DNA from: Malassezia furfur
Taxonomy: Eukaryota
Strand: one strand, 5' to 3'
NCBI GenBank assembly: GCA_052055015.1
Contig: JBQJIT010000030.1
DNA: 49,790 nucleotides
This document shows, one piece after another, positions 1-49,790 of this stretch. A program made the translations under genes and the position numbers. Positions within the stretch are counted from its first letter, which is position 1; the number at the start of each line of letters is the position of its first letter. Under the pieces are notes generated by a model. The model saw nothing but the letters and a program-made list of their open reading frames with translations. It was not told where the DNA came from and ran no database searches.

Positions 1-490
1 GACGAGTCCCTCGCACGTATCCAGCGCATGCACGAGGAGCGCGAATATGCCCGCATGACCGAACGCGCGCAGCCCTACACGGTGCGCGAGGCGCGCACGC
101 GCCCTGCGGCTGCCGCCGATGAGCAAGAGCGCCAGGCATGGCGCGAGTCACGCGAACAGATCAGCGTGATTGTCAACATCCTCCTGAGTGTCGCAGCCGT
201 CGCGACGGCCGCGTGGTGGGCCGCTGGGAATGCGTCGCCGATCTGGGTACGTGTCGCCGCTCACACAGAAAGTGTCCGTGTCACTTGGCTTGGCGCTGCT
301 TGTGGCAATTGCCGAGGTCGTGCTCTACTCGCGCTACTGGCACACGGTCACGGCGCGGCGCAAGCGCTACTCGAGCCGCGCGCACACTATGTATGAGCAG
401 CAGGCGGACGGCCGGCTGCGTCCGCGCCGGCCGCGCGACGTGCGGCGAGGATCAAATCCGCGATCTCTTCCACGCCGGTCCCCTTCTTAA
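1..490 (+). CDS. VMA12: V-ATPase ER assembly factor Vma12/Vph2 (TMEM199)-like, 5'-partial; 22-nt intron 247-268
   Basis: The pattern 'EEREYARMT...[12 protein letters not shown]...[21 protein letters not shown]' (two C-terminal TM helices) resembles Vma12. Removing GTACGT...CTCACACAG joins ORF 28..396 to ORF 188..490 in frame. Stop TAA at 488-490. Confidence 0.7.
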
Positions 491-1273
491 CACTTGCAAA
501 TACCGTAGGACCATTGTCACGCATCTTGTCTGCATCGCGACGCATCACCTCGAGCGATGCCCCGACGTGCTCCGCCAAGTCGATCTTGTTCACCACGAGC
601 AGATCGGACTGCGAGATGCCGGGGCCGCCCTTACGCGGCACCTTGTCACCGCCCGACACATCGATCACATACACGTGGAAGTCGGCGAGCTCCACGCTAA
701 AGGCCGCCGCAAGGTTGTCGCCGCCGCTCTCGACAAAGAGGAGCTGCGTGTCGTACTCTGCCTGCAGCTGCTCGAGCACCTCCATGTTGGCCGAGATGTC
801 CTCGCGGATCGCCGCATGCGGGCACCCACCCGTCTCCACGGCACGGATCCGGTTCGTGTCCTGCAGCGCCGCATTGCGCACGAGAAACTCTTGGTCCTCG
901 CGCGTGAAGATGTCGTTGGTCACCACGGCGATGTTGTACTTGTCCCGCAGCGTGCGGCATAGCGCCAGCAGCAGCGCCGTCTTACCCGATCCGACGGGTC
1001 TGTTGTGAGTCACAGCGCTCCAACCTACCCGCCAATTCCCACCGTGAACGCGCGCTCGTTCCAGTTGCGGTGCGAGAAGTTGGGGAGGTCACGCTCGCCA
1101 AACTTGCCCGGGTGCTCCATAATTTCGTGCGTGTGCCCATGCTCGTTGGCGGCGTGCGAGTGCGAGTGCGAGTGCGCGTGGTCGTGCGCATGGTCGTGTG
1201 CGTGCGTGTGTGCGCCGTCGGCGCCCGTGCGGGGGGCCCCGGACGCGGCCTTGGTAAACGGCACGGTGCTCAT
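387..1273 (-). CDS. ureG: Urease accessory GTPase UreG (fungal Ure7 type, His-rich N-terminus); 29-nt intron 1000-1028
   Basis: Splicing restores the P-loop GIGG|PVGSGKT. Also [30 protein letters not shown] and NKID motifs, plus an N-terminal [19 protein letters not shown] tract. Confidence 0.95.
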
Positions 1274-1311
1274 GGTTTTTACTAAAGGTATGGGGACGCT
1301 ATGGGCGGCCG

Positions 1312-2940
1312 TTATTCCCACTGCGGGCCGAGAATGTCGTAGCGCTTGCCGCGCACGGCCCACAGACCCCAGTTGGCCTTGACGGCGATACGCGTGTCGA
1401 AGTCGGCAATCGCCCACTGCTGGCTCGAGAAGGCATTCTCGCCGGGCGTCAGCAGCCAGTCGAACTCGCCGCTCACACCGTCGACCGACTCAAACGCGAG
1501 CACATCGCGCTCGACATCCGCGGGCGAGAAGCCCGAGATGTACAGCGGGCACCGCGTCGAAAGGATCTGGCCGAGCGACTGCGCCCACTCGCGCTGTGCC
1601 TGGACGATGGGCGCGGCCTGCAGCGAGGTAAAGTTGCCCTGTTTTGGGCGGAAGGCCATCACCTCGGGGTCCGGCTCCGCCGCGGGGGTGTCGCCGCCCG
1701 CCGGGTTCTTGGCGACCTCGCTCGGGCGGTAGCCCGAGTTGGGGATGGCTCCCTCGGTCGGCTCGGTCGACTCGCCCGGCACGGGCGCGTTCTTGGCATA
1801 GAAGGTGTCGCGCGCCGCCTGCATCTTGCGCTCGTCCTCGCGCTCCTCGGCGCGCAGCCGCGCGCTCTCCTCCACGGCGATCTCGCTGGGGAAGCCGAAC
1901 CCGGGCGCAAACGCAAAGAACACGTCCGTGTACGGGTCAAACGGCTCCAGGTACGGGTGCACGCGCTCGTATGTCGCCTGGATCGCCGTGAGCGTCAGGC
2001 CCGGCGACACGGCGATGCTGCGCGCCGGGAACGGGAAGTTGACCGCGCGCTCCTTGTACGACGGCGAGTTCCACGGGCTGGGCGCGTTCTTGGGCTGAAT
2101 GGGGGCCTCGGGACCGATCATCACGACGTGGATCGGCACCTTGGGGAAGTTGTATTCGATCTGGCGCCACACCTCGGGCGGGAGCGTGGCTTCGGCGCGT
2201 GCGCCCACGACAAAGATGCGCACCGGGTCCATGCTCGGCGTGGCGCCGAGCTCGGGGTGCAGCGTCTGGCGCAGCGGCGCCAAACTGCGCAGGCCCTCGT
2301 GGGTGAGGCGCGAGGAGCGCCGGGTGTACGGGCTGTTTTCGTGGAGCGCACCGACGATCGTCATAGGGAAGGTGAGCAGTTTCGAGACGTGGCGCTTGCT
2401 GCGCTCCGAGTCGATCGAGGGGAAGTTGCGCGTGTAGAAGAGCTGGTCCCAGCCCGACAGGTTGACCACCTCCTCGCTTGGCTGCTCGCGCGGGAGCTGG
2501 AACTCGGTCATGGGGCGTCCGCTACGCAGATCGTGTTCGTCCTCGTTGGCCTCGCGCAGGCGCGGCACGTACTGGGCATGCTCGGTGTCTTCCAACCACA
2601 TTTCGCGCGAGTAGTGCGTGGGCCAACCGCACTCGGGGCACTCGTAGTTGACCAGGCGGCGGATCCCGTACTTGGCCATGCTCACGGGGCACGGAGCAAG
2701 CGTGCGTATCCGCTCGCCGCGTGCGCGCATCGCGGGGATGGGCGATTCGGAGAGTTTGTGGAACAGGTCGTCCTGCTCGAGGATCGGCGGCCGCGCCGCG
2801 GTTGCGTCCGGGACCTTGGTCGGCGTGCGCCGCTTGAACAGACCAAACAGCGTGCGCGTCTGTTGCGCAAGGCGCGGCGCACCCGCGGGCGCAGCGCGGC
2901 AGCGCGCGAGCATCGGCGCCGAATGCGCAAGGGCTCGCAT
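1312..2940 (-). CDS. MSS51: Mitochondrial Mss51 (COX1 translation/assembly factor, Zn finger)
   Basis: DDLFHKLSESPIPAMRARG, YECPECGWPTH, LREANEDEHDLRSGR, GARAE and PFDPYTDVF motifs. Arg/Ala-rich presequence from ATG 2940. Confidence 0.9.
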   Translation of the reverse strand: MRALAHSAPMLARCRAAPAGAPRLAQQTRTLFGLFKRRTPTKVPDATAARPPILEQDDLFHKLSESPIPAMRARGERIRTLAPCPVSMAKYGIRRLVNYECPECGWPTHYSREMWLEDTEHAQYVPRLREANEDEHDLRSGRPMTEFQLPREQPSEEVVNLSGWDQLFYTRNFPSIDSERSKRHVSKLLTFPMTIVGALHENSPYTRRSSRLTHEGLRSLAPLRQTLHPELGATPSMDPVRIFVVGARAEATLPPEVWRQIEYNFPKVPIHVVMIGPEAPIQPKNAPSPWNSPSYKERAVNFPFPARSIAVSPGLTLTAIQATYERVHPYLEPFDPYTDVFFAFAPGFGFPSEIAVEESARLRAEEREDERKMQAARDTFYAKNAPVPGESTEPTEGAIPNSGYRPSEVAKNPAGGDTPAAEPDPEVMAFRPKQGNFTSLQAAPIVQAQREWAQSLGQILSTRCPLYISGFSPADVERDVLAFESVDGVSGEFDWLLTPGENAFSSQQWAIADFDTRIAVKANWGLWAVRGKRYDILGPQWE

Positions 2941-2993
2941 CGTGGAAGGCAGACGGGTTGCACGTGCTGACTCAGCCGAGCCTTTCGTCCACG

Positions 2994-3534
2994 ATGGAAG
3001 CCGCCGCGGCGCTGCGCAAGGCGCGGATCGACGCGCTGCGGCGCCTGCGCCAGGCCGAAGACGCGCATGACCAGCGCGCAATTGAAGAGAACGAGTTTGG
3101 GCGCGCGGTGAAGGCGTCGTTCCGGAGCAGTGTGCCGCCGCCCGGCGCGCTGTCGCAGCAGCCCACGGTGCTCGACACGCTCGAGCACGACATTGCCGGC
3201 CTGCAGGAGCGCGTCATTGCCGAGGACGAGGCCGAGCAGGAGAAGAAACTGGTACGTGTGTGGCGCACAGGCTGACCTCCAGGACCTCGCGGCGATCGCG
3301 CCCAAGCGGCCGAATTGGGACCTGCGCCGTGCATACGACCAGCGCGTCGCGCAGCTCGAGCGGCGGACCAAGCTCGCGATCCGCGCGCTGATCGGTGCGT
3401 AGCCGTGTACTGACGCAGTGGAGCGCGTGCGTGCGAGCCAGGGGACGAGCGACGATGCCGAGGCAGAGGCGACCGCGCGCCTGGTCGCCGAGGCAGGGGC
3501 GTCGGACGAGGAGGAGGAGGACGAGGAGGAGTAG
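2994..3534 (+). CDS. cwf18: Spliceosome-associated protein Cwf18/CCDC12; introns 3252-3282 (31 nt) and 3395-3418 (24 nt)
   Basis: The spliced product reads MEAAAALRKARIDALR...EKKL|DLAAIAPKRPNWDLRR...LERRTKLAIRALI|VERV..., which is the Cwf18 signature. Intron 2 carries an in-frame TAG. Confidence 0.85.
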
Positions 3535-3588
3535 GCGTAGGCATCTGTAGACTACATTGCGCCGTGCACGTTGGCCGGCTGGGACGAG

Positions 3589-6500
3589 CTACTTGCGGTA
3601 CGGGATGTGGTTCTGCTTCTCCTGGAGCAGGTCGTACAGGACCGCGCGGCGGTTGCCGTACGCGTCCTTGACGAGCCACATGGCGTGCTTGGCCGCGTCG
3701 CGCTCCGAGAGGTGCGGCTTGAAGCGGTCGCGCAGGCGCTCGAACGTCGGCGCCCCCTTGAAGCTGGGCAGGCCCGTGCCGAGCATGAGCGCGCACGTCG
3801 CGACGATCTCGTCCGCGTACGGGCGGCACGCGAGGAACGCCTTGACGACGAGCTGCTCAAACATGCGGAAGCCCGGCGAGTCGGGGCCGCCCATCACGGC
3901 GACCATTTCCAAAGAGAGCTTGAACGAGTATGGCTCGAAGCGCATGCCGCCCGGCCCGATGTCGAACAGGAAGCCGAAGTCGATGTGCACAATGTGTCCC
4001 TGGCCGTCGATCATGATGTTGCCGTTGTGGCGGTCGCGGATCTGGAGGATGTGGCACACAACCGAGTACGCGGCCATCGACTGGATGAAGTTGAGGCGCG
4101 CGCGCTGGAACGACACCGTGTCCTCGGCGCCGAAGCGCGTGTGGAAGAAGTCGACGAGGTCGTTGATCTTCTGGCGGCCCATTTCGTCGCGCGACGTGGC
4201 ATTCGGCACGACGTCGATCACACCGCACCCCGGCGCGGTGGCCGTGACGCGGTACGGGTCGAGGTACACGTCGAGGCCGATGGCCATGTAGATGTTCTTG
4301 AACTGTGCAATCACCTGCAGCGCCAGCACATCCTGGCGGCAGTCGTCGCCGACCTTGAAGATGGCGCTCTGCCACACGTCGTGGTATGCCTGGTGCCCGT
4401 CGGCGTCGACGCGGATCCCGTCCGGGCGGCGCACGAGGAAGGTGGCCATGAACGGTGCCTTGGCGTGGCTCTGGAGCGGGCGGCCGCTCTTGCGGTCGAG
4501 GTCGACCACGACGCCGTCCGGGTTCGACGGGAGGTACACACCCGGGTCGACGCGGATTTTGGCCATCTCCTCGTCGATCTTGGCCTTCTTTTCCGCCTTG
4601 GACTTTTTGATGTACGGCTTGAGCTTGCCCGAGATCGAGGTGACCTCGTTGAAGAAGGTGAACTCGCGCTCGTAAAACTCCTTGGCGGAGCCCGAGAGCT
4701 GCGCAACGATGCGCTCGCCGAGCGCGTCGAGCGTCGGCTTGAGCGGGTCGGGCTCCTCGGCGTTGTCGTCCTTGTACTTGTTCGCGTCCATGTTCCAGAG
4801 GATCTGGTGGCAGAAGAGCTGCGAGATGAGCGACGTCTTCAGGATGAACTGCGCCACGTAGCCGTACTTGTCGTCGCGCAGCGCCTGCACGAGCTGCGGG
4901 ATGTAGAAGAAGACGAGGTCCGTCGGCAGCTCCTCCAGGACGCGCATCGCATACTGCAGCACGAGCGGGTGGCCGCCGACGCCCGGCTGGAGCAGCTCGA
5001 TGGCGTGCATGGGTGCGACGGGCGCCCAGAGGTGCAGCCACTTGAGGTTCGTGCCCTGCTTCGCCGCGAGCGAGACGCGCTCCGCAACGATGCCCGGCAG
5101 CGCGTCCGAACAGCGCACCGCACGGTGCGGCGCCGCACGCACCAGGCGCCCGACCTCGGCCTCGAGCGGCGCCGCGCGGCTGCGGCGCACGAGCTGCACG
5201 GCGACCGCCGCATCGATGCTCCACGCGGCGTGCAGCGCGTCGAGCGAGAGCGGCGCGGCGCGCGTCGTCGCGTCGGCCGTCGGGTGCAGCCACACGTCGA
5301 GCTGGTGCTCTTCGTGCGCGAGCAGCGCATGGAGCAGCTGGACGAGCGTCTGCACGTGGCGCACCGCCTGCGCGAGCGTGCACGTGGGCGTGAGCGGGTG
5401 GCCGGAGTGCACCGTGGGCGTGCCCGACTGCGCGACGGTCGACGCGGTGACGAGCGAGTCGGCGCGCATCGCCGCGGTGCGCAGCGCGAGCTGCACGTCG
5501 CGCACGTACTGCAGCTCGGCGCTCGCGCGGCGCCGGTTGCCGCCGTACGACCACGCGGCGCGCGTCGCGAACCAGTGCAGCGCGAGGCGCGCGACGCCGT
5601 CGCGCAGGCGCACCTCGACGAGCGCGTCGAGGTGCGAGTAGGAGAGCACGCGCAGGCCAAACAGCACGAGCGCAAGCATCGTCGTGCGCATCAGCGGGTG
5701 CGTGCTGAGCAGCGGTGCGGCCTGTGCCTGGCATTGCACGAGTGTCGCGAGCTGCGTGACGAGCGCGGCGTTGCTGCTGCGCGACGCCTGCAGCCGGTCG
5801 GACAGCAGCTGGAGCACCACGAGGTGGCCGGTGAAGAGCGTGTCGGCGCGCGCGGCCTCGTCGGCGACCGCCGCGCGGTCGAACGACGACATGTCCGTCT
5901 TGCGCAGCAGCGCGTCGCGCGCCACGAGCGCAGGCGAGTAGATGCCCTGGCGCGCGTGCACCGTGCGGGTCCAGCCGCTGGAGATCTCCCCGACGACGGC
6001 CGTCTCGGCGTCCGGGCGCGCGGCCATCACCCACGACCACGCCTGGGCCGCGAGCACGAGCGCTGACTTGGTACACAGCGCCATGGGGACCGCCACGACG
6101 TAGTGCACGAGGTCAAAGTCGAGGTGCGGCGTCGCGACGATGCACGCCGCCGCGCGGTACACGGCGGCACGCAGCGACTCGGACGACACGGCGCCATGCT
6201 CGCCGCGCTCCGCGGCACTGAGCATCGTGTCGAGCTCGGCAAGCAGCGCGTCGCGGCGCGCGGCACTCGGCACGGTGCCGACCTCGCCGGCGTACGCACT
6301 CTGGGCGACCAGGTCGCGCGTGAGCAGCCCCGAGGCATCGTGGCGCACGGGCGACAGCGTCGCGGGGTCCTGCGGCGGCAGGCCGCGCGCAAAGTCCATC
6401 GCGACCGTCTTGCCGAGCCCGTCGGTGTCCGCGCCGTGCGCGGCGTCCGCGTGGCGCAGGTAGCGCAGCAGCACGTGGCTCAGCTCCTGCGGCATCTCGG

Positions 6501-9312
6501 ACTGGACGCGCGTGAGCGTATTGCGCACGGTGGCGTACAGCTGTGCGAGGATGTCCTTGCGCACCGCGTACGCGTCGGTCAGCTCGAGCGTGACGCTGGC
6601 GAGCGCCGAGGAGAACAGGTACTGCGGCATGTACGCGTCGTCCACCTCGCCGTCGCAGCTGCGCGCGAGCAGCGTGAGCAGCTCGAGCATCGTCACCACC
6701 ACGTCGGCGCGCGCAAACAGCTCGGGGAACGCCGACACGAGGCGCTCGAGGTACGCGTGCGCGTTCTGGCGCACGGTCGCGTCGCGGTGGCACGCGCCGA
6801 CGAGCAGGTTGCGCAGCTCGTCGTACACGTACGGCCCCACGGCGTGCGCCTCGGCGCGCTGCGACACGTGCACGAGGAACGTGGCAAACACGCGGTCGGC
6901 GATCGCCTGCAGCGGCGCCACGAGCGACGAGCGCGGCACGCCGTGGTGCGCAAAGTAGAAGAGCATCATCGACGGACGCCCCGCGGCCGCACGCCGCCAC
7001 TCGACCTCGAGCACGGCGTGCAGGAACGCAAGCTTCGCGGGCGACGCCTTGCCGCCCTCGAGCAGGCGCGCGCCCAGCACGGGCGCCACGGCGCGCCGCA
7101 CCGCCTCTACCGACGCATGCGGCGCGTCGTGCTTCAGCAGCGAGTTGTACTCGATGTCCTCCTCCACATAGTTGACCACCGACGCAGGCAGCAGCACGGG
7201 CGTCTTGAGCGCAATCACCGTCAGCGGCTCGTTGCGCGGCATGGGCGCCACAAGCGGCGTCGACGCTCCACACGCCCCAATCACGGTCCACAGGTTGCGG
7301 AAGAGGTACACCTGCTCCACAGTCGGCGCCCACTGCGGGTTCAGGTCGCGGTGCGCCAGCAGCGCCGCCAGCACCGGCACGCCGCCGCGCACCGCCGCGA
7401 CGTTGCGCTGCGTCCCCACGTCCACCACAAGCGCCAGCAGCGCATCGAGCAGCACGGGCTTGCGCGGCCGCGCCGCCTCACCCGCCGCCGCGTCCACCGC
7501 CTGCGCGCGCCGCTCGGCATCGGCCGTCAGGCCGCGCGCCAGCAGCTCCTGCGCGCTGTACACCGCGCCGAGCGAGCGCACGTCGCCCTGCCGCACGGCC
7601 GCACGTGCAGCGTCCGTGAAGAAGTCGACCACGTTGACAAAGCTCGACGCAGGCGCCATCAGCGCGAGCGGCACCAGGTGCGTCAGCAGCGCCGTCTGCG
7701 CGAGCGGCGTAGGCACCTGCAGGCGCTGCAGCAGCAGCGAGATGGCCAGCACCGTGTAGTGCACGTCTCCCAGCGCCTTGGCAAGCGCCACGATCACCAC
7801 CACCGTGCTGCCCACGACGATGCTTTGCGTGCCCGACGCCATACGCCCGTTGCGCACCGCACGTGCCTGCGCGGCGCTCTGCTCGGCGAGCTCCGCGTCG
7901 CGCGCCACAAGGTTCAGCAGCGCATAGGTGAGCGACTTGGGCGCGTCGGCGTCCAACTGCTGCACACACACGCCGAGCGTCGTGCCTGCGGTGGTCAGCA
8001 GCGGCGAGCCGCTGGCCAAGTCCGACTCGAGCAGCGGCAGCGGGCGTTGCACAAAGCGCCGCAGCGTCGGCACGAGCACCTGCACGGTCGACGGGCGGAC
8101 GAGCGCAAGCACAGCGGCACTCTCGAGCGCAGCGCGCTGTAGCACCGCATCGTAGAGCAGCGCATCGTCGCCGAGCAGTGCCGAGAGCGTGTTCGGCACA
8201 AACGGACCAAGCGCCGTGCCGTCGTACGCGGCGACGCACAGCACCGCAATTTTCAGCGTGGTGCTCAGCAGCTCACGCGCATACAGCTCGACGTGCAGCT
8301 GCGGCGCAGACGACGTAAGCAGCGCCACGAGCTCGGCCGTCTGCACATACACGCGCTGGGCCACCTCGGCGACCTCACTCTCGGTGCCGAGCGGCGCGGC
8401 GGGCGCCGAGCGCTGCAGCGCCGCCCACGACGCCGCATACGCCTCACCACCGCGCGCGAGCGCCTGCGCCAGGAGCGACGCCATCGCACTCAGCGCACAC
8501 CATGCAACAAAGCGGCCCGACAGCGGCGCACCGAGCGTCGCATAGTGCTGCAGCACCCACTCGGCGTACGACGGGCGCGCCACACTCCCAGACGCGCCCA
8601 CCGACACTTCATCCTCGAGCGCAAGACACTGCCCCGCCGCCTCGTGCTGTTCGGGAAGCACGACAAGCAGCGCGTCGAGGCGCGGCAGGTTCGCGCTCGT
8701 CGCGACATCACCCAGCGCCTCGATAAGCGGCGCATATGCATCGCGCGTCCACGCAAACGGCACGTCCTGCAGCGCACGCGCAACGCCGTGCAGCTGCGGC
8801 ACACGGCTCACGATCAGTGCCGCGGCCGTTGCGTCCGACGACACCACCGCCTCGCTCACCGTGCGCACGTAGCTCGCGAGTGCGGTCAGCGCACGCTTGC
8901 GGTGCTTTGGCAGCACATTTGCGAGCTTGAGCAGCGCTTCGGTCAGCGTGTAGCCGAGCTCGTCGGGCAACGGCCACTGATGGCCCAGCTGGAGCGACTC
9001 GTCAAAGTGCGCGGTCGCCAGGCGCGTCGAGAGGTGCTGGAGCTCGCCCAGCACCTCTTCCAGGTAGGCGGCCGTACGGTCCAGCACCTCATCGTGCACC
9101 GCATCGGCGGTCGCGATCGCAAAGCGCGCCTGCGCTAGGTAACTCCGCGCACTCGACGCCGACACACGCGCATCGAGGTCACTCGTCGTCGGCGCGGCGC
9201 CAAGCATCGCAAAGTCATCTTGCTCCAGCTTCCCAGCCGCAGCATCCTGGGCCAGATTCGTCGCAAGATCCAGCAGGATCAGCGTGTGCGTGGGCTGGTC
9301 CAGAAAATCCAT
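3589..9312 (-). CDS. STT4: Phosphatidylinositol 4-kinase type III alpha (Stt4), ~1907 aa, apparently intronless
   Basis: PIK helical domain (FFYIPQLVQALRDD) and kinase motifs LQSHAKAPF, IFKVGDDCRQD, DRHNGNIM and HIDFGF. C-terminus is NHIPY. Likely start MDFLD at 9312. Confidence 0.95.
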   Translation of the reverse strand: MDFLDQPTHTLILLDLATNLAQDAAAGKLEQDDFAMLGAAPTTSDLDARVSASSARSYLAQARFAIATADAVHDEVLDRTAAYLEEVLGELQHLSTRLATAHFDESLQLGHQWPLPDELGYTLTEALLKLANVLPKHRKRALTALASYVRTVSEAVVSSDATAAALIVSRVPQLHGVARALQDVPFAWTRDAYAPLIEALGDVATSANLPRLDALLVVLPEQHEAAGQCLALEDEVSVGASGSVARPSYAEWVLQHYATLGAPLSGRFVAWCALSAMASLLAQALARGGEAYAASWAALQRSAPAAPLGTESEVAEVAQRVYVQTAELVALLTSSAPQLHVELYARELLSTTLKIAVLCVAAYDGTALGPFVPNTLSALLGDDALLYDAVLQRAALESAAVLALVRPSTVQVLVPTLRRFVQRPLPLLESDLASGSPLLTTAGTTLGVCVQQLDADAPKSLTYALLNLVARDAELAEQSAAQARAVRNGRMASGTQSIVVGSTVVVIVALAKALGDVHYTVLAISLLLQRLQVPTPLAQTALLTHLVPLALMAPASSFVNVVDFFTDAARAAVRQGDVRSLGAVYSAQELLARGLTADAERRAQAVDAAAGEAARPRKPVLLDALLALVVDVGTQRNVAAVRGGVPVLAALLAHRDLNPQWAPTVEQVYLFRNLWTVIGACGASTPLVAPMPRNEPLTVIALKTPVLLPASVVNYVEEDIEYNSLLKHDAPHASVEAVRRAVAPVLGARLLEGGKASPAKLAFLHAVLEVEWRRAAAGRPSMMLFYFAHHGVPRSSLVAPLQAIADRVFATFLVHVSQRAEAHAVGPYVYDELRNLLVGACHRDATVRQNAHAYLERLVSAFPELFARADVVVTMLELLTLLARSCDGEVDDAYMPQYLFSSALASVTLELTDAYAVRKDILAQLYATVRNTLTRVQSEMPQELSHVLLRYLRHADAAHGADTDGLGKTVAMDFARGLPPQDPATLSPVRHDASGLLTRDLVAQSAYAGEVGTVPSAARRDALLAELDTMLSAAERGEHGAVSSESLRAAVYRAAACIVATPHLDFDLVHYVVAVPMALCTKSALVLAAQAWSWVMAARPDAETAVVGEISSGWTRTVHARQGIYSPALVARDALLRKTDMSSFDRAAVADEAARADTLFTGHLVVLQLLSDRLQASRSSNAALVTQLATLVQCQAQAAPLLSTHPLMRTTMLALVLFGLRVLSYSHLDALVEVRLRDGVARLALHWFATRAAWSYGGNRRRASAELQYVRDVQLALRTAAMRADSLVTASTVAQSGTPTVHSGHPLTPTCTLAQAVRHVQTLVQLLHALLAHEEHQLDVWLHPTADATTRAAPLSLDALHAAWSIDAAVAVQLVRRSRAAPLEAEVGRLVRAAPHRAVRCSDALPGIVAERVSLAAKQGTNLKWLHLWAPVAPMHAIELLQPGVGGHPLVLQYAMRVLEELPTDLVFFYIPQLVQALRDDKYGYVAQFILKTSLISQLFCHQILWNMDANKYKDDNAEEPDPLKPTLDALGERIVAQLSGSAKEFYEREFTFFNEVTSISGKLKPYIKKSKAEKKAKIDEEMAKIRVDPGVYLPSNPDGVVVDLDRKSGRPLQSHAKAPFMATFLVRRPDGIRVDADGHQAYHDVWQSAIFKVGDDCRQDVLALQVIAQFKNIYMAIGLDVYLDPYRVTATAPGCGVIDVVPNATSRDEMGRQKINDLVDFFHTRFGAEDTVSFQRARLNFIQSMAAYSVVCHILQIRDRHNGNIMIDGQGHIVHIDFGFLFDIGPGGMRFEPYSFKLSLEMVAVMGGPDSPGFRMFEQLVVKAFLACRPYADEIVATCALMLGTGLPSFKGAPTFERLRDRFKPHLSERDAAKHAMWLVKDAYGNRRAVLYDLLQEKQNHIPYRK

Positions 9313-9522
9313 CCTGATCGCACGCGCGGGGGGTTGCAGGCGTTGGGGGAACCGAGGGCCACGTGGGCGCACAGGCCACGGCGCGCGCGCCGCGTCGGCA
9401 TCGGACCCCGTGCGCGAAGCGGAACACGCCATGGCGGCACGGCCCTCTTTGCGCGCGTACCATAGACACCACACAGTGCACACCCGTGCGAACTGTCTTT
9501 CACCGCATCCTTACATATACAG

Positions 9523-10047
9523 CTATGTCGCACCACTTAGTGCCTGCTCACACACGCGGCGGATGCCGAGCTCGAGCAGCTGCAGTGCATGCACGTCCTC
9601 CGACGCCCGCGGCATTGAGCTCGTCCATGCCTCCGGTAGGTCAAGCGACAAGAAGACTTGCGGGATCCCCAGTTTCGCGGCTGCATCAGCACACACCACG
9701 TACCAATCCGCTTCGCCATCGCCAGCGCAATACCCTGTGTGTTGTACAACGTAGACCCCGTCGTCGCCTGTCGTCAGACACATGTAGCATACCTGCACAT
9801 TCCCGCTCCCGGCGCGGTTCATGGCGACGCTCCAGTCATGCGCAAGGCGCGCGGCAATCGCCGGCTCGGCACGGCCAGCCGCCTGCATCGCCGCACGCAC
9901 CTCGTCGTCCTCGCCATCACTATCATCTCCGAGTGATGCAGGCGCCACTCCGCACCACACCATCAGCGAGTGGTCCAGCACGGTGCACTGCACCGCAAAC
10001 GCGCCGACGGCATGCGGCACCCGCACCACGTAGGCCGCCGACTTCAT
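9523..10047 (-). CDS. Proteasome assembly chaperone 4 (PAC4/PSMG4/Poc4)-like; introns 9768-9792 (25 nt) and 9681-9703 (23 nt)
   Basis: The spliced product gives SLMVWCG...DWSVAM...ATTGSTLYNTQGIALAMAKRIAAKLGIPQVFLSLDLP, which resembles the PAC4 'LAxRLA...QVFVS' pattern. Both introns are GT..CTGAY..CAG. Confidence 0.65.
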   Translation of the reverse strand: MKSAAYVVRVPHAVGAFAVQCTVLDHSLMVWCGVAPASLGDDSDGEDDEVRAAMQAAGRAEPAIAARLAHDWSVAMNRAGSGNVQVCYMCLTTGDDGVYVVQHTGYCAGDGEADWYVVCADAAAKLGIPQVFLSLDLPEAWTSSMPRASEDVHALQLLELGIRRVCEQALSGAT

Positions 10048-10088
10048 GGAGGCTCACGTGACGCGAAGAATCGGTGGGTCTCGCAACG
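10048..10088. promoter_or_regulatory. 41-nt divergent spacer with palindromic TCACGTGA (10054-10061), a putative bHLH/Cbf1-type site
   Basis: The motif lies between the PAC4-like and MRPS9 start codons. The same core recurs in most upstream regions of the window. Confidence 0.55.
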
Positions 10089-11140
10089 ATGCTCGGAGTG
10101 CTTCGCATCGCGGCCGCGCGGCCGCTGCTGCGCGTGGGTGTGCGCTCGATGCACACGACCGCCGTGGCGCGCGCACAATCGCTTGGTCCGCAGAACCCTG
10201 CACCGGAGCGCGTCAAGCCGGCGTCGCCTGCGTACTTCACCACGAAGCCGTCGTACATCGACACCTTGCAGATGCTCGACCAGCTCACGCGCGAGGTCAA
10301 GCGCGAGCTGGAGCAGTCGTACATCCTCCCTCTCAACTCGAAGCCGCCCCCTCTTCCGCAAGGGCCGACGAATATTTGGATCACGCGCGAGGTGCTGCAC
10401 AGCCGCCTCGGTATCAACCTGCGCGCGTCGCAGTACCGCAGCGTCATTTCGCGCCTGACGCTCCTGCTGCGGTACCGCGCGCTGGTCCTGGAAAACTTTA
10501 CGGATGCAAAGGCTTCGGCGTTTGCGGAGCGCAGCACCACGCACCAGCGCGAGCTCGCGTCCAAGGTGGAAGAGGTGTTTGGCGCCTTTATGAGCACGCA
10601 CGGCAAGGCGCAGGATGCGCAGGAAAAGCGCACCACGCCGCTGCGCACCTCGACGCGGGGGTACATTGATGAGCAGGGCCGCGCGTACGCCCGCGGTCGC
10701 CGGAAGGAAAGCAGCGCACGCGTTTGGCTTGTGCCGGCCAAGGACGCCGAGACGACGCTCGGCGCGGTCCTGGTGAACGGCGCGCCGCTGAGCCAATACT
10801 TTACTCGCACCCAACACCGTGAGCAGGTTGTGTGGCCGCTCAAGCTCGCAGGCGTGCTGGGGCAGTACAATATCTTTGCACTGACGCGCGGCGGCGGGCA
10901 GTCGGGCCAGGCGGGTGCCATCGCGCACGGCATCGCCAATGCGCTCGTGGCCCAGCTCGCGAGCATGCCCGGTGACGAGGCAGCGACCGTGCACGAGCAC
11001 GTCAAGCACTTGTTGGCCAAAGGTTCGTCCTCCCACACACTCACACAGATGGCATTCTCAACCGCGACCCGCGTATGGTCGAGCGCAAGAAGCCGGGTCT
11101 GGCCAAGGCGCGCAAGGCATTCACCTGGGTCAAGCGTTAG
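10089..11140 (+). CDS. MRPS9: Mitochondrial ribosomal protein uS9m; 26-nt intron 11023-11048
   Basis: [12 protein letters not shown] and [15 protein letters not shown] motifs. Splicing restores the canonical C-terminus [25 protein letters not shown]. Confidence 0.93.
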
Positions 11141-11165
11141 TGGCAGCTATGCATCCATCTATAGC

Positions 11166-11825
11166 TCAAAGCATTCTCCGCTTCTTGGGGCGCACGCCGC
11201 CGATCTTGATGGGGGTCTTGTCGGTCATTACCTTGATCATGTTGCGGACCTGTTCGCCCTCGCTTGCCATGATCGCACGGAACACGGCCTCACGGCCCTG
11301 ACCGAAGCCATTCCAGAGCACCTCGATGGAGTTGATCCGCCATCGCGCCTGGTTTTCACTGATGCGCGAAAAGACGCGCAGCGCCGCGCGGTAGCCGGCC
11401 TCGTAGCCAGACCGTCCCGCTTTTTTGAAGCCGACCGTGCCGCCGCTCGCGTTGGCCAGCGGCTCACCCGTGGGCATGGTCAGCGTCACGATGGTATTGT
11501 TGCGCGTTGACTGCACGTGCAGACGGTGCGGCGCATTCGATTCGCGCGGCGGTGGCGGCACGGGCTCCGACTCGGTCACCGTCTCGGTTGCCGTGAATCC
11601 GGGCAAGGAGAACTCGACGGCGGACTCGAGCGAAACGCGCTCCGGCTCCCCCTCCTTGGCCGCGGGGGCATCCGGCTTCGCCTCGGGCGCCGCCGCACTC
11701 GCGTCAGTGTCGGTCGGTTGCGATGCGGCAGGGTCCCGAACGCTGTGCGCATACCGAGGCATCTGCACAAGTGGGGCGCGCGGCACACGCAGCGCCGCGC
11801 GCAATCCCTGGGCCATTCGAAGCAT
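11166..11825 (-). CDS. MRPS18: Mitochondrial ribosomal protein uS11m (yeast Mrps18)
   Basis: HVQSTRNNTIVT, SGGTVGFKKAGR, GFGQGREA and DKTPIKIGGVRPKKRRML (uS11 signature), preceded by a presequence-like N-terminus. Confidence 0.9.
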   Translation of the reverse strand: MLRMAQGLRAALRVPRAPLVQMPRYAHSVRDPAASQPTDTDASAAAPEAKPDAPAAKEGEPERVSLESAVEFSLPGFTATETVTESEPVPPPPRESNAPHRLHVQSTRNNTIVTLTMPTGEPLANASGGTVGFKKAGRSGYEAGYRAALRVFSRISENQARWRINSIEVLWNGFGQGREAVFRAIMASEGEQVRNMIKVMTDKTPIKIGGVRPKKRRML

Positions 11826-12042
11826 CGTCGTCAAAGGACGAAGATTTGCAGTGCCGGCGGCAACCTACTAGGCTGGTCGTGTGGAGTATTTACGTGGGCC
11901 GCCCGAGGTCGACGCTGGGACCACGTCGTTGCCGGTGCTGCGCGGTGCCGTACGGGCCTTCTCAGCCGCGCTTCAGGCAGTATGTATATACCAGAACCGA
12001 CATCTACTTTGCATGGTCATGCTACGACCGGGTATAACGGCA

Positions 12043-12379
12043 CTAGTCGACGGTGACGCCCCGCTCGCGCAAATAGTCCTTGGCCGTCTTGATGTCCTGC
12101 GGTAAGTCAACGTCGCTACGCACAAGCAAGAGGTCCTCGTGCGCCTGAGGCACATCGTTGAAGTGGAAGATGCCCCAGCCCACGCTGAAGAGCAGGTACG
12201 CGCCCGTGCTCACCAAAACCCACCAGGGAAGCTGCGTTAGCAAAGTTTCGTACCGTCGGCAAGATCTCATCCGCGACCGACTTGGACAGCAGAGGAACTG
12301 GAAGGATCCCGAGCAAGAACACAAAGTAAATCAGGGCTGCAATGCCCGTAATAGCTGCAAAGCGCGTAGCCCGCGTCAT
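12043..12379 (-). CDS. DPM3: Dolichol-phosphate mannosyltransferase subunit 3; introns 12232-12253 (22 nt) and probably 12097-12123 (27 nt)
   Basis: The spliced product MTRATRF...ILPT|LPWWVLVSTGAYLLFSVGWGIFHFNDVPQAHEDLLL|DIKTAKDYLRERGVTVD matches the DPM3 pattern. Confidence 0.9.
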
Positions 12380-12468
12380 GGTCGTCGCTGCGGAGCCGAT
12401 GCGACCCTCCGCACCTCCTCCACACGCTCGGCCGAAGAACGCGCGCGGCGCGACGCGTTGGTTTCGGC

Positions 12469-13818
12469 ATGACGTCCAAGTGGACGAGCAACGCGAACGA
12501 GGCGACGTGCCTGCGCCTTGCCGGTGCGCCCGCACCAAACGACGCTGTATTTCACCCGGAATTCACCTATCCTATTTTCGGCGATGCCGAGACGATCTAT
12601 GGATACTCTGACTTGCACATCCGCCTGTCCTTCGCGTCGGGTCGCCTAACCCCCGCGCTGGACGTGTCGTACAAGGCGAAGAACACTACAACGGCCGCAA
12701 AGATCGACGACGTGCGTGCCACCATGCTTGAGTATCTGCCTGAAGAGGATCTTGTCTCGCCAGATGCACTCAACGAGCTCGCGGCTGCCGACGCGCGCGG
12801 CGGCAGCGAGTCCTTCCGCCCGCATGGTGAGCGCGTCGCGACCTACCAGCGCAGTGCCAAGCCCAAGGGACGCGCATCTCTGGGATCGCTTTTTAGTGCG
12901 CGTGCGCGCTCGAGCTCCGCGCCGAAGCAGCGCGAATTCGACATCTTCCACGCAACATGGGATACGCCGGGCTTCCGGGAATGGCATGCGCGTGCACAAA
13001 TCTTCACCCTGTTCTTCATCGAGGGTGCGTCGTACATCCAGAGCGACGAAAACAACTGGGAGTTTTATACCTTGTTTGAGCGCGTTGCCGGCGAGCAGGG
13101 TGATGCGTATCACTTTGTCGGCTTCACGTCGCTCTACCGCTTTTGGTGCTGGCCGGGGAAGACGCGGCTTCGTCTGAGCCAGTTCCTTGTGCTTCCGCCG
13201 TACCAGCGTCAAGGACATGGCGCTGAACTGTACAATACCGTGTTTGGACGCATGCTCGACGACAACGATGTGTGTGAACTAACCGTCGAAGATCCGTCCG
13301 AGGCCTTTGACGGACTGCGCGACGCGTGCGATCTTGCACGGCTTACGGCGCCTGACGGCCGTTTGGCGCAGGCCATCGCCGACGGGCATTTGCGCCCACC
13401 GATCAACCGTACGTGGAGCGAAGCCATGCGTGCCGAATACAAAATCGCGCCTCGGCAATGGGCACGCATGCTGGAGATTCTTGCGCTGAAGCACCTCGAC
13501 CAAACGGATGCTGCCGCGCTGCGAGCATACCGGCTGCAGGTCAAGGCGCGTCTTTTCCGCAAGAACCGCGAGGTGCTCTTGCAGCTTGACAAGGTGCAGC
13601 GGCTGGAGAAACTGCACGAGACGTTCGAGGCGGTGGTGGACGAATACGCCGAGATGACCGGGGTCGAGCTGGCCGACGCCCTGCTCGAGGCACCCGTGCC
13701 TAGCCTCGAGGACAGTGTGCCGGAGCTGCCGCCCATGGCCAAACGCGCTGCCGCGGCCGTGATCGAGCACGGCGACGATGACGACGATGAGCCACGCAAG
13801 GCACCACGTGTGCAATAG
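12469..13818 (+). CDS. HAT1: Histone acetyltransferase type B catalytic subunit
   Basis: WTSNANEA, FHPEFTYPIFGDAETIYGY, FFIEGASYI, RLRLSQFLVLPPYQRQGHG and ELTVEDPSEAFDGLRD motifs. Confidence 0.95.
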   Translation: MTSKWTSNANEATCLRLAGAPAPNDAVFHPEFTYPIFGDAETIYGYSDLHIRLSFASGRLTPALDVSYKAKNTTTAAKIDDVRATMLEYLPEEDLVSPDALNELAAADARGGSESFRPHGERVATYQRSAKPKGRASLGSLFSARARSSSAPKQREFDIFHATWDTPGFREWHARAQIFTLFFIEGASYIQSDENNWEFYTLFERVAGEQGDAYHFVGFTSLYRFWCWPGKTRLRLSQFLVLPPYQRQGHGAELYNTVFGRMLDDNDVCELTVEDPSEAFDGLRDACDLARLTAPDGRLAQAIADGHLRPPINRTWSEAMRAEYKIAPRQWARMLEILALKHLDQTDAAALRAYRLQVKARLFRKNREVLLQLDKVQRLEKLHETFEAVVDEYAEMTGVELADALLEAPVPSLEDSVPELPPMAKRAAAAVIEHGDDDDDEPRKAPRVQ

Positions 13819-13828
13819 CGCTGTATGA

Positions 13829-15221
13829 CTACATAGGCGGCCGCAGTACGGCCACATGGATACAGTGTCCATCGCCTTCCCACCCGAGCGGCGTGTCGCT
13901 GACCTCGCCAATGATGGCAGCGCCCTCTGTGGGTGCGGTGCCTCGTTCCTGGGTAGGGGCCACGCTCGAGTAGGCTTGTGGGCCCTTGGCAGCGTATGCG
14001 GCCCGGAACTTTTGCATCTGCATGCGCTCCAAAGTCTCGGCCACCCAGTTGACGTTGGTGAGTTGGGTCAGGTCATGCGCGCGGTGCGGCACCAGGCAGC
14101 GCTTGACGTCGGCGTACGTTGCCTCCGTGCCACGACACTCGCGGATCACGCGGGGATACGACGTCAGCACGGCCCCAGGCTGGTCTGTCCCGGAAGATGC
14201 AGAAGCAGGAGAGACGCTCGGCGCCCCCGGCGGAATGGGCTCGCCGTCGGCCGGCGCAAACGAGCAGTACATCCGCGTATCGAACACGCGGAACATGACG
14301 TCATCCACGCGCAGGAAAAAGCGTTGGAGCACAAGAAACTCTTGAGGCATCACACGCTGGGGTCAGAGGCGCACGTACCACTTTGACGTTGAGCATACTC
14401 GATCCATTGTCGCCTAGCTCATCCTCGTACAGCATCACGTCGTCGTAAAACAAGATGGGCTCACCGCTGTTGGGTCCCAAGCGTTCCACGGGGATCCGGT
14501 CGCGCGCCGGGTCCGTCGCAAGCTGAAAGACATCTTGCCACGGGTTGGCGCCTTGGTCGTGCGTACGGTCCGACAGCAACGGCGGCTGACTGGCGCCGGG
14601 CATGCCGGGCCATGTGTTGGAGTAGGTCCAGTCATACTTCTTGGCCTCGGTGATGTGCGACGCTGCGTCGTCGCTGTTTATCGCCGACTTGGCTGACGGC
14701 TGCAGGCGTCGCGATTCGCCCCACTCTTTGGCGTAAGCGACTTTGATCGCACTCTGCGAGGAGCGGCGGCGCTGCCGACCGTGTGGCGCCACAAGATCCA
14801 TGTCCACAGCGCAGTCAATACCCTTGTGGTGCACATCGGTGTGCACACCTTCGACACACTCCAGCGCACGGGTCGCATCGAAGCAGTAGCTAAAACCGCT
14901 CGGCGCATGCTGCAGCACAAGGGCGTTACGAGGGAACGGCATCTCTGGGGGCGTCACACCCAAGAGATCAGATAGTTGGTCTACTTCGACCGCATTGGCA
15001 ATGCTTCCATGCATCACAGTAATGGTCCATGGCCCAATTTGGATCCCCCGCTCCAAGACGCGGTCGGAGGGCGAGACGCCGGTCTCCGAGGCCACGCTCG
15101 ACTTCGGCGCACTGGCCTCATGCACGTTCTCAAATACGCGATGTTTCGGGCGTGCCTCCCTATCACCGGTTCCGCGACGCGCCCCCATGGACGGCATGAC
15201 TGACCCCGTCGGCCGCATCAT
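13829..15221 (-). CDS. TIP41: TIP41/TIPRL PP2A regulator (TOR pathway); 22-nt intron 14357-14378; start codon uncertain
   Basis: PEMPF, YDWTYS and PILFYDDVMLYEDELGDNGSSMLNVKV|RVMPQEFLVLQRFFLRVDDVMFRVFDTR motifs. Confidence 0.92.
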
Positions 15222-15582
15222 AAGGCACCGACGTGTCGTTTCCGTGGCTTGACCGCGACGCCCATCTCCACACATCACGTGCGAGGTGCGCCGCTCATCA
15301 CGAGTGGTGCGTAGCGATCGCGGCGCCATGCCGAGGCATGGGCCCTGCGGGATGATCACCTACACATTTATCTCAGCAAGAGAGCTGCTCACATGCGGCA
15401 CTCTATGGCTGCATCTTCTACACTTGATCTGACAGGCCCTGGCCTTCGAGCTCGCGGCGTTGTTGGCGGCGCTCCTGACGACTCGCTGAGTAAATAGTCA
15501 TGCTGAGATCAGCGTGCGTTAGCACGGGCCTACCCTGGGGTCAAGCCCGTGCACGGCGGACCGGTCTTGTTCCGTAGCCACA

Positions 15583-16382
15583 ATGAGCACTTCGAACAAG
15601 GCCTGCTGCACGCTTCCCCCGGTCCAGACGACCTAGTATGTTGTTCGAAATCCACTGGACTCGACTAACACATGCACAGCAAGCCCAAGGGCACGATCGA
15701 GAAGGTCGCTGGGATTGAGTCGTACGTCACCGGCGACAAGAGCTCCCAGACGGCGATTCTCTGCATCTACGACATCTTCGGTTTCTGGGACACCACCAAG
15801 CAGGGTGCTGACCTGCTTGCAGAGTCGATGAAGACCAAGGTCGTCATGCCCGACTTCTTGCGTGACCACCCGTGGCCGATCGACGCCTTCCCCCCTCGCG
15901 ACGAGGAGGAGGGCAAGAAGTTCGGTCAGTGGCTGGAGACCATCGGCAACGTCGGCGAGCGCGTCAAGGACGTGAAGTCGGTTGCCGAGGCGCTCAAGGC
16001 CGACGGCGTTAGCAAGCTAGGCCTGTACGGCTTCTGCTGGGGTGGCAAGGTCGCGAGCCAGCTGGCTGGTGCCAACTCGCCGTTCGCTGGTGTGGCCATG
16101 GTCCACCCTGCGTTCATTGCGCCTGAGGATGCCAAGAGCCTGACGGTCCCGGTGGCTTTCTTCCCGTCGAAGGACGAGCCGCAGAACGACGTGGACGGTT
16201 TCTGGAGCAACCTCAAGAGCGAGCACCCCGAGCTTGTGGAAAAGAGCCAGTTCAACCACTACAAGGAGAACCACCACGGTTTCGCGGCAGCGCGTGCCGA
16301 CCTTGAGGACAAGTCGAACTACTTTGCGTTCCAGGACGTCTACACGCGCCTGGCCGACTTTTTCTGCACGGTGTTCAAGTAG
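15583..16382 (+). CDS. Dienelactone hydrolase-family (Aim2-like) alpha/beta hydrolase, paralog 1; 44-nt intron 15636-15679
   Basis: N-terminal NKACCTLPPV..Y|KPKG, YDIFGF, nucleophile elbow GFCWGG, SKDE and HHGFAAARADL. Confidence 0.9.
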
Positions 16383-16391
16383 AGAGTAGTA

Positions 16392-16844
16392 TCACGGCAC
16401 TGGCTTCTCGTCTCCTTCCTCGATCTCGATCGTCTCACCTCCACGACCGTCGGAGTAGACGGAGCCAACGCGCACCTTGCCGTTCTTTGCACGTACGATC
16501 TCTTCAATGGTGCGCGGCTCATCGGCGCTCTCCGTAAACCAGCCGAGGTTATCGGCGATTAGGTGGCGGTTCTTGCATCCAGGACACTCGACCAAAACGA
16601 CCCCTTTGGTGTACGAGTGCTTGGAGAATTCGTGTGTCGAACGTGTGCCACAGTCAGGCACCGTGCACGTGAAGGTCAACTGCAGACGCGGCTGAACCTC
16701 GCCCACGGGCGTTTTGCTTTCCTCCCAGCGCCGTGCGCTCTGGTGGAAAGGTCGTGCGAACGGACGTGCATATGCTACTGGGGCGAAGCGCGGCACTGTG
16801 CGCACAGCCCGCGCCCCATTACGTAGGGCCAGAGCACGGATCAT
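16392..16844 (-). CDS. ZIM17: Mitochondrial DNL zinc-finger Hsp70 escort protein Zim17/Tim15/Hep1
   Basis: LTFTCTVPDCGTRSTHEFSKHSYTKGVVLVECPGCKNRHLIADNLGWF, with a presequence from ATG 16844. Confidence 0.93.
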   Translation of the reverse strand: MIRALALRNGARAVRTVPRFAPVAYARPFARPFHQSARRWEESKTPVGEVQPRLQLTFTCTVPDCGTRSTHEFSKHSYTKGVVLVECPGCKNRHLIADNLGWFTESADEPRTIEEIVRAKNGKVRVGSVYSDGRGGETIEIEEGDEKPVP

Positions 16845-16902
16845 GGTCGGGAGGGAACTCCACCTCCACGTGATTGGTTCCTCCACGACCGGTGTTGCGA
16901 GG

Positions 16903-19378
16903 ATGGTGGGTAGCGCCCATACGATGCCGGTCCAGCCGGACCCGCGGCAGCGCGGGCAGGTGAAGCTGGAGGCATTGCGTGGAAGCTCGATGGACGTGTC
17001 AAGTCGCATCCAGATATACCATCTCCTTGGGCTTCTCTTGACCAAAACACTCGTCGCATCATCTGCCTGGCTGACACGCCAATGGCTACTGGTGCCGCAA
17101 TTCGACCTGGAGACATTCCAGCTTCAGATGCATGACATGCTGGGTGGCAATTCATTAGCATCCAAGGATGCGACCCAAGCGGCGTCAAAACTCGCCGTGC
17201 ACTCCCCCGCCAGCGTCTGGGCCGTGGCGACTATGGCGACGTCGCTCGCGTCGATCATCCTCATGCTGACCTTCCGCGTCTGGCGCTGGAAAATGAAATG
17301 GAACGAAAAGACTGCGCAGCACTTGGCTGTGCTCGCGGTGTTACTCTTCATACAGTTGCTACTCTGGCTTGTCGCCCTACGACACCTGGGTGCAACCACC
17401 GTGTTGATCTTTACCCAGTTCTGTGAGGTATGGGTGCGCGACTTGCAAATTGGCTGGCGGAATAACACCACGCGAAGCACGCCTGTGCTTTTCGCGCTGG
17501 GGCTCATGTTTTTGGTGTCGGCCATTTCGGGGTCGGCTGTGAGCATCCGTCGCCCTTTTGGTGATGTTCTGGACGAGTCGGCTATGGAGGCGCTGCGGAT
17601 CACCTCGCGGCTCCAAGACTCGATTTCGCTAGGCAACCTATGCAAGGGGTACCTGTCACTCTGTGCCTATGCGCTGCTTACGGTCGAGTCGGGCCGTGCT
17701 GCATTCGTTGCCTCTCGTGAGACCGGTGGAAGGCGCCGCGCCATTATTTTAGCCATTGCGTTGTCGGCAGTGGTGGTCCTCCCGCTATCTTGTGTCGGAG
17801 CTGTGCTGGGCTACAACATGCTTCCCGCTCCTCTCGTTCCTGGCCGACAACTCACTCCACAGGACGCCTTCGAAATCAGCCATCTGATTGCCTACTGGGT
17901 GTTGGCGGTGGGGCTTTTGGTGTGCGACACGCTGGTGACGCTCACGCTGGAGTCGTATGTGACACTCTACGCACATGCGGCGCATGCGTGGCCTATGGCC
18001 ATCGTGGCAGTGATGGCCATCGGGTTTGGTGTGTTTAGCATCAATTTGGGCTGGACACAACTACTTGCAGGGCTGTGCGTTGGGTTTGCACTGCACATGG
18101 TGCTGAAACGTTCGCCGTTGTTCCTTACCTCTTGGTATCGGAACCGTGCGTATAGCACCTCTGTCGAAGAGCAGCGTATGGCGACACAGGTGGCAGGCTC
18201 GGATACAACGGCCATCTCCGAGGCCATGCAGCTCAGTTACCAAGTGGCAGTTCAGCTCCGCGCCATGATTCGCGCGATTCTCGCGAACAGTGACTCGCGG
18301 CGTATTTTCCTTTTCTTGTGCCTCAACCTTGCATTCATGGGTGTGCAAATGCTCTGGGGCGTATGGACCAACTCATTGGGGCTGATCAGTGATGCGATCC
18401 ACATGTTCTTTGACTGTGCAGCCATTTTCATGGGCCTCATTGCCAGTGTGATGGCTTCCTGGAAGACAGACGATCGCTTCCACTATGGTTACAAGCGCGT
18501 CGAGACGCTGTCTGGCTTTGCGAATGGCATCTTCCTGGTGCTCATCAGCGTCTTTATCTTGTTTGAAGCCGTGCAGCGTATCATTGAACCACCCGTGATG
18601 AATAACATGACGCAGCTCTTGGTGGTAAGCACGCTGGGTTTGCTGGTTAATCTCTTCGGCATGTTTGCAATGGGTATGTGTCTCAACCTAACACAGGCCA
18701 TCATCATCATGGGCACAGCCATGGGCACAGCCATGGCCATGATCACGGGCATGATCACCATCATGGCCATAGCCATGGCCATGACCACAGCCATGATCAT
18801 CATCATCATGACCATGGTCATTCTCATAACATGCTGGGACTGTATTTGGTATGTTTTCCTACTAACCACAGCATGTCATGGCGGATACGCTCGGCTCTGT
18901 GGGCGTGATCATCAGTACGATCCTGATCCACTATTTCCACTGGACCGGATTCGATCCTATCGCCTCTCTCTTGATCGGGCTGATGATTCTGGGATCGGTG
19001 GTGCCGTTGGTCATTGACTGCGGCAAGATCCTATGCCTCGATTTAAGTTCGACCGATACCAGTGCTGTTGAACACGCGCTGGCGAAAGTGACTGCCATGC
19101 CCGGCGTTCGCAGTATCTCTGCTCCTCGCTTTTGGCCCCTGGACGGAGGGTCGCTGATTGGCTCAATTGTATGTTCTGCGCTCGGACCACTTACCGTGCA
19201 GCATGTCCAGACCGAGTCCGATACCCACGGAGAGCAAAGTGTTCACACCCACATTTCCTCGACAATGGATCCAGCAAAACTGGCACTGGAAGTTGAGGCC
19301 TTACTCTTGCACGAGATTCCTGGTCTGGAGTCCGTCACTGTACAGGTGAATACGCTGGACGAGGTCCATAGCCAATGA
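16903..19378 (+). CDS. MSC2: CDF-family ER/Golgi zinc transporter (Msc2/Cis4/ZnT5-like); introns 18674-18696, 18849-18871 (23 nt each) and probably 19169-19201 (33 nt)
   Basis: Long hydrophobic N-terminal region, then NSLGLISDAIHMFFDC, GYKRVETLSGFAN, a His-rich loop exon and NMLGLYL|HVMADTLGSVGVIIS. Start codon approximate. Confidence 0.88.
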
Positions 19379-19424
19379 TTAAGTAAACTTCCTTCCCATT
19401 GACAAAAATTCCCTCACTTCCACG

Positions 19425-20248
19425 ATGACGACATTGACTTCTCCTCAATGCTGCAAAATGCCACCGGTGGCCTCCGACTAGTGCGTGTGAATCCTAACAA
19501 AGTGTTCCTGTCGGTAAGACGGAAGAAGTCGCAGGCGTTCCATGCTATGTGACCGGCGACGCTAAAGCCACCAAGGCAATTGTAGGCATCTACGACATTT
19601 TCGGTCACCATCCGTCGACACAGCAAGGCGCGGATCTTCTGGCAGCTCTTACGGGATTCCGCATCTACATTCCCGATCTGTTTGAAGATGGCGGTTTGCC
19701 TCATCATATCATTCCTCCTGATACGCCTGAGAAAATGGAGACATTCATGAACTGTGCGTGTCGTCTTCTTACGCAGACCTTTCCGGTATCGCTAAGCCTG
19801 ACAAACACATCAAGAGCCTTACCGACATTGCCAATTACCTCAAGCAACATGGTGTGGAGAAGGTGGGCTTGTATGGACTCTGCTGGGGCTCGAAGCCAGG
19901 AGGTGCGTGGCCCGTGCTCACCCAGTTCTCGCTTGTGGAAAAGACACTCCTTATTCGGCTGCAGTCCTTATTCACCCTTCTCTGATTGTACCTGAAGATG
20001 CTAAGAGTCTGTCGGTTCCCATTGCATTGTTCACTACCATTGAGGAAGACAACGATGCAATGAAGACGTTCCAGAGTAACGTCCAAGCAAACCCTGTTAC
20101 ATCAAGCACATTTGTTTCGAAGCACTACGGAGACATCAACCATGGCTTTGCCGGTGCGCGTGCCAACTTTGAAGACCCCAAGCATGTCGAAAGATTCAAG
20201 GAAGTGTACGAGAATACTGCCAAGTTCTTCCTGCAACACTTGCAATAG
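19425..20248 (+). CDS. Dienelactone hydrolase-family protein, paralog 2; introns 19481-19502 (22 nt), 19754-19776 (23 nt), 19903-19925 (23 nt)
   Basis: Spliced product has QCCKMPPVASDY|VPVG, YDIFG, QQGADLLA, GLCWGS, PEDAKSLSVPIALF and NHGFAGARANF. It is clearly homologous to 15583-16382. Confidence 0.85.
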
Positions 20249-20361
20249 ATGATAAGCTTGCAACGCGACATTAGATCCATTGTGCTTAGCTAAGCAGGCA
20301 GCGTGCTGCAGCGCATCAGGACCTGCCGTCGCGTGTTTGTGCACGCCCCACTCCGCGCTCC

Positions 20362-23300
20362 ATGACTGATCCGGTCCTGGCTGCCCGCATTGATACCCTG
20401 AATGATGGTGCTGGAGATGAAGGATACTGTTCTTTTTTTGTGCGAGCTCTGTTTGACTATGAGCCGGAAGGTTCCAACATGTTAAAGTTTCGTGCGGGGA
20501 ACATCATTGAGGTACTGAGCCAATTGGAGAACGGCTGGTGGGATGGGTTATTGGATGAGAGCACTCGTGGGTGGTTTCCCTCGAACTACGTTGAGCTTAT
20601 CTCCGATGAGCAAGCCGAACGGGCGTTGCAAAGTGCACCGCGCGTCGAAAGTCCAGTGCCAGGGAAAGCATCTGTCCAGAGCACCACCCCGCATCTGAGA
20701 CCGCTGGCACAGTCGATCTCTGACCGGTTAAACATGCTATTGGAACTTATATCCTATGAGCATTCAGTGACACCAAACAATGTCGGAAACCATGCATTGG
20801 CAGATTATTTCCTCCAGATGACCAAATTGGTGGTCGATGATGTTCGCCGTTTCTTATCCAGCAATGATATGCTCCAAATCATTGAGTTTGATCCCTCTTC
20901 CCCGAAAAATACCAGAGATAGCTCTCTGGTTCTACTGCATTTGCAAGCGCAGAAATTACCTTCATTACTTTCTATGCTTGTCGTCCAGATGCGCGAACTC
21001 ACGAAGCTTGTTCATTGCCACGTTAATCAGGGGGATCAAAGCGAGTACATCCGACAAGCCTACCGTACGGAAGAACAAGAAGCAAGAAAAAATGCTCTGC
21101 AACTAATGGACACTGTCCAAATCCTAGAAGCGGGTATCAATAAGAATTTTTCCCACTGGCGCAATTCCAATGGGTCCTCTACCACACTTGCAAGGCAGTC
21201 AGCTCCTTTGGTAAAGGGCTCTGGACTAGTATCAAAAAAACCAGAACAACTCACGTTAACGTTAACCCCAGAGGTGCACGCTTTTTTGGCAGAAGATGTG
21301 ATGCCAAGGCCTCAAAGCGCGCTTCGATCCTTGCCGGGAACTGACCTAGATTCCTGCATCAGGTCAAAGTACCACGACTTTCACCGGGTTTTAAAGGTTC
21401 TTCATGCAACGCTTCGTTCCGGTGATAAGCAAGTTTCCAGTCCAGCATTTTGGTTACCAGCGGTGCGGGATGTGTTGGAGCAAACTGGGTCTATGTTGAT
21501 CCTTTTTGATACAATAGAGGTTGCAGCACCATTGGACTGCATGCGGTATTCTGACCCAGATGACAGGTTCCCTAATGGATTGAATGTCTCTGAGAACAAT
21601 GACTACCGGCAGTACATGTCTGCAAAAGAACGGCTCTCGAGTTCAACCAAGGACTTATTCCGCACAGTCAAGCGTGCGCTGGACTTGAACGGAACAGACC
21701 GCTATGAAATGCTAGACGAAGTCGCACAAAAGACTCGCGTACTGCAGTCTGATGCTGAGGACGTGCTGCAAGCAATTCGACGTTGTCTACTTCATGTTCA
21801 CAACAGACCCAATATTTTGGACGCCAAATCGGAAAGCTCAATCACTTCTTCTATGGCTCGGATGAGGTTCTCAAATCCCATTTCATTGAACCAAAGCAGT
21901 ACAGATGCAGATCCTTCGACACGAAAGGACACGACAGAAGATGGTTCCATACGGCAAAGCGTGTTCGAAACTTCTTCAATTGCGTCTTCTCAAGTAATTT
22001 ACGCAAACGATCTGGTCTTTACGCAAAATGGCAACATTAAGGGTGGCACTCTGGATGCCCTTGTCATTGCATTAACCGACCAACAAATGACTGATGAAAA
22101 ATTTTGCGCTGCATTCCTAGCAACGTATCTGTCGTTCACAACGTCAGAACATCTCTTGGAACTCTTAATCGAGCGCTATCGCCTTCATCAACCTTCCGTC
22201 TTGGATGCTCCTGCACCAACTGATGCAGACCCTACCCTGAATGAGCTGATACAATCTCGCGTGCTCATTGTTCTGCGCACCTGGCTTGACGCCTATTTCG
22301 ATCCTTCTGAAAGAAATTGCCTCAACGCCTTGGATCAATTTGTAAGAACCGAAGTGACACGGGCGGCTTTCAGAAATGAACGCCAACAGCTTCTTCGGCT
22401 TATTGGGCGTCAAAGTTTAGGCTTTGAAAAGCCTGTGCCGGCATTTCAACTTATGGGCGCTGTTCCTGTTCCGATTTTACCCTCGAACTTGAAAGAGGCA
22501 CAGTTTATGGATATACACGCCCTGGAATTGGCACGACAATTGACTCTAATGGAAAGTGAGCTGTTTATGAAAATCAAGACCACGGAATGTATTAAGAAAG
22601 GATGGACAAATTCATCCCAGCACAAATATCGCGGTATTCTTAACACAGTCGACCTTCATAACAAGGTATGGGACGAGATGTTAACCTCAGATTACGTGCT
22701 GGGTCGAAGAAACGTTACTCGCGGAGGACAACAATCGACAACGTTCCCTAAAGATGGAGCGTTTTATAATAACTGCTGATGTACGTTGTCTAACACTCAC
22801 TCAGCATTGTCGCATGCTTAACAATTATTCCTCAATGTGGGCAATTGCTGTTGCACTAAACAGTGCCGCGATATTCCGATTGCGCAAAACTTGGGATATG
22901 CTAGAGAAACCTACGCGGATGTTGTTCGAAAAGATTGACACAATCGCGCAAGCCTCAAGGAATTTTGCGGTGTATCGCGACCTGATTCGCACGGCCGACC
23001 CACCTTGTGTACCCTTCTGCGGACTTTACACCCGTGATCTCACCTTCATTGAGGATGGCAATCCGGATCACATCGGGTCCGACAGGCGAGTTATTAACTT
23101 TGCCAAATCACAGCGCGTTGCCGACATTATTTTTGAGATCAAGGCATTCCAGAGTGTGTCGTAAGTGTTTTTGCACGGGACACTAACTTCAGCTACAATA
23201 TCATGCATGTACCTGCCATTGAGAGCTACTTGAAGAAGAATTTGGTCTATCGTGGCGACGACCAATCTCGATATGAGCGCAGCTTGGAGATTGAACCTCG

Positions 23301-23386
23301 TGAACAGTATGTCCTTTGTTTAACCCAGACCAATAAGCCCTGAGAAGAACCTCTCCAAAATGCTTAGGGACAACGGCTTCCTGTAA
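20362..23386 (+). CDS. Cdc25-like Ras guanine-nucleotide exchange factor (SH3 + REM + RasGEF); introns 22666-22690, 22781-22804, 23161-23192, 23307-23328
   Basis: SH3 (VRALFDY...GWWDG...RGWFPSNYV), REM (IKGGTLDALV...FLATYLSFTT) and GEF (LELARQLTL, NNYSS, PCVPFCG...DLTFIEDGNPD, INFAK, SLEIEPRE). Spliced C-terminus KMLRDNGFL*. Confidence 0.9.
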
Positions 23387-23413
23387 AATATAGGTGTTAA
23401 AAAATTAATTTCC

Positions 23414-23420
23414 AAAAAAA
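23414..23420 (-). terminator. RNA polymerase III terminator (T7) of tRNA-Asp
   Basis: A run of 7 T on the minus strand starts 2 nt after the discriminator base. Confidence 0.8.
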
Positions 23421-23421
23421 G

Positions 23422-23506
23422 CTTCCGCGCCGGGAATTGAACCCGGGTCTGGTCCGAGCCGTGTCGAAATGACAAGGACCCGTCATAGCCACTAAACTAC
23501 GCAGAA
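23422..23506 (-). tRNA. tRNA-Asp(GTC) with a 13-nt intron (23457-23469) at the canonical 37/38 position
   Basis: Minus strand: TTCTGCG acceptor pairs with CGCGGAA followed by discriminator G; TAGTTTAGTGG A-box; anticodon stem GGTCC/GGACC with loop TT-GTC-A; GGGTTCAATTCCC B-box. The intron contains GACA, complementary to the anticodon. Spliced length is 72 nt. Confidence 0.92.
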
Positions 23507-23596
23507 CTTGTTGGCATAAAGGCTATTGACATATATAAAGGTGTGACAAATGGATTATGCTCCTCTTTGTGTAGTATCATCAAGAGTTCTGTTTGT

Positions 23597-25122
23597 TCAT
23601 AGCGCGTTATAGTACAACCATCCTACATCAGTAAGCGCTTGGATACGCCGCGAGAGGTTTATCAGGTTATCCATAGCCACATAGTTTCCAGCATGGATTT
23701 CCTCTGAGGGAGCTGGCTTTAACAGTATTGTTGCAGTCTCCGCTGCCTCGATGGCATCGTCCAGTGTACGTTTGAAGTCGGACAGTTCTCCCAGCAAAAC
23801 AGCCCAGGTGTTCTGCTCCACACCAATATGCTTTCTTGTCAAGGCTTGGAGAAAGTAGCATTTGAGCCAGACAACTCGATACCATTTGTTCAAGCTCTGC
23901 CACCAACGCGTGTGAACCGCGCTGTCGGACAATCTGTGATTTTGTAAAACAGTTTTGTCAGGTATGCGAAGATCGCACCATTCAGAGAGCGAGTTAAACG
24001 ATGTATTTTGATGTATATCGATAGCGTCCGAGTTGACTGAGCTCTTCGACAACATTGAATATACGTGCTGGTAAACAATGTTGAGAAAGAGCCATGTATC
24101 CTGTAGTTTTGTCTTGGTGAGATGGTATTCGTACCTCGCAAAACACCTCCAGCGAGGTTTGGTCCAGAACACGTAGGTATTTGTGCGTCATTTTCTCGAA
24201 TTGGGCCTTATTCGCAGCATTTGGTGCGGTATGTTCGCCAAGCTGGATGAGACATTCACATACCAGGAGAAACAAACCGACCGAGGTGTTAGCATGTTTG
24301 GCCATTTCGTCAAAAGCCTCTTGGTCATAACGATTCGACGCCATCTTTTCCAATCGAAATGCGAAGATGAGTTTGAACATCGTGTTCCAGTCTTCCTCGG
24401 ATTTCAGTTGGCTAAAGAGCGCCTTTTGCATGGATGTTTCGTGACACATACAGGTCAGGGCCGATAATGTGCGCCAAGCCCCTTCGGAGATACTGCAGGT
24501 AGTTTCATCATGATCCTCTTCTGGAGCGTGGATTGTGGCGTGCGTTCGTGCGCCTGGCTGCATCCAGAACTCGACGCCCGATGCTGGCCATGGTTGCTCC
24601 ACATCCAGCTCCCCACTTGGCTGGAAGGCGAGCAAATCCCAGATCGTGGAGAATCTGGCTGGTATAGCATCGGCCCACATTTGCAATGGCGTGTTGGTAA
24701 ACGTATCATGCAAAGTGTACGCGTGGCGCCAATGTTCAATCTGCGAGCGCTGATCTTCTTGGAATGTGGGGAAATTTTGTGCGAACCGCGTTAGTAGGAT
24801 TGATGCTCGGCAGACCGCCGTGGATGATGGCTGTAAGAACGACTTTTTGCGCATGCGTCGCGATGGCGATGCAATCTGTAATAGGGACCGCTCTGCACCC
24901 ACGTTACTTTGGTCATGTGTCGGCACCGAGCACAAGCTGAGGCACAAAAGCTTCCGCATCAAAGCCCTGCATCAGCTCAAACACCTACGAGTTCGGTGGA
25001 TTAAACTCCGTGTATACGGTATCGATGAGCTCCAACGCCGCATCATCTCTCATCAGTTCAGAGCACGTACATTGTTCTTCGTCCAAATAGTCGTCCACCA
25101 GCTGCGCCAAGGCTTGGGCCAT
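23597..25122 (-). CDS. Uncharacterised multi-exon protein; introns 24967-24988 and 24113-24134 (22 nt each), possibly 25047-25070 (24 nt)
   Basis: Two canonical 22-nt introns join the ATG 25122 exon to ORFs 23994..24962 and 23597..24172 in frame. Helical, Leu/Trp-rich composition. No family recognised and the 3' end is uncertain. Confidence 0.6.
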
Positions 25123-25194
25123 GGCGGTTTGGCGTTGGCACGTGCATATGCGCGGAGCCCGATTTAGACGCAGGTTGCATCCGTTGTCACCAGT

Positions 25195-26835
25195 ATGACG
25201 GCCATCACCTACGAGGCGCCATGTAGGTGAAATTTGTGTTGGCGTGCTAACCTTTAGGGCCAGTGTATGCCTTGGCGTGGTCTACGGGTGTGTCATCATC
25301 GCGCAAGTCGTTAGAGTAAGTCCTGCCTTGCTTATCGCAGTGATTATGACGAGAAACTGAACCGATCGCTGCCGCCCTCCGCGCGGCTGGCTGTTGGGAG
25401 TTTTGTTGAGGAGTATACCAACCGCATCCAAGTTCTCGGCACAGAAATGGACGCGCAGGGGTATGTGGTCTGCTCATCCAGGGAAAACCATGTTACGGTA
25501 CTCGCCGATGCCTTGCATCCCTATCCTGCGACGAAGCTAGGCTTTCAGCCTTCGTCTCTGACCCGGGACGATCCATTGTCCAACCTCTCTGCTTCTGAAA
25601 AGAGCTGGTTTGGTACCAATGCAAATCCAAATATGAGCGTCAGCAGCGCAAGCAGCGCGAGCAGTATCGACAGTCATTCCGGCGCGGAGATGAGCGATTA
25701 TTCGCAGGATGTTTTGGACGAGTATCCTGATACGGAGCTTTTGGCCAGCTCTGCAGATTGTCTGCACATATGGGAGATCCAGCGCTCGGACAACATCGAC
25801 GATTTGTATGAGGGGTACGAGGCCATGTCGTTGCACTACGTTTCTAATAAGCGACGCGAACCCAAGACACGATTCACTCTGAAAGAGAAATGTGCATTGG
25901 CCCACGCCAAGAGCACCAATTCCCCCCCTGCACCACTTACGTCTTTTTCCTGGAACGTTCCTTCTCCCAATTTGATTGTCACTTCGTCGATCGACACAAC
26001 ATGCACGATTTGGGACCTGCCTACGCGGACGGCCCTGACCCAGCTCATTGCGCATGATCGTGAGGTATACGACGTCGACTGGTGCCCTGGCAGCGCTGAT
26101 GTATTTGCGTCGGTCGGTGCAGACGGGAGCGTGCGTGTATTCGATCTACGCAATCTGGAACACAGCACCATTATTTACGAGACCAACCCACAACAGACCC
26201 CGCCCAACAGCCGCAACGCAGAAAGTGCCGCGTACAACTCGGGCGGTGCGCTACCACTGTTGCGCATTGCGTTTAATCCTTGGGACGCCAACTACCTCGC
26301 GACGTTCCATTTGGAGTCAGAGACTGTCCAGATTCTCGATGTGCGTGCGCCCGGAAGCCCGATTTTGGAGCTGCGTGGGCACAGCGGGCCAGTGAACAGC
26401 GTTGCCTGGGGTCCTCCTAGTCAGGCGGTCGGGCGGAATGGGCCCAGCAAAGGGATGATTTGTACAGGTGGAGACGATGCGCAGTGTTTGGTGTACGATA
26501 TGGCGAGTTCTACGTTGAGGTCTGCCTCTGCGCAAGGACGCCGCTCGCGCAACAGCACGGACAGTCGCAAGAGTCCTGCACACGGTAGCGACGCGTTCCG
26601 CATTGGTCCCGAGATCCCTGTGCTTGCGTACACGGCACCCTCGATGGTGAACAACGTTGCTTGGCTGCGCAGTCCTTTGTCGCTGCGGCGGCCATCACAT
26701 GCCAAGCACCACAGTTTCTATCGGAACCTGCTGCACGAATGGACGGACTATACCTCGGCGTCGGGCCAAGGTACAGGGAATGCCGACTGGCTCGCGCTCT
26801 GTGCCGGCCAGGCAGTCAAGATGTTGCGTGTATAG
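25195..26835 (+). CDS. WD40 protein of the DCAF7/WDR68/An11 (YPL247C) family; introns 25223-25257 (35 nt), 25316-25340 (25 nt)
   Basis: Spliced N-terminus YEAPWPVYALAWS...RLAVGSFVEEYTNRIQVL, plus HPYPATK, PAPLTSFSWN, SSIDTTCTIWD, TQLIAHDREVYD and SVGADGSVRVFDLRNLEHSTIIYE. Confidence 0.92.
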
Positions 26836-26861
26836 TGATTGGGTCCACAGATCGGGGATAT

Positions 26862-26875
26862 AAAAAAAAAAAAAA
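26862..26875. repeat. Poly(dA:dT) tract (A14) preceded by GATAT, upstream of MCM5
   Basis: Directly visible homopolymer in an 81-nt intergenic space. A promoter or 3'-end role is inferred. Confidence 0.7.
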
Positions 26876-26916
26876 CCGCATATCGCGTTAGATGGGCGCG
26901 ACCGATCGGAACGACC

Positions 26917-29157
26917 ATGTCGGGCTTTGACCTGGGGCGTGTCTTCTCGACGCAAGTCTCTGCAGGCTCCGAGGTAGCTCAAGCTCCTGATGCGCCTGTT
27001 CAGAATGAGACGGCGCTGTTTGAATTTGTACAGCATTTCCGACTGGGCAATGAATACATCTACCGCGACCGGCTGCGCTCCAACCTACTCGTGAAGCAAT
27101 ACGTGCTCGAGGTGCTCCTCGAGCATGTTCAGATGTGGAGCCCAACGTTGGCACAGGCGCTGCGCGAGACACCCGCAGAGATCCTGCCGTTGGTATGTGA
27201 CGTCGCTAATGCAGTTTGAAGCCGCTGTGCGCCGGGCCGCGCGGCTCATTTTGTACCCTGTCGTGGCGGGTGCCGAACGCCCCGAGGCGCCGCTATGCCA
27301 GGTGCTGCTGCGCTCGACGGCGAATCTGATGGCAATGCGTGACTTGCATGCGGACAACATCTCGCATCTTGTGCGCGTACCCGGCATTGTAATCAGCGCG
27401 TCGATCCCCGCATCGCGTGTGACCAAGTTGCAGCTCATGTGTCGCGACTGCCATGCAGTGCGCTCGCAGGAGGTCACGTCTGGGTTCGGAGGGTTTGCGC
27501 TGCCTCGGCAGTGTGACGCGCCCAAGGTCGACTCGAGCATCAAGTGCAGTCTGGACCCATACGTGATTCTGCACGAGCGGTGCGAGTTTGTGGATGCGCA
27601 GACGCTCAAGCTGCAAGAGGCACCTGATATGGTGCCAGTTGGTGAGCTACCGCGGCACATGCTCCTCTCGGCGGACCGTGCACTAGTGGGACGCGTGGTA
27701 CCTGGCGCGCATATCATCGCGACGGGCATCTTCTCGACCTACACCGTGCAGCGGTCTAGCACGCAGCCGAATGCGGTTGCGCTGCGCACGCCTTACCTGC
27801 GTGTGTTGAGTGTCGAGGTGGATATGGGCGGTGCGGGGGGTCGCGGTGCGCCGCGCCTGTTTACGGCGGAGGAAGAGGACGAGTTTGGACGGATGGCCAA
27901 GATGCCCGACCTGTACAGCAAGTTTGCCGCGAGCATTGCGCCGAGTATCTATGGCAGCACAGACATAAAAAAGGCGGTGACCTGTCTGCTGTTTGGTGGC
28001 TCGAAAAAGGTGCTTCCGGACGGGATGCGCCTGCGTGGCGACATTAATGTGCTGCTGCTTGGTGACCCCGGTACGGCCAAGAGTCAGCTGCTCAAGTTTG
28101 CGGAGAAAGTGTCGCCGATCGCCGTGTATACCTCTGGAAAAGGCAGTAGTGCTGCTGGTTTGACCGCCTCGGTGCAGCGCGACGCCAACACGGGCGAATT
28201 CTTCCTGGAGGCCGGCGCAATGGTACTAGCTGACGGCGGGATTGTGTGCATCGATGAGTTCGACAAGATGCGTGACGAGGACCGCGTGGCCATCCACGAG
28301 GCGATGGAGCAGCAGACTATCTCGATCGCGAAAGCGGGCATCACCACCGTGCTCAACTGCCGTACGTCAGTGCTGGCGGCAGCAAACCCTGTGTGGGGTC
28401 GGTACGACGACATGAAATCGCCGGGCGAGAACATCGACTTCCAGACGACCATTTTGAGCCGATTCGACATGATCTTCATCGTGAAGGACGAGCACGACGA
28501 GTCGCGCGACCGGACGATTGCGCGACATGTCATTGGCATCCACATGAACGGCGCCGGCGCCGATGAGGACCAGGATGCTGAGGGCGAAATCGACTTGGAC
28601 CGGATGAAACGCTACATTGCCTACTGCAAGGCGCGGTGTGCGCCGCGGCTTACGCCCGAGGCGGCCGACAAGCTGTCGAGCCACTTTGTTGCGATCCGTA
28701 AGCACGTCGCGCAGGTCGAGCGCGAGCAGGACGAGCGGTCGACCATCGCGATCACTGTGCGTCAGCTGGAGGCGATCATCCGCATCAGCGAGGCGGTGGC
28801 CAAGGTGACGCTGAGCCCCGTCGCGACCGAGGAGCACGTCGACGAGGCGATCCGCCTGTTCCGCTTCAGTACGCTGAATGCGGTGGAGAGCGGCAACATT
28901 GAGGGGATGACGCGCGGTGAGCTGCAGGAAGAGGTGCAGCGATTGGAGCGCGAGATTATGCGGCGCCTGCCGCTCGGGTGGACGACGTCGTACGCGCGCT
29001 TGCGCAACGAGTTTGTGGACAAGCAGCGCTACTCCTTCGTACGTATATTCTCGCTGACCAGCAGCACGCGTTTGAGCGCACGCTGTACATCCTCGAGAAG
29101 CGCGACGCGATCCGCTTCTCGAACCAGCACAAGAGTGTCACGCGGATGGGTGTTTGA
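26917..29157 (+). CDS. MCM5: Replicative helicase subunit Mcm5; introns 27193-27214 (22 nt), 29039-29061 (23 nt)
   Basis: MSGFD start, [45 protein letters not shown] and [11 protein letters not shown] motifs. Confidence 0.95.
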
Positions 29158-29198
29158 GGGAGCATTGTACCATAGAAGGATCGCTACGGCTATGTCTA

Positions 29199-30029
29199 TT
29201 ACGACCGGACCTCGGGGTCGTCGCTCGCGACGTTGAGCAGCAGGCTCTGCGCATCGAGCACGATGCGGTTGTCCGACTGCGACAGGGTCGCGGCAATATC
29301 CCGCGCGGCTTCGAGCTTCTTGAGCTTGAGGAAGCCCTTGTTCTTGCGCACGGCCTCACCGATGAGCTCGGCGGCACGCGCCTCACCGGCGGACTTGACG
29401 ATGATCGCCTGCTTCTCCTGCAGAGCCTGGTCCACCTGGAACGCGGCACGCAGCGCCGCCTGCTGGGTGATCTGCTTGGCCTCCACTGCGTGGGTGAACT
29501 CGGGCGAGAAGGAGATGTGGGTCAGCGACACGTCGTCGAGAATGATGTTGAAGCGCCGCGCACGCAGCGTCAGGTTCTCGCGCACAAGACGCGACACCAT
29601 CTCACGCTGCGTGATCAGCTGCGACGCGTTGAACTGCGCCACGACCGACTTGAGCACCTCGTTCACAATGCTCGGCAGCACGCGTTCGTCGTAGTCCGTG
29701 CCCAGCTCCTGGTAGATTTCGGGCAGGTGCTGAATGCTCGGACGCGAGAGCACACGGCACGTCAGCGACACCATCTGCAAGTCTTTTGTGCCCGTCAGAC
29801 TCGCGATGCTGCGCGGCTTGGCACGCACGTCGTAGTCGATCGGCGTCTCGAACCAGGGGACGAGCAGGTGCGTGCCTTCGTTGTAGATCTTGTTCGTCAC
29901 ACCGTACACACGCGAGTACATGATGGCGCGGTGACCACCGTCCACGTTGAAGATGGACGCGTTGATGCCGATCGCAAGACCGGCGAGCGCGACGAGGCCG
30001 CCGACGCCCAGAGCGGGGTTCAGGTTCGG

Positions 30030-30060
<31 letters not shown>

Positions 30061-30161
30061 AAGCCGCCTTGGTTACCAGCCGCATTGCGCGCATTCGCCT
30101 GCATCTGCTGGAACATGCGCTGCATTTGTTTCATGACATTCTGAGGAGAGCGGTTGGACAT
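29199..30161 (-). CDS. PHB2: Prohibitin-2
   Basis: [61 protein letters not shown] motifs. Confidence 0.95.
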
Positions 30162-30300
30162 TGCGCCGACCGCCGCTGTCCCGTACGCAAGGCAGAAAGC
30201 GCCGCGGCGTCGTCAGCCACCGATCAGCCCGCGGCCGAGCGCGTGCGGGGCCTTGTAGGCTAATTTCCTAACATGGGGGCGATCGCGTCTACGTGCTTAC

Positions 30301-33300
30301 TTAATCGCGTTGCGCGCTCGCCGTGCGGAGCAGCTCGTCGAGCGCGGCTTCGAGCGAGACGATCTGCGAGATGAGCGCAGAGTAGTGCCGCGGCACCGAG
30401 CCCTGCCGACTCGTGAAGCTGTGTTGTGCGGCGGGGAAGGGCAGTGCAAACAGCCCCTGGCTAGCCGTCGCGACCTTCTCCGCGGGCGTCGGCTCGAGCA
30501 GCTTGGCGACCAGGTTCGGCACACGCTGCAGCTGCGCCTGCGCCGAGCCGATCGACGAGGTCGATGTCTGCCGTCGGTGCTCGCGCAGCTGTTTGGCGTT
30601 CAGCGGCGCGTCTTCATCCGCTGCCTTGTCATTCACCTTGGCCTCGATCACCAGCGCGTCCACAATGCCGTACAGTGCGTGGATGTTGTACGTCTCGCGC
30701 AACCGCCGCGTGCCGGTCGCCGCAGTCGAGTCCGAGACGACACGGTCGTTCGTCCAGCCCTTGGACAGGGCGTTGCGTGCGGCCGCGTTGCGCGGCGCCG
30801 CAGCGTCGCTCGCGGACACACTGCGAATCGACCCAGAGCGCTGCAGCGACGGCGGTGGCGCCAGCGCAGTCGTCTTGTTGGGGATATTCAGCCCGCGCGT
30901 CTGCTCGTACGCCGAAACAGGCAGCGCCTGTGGCGACGGAACTGCTTCGGTGCGCAGCCGCAGCGACGCCGCGGGGTCCGACAGGGGGCTCTGCATGATG
31001 CCGCGCAGCATGCGGTCGATATTGTCCGACACGTTGTTGTCACCCATCGACGGGAGCTGCTCGGCAAAGCGCTCGAGCAAGTCGCCCTGCGATGCCGCCG
31101 GTGCCGGCGGGACGTCCACAGCTGCGCGTGCCCCACGGCTTGGCGACGGCATCTCCCCAGGCCGCGTGATGTTTTCCAGCACCCCCCGCAGCCGGTTGCT
31201 CACGTCCTGCTCCGAGCCCTGCGAGAGCAGCGAGTAGCGCACACGCGGCGAGTCAAGCGTACGCGAGCTGCGCAGGCGCACGCCATCCTGCATCACGAGG
31301 TCGATGCCCTGTGCGTCGTTCTGCTCGACCGTCGGCCGCGGCGACGGCGCATAGTGCGGCGATGCGAGTGCGTTGGAGGCACGGGGCGTGTCGGGCGTCG
31401 GGCTGAACGTTGCGCCGCGCACGGGGAAGCGCACCTGGCGCAGGACAAACAGGGGATCACCCTCGTTCAGGTCCTCTTGGGCCCCGAGGTTCAGTGTCTG
31501 CTCCAGGCTGCGGCGCCGCACCTCGCTGAGGTCCACCTGCCGGAACGACGGGAGCGTGTCGTAGGCGGTGAGCACCTTGGCGGTGGGGTGCAGCGTCTGC
31601 TCGCCGGCATCAGTCACCGACGCGAGACCGTACTTGACACGCCCACGGCCCGTACGTGTCTCGACGTCGTCGCCGCCATCCACTACACCCTCGAGCACCT
31701 GGAAGGAGGCGAGGCTCGCCTCGATCACTTCGGCGACCGTCGTGTTGCGCGTAAAGCGGAGCAGCCGGATCTGCGGCTTTGCCGATGCAGGGAACGCGTG
31801 CTGTGGGTCCTGCGGCGTCGCAAGGCCCGTCTGCGGGTGGAACACGACGCCGTCGGGAAGGTCTGAGGGGAAGAGCGCGACCTGCAGCGTGAACCGCATC
31901 GTGCTGCTCGCGCCAAGCACCGAGTCGGACGCCCCAGAGGCCGCCGACATGCCGCTCCGCGCCGACAGATCCGCCGACACATCGGGCGCCGGCGACGCCA
32001 GCGGCGCAGCGCCCATACGCTGGAAGTAGGGACCCTTGCGCACAAGGTAGAACTTGCCGTAACGGTCGTCGCTGAAGTCGTACGTCACACGGCTCGCGTT
32101 GGTGTCCTGCAGCAACGAGGTTAGCGAGCCGACGCTGTCGCGCGACTGCGAGGGAGTGCCGTGCGGGCCTCGGTCCTCGTCCTGCAGTTCCGAGAGCGAC
32201 TCGAGGATCTGCAGCGGGCTCTCGTGCGGCCAGAGAGTATGTTCCTCGCCATCGAGGCGCCGCAGCACCATGGCATAGTCGGCCGGATCGTCGTCGATCA
32301 AGAACCGCTGCATCGCCTGCCGCACGAGGTCCGTCGCGGTCATCGTCTTGTTCAGCAGCACCGTCTTGAACGTCGCGTCGCTCTCGACATTTTCCCCGGC
32401 AAAGACGCGCACCACGTTGAACATGGGCACAGATCCGGGCATGCCGACCAGGCTGCCCGGGCGCGCTTTGCGCTCGTCCTGGGAACGCAGCGTCACACTG
32501 CCGTCCGCAGACGTCGGCATGTCGCTGTCTTGGCCAAGCGCACCTGTCGGGAACAGACCCACGAGCGGCGACTTGGTCGATGTGCCCCGCTCCGTGTCGG
32601 GTGTCGGTGGTGCGGGCGACGCGCGCGGCGCGGGCGATGCGCGCGTGGCTTCGTTGGCGGCCATCGCCGGGGAGGCGACGGCACCAGTCGTCAACGCGGC
32701 GTCCGCTGCGCGCCGTGCCTGCTCCGTGGCCATGCGGACCTCGTCGCGCGGCGCCTTGGCCTGCGCTTCGTCGGGCGCACTATCCTGCTCCTCTTCGCGC
32801 TCGTCGTAATCCTCCTCGTACCCCTCGTCGTACTCTTCGTCGTACTCGGCCTCGTACTCGTACCCCTCCTCATCGTCGGACGCCTCGTTGCCCGAGTGCT
32901 CCACGTACTCGGACTCGCCGAACAACACGGCGCGCTTCTCGCGGGGTGGCCGCCGCGTCATCGACCCGCTCTTATCGCGCGACGACAGCGCCGACTGTTT
33001 GCCCGAGAGCGCATTGATAGTGCCGCGCGCTCGCGCCTTGACGAGTACACCACTGTACATTTCGCGCGACTCTGTCTCATGGTCGTCGTCGGTTGCCGTC
33101 GTAATCTGTACGTTGCGGTGCTTGTTTAACCGCGCAAGGCGCTCATAGGGCGTCTCGATGTTTTCCGCGGGGATGTAGCCGACCTCTTGCGAGGCCATCA
33201 CACGCACGAGCCACCAGTAGCTGTTGCTGTCATCGAGAAGCACGAGGTTGTCGCCCTTTTGCACGGTGGCCTGCCCGTCGACGGTCGCGACAAACGTGTG

Positions 33301-33610
33301 CAGCGCATACACGAGATCAAAGTTGATGTTCTCGTCCGGGATCGACGGGCTCGACGAGAGCTCTTCGTCGTATTCGTCATCGTACTCTTCCTCATCCTCC
33401 ATTTCCTCGTTGTACATGCCGTCGTCCAGGAGCTCATCCTCCTGAGCCTCGTAGCCGTGCTGGTCGTCGCCCTCGCCCCCACTGGGGTCGGCAAACTCTT
33501 GCGCCTGCGCACGCGACATATCCATGCTGCGCTCGAGCTCCGCCTCAAACTGCGTAAGCGCACACACATACCTGATCATCGGGCTCATACTCGGGCTGGA
33601 TCTCCTCCAT
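30301..33610 (-). CDS. tea4: Tea4/Bud14-like cell-end marker (SH3, RVxF-like PP1 motif, Ras-association domain); 22-nt intron 33550-33571
   Basis: INFDLVYALHTFVATVDGQA...LLDDSNSYWWLVRV...GYIPAENIETPYERLARLNKHRN, KRAVLF, and an RA-like VRVFAG...ATFKTVLLN...LVRQAMQRF. First exon is MEEIQPEYEPDDQ. Confidence 0.85.
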
Positions 33611-33850
33611 GTCGCGGTCGTTCGCGCCGCCGGCGGGCGCCATCGCTCCGTGTCAACAGAGGGGAGGTGTGTGGAGTTCCAACTCCACCCCTGCAGGCGG
33701 CGCTGCACCGTGGCGCCCGCGCCAACCGCGCGCGTCGACCCTGCAGCCTATGCAAAAAACCACGTGCGTGTTGCAGGAAAGTACATACACTAGAGACAGC
33801 ACCCCGAAGGGACTACCGGGGAGCAGGGAGCGAATGAAGCGGGAGGGGAT

Positions 33851-36800
33851 TTACGGCTTCTTGGTCGTGTCGAATGGGTTGCCGCCGAACGAAGCGTCGA
33901 ACGGCGGAAGTTGCAGCGAGCCAGGGTGCTGCACCGACTGACGGCGCGAACCACGCACCACTTGGCGCATTCCCTCAGAGCTCGCCACGGGGCCATCGTC
34001 CACCAGGCTCACGCGGCGCACATCGCTCGGCACCGAGGCGCGCGGCGCTTCCGACGGACGGTTCGGCGGCATCGCGTAACCGGGCGGGACCGCGGGCCGC
34101 GGCTGCATGGGACGCGGCGGCGGCGTGTGTTGACCCACGGGCCGACTACCCATCGCACCGGGCGGCGGCGTGTGCTGACCCATCGGGCGACCACCCATTG
34201 CACCGGGCGGCGGCGTGTGCTGGCCCATCGGACGACTGCCCATCGCGCCAGGAGGCGGCGTCGATTGGCCCGTTGGCCGGGCGCCCATCGCGCCGGGAGG
34301 CGGCGGCCGCATCTGGGTGTATCCTGCGGGCGCAGCTGGACGCGGCATGCTCGGCGGCATGCCCGACGTGGGGCTCTGGGCCGCGGCGGGCCGCAGCGCA
34401 GGTGAGCCAACGCCGAACAGGTGCTGCCGCGCTTGCATCGACGAGTCATTCGGTGCAGCGTGCAGCGGCGGAGGCGGGCGTGCCGCGCCAAACGGATTCG
34501 ACGGCTGCAGATGCGGCGGCAGCGACGGAGCACCGGGGCGCTGAACGGGGACCAGGCTTGTGGGCGACTGCGGGTTCGACCACGTCTGGCGCGGGCGGCC
34601 CTGTGCATCAGGACCGAGCGGTGCAGGGAGCTCGAGGAGAGGCACCTGGTCGAGGCGCTGGCGCGCCGGGAAGCGCGTCTCGTCGCCTGCCGGCACCATG
34701 GCGAGCGCGCCGGCGCTGGGGCCAGCGCGGCCCGCGTCGCCGGGCGACAGGTTGTCAGAAGAGCCGGATGAGTAGCGCGTCGCGCCGTTCGCATCGGGCG
34801 AGATGCGCTCGATGGTGTAGTCGCGCGATTCGCTGCCACCGCGGTAGCGGCGGTCGCGTTCGTACTCGCTCCAGCGCTTCATGACAATCGACGAGGAGTC
34901 GAACTCGCCCTCGGCGCTGCCGTGCGCGTCGCCCTTCTTTTCGCCCTGTACGACACGCGTGGCACCCCACGAGAAGTCGTCCATGTGCCAGTAGGCGTAC
35001 AACGGAAGTACCAAGTTCCAGATCGGCAGCGAGATGAGGTAGATCAACATCCACATCACATACATGAACCGGCGACTCGTCACAACAATCAGCACACCGG
35101 GCAGACCCAAGATGAGACCCAGGAGAATCAGGGGCATCGTCGGGAACTCCTTCTTCTGCTCCGGCTCCTTGCCCTGGTTGTCGATGCCAATGACGATCGC
35201 CGAGGCCACGACGTAGACGGTGAAGGCAATGGCCGCAGGCAGCACCAGCGTACCGACCATGTCCATGAACACCACGAAGCGCATCGAGAAGCAGAACGTA
35301 CCACACAGGTCACGCACCAGGATCAGCTCAAACAGGTTGTGCACCGTCGAGTTGATCCAGCGGCGACGCTGCGAGCGCAGCACCTTGAACGTGTCCGGCA
35401 CCACCGTCTTGCACACCGCCGAAGGCAGGAGCATCGTCTTGCGGCGCGGGAACGTCTTGAGCATCAGCGTTGTCAAGTAGCGGTCCTCGCCGAGCAGCAG
35501 CAGGTTCTTCTTGTGCAGCGTGTCCACGACGTTCTCCGAGTAGTGCTCCACGATATCGGGGTTCGCTAAGATCGGGACATAGTAGCCCTTGGGGCCCTTG
35601 GGCGACTTGAAGCGGTACGCACTAAAACAGCCCGGCAAACACGTCACACGCCCAAAGCACGCCTCAAAGCCCTTGGTCTGGTGGTGCGAGATGTAGTACT
35701 CGAACACCTGGATCATGGTCACCCACGACTGCGACTTGTTCGCGATCTTGGTCTCACCAGACAGGCCCATGATGTCGGGGTCCTCCACCATCGTTGCGGC
35801 CATGCGCGTGAGCGAGTCGGGGAACACCTTGGTGTCGGCGTCGACCATCAACACAATCTCGTACTGGTCGGGCGTCACACCCGTCACACGCCAGATCGCG
35901 TTGAAGAACTCGTACTCGAATTGGGTCATGCGCTCGTCGAAGAGCACCTTTTGCATAAAGGCCATCAGCAGCACCTGCGAGTCACGCTTGCCACGGTTGC
36001 CCGGCTTGGCGCTGTCCATCTCCATCATCGTACCACACTTGGCGATCAGGATCATCGGCACACGCTGCTGCTTCGACTTCTCGACGGTGTGGTCGTCGTA
36101 ATCGTAGAAGCCAGCATACACCTTGGCCATGTTGTGCCGCTTGGCACCGTCGGCAATCGCCACGTACGAGTTGCCCTCGACGTCCTCGGCGGGCACGATC
36201 AGGTCCTGCATCATCGACAGACAGATGTCGGGCGTCGAGATGTCCGACTCGGCGCCCTTGACGATACCGTCGGCAATGACCAGCAGCAGCTTGTGGCTGT
36301 TGGGGTAGTTGGTGGTTGCCAGACTGTCCAGCGTCGTGCGCAGACCCTCGAACGACTCCGAGTAGGCCGTCACAAGACACACGGTGTGCACCAGCGGGAA
36401 GTTGAAGGGACGGTAGTCAGCCGGCGGCTGCGGCACCACATTGTCCAGCGGGAAGGGACACGGGCCCCACGGCGAGTCGCCATTCGCCCCGATCGAGAAC
36501 GAGGAACGACGCGACTGCGACGAGGGCATCGACTGCCCAAGCGACGCCGAGCTGCGCCCGCCCGTAAGCATCGGCGAGTCGGGCGGCGACATGAAGGGAC
36601 CCTGTGCACTGCGCTTCGCCTGTGCAATCTTCTTCTCGATTGCCGACGGGCGCTGCGGATTGGGGTTCTGGTACTTTTGCGCAGTAAACCGACTCGTCTT
36701 CGGCAAGAACGTCTTCTTGACGTTCGGGCGGTAGCCAGCGGGCGCCGGGCGGTAAATGTCGTCCGTCCAGCTCTCAATGGCGCCCATGCGCTTCATACGC

Positions 36801-38527
36801 TGCGCATACGACTCGTTGTCGTAGTTGCCGAGGCGCCACGAGATACACCACGCAAAGTAGAGCGCCATCAAGAACTTGATGCCCACCGCACCGACAATGA
36901 ACACCATCGACAAGATCAGCTCGACCTGCGACGCCATGCATCCAGGCGAGTCCGCGTCGACGTAGGCGACGCGGGCAACGTACGCCAAACAGTCGAGCTC
37001 TTTGGTGAAGCCACCACGCATACCCTTGGCCGTCGCGTCCTGACGCACCCACTCCGAGTTGGAGGCGTTGTTCTTGAGTGTGTTGAACAGATCCGGCACA
37101 TTGACGCTGCGGTCAAGGTAGTTAAGCATCTGCAGGTCGATGATGTTGCCGCGCCAAACCATAAAGTTTTGCGTCACATTGGAGATGCTGTCCCACGGAA
37201 CATACACGTCGCCCTGACGAGGCGAATTCTTTACCTTGTTGTCAAAGAGTCGGTCCTTGACCTCGGTAGAGTGGCACCCGTTCGGGAATTCGAACTCGGT
37301 ATTCTCCTTGGTCACCACACTGCAAGTGAAGTAACGCGGCGGGTTCGAGTTCGGCACCGTGTTGAGCACGCCCTCACACGGACCGCCCGTCACAGGGAAA
37401 AGCAGGTTGATGTAAGACTTTGCCAGGTGGAAACGGTCGGTGTAAATGGGTGTCGTGTTACCGTTCAGATCAGGGTCGCCTTCAACGCGAGGGTGCCGGA
37501 ACGAGTCCATACTGAACGCCGTTCCATAGCCAATAACGATACCGTTCGATTTGTCGCCGTATTGCAAATCGTAAAGGTTGTACCGCTGGTTTGTACCACA
37601 CACCGTCTCGGTGAAACCGAACGTAATGTAACCGACCAAGCCCATGATCACGAGAATAATCCAAACCAGGCCCATCTTTTCACGCCAGGCACGCTGCTGC
37701 TCTGGCGTCTTGATGCCAAATGCCTTCAGGATGGGGCTTGGGATACAGATGGTCGAGAGCCAGGAGTAGATCATCCAGCAACCCACGGGCCCAGGCGCAA
37801 TGTTGTCAAAGCACCCTTCCTTGGGGGGCTCGGTGCTGGGCTGCGTCGGGTTGCCGGGCCCCGTGCGGCGCATGCTCACGCCGCGGCGCAAAAAGTGGAT
37901 ACCACTTTCAACCTTGTCTTCGTCGCGGCCCAGAATCGACTTACCACGGCGCAAGGCAGGGTTGCGCGCGTACGGCTGCGGAGGCGGAGCGTTCGGCCCC
38001 GTCACACCGTAACCACTCACACCACCACCGGGCCCGGTGATGGCCGACATGGCCACCTCGTGCGGTGCCGCACCGTGGTAAGGCATATGACCGGTCGCCG
38101 AGGGCATGTAGCCGACATTCGAGCGGCCACTGTTAACGTCCATCTGCGCAGCATGGTTGCGGTAGTACCACTGGCGGTGCGACGGGTCAATGCGCTCACG
38201 CTCCGGGCGCACCAGCGACATTTTCCGGCGGAAGCTCGACGAGCTGTTGAGACCCGCTTCGGGGTCATGGCGACTGTCCCCGGGGCCGGAATGCCGGACG
38301 CCAGTCGCGTAGGCGCCTTCGTTGCCTCCCTTGTTCAGTGAATCGAACGATGGGACGGGGCGAGGACCCGGGTTGCGCACAGGCTCCTGGAATGTCACAG
38401 ATTGTTGTCGTTGCAGGCCCGGGTTCGGCGGCGCACCGAGCTGGGCGGAGTTAGACGGTGCACCGGTAGGGTTGGGTGCCTGCGGCGGTGCAGACCCCGA
38501 GGGATAGTTAGGTGGGATGGAGCTCAT
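33851..38527 (-). CDS. Chitin synthase, class IV-like (division 2), intronless
   Basis: QRAWREKMG, VTAYSE, GNRGKRDSQ, MVDADT, QVFEYYISH, TCLPGCF, LLGEDR, SQRRRWINST and WHMDDFSWGATR motifs. No myosin motor domain. Confidence 0.95.
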   Translation of the reverse strand: MSSIPPNYPSGSAPPQAPNPTGAPSNSAQLGAPPNPGLQRQQSVTFQEPVRNPGPRPVPSFDSLNKGGNEGAYATGVRHSGPGDSRHDPEAGLNSSSSFRRKMSLVRPERERIDPSHRQWYYRNHAAQMDVNSGRSNVGYMPSATGHMPYHGAAPHEVAMSAITGPGGGVSGYGVTGPNAPPPQPYARNPALRRGKSILGRDEDKVESGIHFLRRGVSMRRTGPGNPTQPSTEPPKEGCFDNIAPGPVGCWMIYSWLSTICIPSPILKAFGIKTPEQQRAWREKMGLVWIILVIMGLVGYITFGFTETVCGTNQRYNLYDLQYGDKSNGIVIGYGTAFSMDSFRHPRVEGDPDLNGNTTPIYTDRFHLAKSYINLLFPVTGGPCEGVLNTVPNSNPPRYFTCSVVTKENTEFEFPNGCHSTEVKDRLFDNKVKNSPRQGDVYVPWDSISNVTQNFMVWRGNIIDLQMLNYLDRSVNVPDLFNTLKNNASNSEWVRQDATAKGMRGGFTKELDCLAYVARVAYVDADSPGCMASQVELILSMVFIVGAVGIKFLMALYFAWCISWRLGNYDNESYAQRMKRMGAIESWTDDIYRPAPAGYRPNVKKTFLPKTSRFTAQKYQNPNPQRPSAIEKKIAQAKRSAQGPFMSPPDSPMLTGGRSSASLGQSMPSSQSRRSSFSIGANGDSPWGPCPFPLDNVVPQPPADYRPFNFPLVHTVCLVTAYSESFEGLRTTLDSLATTNYPNSHKLLLVIADGIVKGAESDISTPDICLSMMQDLIVPAEDVEGNSYVAIADGAKRHNMAKVYAGFYDYDDHTVEKSKQQRVPMILIAKCGTMMEMDSAKPGNRGKRDSQVLLMAFMQKVLFDERMTQFEYEFFNAIWRVTGVTPDQYEIVLMVDADTKVFPDSLTRMAATMVEDPDIMGLSGETKIANKSQSWVTMIQVFEYYISHHQTKGFEACFGRVTCLPGCFSAYRFKSPKGPKGYYVPILANPDIVEHYSENVVDTLHKKNLLLLGEDRYLTTLMLKTFPRRKTMLLPSAVCKTVVPDTFKVLRSQRRRWINSTVHNLFELILVRDLCGTFCFSMRFVVFMDMVGTLVLPAAIAFTVYVVASAIVIGIDNQGKEPEQKKEFPTMPLILLGLILGLPGVLIVVTSRRFMYVMWMLIYLISLPIWNLVLPLYAYWHMDDFSWGATRVVQGEKKGDAHGSAEGEFDSSSIVMKRWSEYERDRRYRGGSESRDYTIERISPDANGATRYSSGSSDNLSPGDAGRAGPSAGALAMVPAGDETRFPARQRLDQVPLLELPAPLGPDAQGRPRQTWSNPQSPTSLVPVQRPGAPSLPPHLQPSNPFGAARPPPPLHAAPNDSSMQARQHLFGVGSPALRPAAAQSPTSGMPPSMPRPAAPAGYTQMRPPPPGAMGARPTGQSTPPPGAMGSRPMGQHTPPPGAMGGRPMGQHTPPPGAMGSRPVGQHTPPPRPMQPRPAVPPGYAMPPNRPSEAPRASVPSDVRRVSLVDDGPVASSEGMRQVVRGSRRQSVQHPGSLQLPPFDASFGGNPFDTTKKP
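34116..34305 (-). repeat. Coding minisatellite, ~4 x 45 nt (PPPGAMGxRPxGQxT), in the chitin synthase C-terminal tail
   Basis: Translation PPPGAMGARPTGQST-PPPGAMGSRPMGQHT-PPPGAMGGRPMGQHT-PPPGAMGSRPVGQHT-PPP. The repeats are also visible at DNA level. Confidence 0.9.
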
Positions 38528-39140
38528 CCCACTGGTTAGCAAGGCGTATCTACAACAGAAACGCGCTTAGAACTGGGATGTAGTTTTGGTCTGGGAGGGA
38601 CGAGTGGTCCAGCGAGGAACACACTACGACACAACTCTTGCCCAGATGGGAAGACTTGCGAGAGGTATGCACGCGCAGGTTCGTAAGACCGCACCTCAAA
38701 GCCGAAGCGTGGTAACGACGGTGCTCGCCCACAAAGAAAACAATGGGTCGAGAACGTGGACGTCGCGCGAGGCACTGGAACACGGTTTGGACGAACTGTG
38801 CGTAAGATTTACCCAGCCGTCCTTGAATTGTCGCTTCTCCGTGGCTTTTGCCGCCGGGTGTTGGCCTAGGGTGTTGGTACGCCTAGTAGGCAATGTGTAG
38901 ATGCCACATCTGCAAGGATCTGTAGGTCGGATTTTTCCAACCAAACAACGCCGCGTATAGGGTGATGCACCTAGGACCCCCCTGCGGCTTTCCCTGGTAT
39001 GACGTAAACCCCGCGCATGATTGGTGCCTGACTTTTCACATCGTCCGTGCCCCGCCTGCCCGCCCTCATCTCACCCGGATTCCGCACGTGGCAAGATTTC
39101 GCCACGTGCCTGAAGCGCGACCACGTCCACTAGCAGCACA

Positions 39141-39520
39141 ATGGTGGCCGACAAGCAGAGCCGCATGCTCTTTGTGAAGAACCTTAGTTACAGCACAAAG
39201 GGTGCGTTATATTGCTGACCATCAGGCGAGGACCTCTATGAGCTCTTTGGTCGGTACGGCGCCATTCGTCAAATCCGAATTGGAAACACTCAGCAGACGC
39301 GGGGTACCGCGTACATTGTGTTCGAAGAAATGGGCGACGCCAAGCGGGCGCTCACCAGCTTGAACGGTTTCCACTTGCAGGATCGATACATTATTGGTAA
39401 GCATCATGCGCTCATGCAGTCTTGTACCATGACCCTGGCAAACTCTCGGGACGCGGCACATTGTCGCAGCGCGAAGAAGAATTGCTCCGTGCGAAGCAGC
39501 AATATGGAATGACGGACTAA
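39141..39520 (+). CDS. SF3B6: U2 snRNP SF3b subunit 6 (p14/SF3B14), RRM protein; introns 39202-39225 (24 nt), 39397-39419 (23 nt)
   Basis: Spliced product MVADKQSRMLFVKNLSYSTKG|EDLYELFGRYGAIRQIRIGNTQQTRGTAYIVFEEMGDAKRALTSLNGFHLQDRYIIV|LYH...AKQQYGMTD*. Only partly present in the ORF track. Confidence 0.92.
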
Positions 39521-39544
39521 TTGTGCTCAGGGCATGGCCATGTA

Positions 39545-41024
39545 TTATACCTGTCGCAGTGACACGCGCGCGTACGGCACATTGCACGCACTTGTTTTTG
39601 GAGATCCACGACTCCGTGCATACCAACCACGTTCGCTGGCTGCAACGAAGACGCCGGGCAGCTCAAGAACACCATTCGGATGTTGCCGCGCATAGGGCGC
39701 GGCGGGATCAGGCGACACTGATGCATGCCCTTCAATGGGGTATGCAAGAAACACACAGCTGGAAGAGCTTTGCGCTTCTTGGATCGTGTTGGGACTTGTG
39801 AGGGCAGGTCGGAAAATCTGTGCCCATCGCTTCCCATTCGCATCCGAGGCACCTGCTGCGGGCCCCAGCTCCGTCTCCGTGTCAAGACTGAGTGTCCCAC
39901 GCATTGGGTGCCCGGACAATACTTTAGCCATCAAGGACGGCATAGCATGCTTATCGTCATAGATACCCACGTAAAACTCCTCGTCTTTCTGCACAACGCT
40001 GGACAACTCTCGGACCTGCCCAGCTTCCATTTGTTTGGACGTCGTCGTAGCAGGAGCACGCTTGAGAATAATACGCAAAAACTGTTGCGCAGCATTGTAG
40101 TTGTCAAGCGAGGAAATGATGTTGCCTCGCGCACTGGTGAGCTCGAGGCGAGGTCCGATCGGCTCGAGTTGTTCGTACATGCGCTCCATCGAGGTACGAG
40201 GAGGAGAAGGATCGCACAACGCAATCCCAACCGCTCCATCGTCAAACACGCGCCTGGGCTGCTGCGGTGTGTCGTAAAAGAGAGTATGTTCCCGACCAGT
40301 TTCAAATGGTGTTAACGTCGCGTTCGTGCCCATAATGTTGGCATCAGGGAAGCGTGCATCCAAGCCTTCAATCAGACCTTGAGGATAAGCATCTGTCGCA
40401 AATAGTAACGTATGAACGTGTGCAGGGCTGTGGGTAAGTTGATTTCACTCACTTGACACCGGTGAGATTATCGGGGATAGTCAGGTCGATATTTTCTTTT
40501 CCCCACAAAGAGCGCCAGTCCGACGTCTCGTCAAGTCGGTCGGATCGTGCAGCGGTTCCTTGCTTCCAAAGATCTTTTTGGGAGGCCCATCGCCCTACAG
40601 TGATGCGGGCGGTTCCGGGGATCGTCGAGCGGAACACAATGCCTCGGTCAGCAGGGATTGCCGCTAGCGACACAGCATGTAGAGGTGTATTTGGATGGTC
40701 GCGACCGACAAGTGATGAGGGAATCTTCGTTGATAAAACACCTACGCGTGATTGCGCTGGTGCCTCATAGAGCATATCCACGATTTTGGACAAGACTGGG
40801 CGAGGGAGGCTCTTGCTCAGCGCAAACATCAGAAGAGGTGGGGCATCTTCTGTCCAAGAAGCAAGCTTTTCGGACAATGCGGGTATTAGTGCCTCTGGGT
40901 TCAATGCTGTAAGCGTTGTAATATGCCCTGGTCTTGAGACTGCATGGGTCGCAAACGTGCGACACACCGATCGTGAGAACATGCGCCGAAGCAAAGGTTG
41001 ACACGAACCTTGCACCCTCCACAT
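39545..41024 (-). CDS. Putative FIST-domain-like mitochondrial protein; 25-nt intron 40428-40452; start 41024 or 40982
   Basis: The intron joins ORFs 40449..41024 and 39545..40363. FRSTIPG...VGRW, LLFATD..PQGL..GL...FP, TPFETGREHTLF, GAVGIAL and ARGNIISSLD resemble fungal FIST-like proteins (family call from memory). Confidence 0.55.
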
Positions 41025-41691
41025 GATCCGTGCTTGGGCACGAAACGTGCGTGTTGCACACTTTCGGGCGCGCGCCTTCAGTACGTTGGACGATGCACTG
41101 CTCTATATGTCGGGTGGAAGGCAGTCTAATGCAACCAAAGTTTGTAGGGATCTGCCACAAACTTCCGCTGCATCGACTGCATCGACTGCCTCGGCCGCCT
41201 CGATTTCCGTGACGGTTCGCGCGGAAACCACCCCTAGCTTGCTCGCCACGGCACGTGCGGCGGGCACAATGGGAGCCAAACAAGCATCGTCGATCATTCC
41301 TATGCTGCTTCCGAAAACCCTGGATGCGATATTTTTCGAGTTTGAACAGGAGGCAATGCATGATGAAGAGCCAAGTCTGCCGGAGACGCCGGTCGAGCAA
41401 GCTCCTTCCAGTCCTCCACGCTCGCTTGAACGCGGCGGGTTTTCTGCAGAATCACTCCTGGACCCGGATGCATGGTTAGAGGCGCACCAGGAGGCTGTGC
41501 CCTTGCCGGCCGAGCCGACTCCCTCCCCCACACCCTCATCATCCGCTCGACAACTACAGATTCATTGCCGCGTCTCTGCTTCTAACCCCGCACACACCGA
41601 GGCTCTCGCGGGATGTATGGCTGCGGCGTTGTCGCTCGTTGACTCTTTGGGCACGGAAGTGGTGCAAATTGGGCATGTACAGGTATCCTAG
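41023..41691 (+). CDS. Hypothetical protein with mitochondrial-presequence-like N-terminus
   Basis: 222-aa ATG-initiated ORF that exactly fills the gap between flanking genes. MIRAWARNVRVAHFRARAFS start. No recognised family. Confidence 0.5.
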   Translation: MIRAWARNVRVAHFRARAFSTLDDALLYMSGGRQSNATKVCRDLPQTSAASTASTASAASISVTVRAETTPSLLATARAAGTMGAKQASSIIPMLLPKTLDAIFFEFEQEAMHDEEPSLPETPVEQAPSSPPRSLERGGFSAESLLDPDAWLEAHQEAVPLPAEPTPSPTPSSSARQLQIHCRVSASNPAHTEALAGCMAAALSLVDSLGTEVVQIGHVQVS

Positions 41692-41736
41692 CTGGGAATT
41701 GTATTAGAGTAGGTGCATACTTTAGGCAGGCTTGTT

Positions 41737-43086
41737 TTACTTATGCTTGCGAGCCTCAAAGATCTCGGCATAGGGTATGGCCCAGCGTTCCGCGACATGC
41801 TCCGGCACATCCACAAGCCCATCCATAATTCGGCGCGCCGTGCGTGTGTACACAATCGAGGTGGGTGCATCGCCAGAGAGCTGCACGGTCGCCGAAGACG
41901 TGCCAGCAGGCTGTCCGACGGTGATGGTGCATTGATCACCTTTTTGAGTGACAGGGGCTCCGCCCTGTGCCGCGGCCTCCCGGACAATCGAGTCTGGATA
42001 TGCATGCGCGACTGCCATGGCGGACAGTGCCGTAGCCATGATAGAACGATGGAATTGTCCCACAGACACCGGGCGCACCAGCACGTCCATATCGGTCTCT
42101 GCGACAGTGTGGCCGGACGATGTCGTGTACTGTGTGCGAGGATGCACCAGCACAACCTTGGGTGCAGAAGAGCAGAGCGCTGCTCGCAGTTCGGGCGTGC
42201 ACTGCGCGGCGCGTTGTCGAAGTGCTTCGATGCGCGCGTGCAGCGCCGAGTCTTGGTCGAGGGCCGCGGCAGTCTGTACGATTTGGGTAGCGTCCACTCC
42301 CAGGTCGGCCGCACGCACAAGTACGGTAGGGATGCCAGCGTCCACAATGGTGACTGGAATGGATCGACCATCCACATCGAGGACATCGCGGACGCTACCC
42401 GTCGGTAGTGTCGACGACTCCAGCGGAGTGCTCACCTCGATGCCTGGGCTTTGGCCTGGCACGCCAGCAATGGAGGTATCGGCCACATTCGAGAATTCAT
42501 ACACCACCTCGCCGCGCCTGTGTCGCTTTTGCACGGGCAACGTCACGGTAGCGCGCTTTCCTGTGGCCGCCATGAGGATCCGGACAGGAAGACCGAATGC
42601 CGGTGCGTCCTGCAGTCCGTGGTCGGCTGCATACGTCTCTGGGTGCACAATACGGTTGTGCAGCGCAAAAAGGCCCACGGCAGACAGCATGTTTCCGCAT
42701 GTGCTTGCCCAGTCCACAACGTTGCCATTGATCGGCACCTGGCCGAACCGGTACACAACGTCCCAGCCGGTAGTGGGGTGGTGTGCTTTGGCGGTGTCGT
42801 CCGCCCACGCGACACCAGGCAGCTTCCATTCTTCGCCCAAATCACGCAAAATGCGCGTGTAGAGCCCTTTCCCGGGCGCCGAGACAAGGGCCACCTTGGA
42901 CAGCGACGAGGCGCCGCCGCCCAAGCCGTCGATCTGCCGCCCGTCCGGGTCGGGGGAGCCCATGGCGGCGCAAACAATCGCGTCACGGGTCACGGGCGCA
43001 TAGGGAGCGAGGTCTGCCGCGCGAAAAAGTAGCCCCCGCGACGTCCCCCCGCGATAAAACGATGCAGGAACGCGTACGCTCGGCAT
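41737..43086 (-). CDS. PrpF-family (DUF453, diaminopimelate-epimerase fold) aconitate/2-methylaconitate isomerase-like protein, intronless
   Basis: RGGTSRGLLF, MGSPDPDGRQIDGLGGGASSLSKV, CGNMLSAVG, IAGVPG, VDAGIP, HRSIMATA and RTARRIMDG motifs. Confidence 0.9.
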   Translation of the reverse strand: MPSVRVPASFYRGGTSRGLLFRAADLAPYAPVTRDAIVCAAMGSPDPDGRQIDGLGGGASSLSKVALVSAPGKGLYTRILRDLGEEWKLPGVAWADDTAKAHHPTTGWDVVYRFGQVPINGNVVDWASTCGNMLSAVGLFALHNRIVHPETYAADHGLQDAPAFGLPVRILMAATGKRATVTLPVQKRHRRGEVVYEFSNVADTSIAGVPGQSPGIEVSTPLESSTLPTGSVRDVLDVDGRSIPVTIVDAGIPTVLVRAADLGVDATQIVQTAAALDQDSALHARIEALRQRAAQCTPELRAALCSSAPKVVLVHPRTQYTTSSGHTVAETDMDVLVRPVSVGQFHRSIMATALSAMAVAHAYPDSIVREAAAQGGAPVTQKGDQCTITVGQPAGTSSATVQLSGDAPTSIVYTRTARRIMDGLVDVPEHVAERWAIPYAEIFEARKHK

Positions 43087-43210
43087 CGCGAGCAGATGCG
43101 AGGTCCGTGATGCACGCCGCGGCGCGCCTGCTTCGCGTTCCGCATAAGGCGCATCACGTGGCCCGACGCGTTTGGGGTCAGGGTGCTTCCACTCGGCTTT
43201 TCCCTTGACT

Positions 43211-44405
43211 ATGGCGTCTGAGAAGAAGCGCGTGTTGATCCCCGGCGGTGCCGGGTACATTGGTAGCCATGTGGCGCTTACCGTGCTGAACACACGCAAG
43301 TTTAAGGTGACGAGTGCGTATCCCATTGGCTGACGCAGTCCTCGACAACTTCCATAACTCGAAGAAGGAAGCGGTGCGTCGCGTCGAGAAGCTTGCGCTG
43401 GATGAGCTTCCGGCCGATGCGAGCGAGCAGGACAAGGCCGACTGCAAGATCGAGCTGATCGAGGCCGACCTGCGCGACAGTGCGGCGATCGACAAGATCT
43501 TTGCGTCGCACACGGGTGCGGAGAAGTTCTATGCTGTGATCCTCATCGGTGCGCTCAAGGCTGTCGGCGAGTCGGGCGAGATTCCGATCGACTACTTTAA
43601 CGTGAACGTCGGCGGCACGCTCAACTTGCTCACTGCCATGGACAAGCACGACACGAAGCGCCTCGTGTACTCCTCGTCGGCCACGGTGTACGGCGCCCCG
43701 GAGACGATCCCCATTCCGGAGAGCACGCCGATGGACCCGCACAGCCCGTACGGCCACACGAAGCAGATCTGCGAGATGATCATCCGCGACGTATGTGCCG
43801 CGCATCCCGAATGGCGTGCGATTGCGCTGCGCTACTTCAAGTACGTCCCCCGCGAAACTAACGCAGCCCTGCCGGCGCCCACCCCTCCGGCTACATTGGC
43901 GAGGACCCGCGCGGAAAGCCGGGCAACCTGCTCCCGCTCCTGGCACACATGGCTGTGGGCAAGTACCGCGAGCCGGGCCTCAAGGTGTTCGGCAACGACT
44001 ACCCCACTCCCGACGGCACGTGCGTGCGTGACTACATCCACATCCTCGACCTAGCCGAGGGCCACCTGAATGCAATGGTCGCGCTCGACGACGACTCCAA
44101 GTTTGTGAACCAGGAGAAGGACGGCAAGTACCGCGCGTTCAACCTCGGCAAGGGTGTCGGTATGAGCGTGCTCAACATGATCGAAGCCATGCGCAAGGTC
44201 ACTGGCTACGACTACCCCTACGAGATCGTCGGCCGCCGCCCGGGTGATGTGCCGGACCTTACCGCGGACCCGACGCTCGCTGAAAAGGAGCTCGGTTTCA
44301 AGGCGACGCGCTCGTTGGACGACATGGTACGTTTGTCCCGCACTGACCCAGTCGCGCGACCTGTGGAACTGGCAAAAGAACCACCCCAACGGGTACGACT
44401 CGTAG
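43211..44405 (+). CDS. UDP-glucose 4-epimerase (GalE/Uge); introns 43314-43338, 43841-43866, 44327-44351
   Basis: [49 protein letters not shown] and RRPGD motifs. Spliced C-terminus [15 protein letters not shown]. No mutarotase fusion. Confidence 0.95.
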
Positions 44406-44419
44406 ACCTCCCTATCTCG

Positions 44420-46585
44420 CTAATTTACCCGGCCACGCACACCTGCATGGCGCGGACTCTCTGCACGGCCGGCCAAGGTTCCAAGCGCGGCGAGCGCCGT
44501 GTTGGAGCGCGTCAGGCTGGGGCTGCTCTGCCGCGCGCCCGCGGCATGGGACCGGTCGCGGTGCGAGCCTCGGTGCCAGAGCAGTCCAGACCCGCCGCGC
44601 GCGTCCTGGGTGCCCTGCGGACCGGCGCGCTTGGCTGTGCCGGCTTGCCCTGCGTGTTCCTGCGTGTGCAGATAGGCCATGTAGCCCGATCCGTTGGCGA
44701 CGCGCACGAGCGCCTCGCGGAAGGGGTCCGAGAAGCGCCGTGTCACGGTGTGGATCCGCTGGATCGATACGGCCTGGGCCGTGTACGCAATGGCACGCAT
44801 CGACTGGTTGTCGATAAAGTGCACATGCTCCTCCGCCTCACCAGCGCTGTCCGTCACCGTGTCCTCGTCGGGCGGCGAGGCCGCAAAGACCGGATCATCG
44901 CGGTCCGCCACGCCGGGCAGTAGCGACGCCATCGCCGGCACCTCGGCGCGGTCGAGCGCAAGCGCGTTCTCAAATGTGCTCGTCAGTGCGTGGATAAAGT
45001 GGAACGGGATCATGTTGGGTCCCAGTGTCGTGGCCGAGTCAGGCACCACCAGCTTGGCGCGCTCAGTGACGCTCTGTTCCATCCGCGGCGTCGACGCCGC
45101 GCGCAGATTGCCGCGTACACGCATGGGCGTCTCCTGTAAGGTGGGAGAGTCGAGTGGAAGTCCCGAATCAACGCGCGGTGTCAGCTCAACGTGGCTCAGC
45201 GAGTCCTTGTCAATTGAAGGGCCGCTCAGGCCGTAGTCCAGCAAGTACCTGTACTGCTGCGGTGCCTTTACCGAGTCGTTCGTGTTCCGTCGTGACCGCA
45301 CCTCTTCGTGGGAGAGTTGCGCCTTGACGCGGTCGACGAAGCCCTCGCTAAAGACGGACGTAGGCGGGACTTCCACCGAGATTACACGTCCAGGCACATT
45401 GTCTGCATGCGACTGTGCCAGCACGCTCTGTGCGCTCGCCGACGGGTCAAACTGCTGCTGGTACCGCGCAAACTTGGACACAATCGGCTTCGTCTGGCGC
45501 TCCACGGGGCGCCCGTGCAACAAGTTGGCAAACGTGGTCGCCATCAGCTTGCTCCCCGTCCCGCCTGCGCCCACGCGCACGGGCCCTGAATTCTCGCTCG
45601 AGACCGAGGGCATCGCCGAGCCGCGCCGCATGCCCAGGTTGCGCTGCAACAGCTGGGTGAGGTGCTCGTGCGAACTCATGCTGCGCTGTAGGTGCGTCTC
45701 ATTGAGAGACTGTGTGCTCGTGGTGCGCCGCATCCCTGGCGTGCGCTCCATCAGACTCGTGAGACTCGACACCGAATCGGCGCGGCTCCGTGCAAACTGA
45801 GGGGCATGCGCGTGTTCCTGCCCCATCTCTTCCAGCGTCAAATTTGAGGAACTCCCCAGCGAGTGCATCGAGGGCCGCGACGCAGGGACTCGCGCATCTT
45901 CTTGCTCTCCAAGATAGAAGCGCGCGGGCGCCTGCGAGGGGCGCTCGTCGGTCTCAATGCCGTGTTGCGTGCTGGTCACGCGCCGGGTATCAAGGACGGG
46001 TGCTACCGGTGCCGTCGGCTGGAATGCGTCGCGCCCGAGTAGCATCGAGCGCCGGCTGCGGATGGACCGCATCGACTGTGATGGCCGCATCTCCGTCGGA
46101 CTCGCGTTGGACGCCTGTGCCTGCGGATCGGGGAAGGTTTGCGCCCGCTTTTGCACATTTCTATCCGGTACCGAGTCGTGCGACGCAGGCTTCGGGCTCG
46201 GGGCACCCGTGCCTGTTTCAGGGGCTGCCGTGGTGGGCGACACAGGATTGCTCTCAGCAGTGGCTTGCGTATTGGCCGCGCGGGCATCAAGCCGTTCGAC
46301 ACGCGGTGAGCTCTCCTTGCTGCTAGGAGCATTGCCTGGCGCCTCAGGGGACGATGAGGGGCTCGCGCTCGTCCAGTTGTTTTCCGACTGGTCATCCACC
46401 TGCTCCGTGCGCGTGCTTGCCTTCCCCGTGTTTTTCTGTGGCGCCTTGCGGGACAGGGTGTCCAGTTGGGTTTGCGATTTCGTCCGTGATGCCCCATGTA
46501 AGCCGCGCCGGACTCGATCGTCCGTGCTTTTACGCCGGGCGTTGGGGGGACGGGTCGGGCGATCCGCGTCGCCGGTCGACGTCAT
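44420..46585 (-). CDS. Ser/Arg-rich, largely disordered protein, possibly TORC1 subunit Tco89-like
   Basis: 721-aa ATG ORF. The C-terminal [22 protein letters not shown] resembles the Tco89 conserved 'R....VRRF..P...L.R' block (weak, from memory). Confidence 0.5.
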
Positions 46586-46809
46586 GGCTAGATTGGGCCG
46601 GGTGCTGAATCAGTGAACATGAGACATACCGCGCCCCATCGCTCTTGGAAGAGGCAGCAGACGATTGACTGCTCCGCCTCGGCGCAGTGGATGAGGACAT
46701 GCCGTCCATACAACGTCGTCACGCCGTATCGAGTCCACCAAACGCAGGGCCAACGAGCGGCCGTTGCCTGTTGGCCAAATTAGGCACGGCAATGTCAACT
46801 ACCGCCGTG

Positions 46810-47773
46810 TTATTTAGTCAGCTCGATGAACCCCCCGGGGCAGCTATCTAGGTCCTCGGGGCAGTACCGCGTGTGTAGACGCGTGCAGTAACGCGGCGCA
46901 TGGATGGGTTGAACGGAAGGATCGCGGCGACGTGTTTGAGTTGCAACATGCGCTGAATACGAGGTATTCTTGTGATGCAAGTGCAGAGAACGTGTCGATT
47001 TCCGCTCGTGATCACACTCTGATTTGTTCTCTCGCAACGGACCAAGTGCAGTGAGGCACGAATCATTTACAGAGAGCGGTTCTTGTCTTGATTTCGATGA
47101 CGGGCTTGCCTGCTCTGCGGCTGGTACACAGGGACATTCGTGCTGCGTCAGCTAAACCCCCTACCTGGATGCGTTGTAAGAACGCTGTCGCCTCCTCAGT
47201 GCTAAGAAAATGCAACTGGAAACGACGATAGCACTCTTGTGTTCCGTCCGGGCAAACCGCGCCGATAGGCGTATCAGATTGTCGGCAACGGAAGCCCACA
47301 CGACTGCCTTGGTAGGTGGCCTTGAATATGAACTGGGCTCTTGTCGTACGTTGTATGTCTTCACGCTCCGATTTGGGGTGCCATGTATTGCTGGAAAGGT
47401 TCAGTGATTCCTTGGTGAGCCTGCAACCTACCAAGACCGTATATGACTTGTATGCTGAGAGGTTTCCGTCCTGAACACTCGTCAAACCACTCGGTATGGT
47501 CGGCGTAAAGGGGCACCATTCCACAGAAAGATACGTGTTTGGTGCTTCCCCTTCGTTCGTTATGGTCACCACGCGGCACCACAGCGGCTGAACGCTGACA
47601 TGTCCCCAGCGTTCAGACTTACTTGCAGGCTTACATGTGCAAGGACCATGCCCATTTTGTGGTACATACCCAGCATTCGGCTCCTCTTTTGCGCCATAAA
47701 GATCGTGTGCCTGCATGCGCGAGTATTTTTGTAGCCGGAACAGGCTGTATTGGACTGCACCACGCGTCACCAT
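46810..47773 (-). CDS. Candidate meiotic DSB factor Rec114/Rec7 (PH-fold); 22-nt intron 47143-47164
   Basis: N-terminal FRLQKYSR, then WGH, and RRFQLHFLSTEEATAFLQRIQ|HECPC. The intron GTAGGG...GCTGACGCAG joins it in frame to ORF 46810..47037. Confidence 0.55.
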
Positions 47774-47865
47774 TGAAAGTACCGCGGAGCAGGCGCGTCG
47801 TGCCGCCTCCACATGTGTTGCTCTGTGGAATTTAAACCGATCGTCCGACGTCTATCTACCCAAGG

Positions 47866-47918
47866 ACGCGTCGACGCGGTACTTCGAGTGCCTTTGCATT
47901 CAGATCCAAGGCACGCGT
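47866..47918. promoter_or_regulatory. Two MluI (ACGCGT, MCB-like) boxes at 47866-47871 and 47913-47918
   Basis: Directly visible in the divergent region upstream of the Rec114 candidate. Function is inferred. Confidence 0.4.
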
Positions 47919-47956
47919 TTTCGTTCCGGATAACTTTCTTTCGAGAAGCTCCAAGC

Positions 47957-48607
47957 ATGGATACGTATTTCTCAAATGCATCACACCATGGCTTGGGCGC
48001 GGATACAAGTGCGGCCTCCTTGTCATTTGGCGAGAAACGCAAACATGCTGATGATGAGATCGATGATGCCAACCTCGATAATCTTGCCGAGTATTGTCGA
48101 CAGGTGCGTACCTACGCTGGAACTGACCGGCAGAGTGTGGTTCCTCGTACAGAGTCTCAGAGAAAGGACGGCGACGGTCAAGTCCAATTTTATCCACTTC
48201 CTCCCGAGTTGAACCAAGCTGTCCTAAACTCGCTTGGTGCCGGCACTGCCAGACACTCCGAGAGTGAGGCGAGTCCTTCCTTGTTCACGAGGAACCTTGG
48301 TACCACGGATGCAAGATCGGCTCAGTCAAGCCCAGGCCTCTTACAACCAAGTATCTCGAGTGATATGCCTTTCTCGGGCAGAACCAACCCATCCGACTCG
48401 TGCTCCAACAGCGACTGTATGGAGGAAGAGGTTCACACCCCGCGCGAAGCATCTACATCACACGGGCCCCACTGCAAGAGCATTCCACAACTGTCTGTGC
48501 GGAATTATGGAGGAACAGCGTCGCAACTGTGGGCGTTGTGTCCCGACTGTGGTGCATTCTCCAAAGTGCACGAAGACAAACCCGTGCTCTTGTGTTACTC
48601 TCCATAA
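47957..48607 (+). CDS. Hypothetical protein with NLS-like KRKH and a C-terminal H-x2-H/C...C-x2-C putative Zn-binding motif; possible 30-nt intron 48104-48133
   Basis: ATG 47957. GEKRKHADDE near the N-terminus and HGPHCKSIPQL...QLWALCPDCGAFSKV at the C-terminus. Confidence 0.6.
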   Translation: MDTYFSNASHHGLGADTSAASLSFGEKRKHADDEIDDANLDNLAEYCRQVRTYAGTDRQSVVPRTESQRKDGDGQVQFYPLPPELNQAVLNSLGAGTARHSESEASPSLFTRNLGTTDARSAQSSPGLLQPSISSDMPFSGRTNPSDSCSNSDCMEEEVHTPREASTSHGPHCKSIPQLSVRNYGGTASQLWALCPDCGAFSKVHEDKPVLLCYSP

Positions 48608-48965
48608 AAAATTGTATATAAGCATCTCGCGATGCTAGTCATGCGCGAGCAGTGATGTCCATCCAAGGAATCTCTCACCCCCACCTCACGACGAACTGAC
48701 CAACTCTCATCAACACTACACAATGCCGCCCGGAGCAGCCACCACGCTGTGCACATGGGGAAATCAGTATCACATTGCTTTTTATTGGCATAGCAAATTG
48801 GGTAAAACCGTAGAGACGATCGTGCTCTGCAATACTGAACAGGTGCCAAAAATGCCTGGCCCATAGAATCAAATCCTTGGGTCATGCAGTACTCAGCCAT
48901 CAGCGTTGGCGACGCTGAAGACCTAACGTCTTGTTGCAAGCGTAATATCTGTCGTAACAGATAAT

Positions 48966-49553
48966 TTACTCCTCAGGGATCTCGATCGTGCCCTCGTCGA
49001 TGCCCTCAATAACATCGTGGGGGGCCTGCTTCTCGACCGTGCAGCCAACGCTCTGGCAGGTGCCGAGGATCTCCTTCACGGTGCTCGCGAGAGTGCGGCC
49101 GAACGACTTGAAGCGCATCGTCCGCGCAATGTTAATGATCTCGTCGAGAGGGATGTTGCCGCTGTGCACAATGTTCTTGGTCTTCTTGCGGTCACGCGGG
49201 GGCTCTGCGAAGTGTAAGCAACCATGCAAACCAATTCAATACATACCCTTCAGAGCCTTGATGACGAGCGACGACGCCGAAGGGACGACGGCCACCTGAG
49301 CCTGACGGTTCTGCACCGTCAGCTGGATGGTGACACGGAGACCCTTCCAGTCGCTCGACGCCTTCGCGATGTCCTCACCGACCTTCTTGGGGGCCTGTTA
49401 ATAGTTAGTAACTGGTTCTTTGACCAAGCGTGCAATACATACCAGACCCAGCGGGCCGATCTTGGGGGCAAGCGCAGAGGGAGCGCCGACCTCACCACCG
49501 GTGGTACGGAGGTAGATGATCTTCACTTCGTTAGGGTCGATCTTCGGCGCCAT
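48966..49553 (-). CDS. RPL12: 60S ribosomal protein L12 (uL11); introns 49395-49442 (48 nt), 49205-49246 (42 nt)
   Basis: [48 protein letters not shown]...[31 protein letters not shown]...[14 protein letters not shown]. Confidence 0.97.
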
Positions 49554-49790
49554 GGTGAAGGACTGTGGTGATGTCTGTGAACTCGAGCAGGCCTGCCTGA
49601 AGTCGAGCGGGGCCGCGCGCGCAAAATGTATCGGCCGAGTAGGAACTATAATTTGCACGTGCCGCAGAGGGTGCCTCCGCCAAAAAAAGTATAGTTTCGT
49701 GCACGCGGCAGCCTTGGCTGGCAAAAAGGTTCCAGTTCCAAGGCCTAGCGCTGCAACCTGTTGGGTCGGAAGAGCCGAATTCCGACGGAG

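Follow-up and report, generated by a model that had tools for sequence, protein, structure and literature searches.

Candidate micro-introns of Malassezia furfur share a compact signal plan and a 21-22 nt lower edge within a 50-kb window

The 49,790-nt stretch of Malassezia furfur DNA analysed here (the window) contains, by our own curation, 40 candidate GT-AG micro-introns between positions 247 and 49442, with a median length of 24 nt (Table 1). We consider it probable that they represent ordinary U2-type GT-AG spliceosomal introns, which in this Malassezia yeast have shrunk nearly to the smallest size that its spliceosome accepts, and that the edge of their length distribution reflects two spacing minima. 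The lengths were 21 nt (one intron), 22 nt (nine), 23 nt (seven), 24 nt (four), 25 nt (seven), 26 nt (two) and 27-48 nt (ten), so that, as the initial annotation had observed, the mode sits at the short end, adjoining the minimum behind an abrupt left edge. Its total of 39 introns was close to our recount of 40 without matching it: the counts at 23, 24 and 26 nt and above 26 nt came out the same, while those at 22 nt (ten), 25 nt (six) and 21 nt (none) had to be revised. The three 22-nt introns that it had quoted, from DPM3, TIP41 and MCM5, each occur once, at the positions given in Table 1.

The curation drew on ORF maps, Pfam searches with exon fragments, ortholog alignments and spliced models, and ~30 genes were rebuilt. 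Removal of 29 of the 40 candidates is demanded by the open frame, every spliced model yields a clean ORF, and ~25 junctions are supported by Pfam profile continuity or ortholog alignment; the claim that the segments are real micro-introns was borne out by comparative evidence. For 11 of the 40 candidates, the evidence consists of signals and ORF logic. That the organism is a Malassezia agrees with the best named protein matches, which had 67-73% identity and came from Malassezia sp. CBS 17886, M. vespertilionis, M. nana, M. cuniculi and M. pachydermatis.

Table 1. Candidate micro-introns of the window, with the evidence for each
Gene and intron	Position	Strand	Length (nt)	Evidence and remarks
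Vma12-like gene	247..268	+	22	Two frames joined into a clean ORF; Pfam Vma12 to ~103, then 107-134
UreG/CobW-type GTPase	1000..1028	-	29	Links two long ORFs; cobW profile begins (position 8) at first residue past intron
cwf18 (splicing factor), 1	3252..3282	+	31	Pfam cwf18 2-93 in exon 1, 95-131 from exon 2 start
cwf18, 2	3395..3418	+	24	In-frame stop inside; clean ORF once removed
Unnamed 159-aa ORF (9523-10047)	9768..9792	-	25	Signals only, plus coding-score shift
Unnamed 159-aa ORF (9523-10047)	9681..9703	-	23	Signals only, plus coding-score shift
Mitochondrial ribosomal protein S9	11023..11048	+	26	Pfam Ribosomal_S9 1-81, next frame 93-121
DPM3, 1	12232..12253	-	22	Pfam DPM3 1-38 before, 40-90 after
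DPM3, 2 (probable)	12097..12123	-	27	In-frame, stop-free; signal score 8.8
TIP41	14357..14378	-	22	Pfam TIP41 1-121 to exon 1 end, 122-170 from exon 2 start
Dienelactone-hydrolase (DLH) gene 1	15636..15679	+	44	Short ATG exon and DLH ORF give a clean model
Cation-efflux (CDF), 1	18674..18696	+	23	Frame-required; clean ORF
CDF, 2	18849..18871	+	23	Frame-required
CDF, 3 (probable)	19169..19201	+	33	In-frame, stop-free; signal score 10.0
DLH gene 2, 1	19481..19502	+	22	AAG acceptor; gapless P0141 alignment
DLH gene 2, 2	19754..19776	+	23	Gapless P0141 alignment
DLH gene 2, 3	19903..19925	+	23	Gapless P0141 alignment
Cdc25-type RasGEF, 1	22666..22690	+	25	RasGEF profile 1-50 before, 48/50-180 after
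RasGEF, 2	22781..22804	+	24	In-frame, stop-free; removal leaves no gap in ortholog alignment
RasGEF, 3	23161..23192	+	32	Ortholog alignment spans junction
RasGEF, 4	23307..23328	+	22	C-terminal tail common to P0141 and P0142 only in spliced frame
Gene J (23597-25122), a	25047..25070	-	24	In-frame; GAG acceptor
Gene J, b	24967..24988	-	22	Stop on read-through; junction colinear with orthologs
Gene J, c	24113..24134	-	22	AAG acceptor; links two ORFs; full-length P0126-P0131 align across
DCAF7/WDR68, 1	25223..25257	+	35	TAG acceptor; spliced N-terminus colinear with annotated ortholog P0005
DCAF7/WDR68, 2	25316..25340	+	25	Colinear with P0005
DCAF7/WDR68, 3 (probable)	25461..25481	+	21	In-frame, stop-free
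MCM5, 1	27193..27214	+	22	Frame-required; MCM_N 5-64 to exon 1 end, MCM_OB in next frame
MCM5, 2	29039..29061	+	23	MCM5_C 1-31 before, 32-59 from first residue after
RA/SH3 gene, after first exon (probable)	33550..33571	-	22	Clean model; score 10.0; exon 1 coding score positive
SF3b14a/p14 (SF3B6), 1	39202..39225	+	24	In-frame stop inside; clean model
SF3b14a/p14, 2	39397..39419	+	23	GTAAGC donor, CTCAT box; frame-required
FIST-domain gene	40428..40452	-	25	Links 176-aa and 293-aa ORFs
UDP-glucose-4-epimerase-like, 1	43314..43338	+	25	Frame-required; clean model; epimerase profile on both sides
Epimerase, 2	43841..43866	+	26	Frame-required; profile ends at 170 at exon end, resumes at 174
Epimerase, 3	44327..44351	+	25	Frame-required; clean model
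Gene T (44420-46706), near 5' end (possible)	46605..46629	-	25	Signals only; score 8.9
Weak RPA-interacting-like ORF candidate (possible)	48104..48133	+	30	In-frame, stop-free; signals only; score 9.0
RPL12, 1	49395..49442	-	48	Ribosomal_L11_N 1-25 before, 27-58 after
RPL12, 2	49205..49246	-	42	Frame-required; Ribosomal_L11 17-69 in next exon

Several junctions line up with profiles (Table 1) or orthologs, and the models of gene J and DCAF7/WDR68, with three introns each, are colinear with their orthologs. The three-intron model of DLH gene 2 matched the annotated Malassezia protein P0141 over 242 aa with 0 gaps, and the four-intron RasGEF model matched P0141 over 273 aa to the common C-terminus with one 1-aa gap. 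When in-frame segments were read through, surplus residues appeared: 139 aa against 131 profile positions (8 aa) for RasGEF intron 2, and 60 residues against 51 profile positions for DPM3 intron 2, the surplus of 9 aa equalling 27 nt. For gene J intron a, the orthologs P0128-P0130 and P0133 show the spliced residue order without the extra 8 aa. In the cation-efflux gene, the Cation_efflux profile (142-198) and PDB ZnT7 align from the first residue past intron 2; of the three alignments listed, those to ZnT7 and SLC30A10 stop at the residue just before intron 3 and the third ends at residue 90.

A few placements allow other readings. MCM5 intron 2 has a tandem CAGCAG acceptor, and a 26-nt form is also possible, the acceptor at 29064 scoring equally. 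For cwf18 intron 1, a frame-compatible 19-nt alternative (3252-3270) was rejected as it left 4 residues unmatched; the RA/SH3 intron could, with translation from another ATG, instead be read as a nested in-frame segment of 18 nt. The two candidates of the 159-aa ORF total 48 nt, so the unspliced frame is also open, and the coding score moves to another frame exactly between them. In gene T the ORF downstream of the candidate has its own ATG, and the ORF around 48104-48133 has a weak Pfam RPA_interact_C match (E 0.01).

One plan runs through the 40 introns: a GTRYGT donor and a spacer of 6 nt or more lead to a YTNAY branch box, which 0-3 nt separate from YAG. The donor was GTATGT, GTACGT or GTGCGT in 28 of 40 (27 of 39 plus the GTATGT of CDF intron 3), and the acceptor was CAG in 36 of 40. 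From the branch A to the 3' end the distance was 5 nt in 20 of the 40 introns, 6 in nine, 7 in five and 4 in one, while from the 5' splice site to the A it had a minimum of 16 (two cases) and a mode of 17 (ten cases), with the CTCAC box taken for RasGEF intron 2. Among the nine 22-nt introns the A lies at position 17 in eight and at 16 in one (TIP41), and its distance to the 3' end is 5 nt in eight and 6 nt in one, in agreement with the positions 16-17 and 5-6 nt first proposed. The absence of a polypyrimidine tract was likewise upheld, because the gap between branch box and YAG is 0-3 nt in 35 of 40 and leaves no space for one. Two spacing minima, added together, describe the left edge better than a hard floor at 22 nt: the 5' splice site and the A are separated by no less than 16 nt, the A and the 3' splice site by no less than 4-5 nt, and the sum would allow lengths of 20-21 nt.

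Splice signals were also scanned for irrespective of frame and length (score of at least 8), with 40 dinucleotide shuffles as background. At 22-26 nt there were 22 matches against a shuffle mean of 0.98 (maximum 3), an enrichment of ~22-fold, and at 27-35 nt there were seven against 1.4; at 14-20 nt the scan gave no enrichment (one match against a shuffle mean of 0.93). The window's own introns served to train the scoring matrices, so that independent evidence comes only from the lack of short matches, and in-frame introns below 21 nt with weaker signals would slip past every test used. True coding sequence, too, contains segments that match by signals only, namely 24243-24263 in gene J (score 8.6) and 13270-13291 in HAT1 (7.5). 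Beyond the gene models there are two short signal matches of 19 nt (38798-38816) and 21 nt (47411-47431).

The earlier statement that no intron is shorter than 22 nt is countered by the third DCAF7/WDR68 candidate. This 21-nt element was overlooked by hand, probably because it is in frame and the protein needs no restoring. It reads GTATGT-ggtctg-CTCAT-c-CAG, with all signals present (score 8.6), and its seven residues are exactly those missing in the annotated orthologs P0005, P0008 and P0011 and in Ustilaginales. Unnamed protein calls from close relatives, P0001 (95%) and P0002 (85%), have seven poorly conserved residues at this site; P0006 has more and P0009 ~23. A possible, if doubtful, reading is that the element was once an intron, dropped below a true 22-nt floor and was retained as seven extra codons: being a multiple of three and stop-free it would leave a viable protein, a seven-residue element stands at the same spot in three related taxa (in unnamed protein calls), and nine 22-nt introns face this one 21-nt case. 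Against retention, however, its three splice signals are intact with a score within the range of required introns, its A lies 16 nt from the 5' splice site, as in the frame-required TIP41 intron, and at the modal distance of 5 from the 3' end, a relative with 95% overall identity differs at three of the seven residues, in the manner of non-coding drift, and splicing yields a protein exactly colinear with the annotated orthologs.

The initial annotation had seen in the edge a hard 22-nt floor set by steric constraint, a lariat loop of ~16 nt, and possibly enabled by a remodelled U1/U2AF/SF3b machinery. We now regard this as unlikely. The sharp left edge with its mode at 22 nt and the want of pyrimidine-tract space between branch box and AG speak for it, but the probable 21-nt intron and component minima that would permit 20-21 nt speak against a floor at 22 nt; moreover, Yarrowia, in which branch and 3' sites are fused, carries no claim of a remodelled machine (PMC2911113). 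Nor is a ~16-nt loop a universal limit: according to PMC9505925, Stentor splices introns of 15-16 nt whose branch A stands at position 10-11, shorter than the window minimum (21-22 nt, A at 16 or beyond), and its spliceosome is nearly complete, SF3B6, U2AF1 and U2AF2 included. The window itself encodes an ordinary SF3b14a/p14 (SF3B6), whose exon aligns with human p14 (PDB) over 56 of 56 residues without gaps, right up to where exon 2 ends, and a Cwf18 homologue, which speak neither for nor against remodelling. It seems improbable, too, that there is no real floor and that the edge is a sampling or detection artefact of one 50-kb window, with shorter introns elsewhere in the genome. Only 40 introns were examined, short in-frame introns are invisible to ORF logic, and the 19-nt and 21-nt signal matches outside gene models would fit such a tail; yet the length-agnostic scan found no excess at 14-20 nt against the 22-fold excess at 22-26 nt, and nested shorter alternatives were frame-incompatible or had poorer donors. 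Zero introns below 21 nt among 40 gives a 95% upper bound of ~7%, leaving a genome-wide tail possible, and for a genome of several thousand introns a sample of 40 says little. That the segments are sequencing or assembly indels, pseudogene lesions or programmed frameshift sites is scarcely credible: we found no evidence favouring this, GT-AG ends, donor and branch box recur at fixed spacing in 40 of 40, the segments are enriched far beyond shuffles, and orthologous positions in other species hold elements of other lengths (for DCAF7, e.g., ~24 and 69 nt).

Under the favoured explanation, ordinary introns bounded by two spacing minima, four modules would define each intron: i) a yeast-like 5' splice site; ii) the free spacer, which would be almost the sole source of length variation; iii) the 5-nt branch box, CTRAC-like, with its fourth base as branch A; and iv) the YAG acceptor. 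Since the YAG follows the box so closely, branch and 3' splice sites may be fused in function and act as one signal in which a polypyrimidine tract takes no part, and the 21-22 nt edge would arise where both minima are reached together. On these grounds the segments are predicted to be excised, the 21-nt one with the least certainty. The literature already records very short introns in Malassezia (in M. sympodialis, 5350 introns with a mean of 30 bp, 99% supported by RNA-seq; PMC5389616), and thus the window refines a known feature. The 21-22 nt edge may hold genome-wide, and it may mark a physical limit to which compaction pressure has driven the introns of this lineage's spliceosome.

The 40 segments on our final list of candidates are best read as canonical GT-AG spliceosomal introns of the U2 type. 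Their lengths start at 21 nt (one case), concentrate at 22 (nine), 23 (seven), 24 (four), 25 (seven) and 26 nt (two), and continue as single cases of 27, 29, 30, 31, 32, 33, 35, 42, 44 and 48 nt, with a mode of 22, a median of 24 and a mean of 26.4 nt. Twenty-nine of them are required, since a frame shift or an in-frame stop would otherwise result; two form a compensating pair in an unnamed ORF, three are at gene ends, and six, at 12097-12123, 19169-19201, 22781-22804, 25047-25070, 25461-25481 and 48104-48133, are in-frame and stop-free. Pfam profiles or orthologs run colinear across about 25 junctions, and 11/40 were called solely from splice signals and ORF logic. The initial annotation had proposed that micro-introns abound here, and this was largely right and well above chance, as judged by the required introns, the profile and ortholog junctions and the shuffle comparison below. 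Its count of 39 (10, 7, 4, 6 and 2 introns at 22-26 nt and ten longer ones) was nearly identical to ours, being off by one intron in two bins and missing the 21-nt case, and each of the three 22-nt strings that it quoted occurs once.

Short introns were recovered without a length prior by three home-made dynamic-programming gene models, which served as a first pass only. The first of these combined codon statistics and GT...AG ends with a flat prior of 8-300 nt on length, took in no donor information, and recovered 16 short introns, all with donors of the form GT[AGT]NG[TA]. The models also invented long introns and merged adjacent genes, chiefly in antisense frames rich in GC and in the stretch at 20-25 kb, where GC is low; because of these false long introns, genes were curated one by one from three-frame maps and explicit spliced models, which gave a clean ORF in every case.

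Pfam profiles continue across the junctions in TIP41 (121 to 122, exactly at the exon ends), DPM3 (38 to 40), cwf18 (93 to 95), MCM5_C (31 to 32), Ribosomal_L11_N (25 to 27) and Ribosomal_S9 (1-81, then 93-121), while the cobW profile begins on the first residue after the UreG intron and Cation_efflux (142-198) on the first residue after intron 2 of the cation-efflux (CDF) gene. Moreover, the four-intron RasGEF model aligned with P0141, an annotated protein of Malassezia sp. CBS 17886, over 273 aa with a single 1-aa gap, up to a common C-terminal tail that lies in another frame than the read-through; the three-intron model of the second dienelactone-hydrolase gene (DLH2) aligned over 242 aa with no gaps. 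All three junctions were colinear with orthologs both in DCAF7 and in gene J, a three-intron gene for which a representative homologue search gave 15 relatives (a search set to "longer" lengths found none). A metagenome scan with MCM5 returned 80 loci, the best at no more than 65% identity, and no close Malassezia relative was found among them, so that they did not serve to compare introns. Two of the in-frame candidates appear as excess length against Pfam, i.e., 60 residues for 51 positions in DPM3 (9 aa = 27 nt) and 139 residues for 131 positions in RasGEF (8 aa = 24 nt); the in-frame candidate of the CDF gene, intron 3, was added later, from the signal scan. Ten of the 40 introns are multiples of three in length (3n) and six of the 40 are both 3n and stop-free, which is near the naive expectation, although the sample is small and detection of this class is biased; a deficit of stop-free 3n introns has been described for Paramecium and others (cited in PMC2911113). 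MCM5 intron 2 ends in a tandem acceptor, CAGCAG, where removal of 23 or 26 nt would be equally in frame and differ by one Gln.

A common plan was found in 40/40 introns: GTRYGT, a spacer, YTNAY, 0-3 nt (up to 7 in a few long ones) and YAG. The GT 5' end and AG 3' end are likewise universal, the GT-AG class being the one searched. Donors are GTATGT (11), GTACGT (9) and GTGCGT (8), together 28/40, with 12 others, and 35/40 are GTRNGT-like; acceptors are CAG (36), AAG (2), GAG (1) and TAG (1). The YTNAY box (CTGAC and CTAAC nine times each, CTCAC and CTTAC five times each, CTGAT four times, others in the rest) is present in all 40, and 4-11 nt separate its A from the 3' end (5 nt in 20 introns, 6 in nine, 7 in five, 4 in one and 8-11 in five). 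We infer that this A is the branch point. Box and YAG are 1 nt apart in 22/40 introns and 0-3 nt apart in 35/40. For intron 2 of RasGEF the scoring selects an upstream CTAAC, while a CTCAC box (its A at position 19, with 5 nt to the end) suits the general plan better; with CTCAC taken there, the distance from the 5' splice site to the A is shortest at 16 nt (in TIP41 and the 21-nt DCAF7 element) and has its mode at 17. Among introns of up to 26 nt, length follows the spacer nearly nucleotide for nucleotide. At 57% pyrimidine, the spacer is not a tract; GC averages ~52% in the introns against ~61% in the window.

The lower edge of the length distribution was examined with a frame-blind scan, in which all GT...AG segments of 14-60 nt, on either strand, were scored (threshold, score >= 8) with no length term and with matrices for donor, branch box and acceptor derived from the 29 required introns, against 40 dinucleotide-preserving shuffles. 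At 14-20 nt no excess over the shuffles was found in the window (1 match; shuffle mean 0.93, maximum 6), an absence that the matrices do not build in, and the sole match below 21 nt is nested within the RA/SH3 intron. There were 2 matches at 21 nt (mean 0.28, maximum 2), 22 at 22-26 nt (0.98 and 3), 7 at 27-35 nt (1.4 and 3) and 4 at 36-60 nt (3.9 and 10), the excess at 22 nt and above being partly built in because the matrices were taken from the same window. Thus the steep left edge seen by the initial annotation is real in the window, with the mode at 22 next to a minimum of 21 and no excess at 14-20 nt; its hard limit of 22 nt was overstated, given a probable 21-nt intron in DCAF7.

This 21-nt element, an in-frame and stop-free candidate for intron 3 of DCAF7/WDR68, is probably spliced out and less probably kept as seven extra codons. 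Its seven codons are exactly absent in Malassezia sp. CBS 17886, M. cuniculi, M. pachydermatis and all aligned Ustilaginales, and the spliced product equals the annotated orthologs in residue number between conserved flanks. Unnamed protein calls of close relatives carry 7 extra residues at this site in two taxa, more in P0006 and ~23 in P0009. We read these residues, from calls whose method is unrecorded, as read-through of an intron, so that the intron position would be conserved and its length variable. Against a relative that is 95% identical, 3/7 residues of the element differ. Its geometry is that of an intron on the general plan: 16 nt from the 5' splice site to the A, as in the frame-required TIP41 intron, and 5 nt from the A to the 3' end, the modal value. 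Because retention leaves the protein intact, the element was invisible to the initial annotation.

Other short or stray signals were set aside. Pfam continuity speaks against a 19-nt alternative for cwf18 intron 1, and nested shorter variants of 18 nt in TIP41, 19 nt in MCM5 intron 2, 21 nt in intron 3 of the UDP-glucose-4-epimerase-like gene (GalE) and 16 nt at a fourth site would each shift the frame, given their difference in length from the curated intron. Signals in HAT1, in CDF and elsewhere would disrupt Pfam-supported ORFs and were treated as chance. Two signals outside coding sequence, one just downstream of the PrpF stop and one upstream of the p14 start, may represent UTR introns or have arisen by chance. 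Of the 40 listed candidates, the two at 46605-46629 and 48104-48133 are rated as no more than possible introns.

Coordinates of genes, introns, splice-like signals and regions in the window
Feature	Coordinates	Strand	Length	Remark
UreG stop	387-389			convergent with Vma12-like ORF
Vma12-like ORF stop	488-490			reached after removal of a 22-nt intron
Cwf18 gene	2994-3534	+		two micro-introns, 31 and 24 nt
Nested shorter variant	9681-9696		16 nt	rejected
22-nt string of initial annotation	12232-12253	-	22 nt	single occurrence
HAT1 signal	13270-13291		22 nt	treated as chance
HAT1 signal	13326-13371		46 nt	treated as chance
22-nt string of initial annotation	14357-14378	-	22 nt	single occurrence
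DLH1	15583-16382	+		one intron, 44 nt
GC valley	~17000-26000
CDF signal	18361-18389			treated as chance
Stretch with 16/40 introns	18674-25481			within GC valley
DLH2	19425-20248	+		introns of 22, 23 and 23 nt
Stretch compared with P0141	19425-23386	+
tRNA call	23421-23506	-
Gene J	23597-25122	-		three introns
Signal in gene J	24243-24263		21 nt	score 8.6; rejected as intron; coding, since gene J orthologs retain residues there
DCAF7 element	25461-25481	+	21 nt	probable intron; GTATGT ggtctg CTCAT c CAG; one of two 21-nt scan matches
22-nt string of initial annotation	27193-27214	+	22 nt	single occurrence
Signal in MCM5	28362-28382		21 nt	rejected; lacks a branch box that contains A, inside P-loop domain
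MCM5 intron 2	29039-29064	+		tandem acceptor
Splice-like signal, intergenic	38798-38816	+	19 nt	~325 nt upstream of p14 start
SF3b14a/p14 (SF3B6) gene	39141-39520	+		two micro-introns, 24 and 23 nt
Splice-like signal, FIST	40134-40178		45 nt
Splice-like signal, MoaC-like	41081-41140		60 nt
Splice-like signal, past PrpF stop	41692-41720	-	29 nt
Possible intron	46605-46629
Region with no confident gene model	46800-48950
Splice-like signal in unannotated ORF	47411-47431		21 nt
Possible intron	48104-48133

The window is a gene-dense chromosome stretch in which Pfam (scanned with all 184 stop-to-stop ORFs of at least 110 aa plus exon fragments) names ~25 of ~30 genes, including Vma12, UreG, MSS51, Cwf18, PI4-kinase, two mitochondrial ribosomal proteins, DPM3, HAT1, TIP41, two dienelactone hydrolases, a CDF transporter, a Cdc25-type RasGEF, DCAF7/WDR68, MCM5, prohibitin, an RA/SH3 protein, chitin synthase, SF3b14a/p14, a FIST protein, PrpF, an epimerase and RPL12. 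The genus call, Malassezia, was right, since the best named matches of the DCAF7 ORF are all Malassezia: M. vespertilionis (73%), Malassezia sp. CBS 17886 (72%), M. nana (70%), and M. cuniculi and M. pachydermatis (both 67%), with one further relative at 95%.

Several features of this stretch stand apart from the introns themselves. GC content falls smoothly from ~0.62 to 0.46 at 22-24 kb and rises again, in a valley that crosses coding genes and holds 16 of the 40 introns; codon usage there diverges enough for one codon model to fail, and no long AT-rich intergenic core was seen within it. The GC-rich long genes PI4K, chitin synthase, MSS51 and HAT1 have no introns. The two dienelactone-hydrolase paralogues lie 3 kb apart and differ in their intron sets. 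Without its intron, the Vma12-like ORF overlaps the 3' end of the convergent UreG gene by ~100 nt, and its 3' end is tentative because the final ~45 residues lie past the Pfam domain. Near the end of the window, the region with no confident gene model, where GC falls to ~0.52, holds a 276-aa ORF (+) with a weak RPA_interact_C match (E 0.01) and a 262-aa ORF (-) without a Pfam match, the latter with an in-frame 21-nt splice-like signal. ARAGORN called a tRNA-SeC (anticodon TCA), which we rejected as an artefact: the Rfam general tRNA model scores 45.6 bits there, with a 15-nt insert after the anticodon loop and a loop reading TTGTCA, and the simplest reading of the locus is a tRNA-Asp(GTC) interrupted by a short tRNA intron.

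Splicing of these introns would be canonical and U2-type, with the branch and 3' signals fused, and its lower bound would be set by two additive spacings, at least 16 nt from the 5' splice site to the A and at least 4-5 nt from the A to the junction. The sum of these minima, 20-21 nt, agrees with the observed minimum of 21. Such spacings may reflect crowding of U1/U6 on the 5' site and of U2/SF3b on the branch helix, and compaction pressure may drive introns to the limit. The initial annotation further suggested a possibly remodelled U1/U2AF/SF3b architecture. Two spliceosome genes, SF3b14a/p14 and Cwf18, lie within the window, each with two micro-introns of its own, and the middle exon of p14 aligned with human p14 over 56/56 residues without gaps (E 3.5e-19); no snRNA genes were found within the window.

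Very short Malassezia introns are already in print, as a known property of the genus and of a kind known elsewhere. M. sympodialis has 5350 introns with a mean of 30 bp, 99% of them supported by RNA-seq (Zhu et al. 2017, PMC5389616, Table 2), their length distribution being given as a cumulative plot (supplementary Fig. S8), and M. restricta introns have a median of 30 and a mean of 37 (PMC9241646, Table 1). Minimum intron sizes of 10-20 nt have already been set by Malassezia annotators, among them 20 and 15 for M. restricta (PMC6473144), and a review refers to "very short introns" in Malassezia genes (PMC7426719). These introns are the same kind of object, in the same genus, as those of the window, whereas the window belongs to another species (best named matches 67-73% identical) and has a median of 24 nt. 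The accessible text of the M. sympodialis and M. restricta reports gives means, medians and the cumulative plot, and no minimum, branch-site geometry or floor was found in it; nor was a minimum length or branch geometry for Malassezia found in the accessible parts of the literature searched (including PMC3560662 and PMC8476143).

The one-nucleotide interval between box and YAG resembles the fused branch and 3' site of Yarrowia lipolytica, the introns of which are much longer overall, and the likeness would be convergent since Yarrowia is an ascomycete. In that yeast the branch and 3' motifs are on average one nucleotide apart, and GTGAGT is a frequent 5' motif, its consensus being contrasted with GTATGT (Mekouar et al. 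2010, PMC2911113). Among ciliates, Stentor introns measure 15-16 nt and carry the branch A at position 10-11, and the Stentor spliceosome is nearly complete, with SF3B6, U2AF1 and U2AF2 among its components (PMC9505925); Paramecium introns average ~25 nt (PMC8997360, PMC5014332). As described in the accessible text of these papers, ciliate introns share with those of the window narrow lengths pressed on a minimum and a branch A a few nucleotides from the 3' end; in a 15-nt Stentor intron an A at position 10 leaves 5 nt to the end, the commonest distance in the window. However, the Stentor loop is 10-11 nt against 16-17 in the window, which argues for a lineage-specific edge in Malassezia rather than a universal limit, and ciliate introns are AT-rich with a weak branch consensus, in contrast to ~52% GC and a strong YTNAY box. 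Ciliates, Microsporidia and dicyemids are the ultra-short exceptions named in a 2026 survey of animal introns, which gives myxozoans a median of 22 bp (PMC13644364); Malassezia is not among its exceptions, and the name does not occur in its accessible text. Microsporidia, dicyemids and myxozoans, as described there, are like the window in median or modal lengths in the low 20s and compacted genomes, yet they are parasites with reduced splice-site motifs, whereas the motifs of the window are strong.

Our additions are therefore the modular geometry, the reading of the edge as two spacings, and a probable 21-nt in-frame intron, i.e., a sharper description and no new phenomenon. In practice, default minimum intron sizes in gene finders and read mappers lead to mis-annotation of Malassezia genomes; the unnamed protein calls P0001, P0002, P0136 and P0137 run through micro-introns. 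The public 1338-aa P0141 model has a dienelactone-hydrolase domain ahead of RasGEF, and two adjacent genes thus seem to be fused in it.

Limits on intron size matter for the question of how a single substrate accommodates U1, U2/SF3b and the 3' splice-site factors. A sharp 21-22 nt edge with a fused branch and 3' signal would provide a practical test bed for it, in a yeast amenable to culture and transformation. A broader proposal, which we regard as rather unlikely, is that Malassezia splices thousands of introns by a fixed minimal geometry, with the lariat loop at 16-17 nt and the acceptor 4-5 nt past the branch A, without the side-by-side placement of U1 and U2/SF3b of the known A complex and without tract binding of the U2AF65 type. 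If that were true, this culturable and transformable basidiomycete would be the best system for studying a near-complete spliceosome on micro-introns, and in-frame introns of 21 nt would sit precisely where splicing gives way to exonisation.
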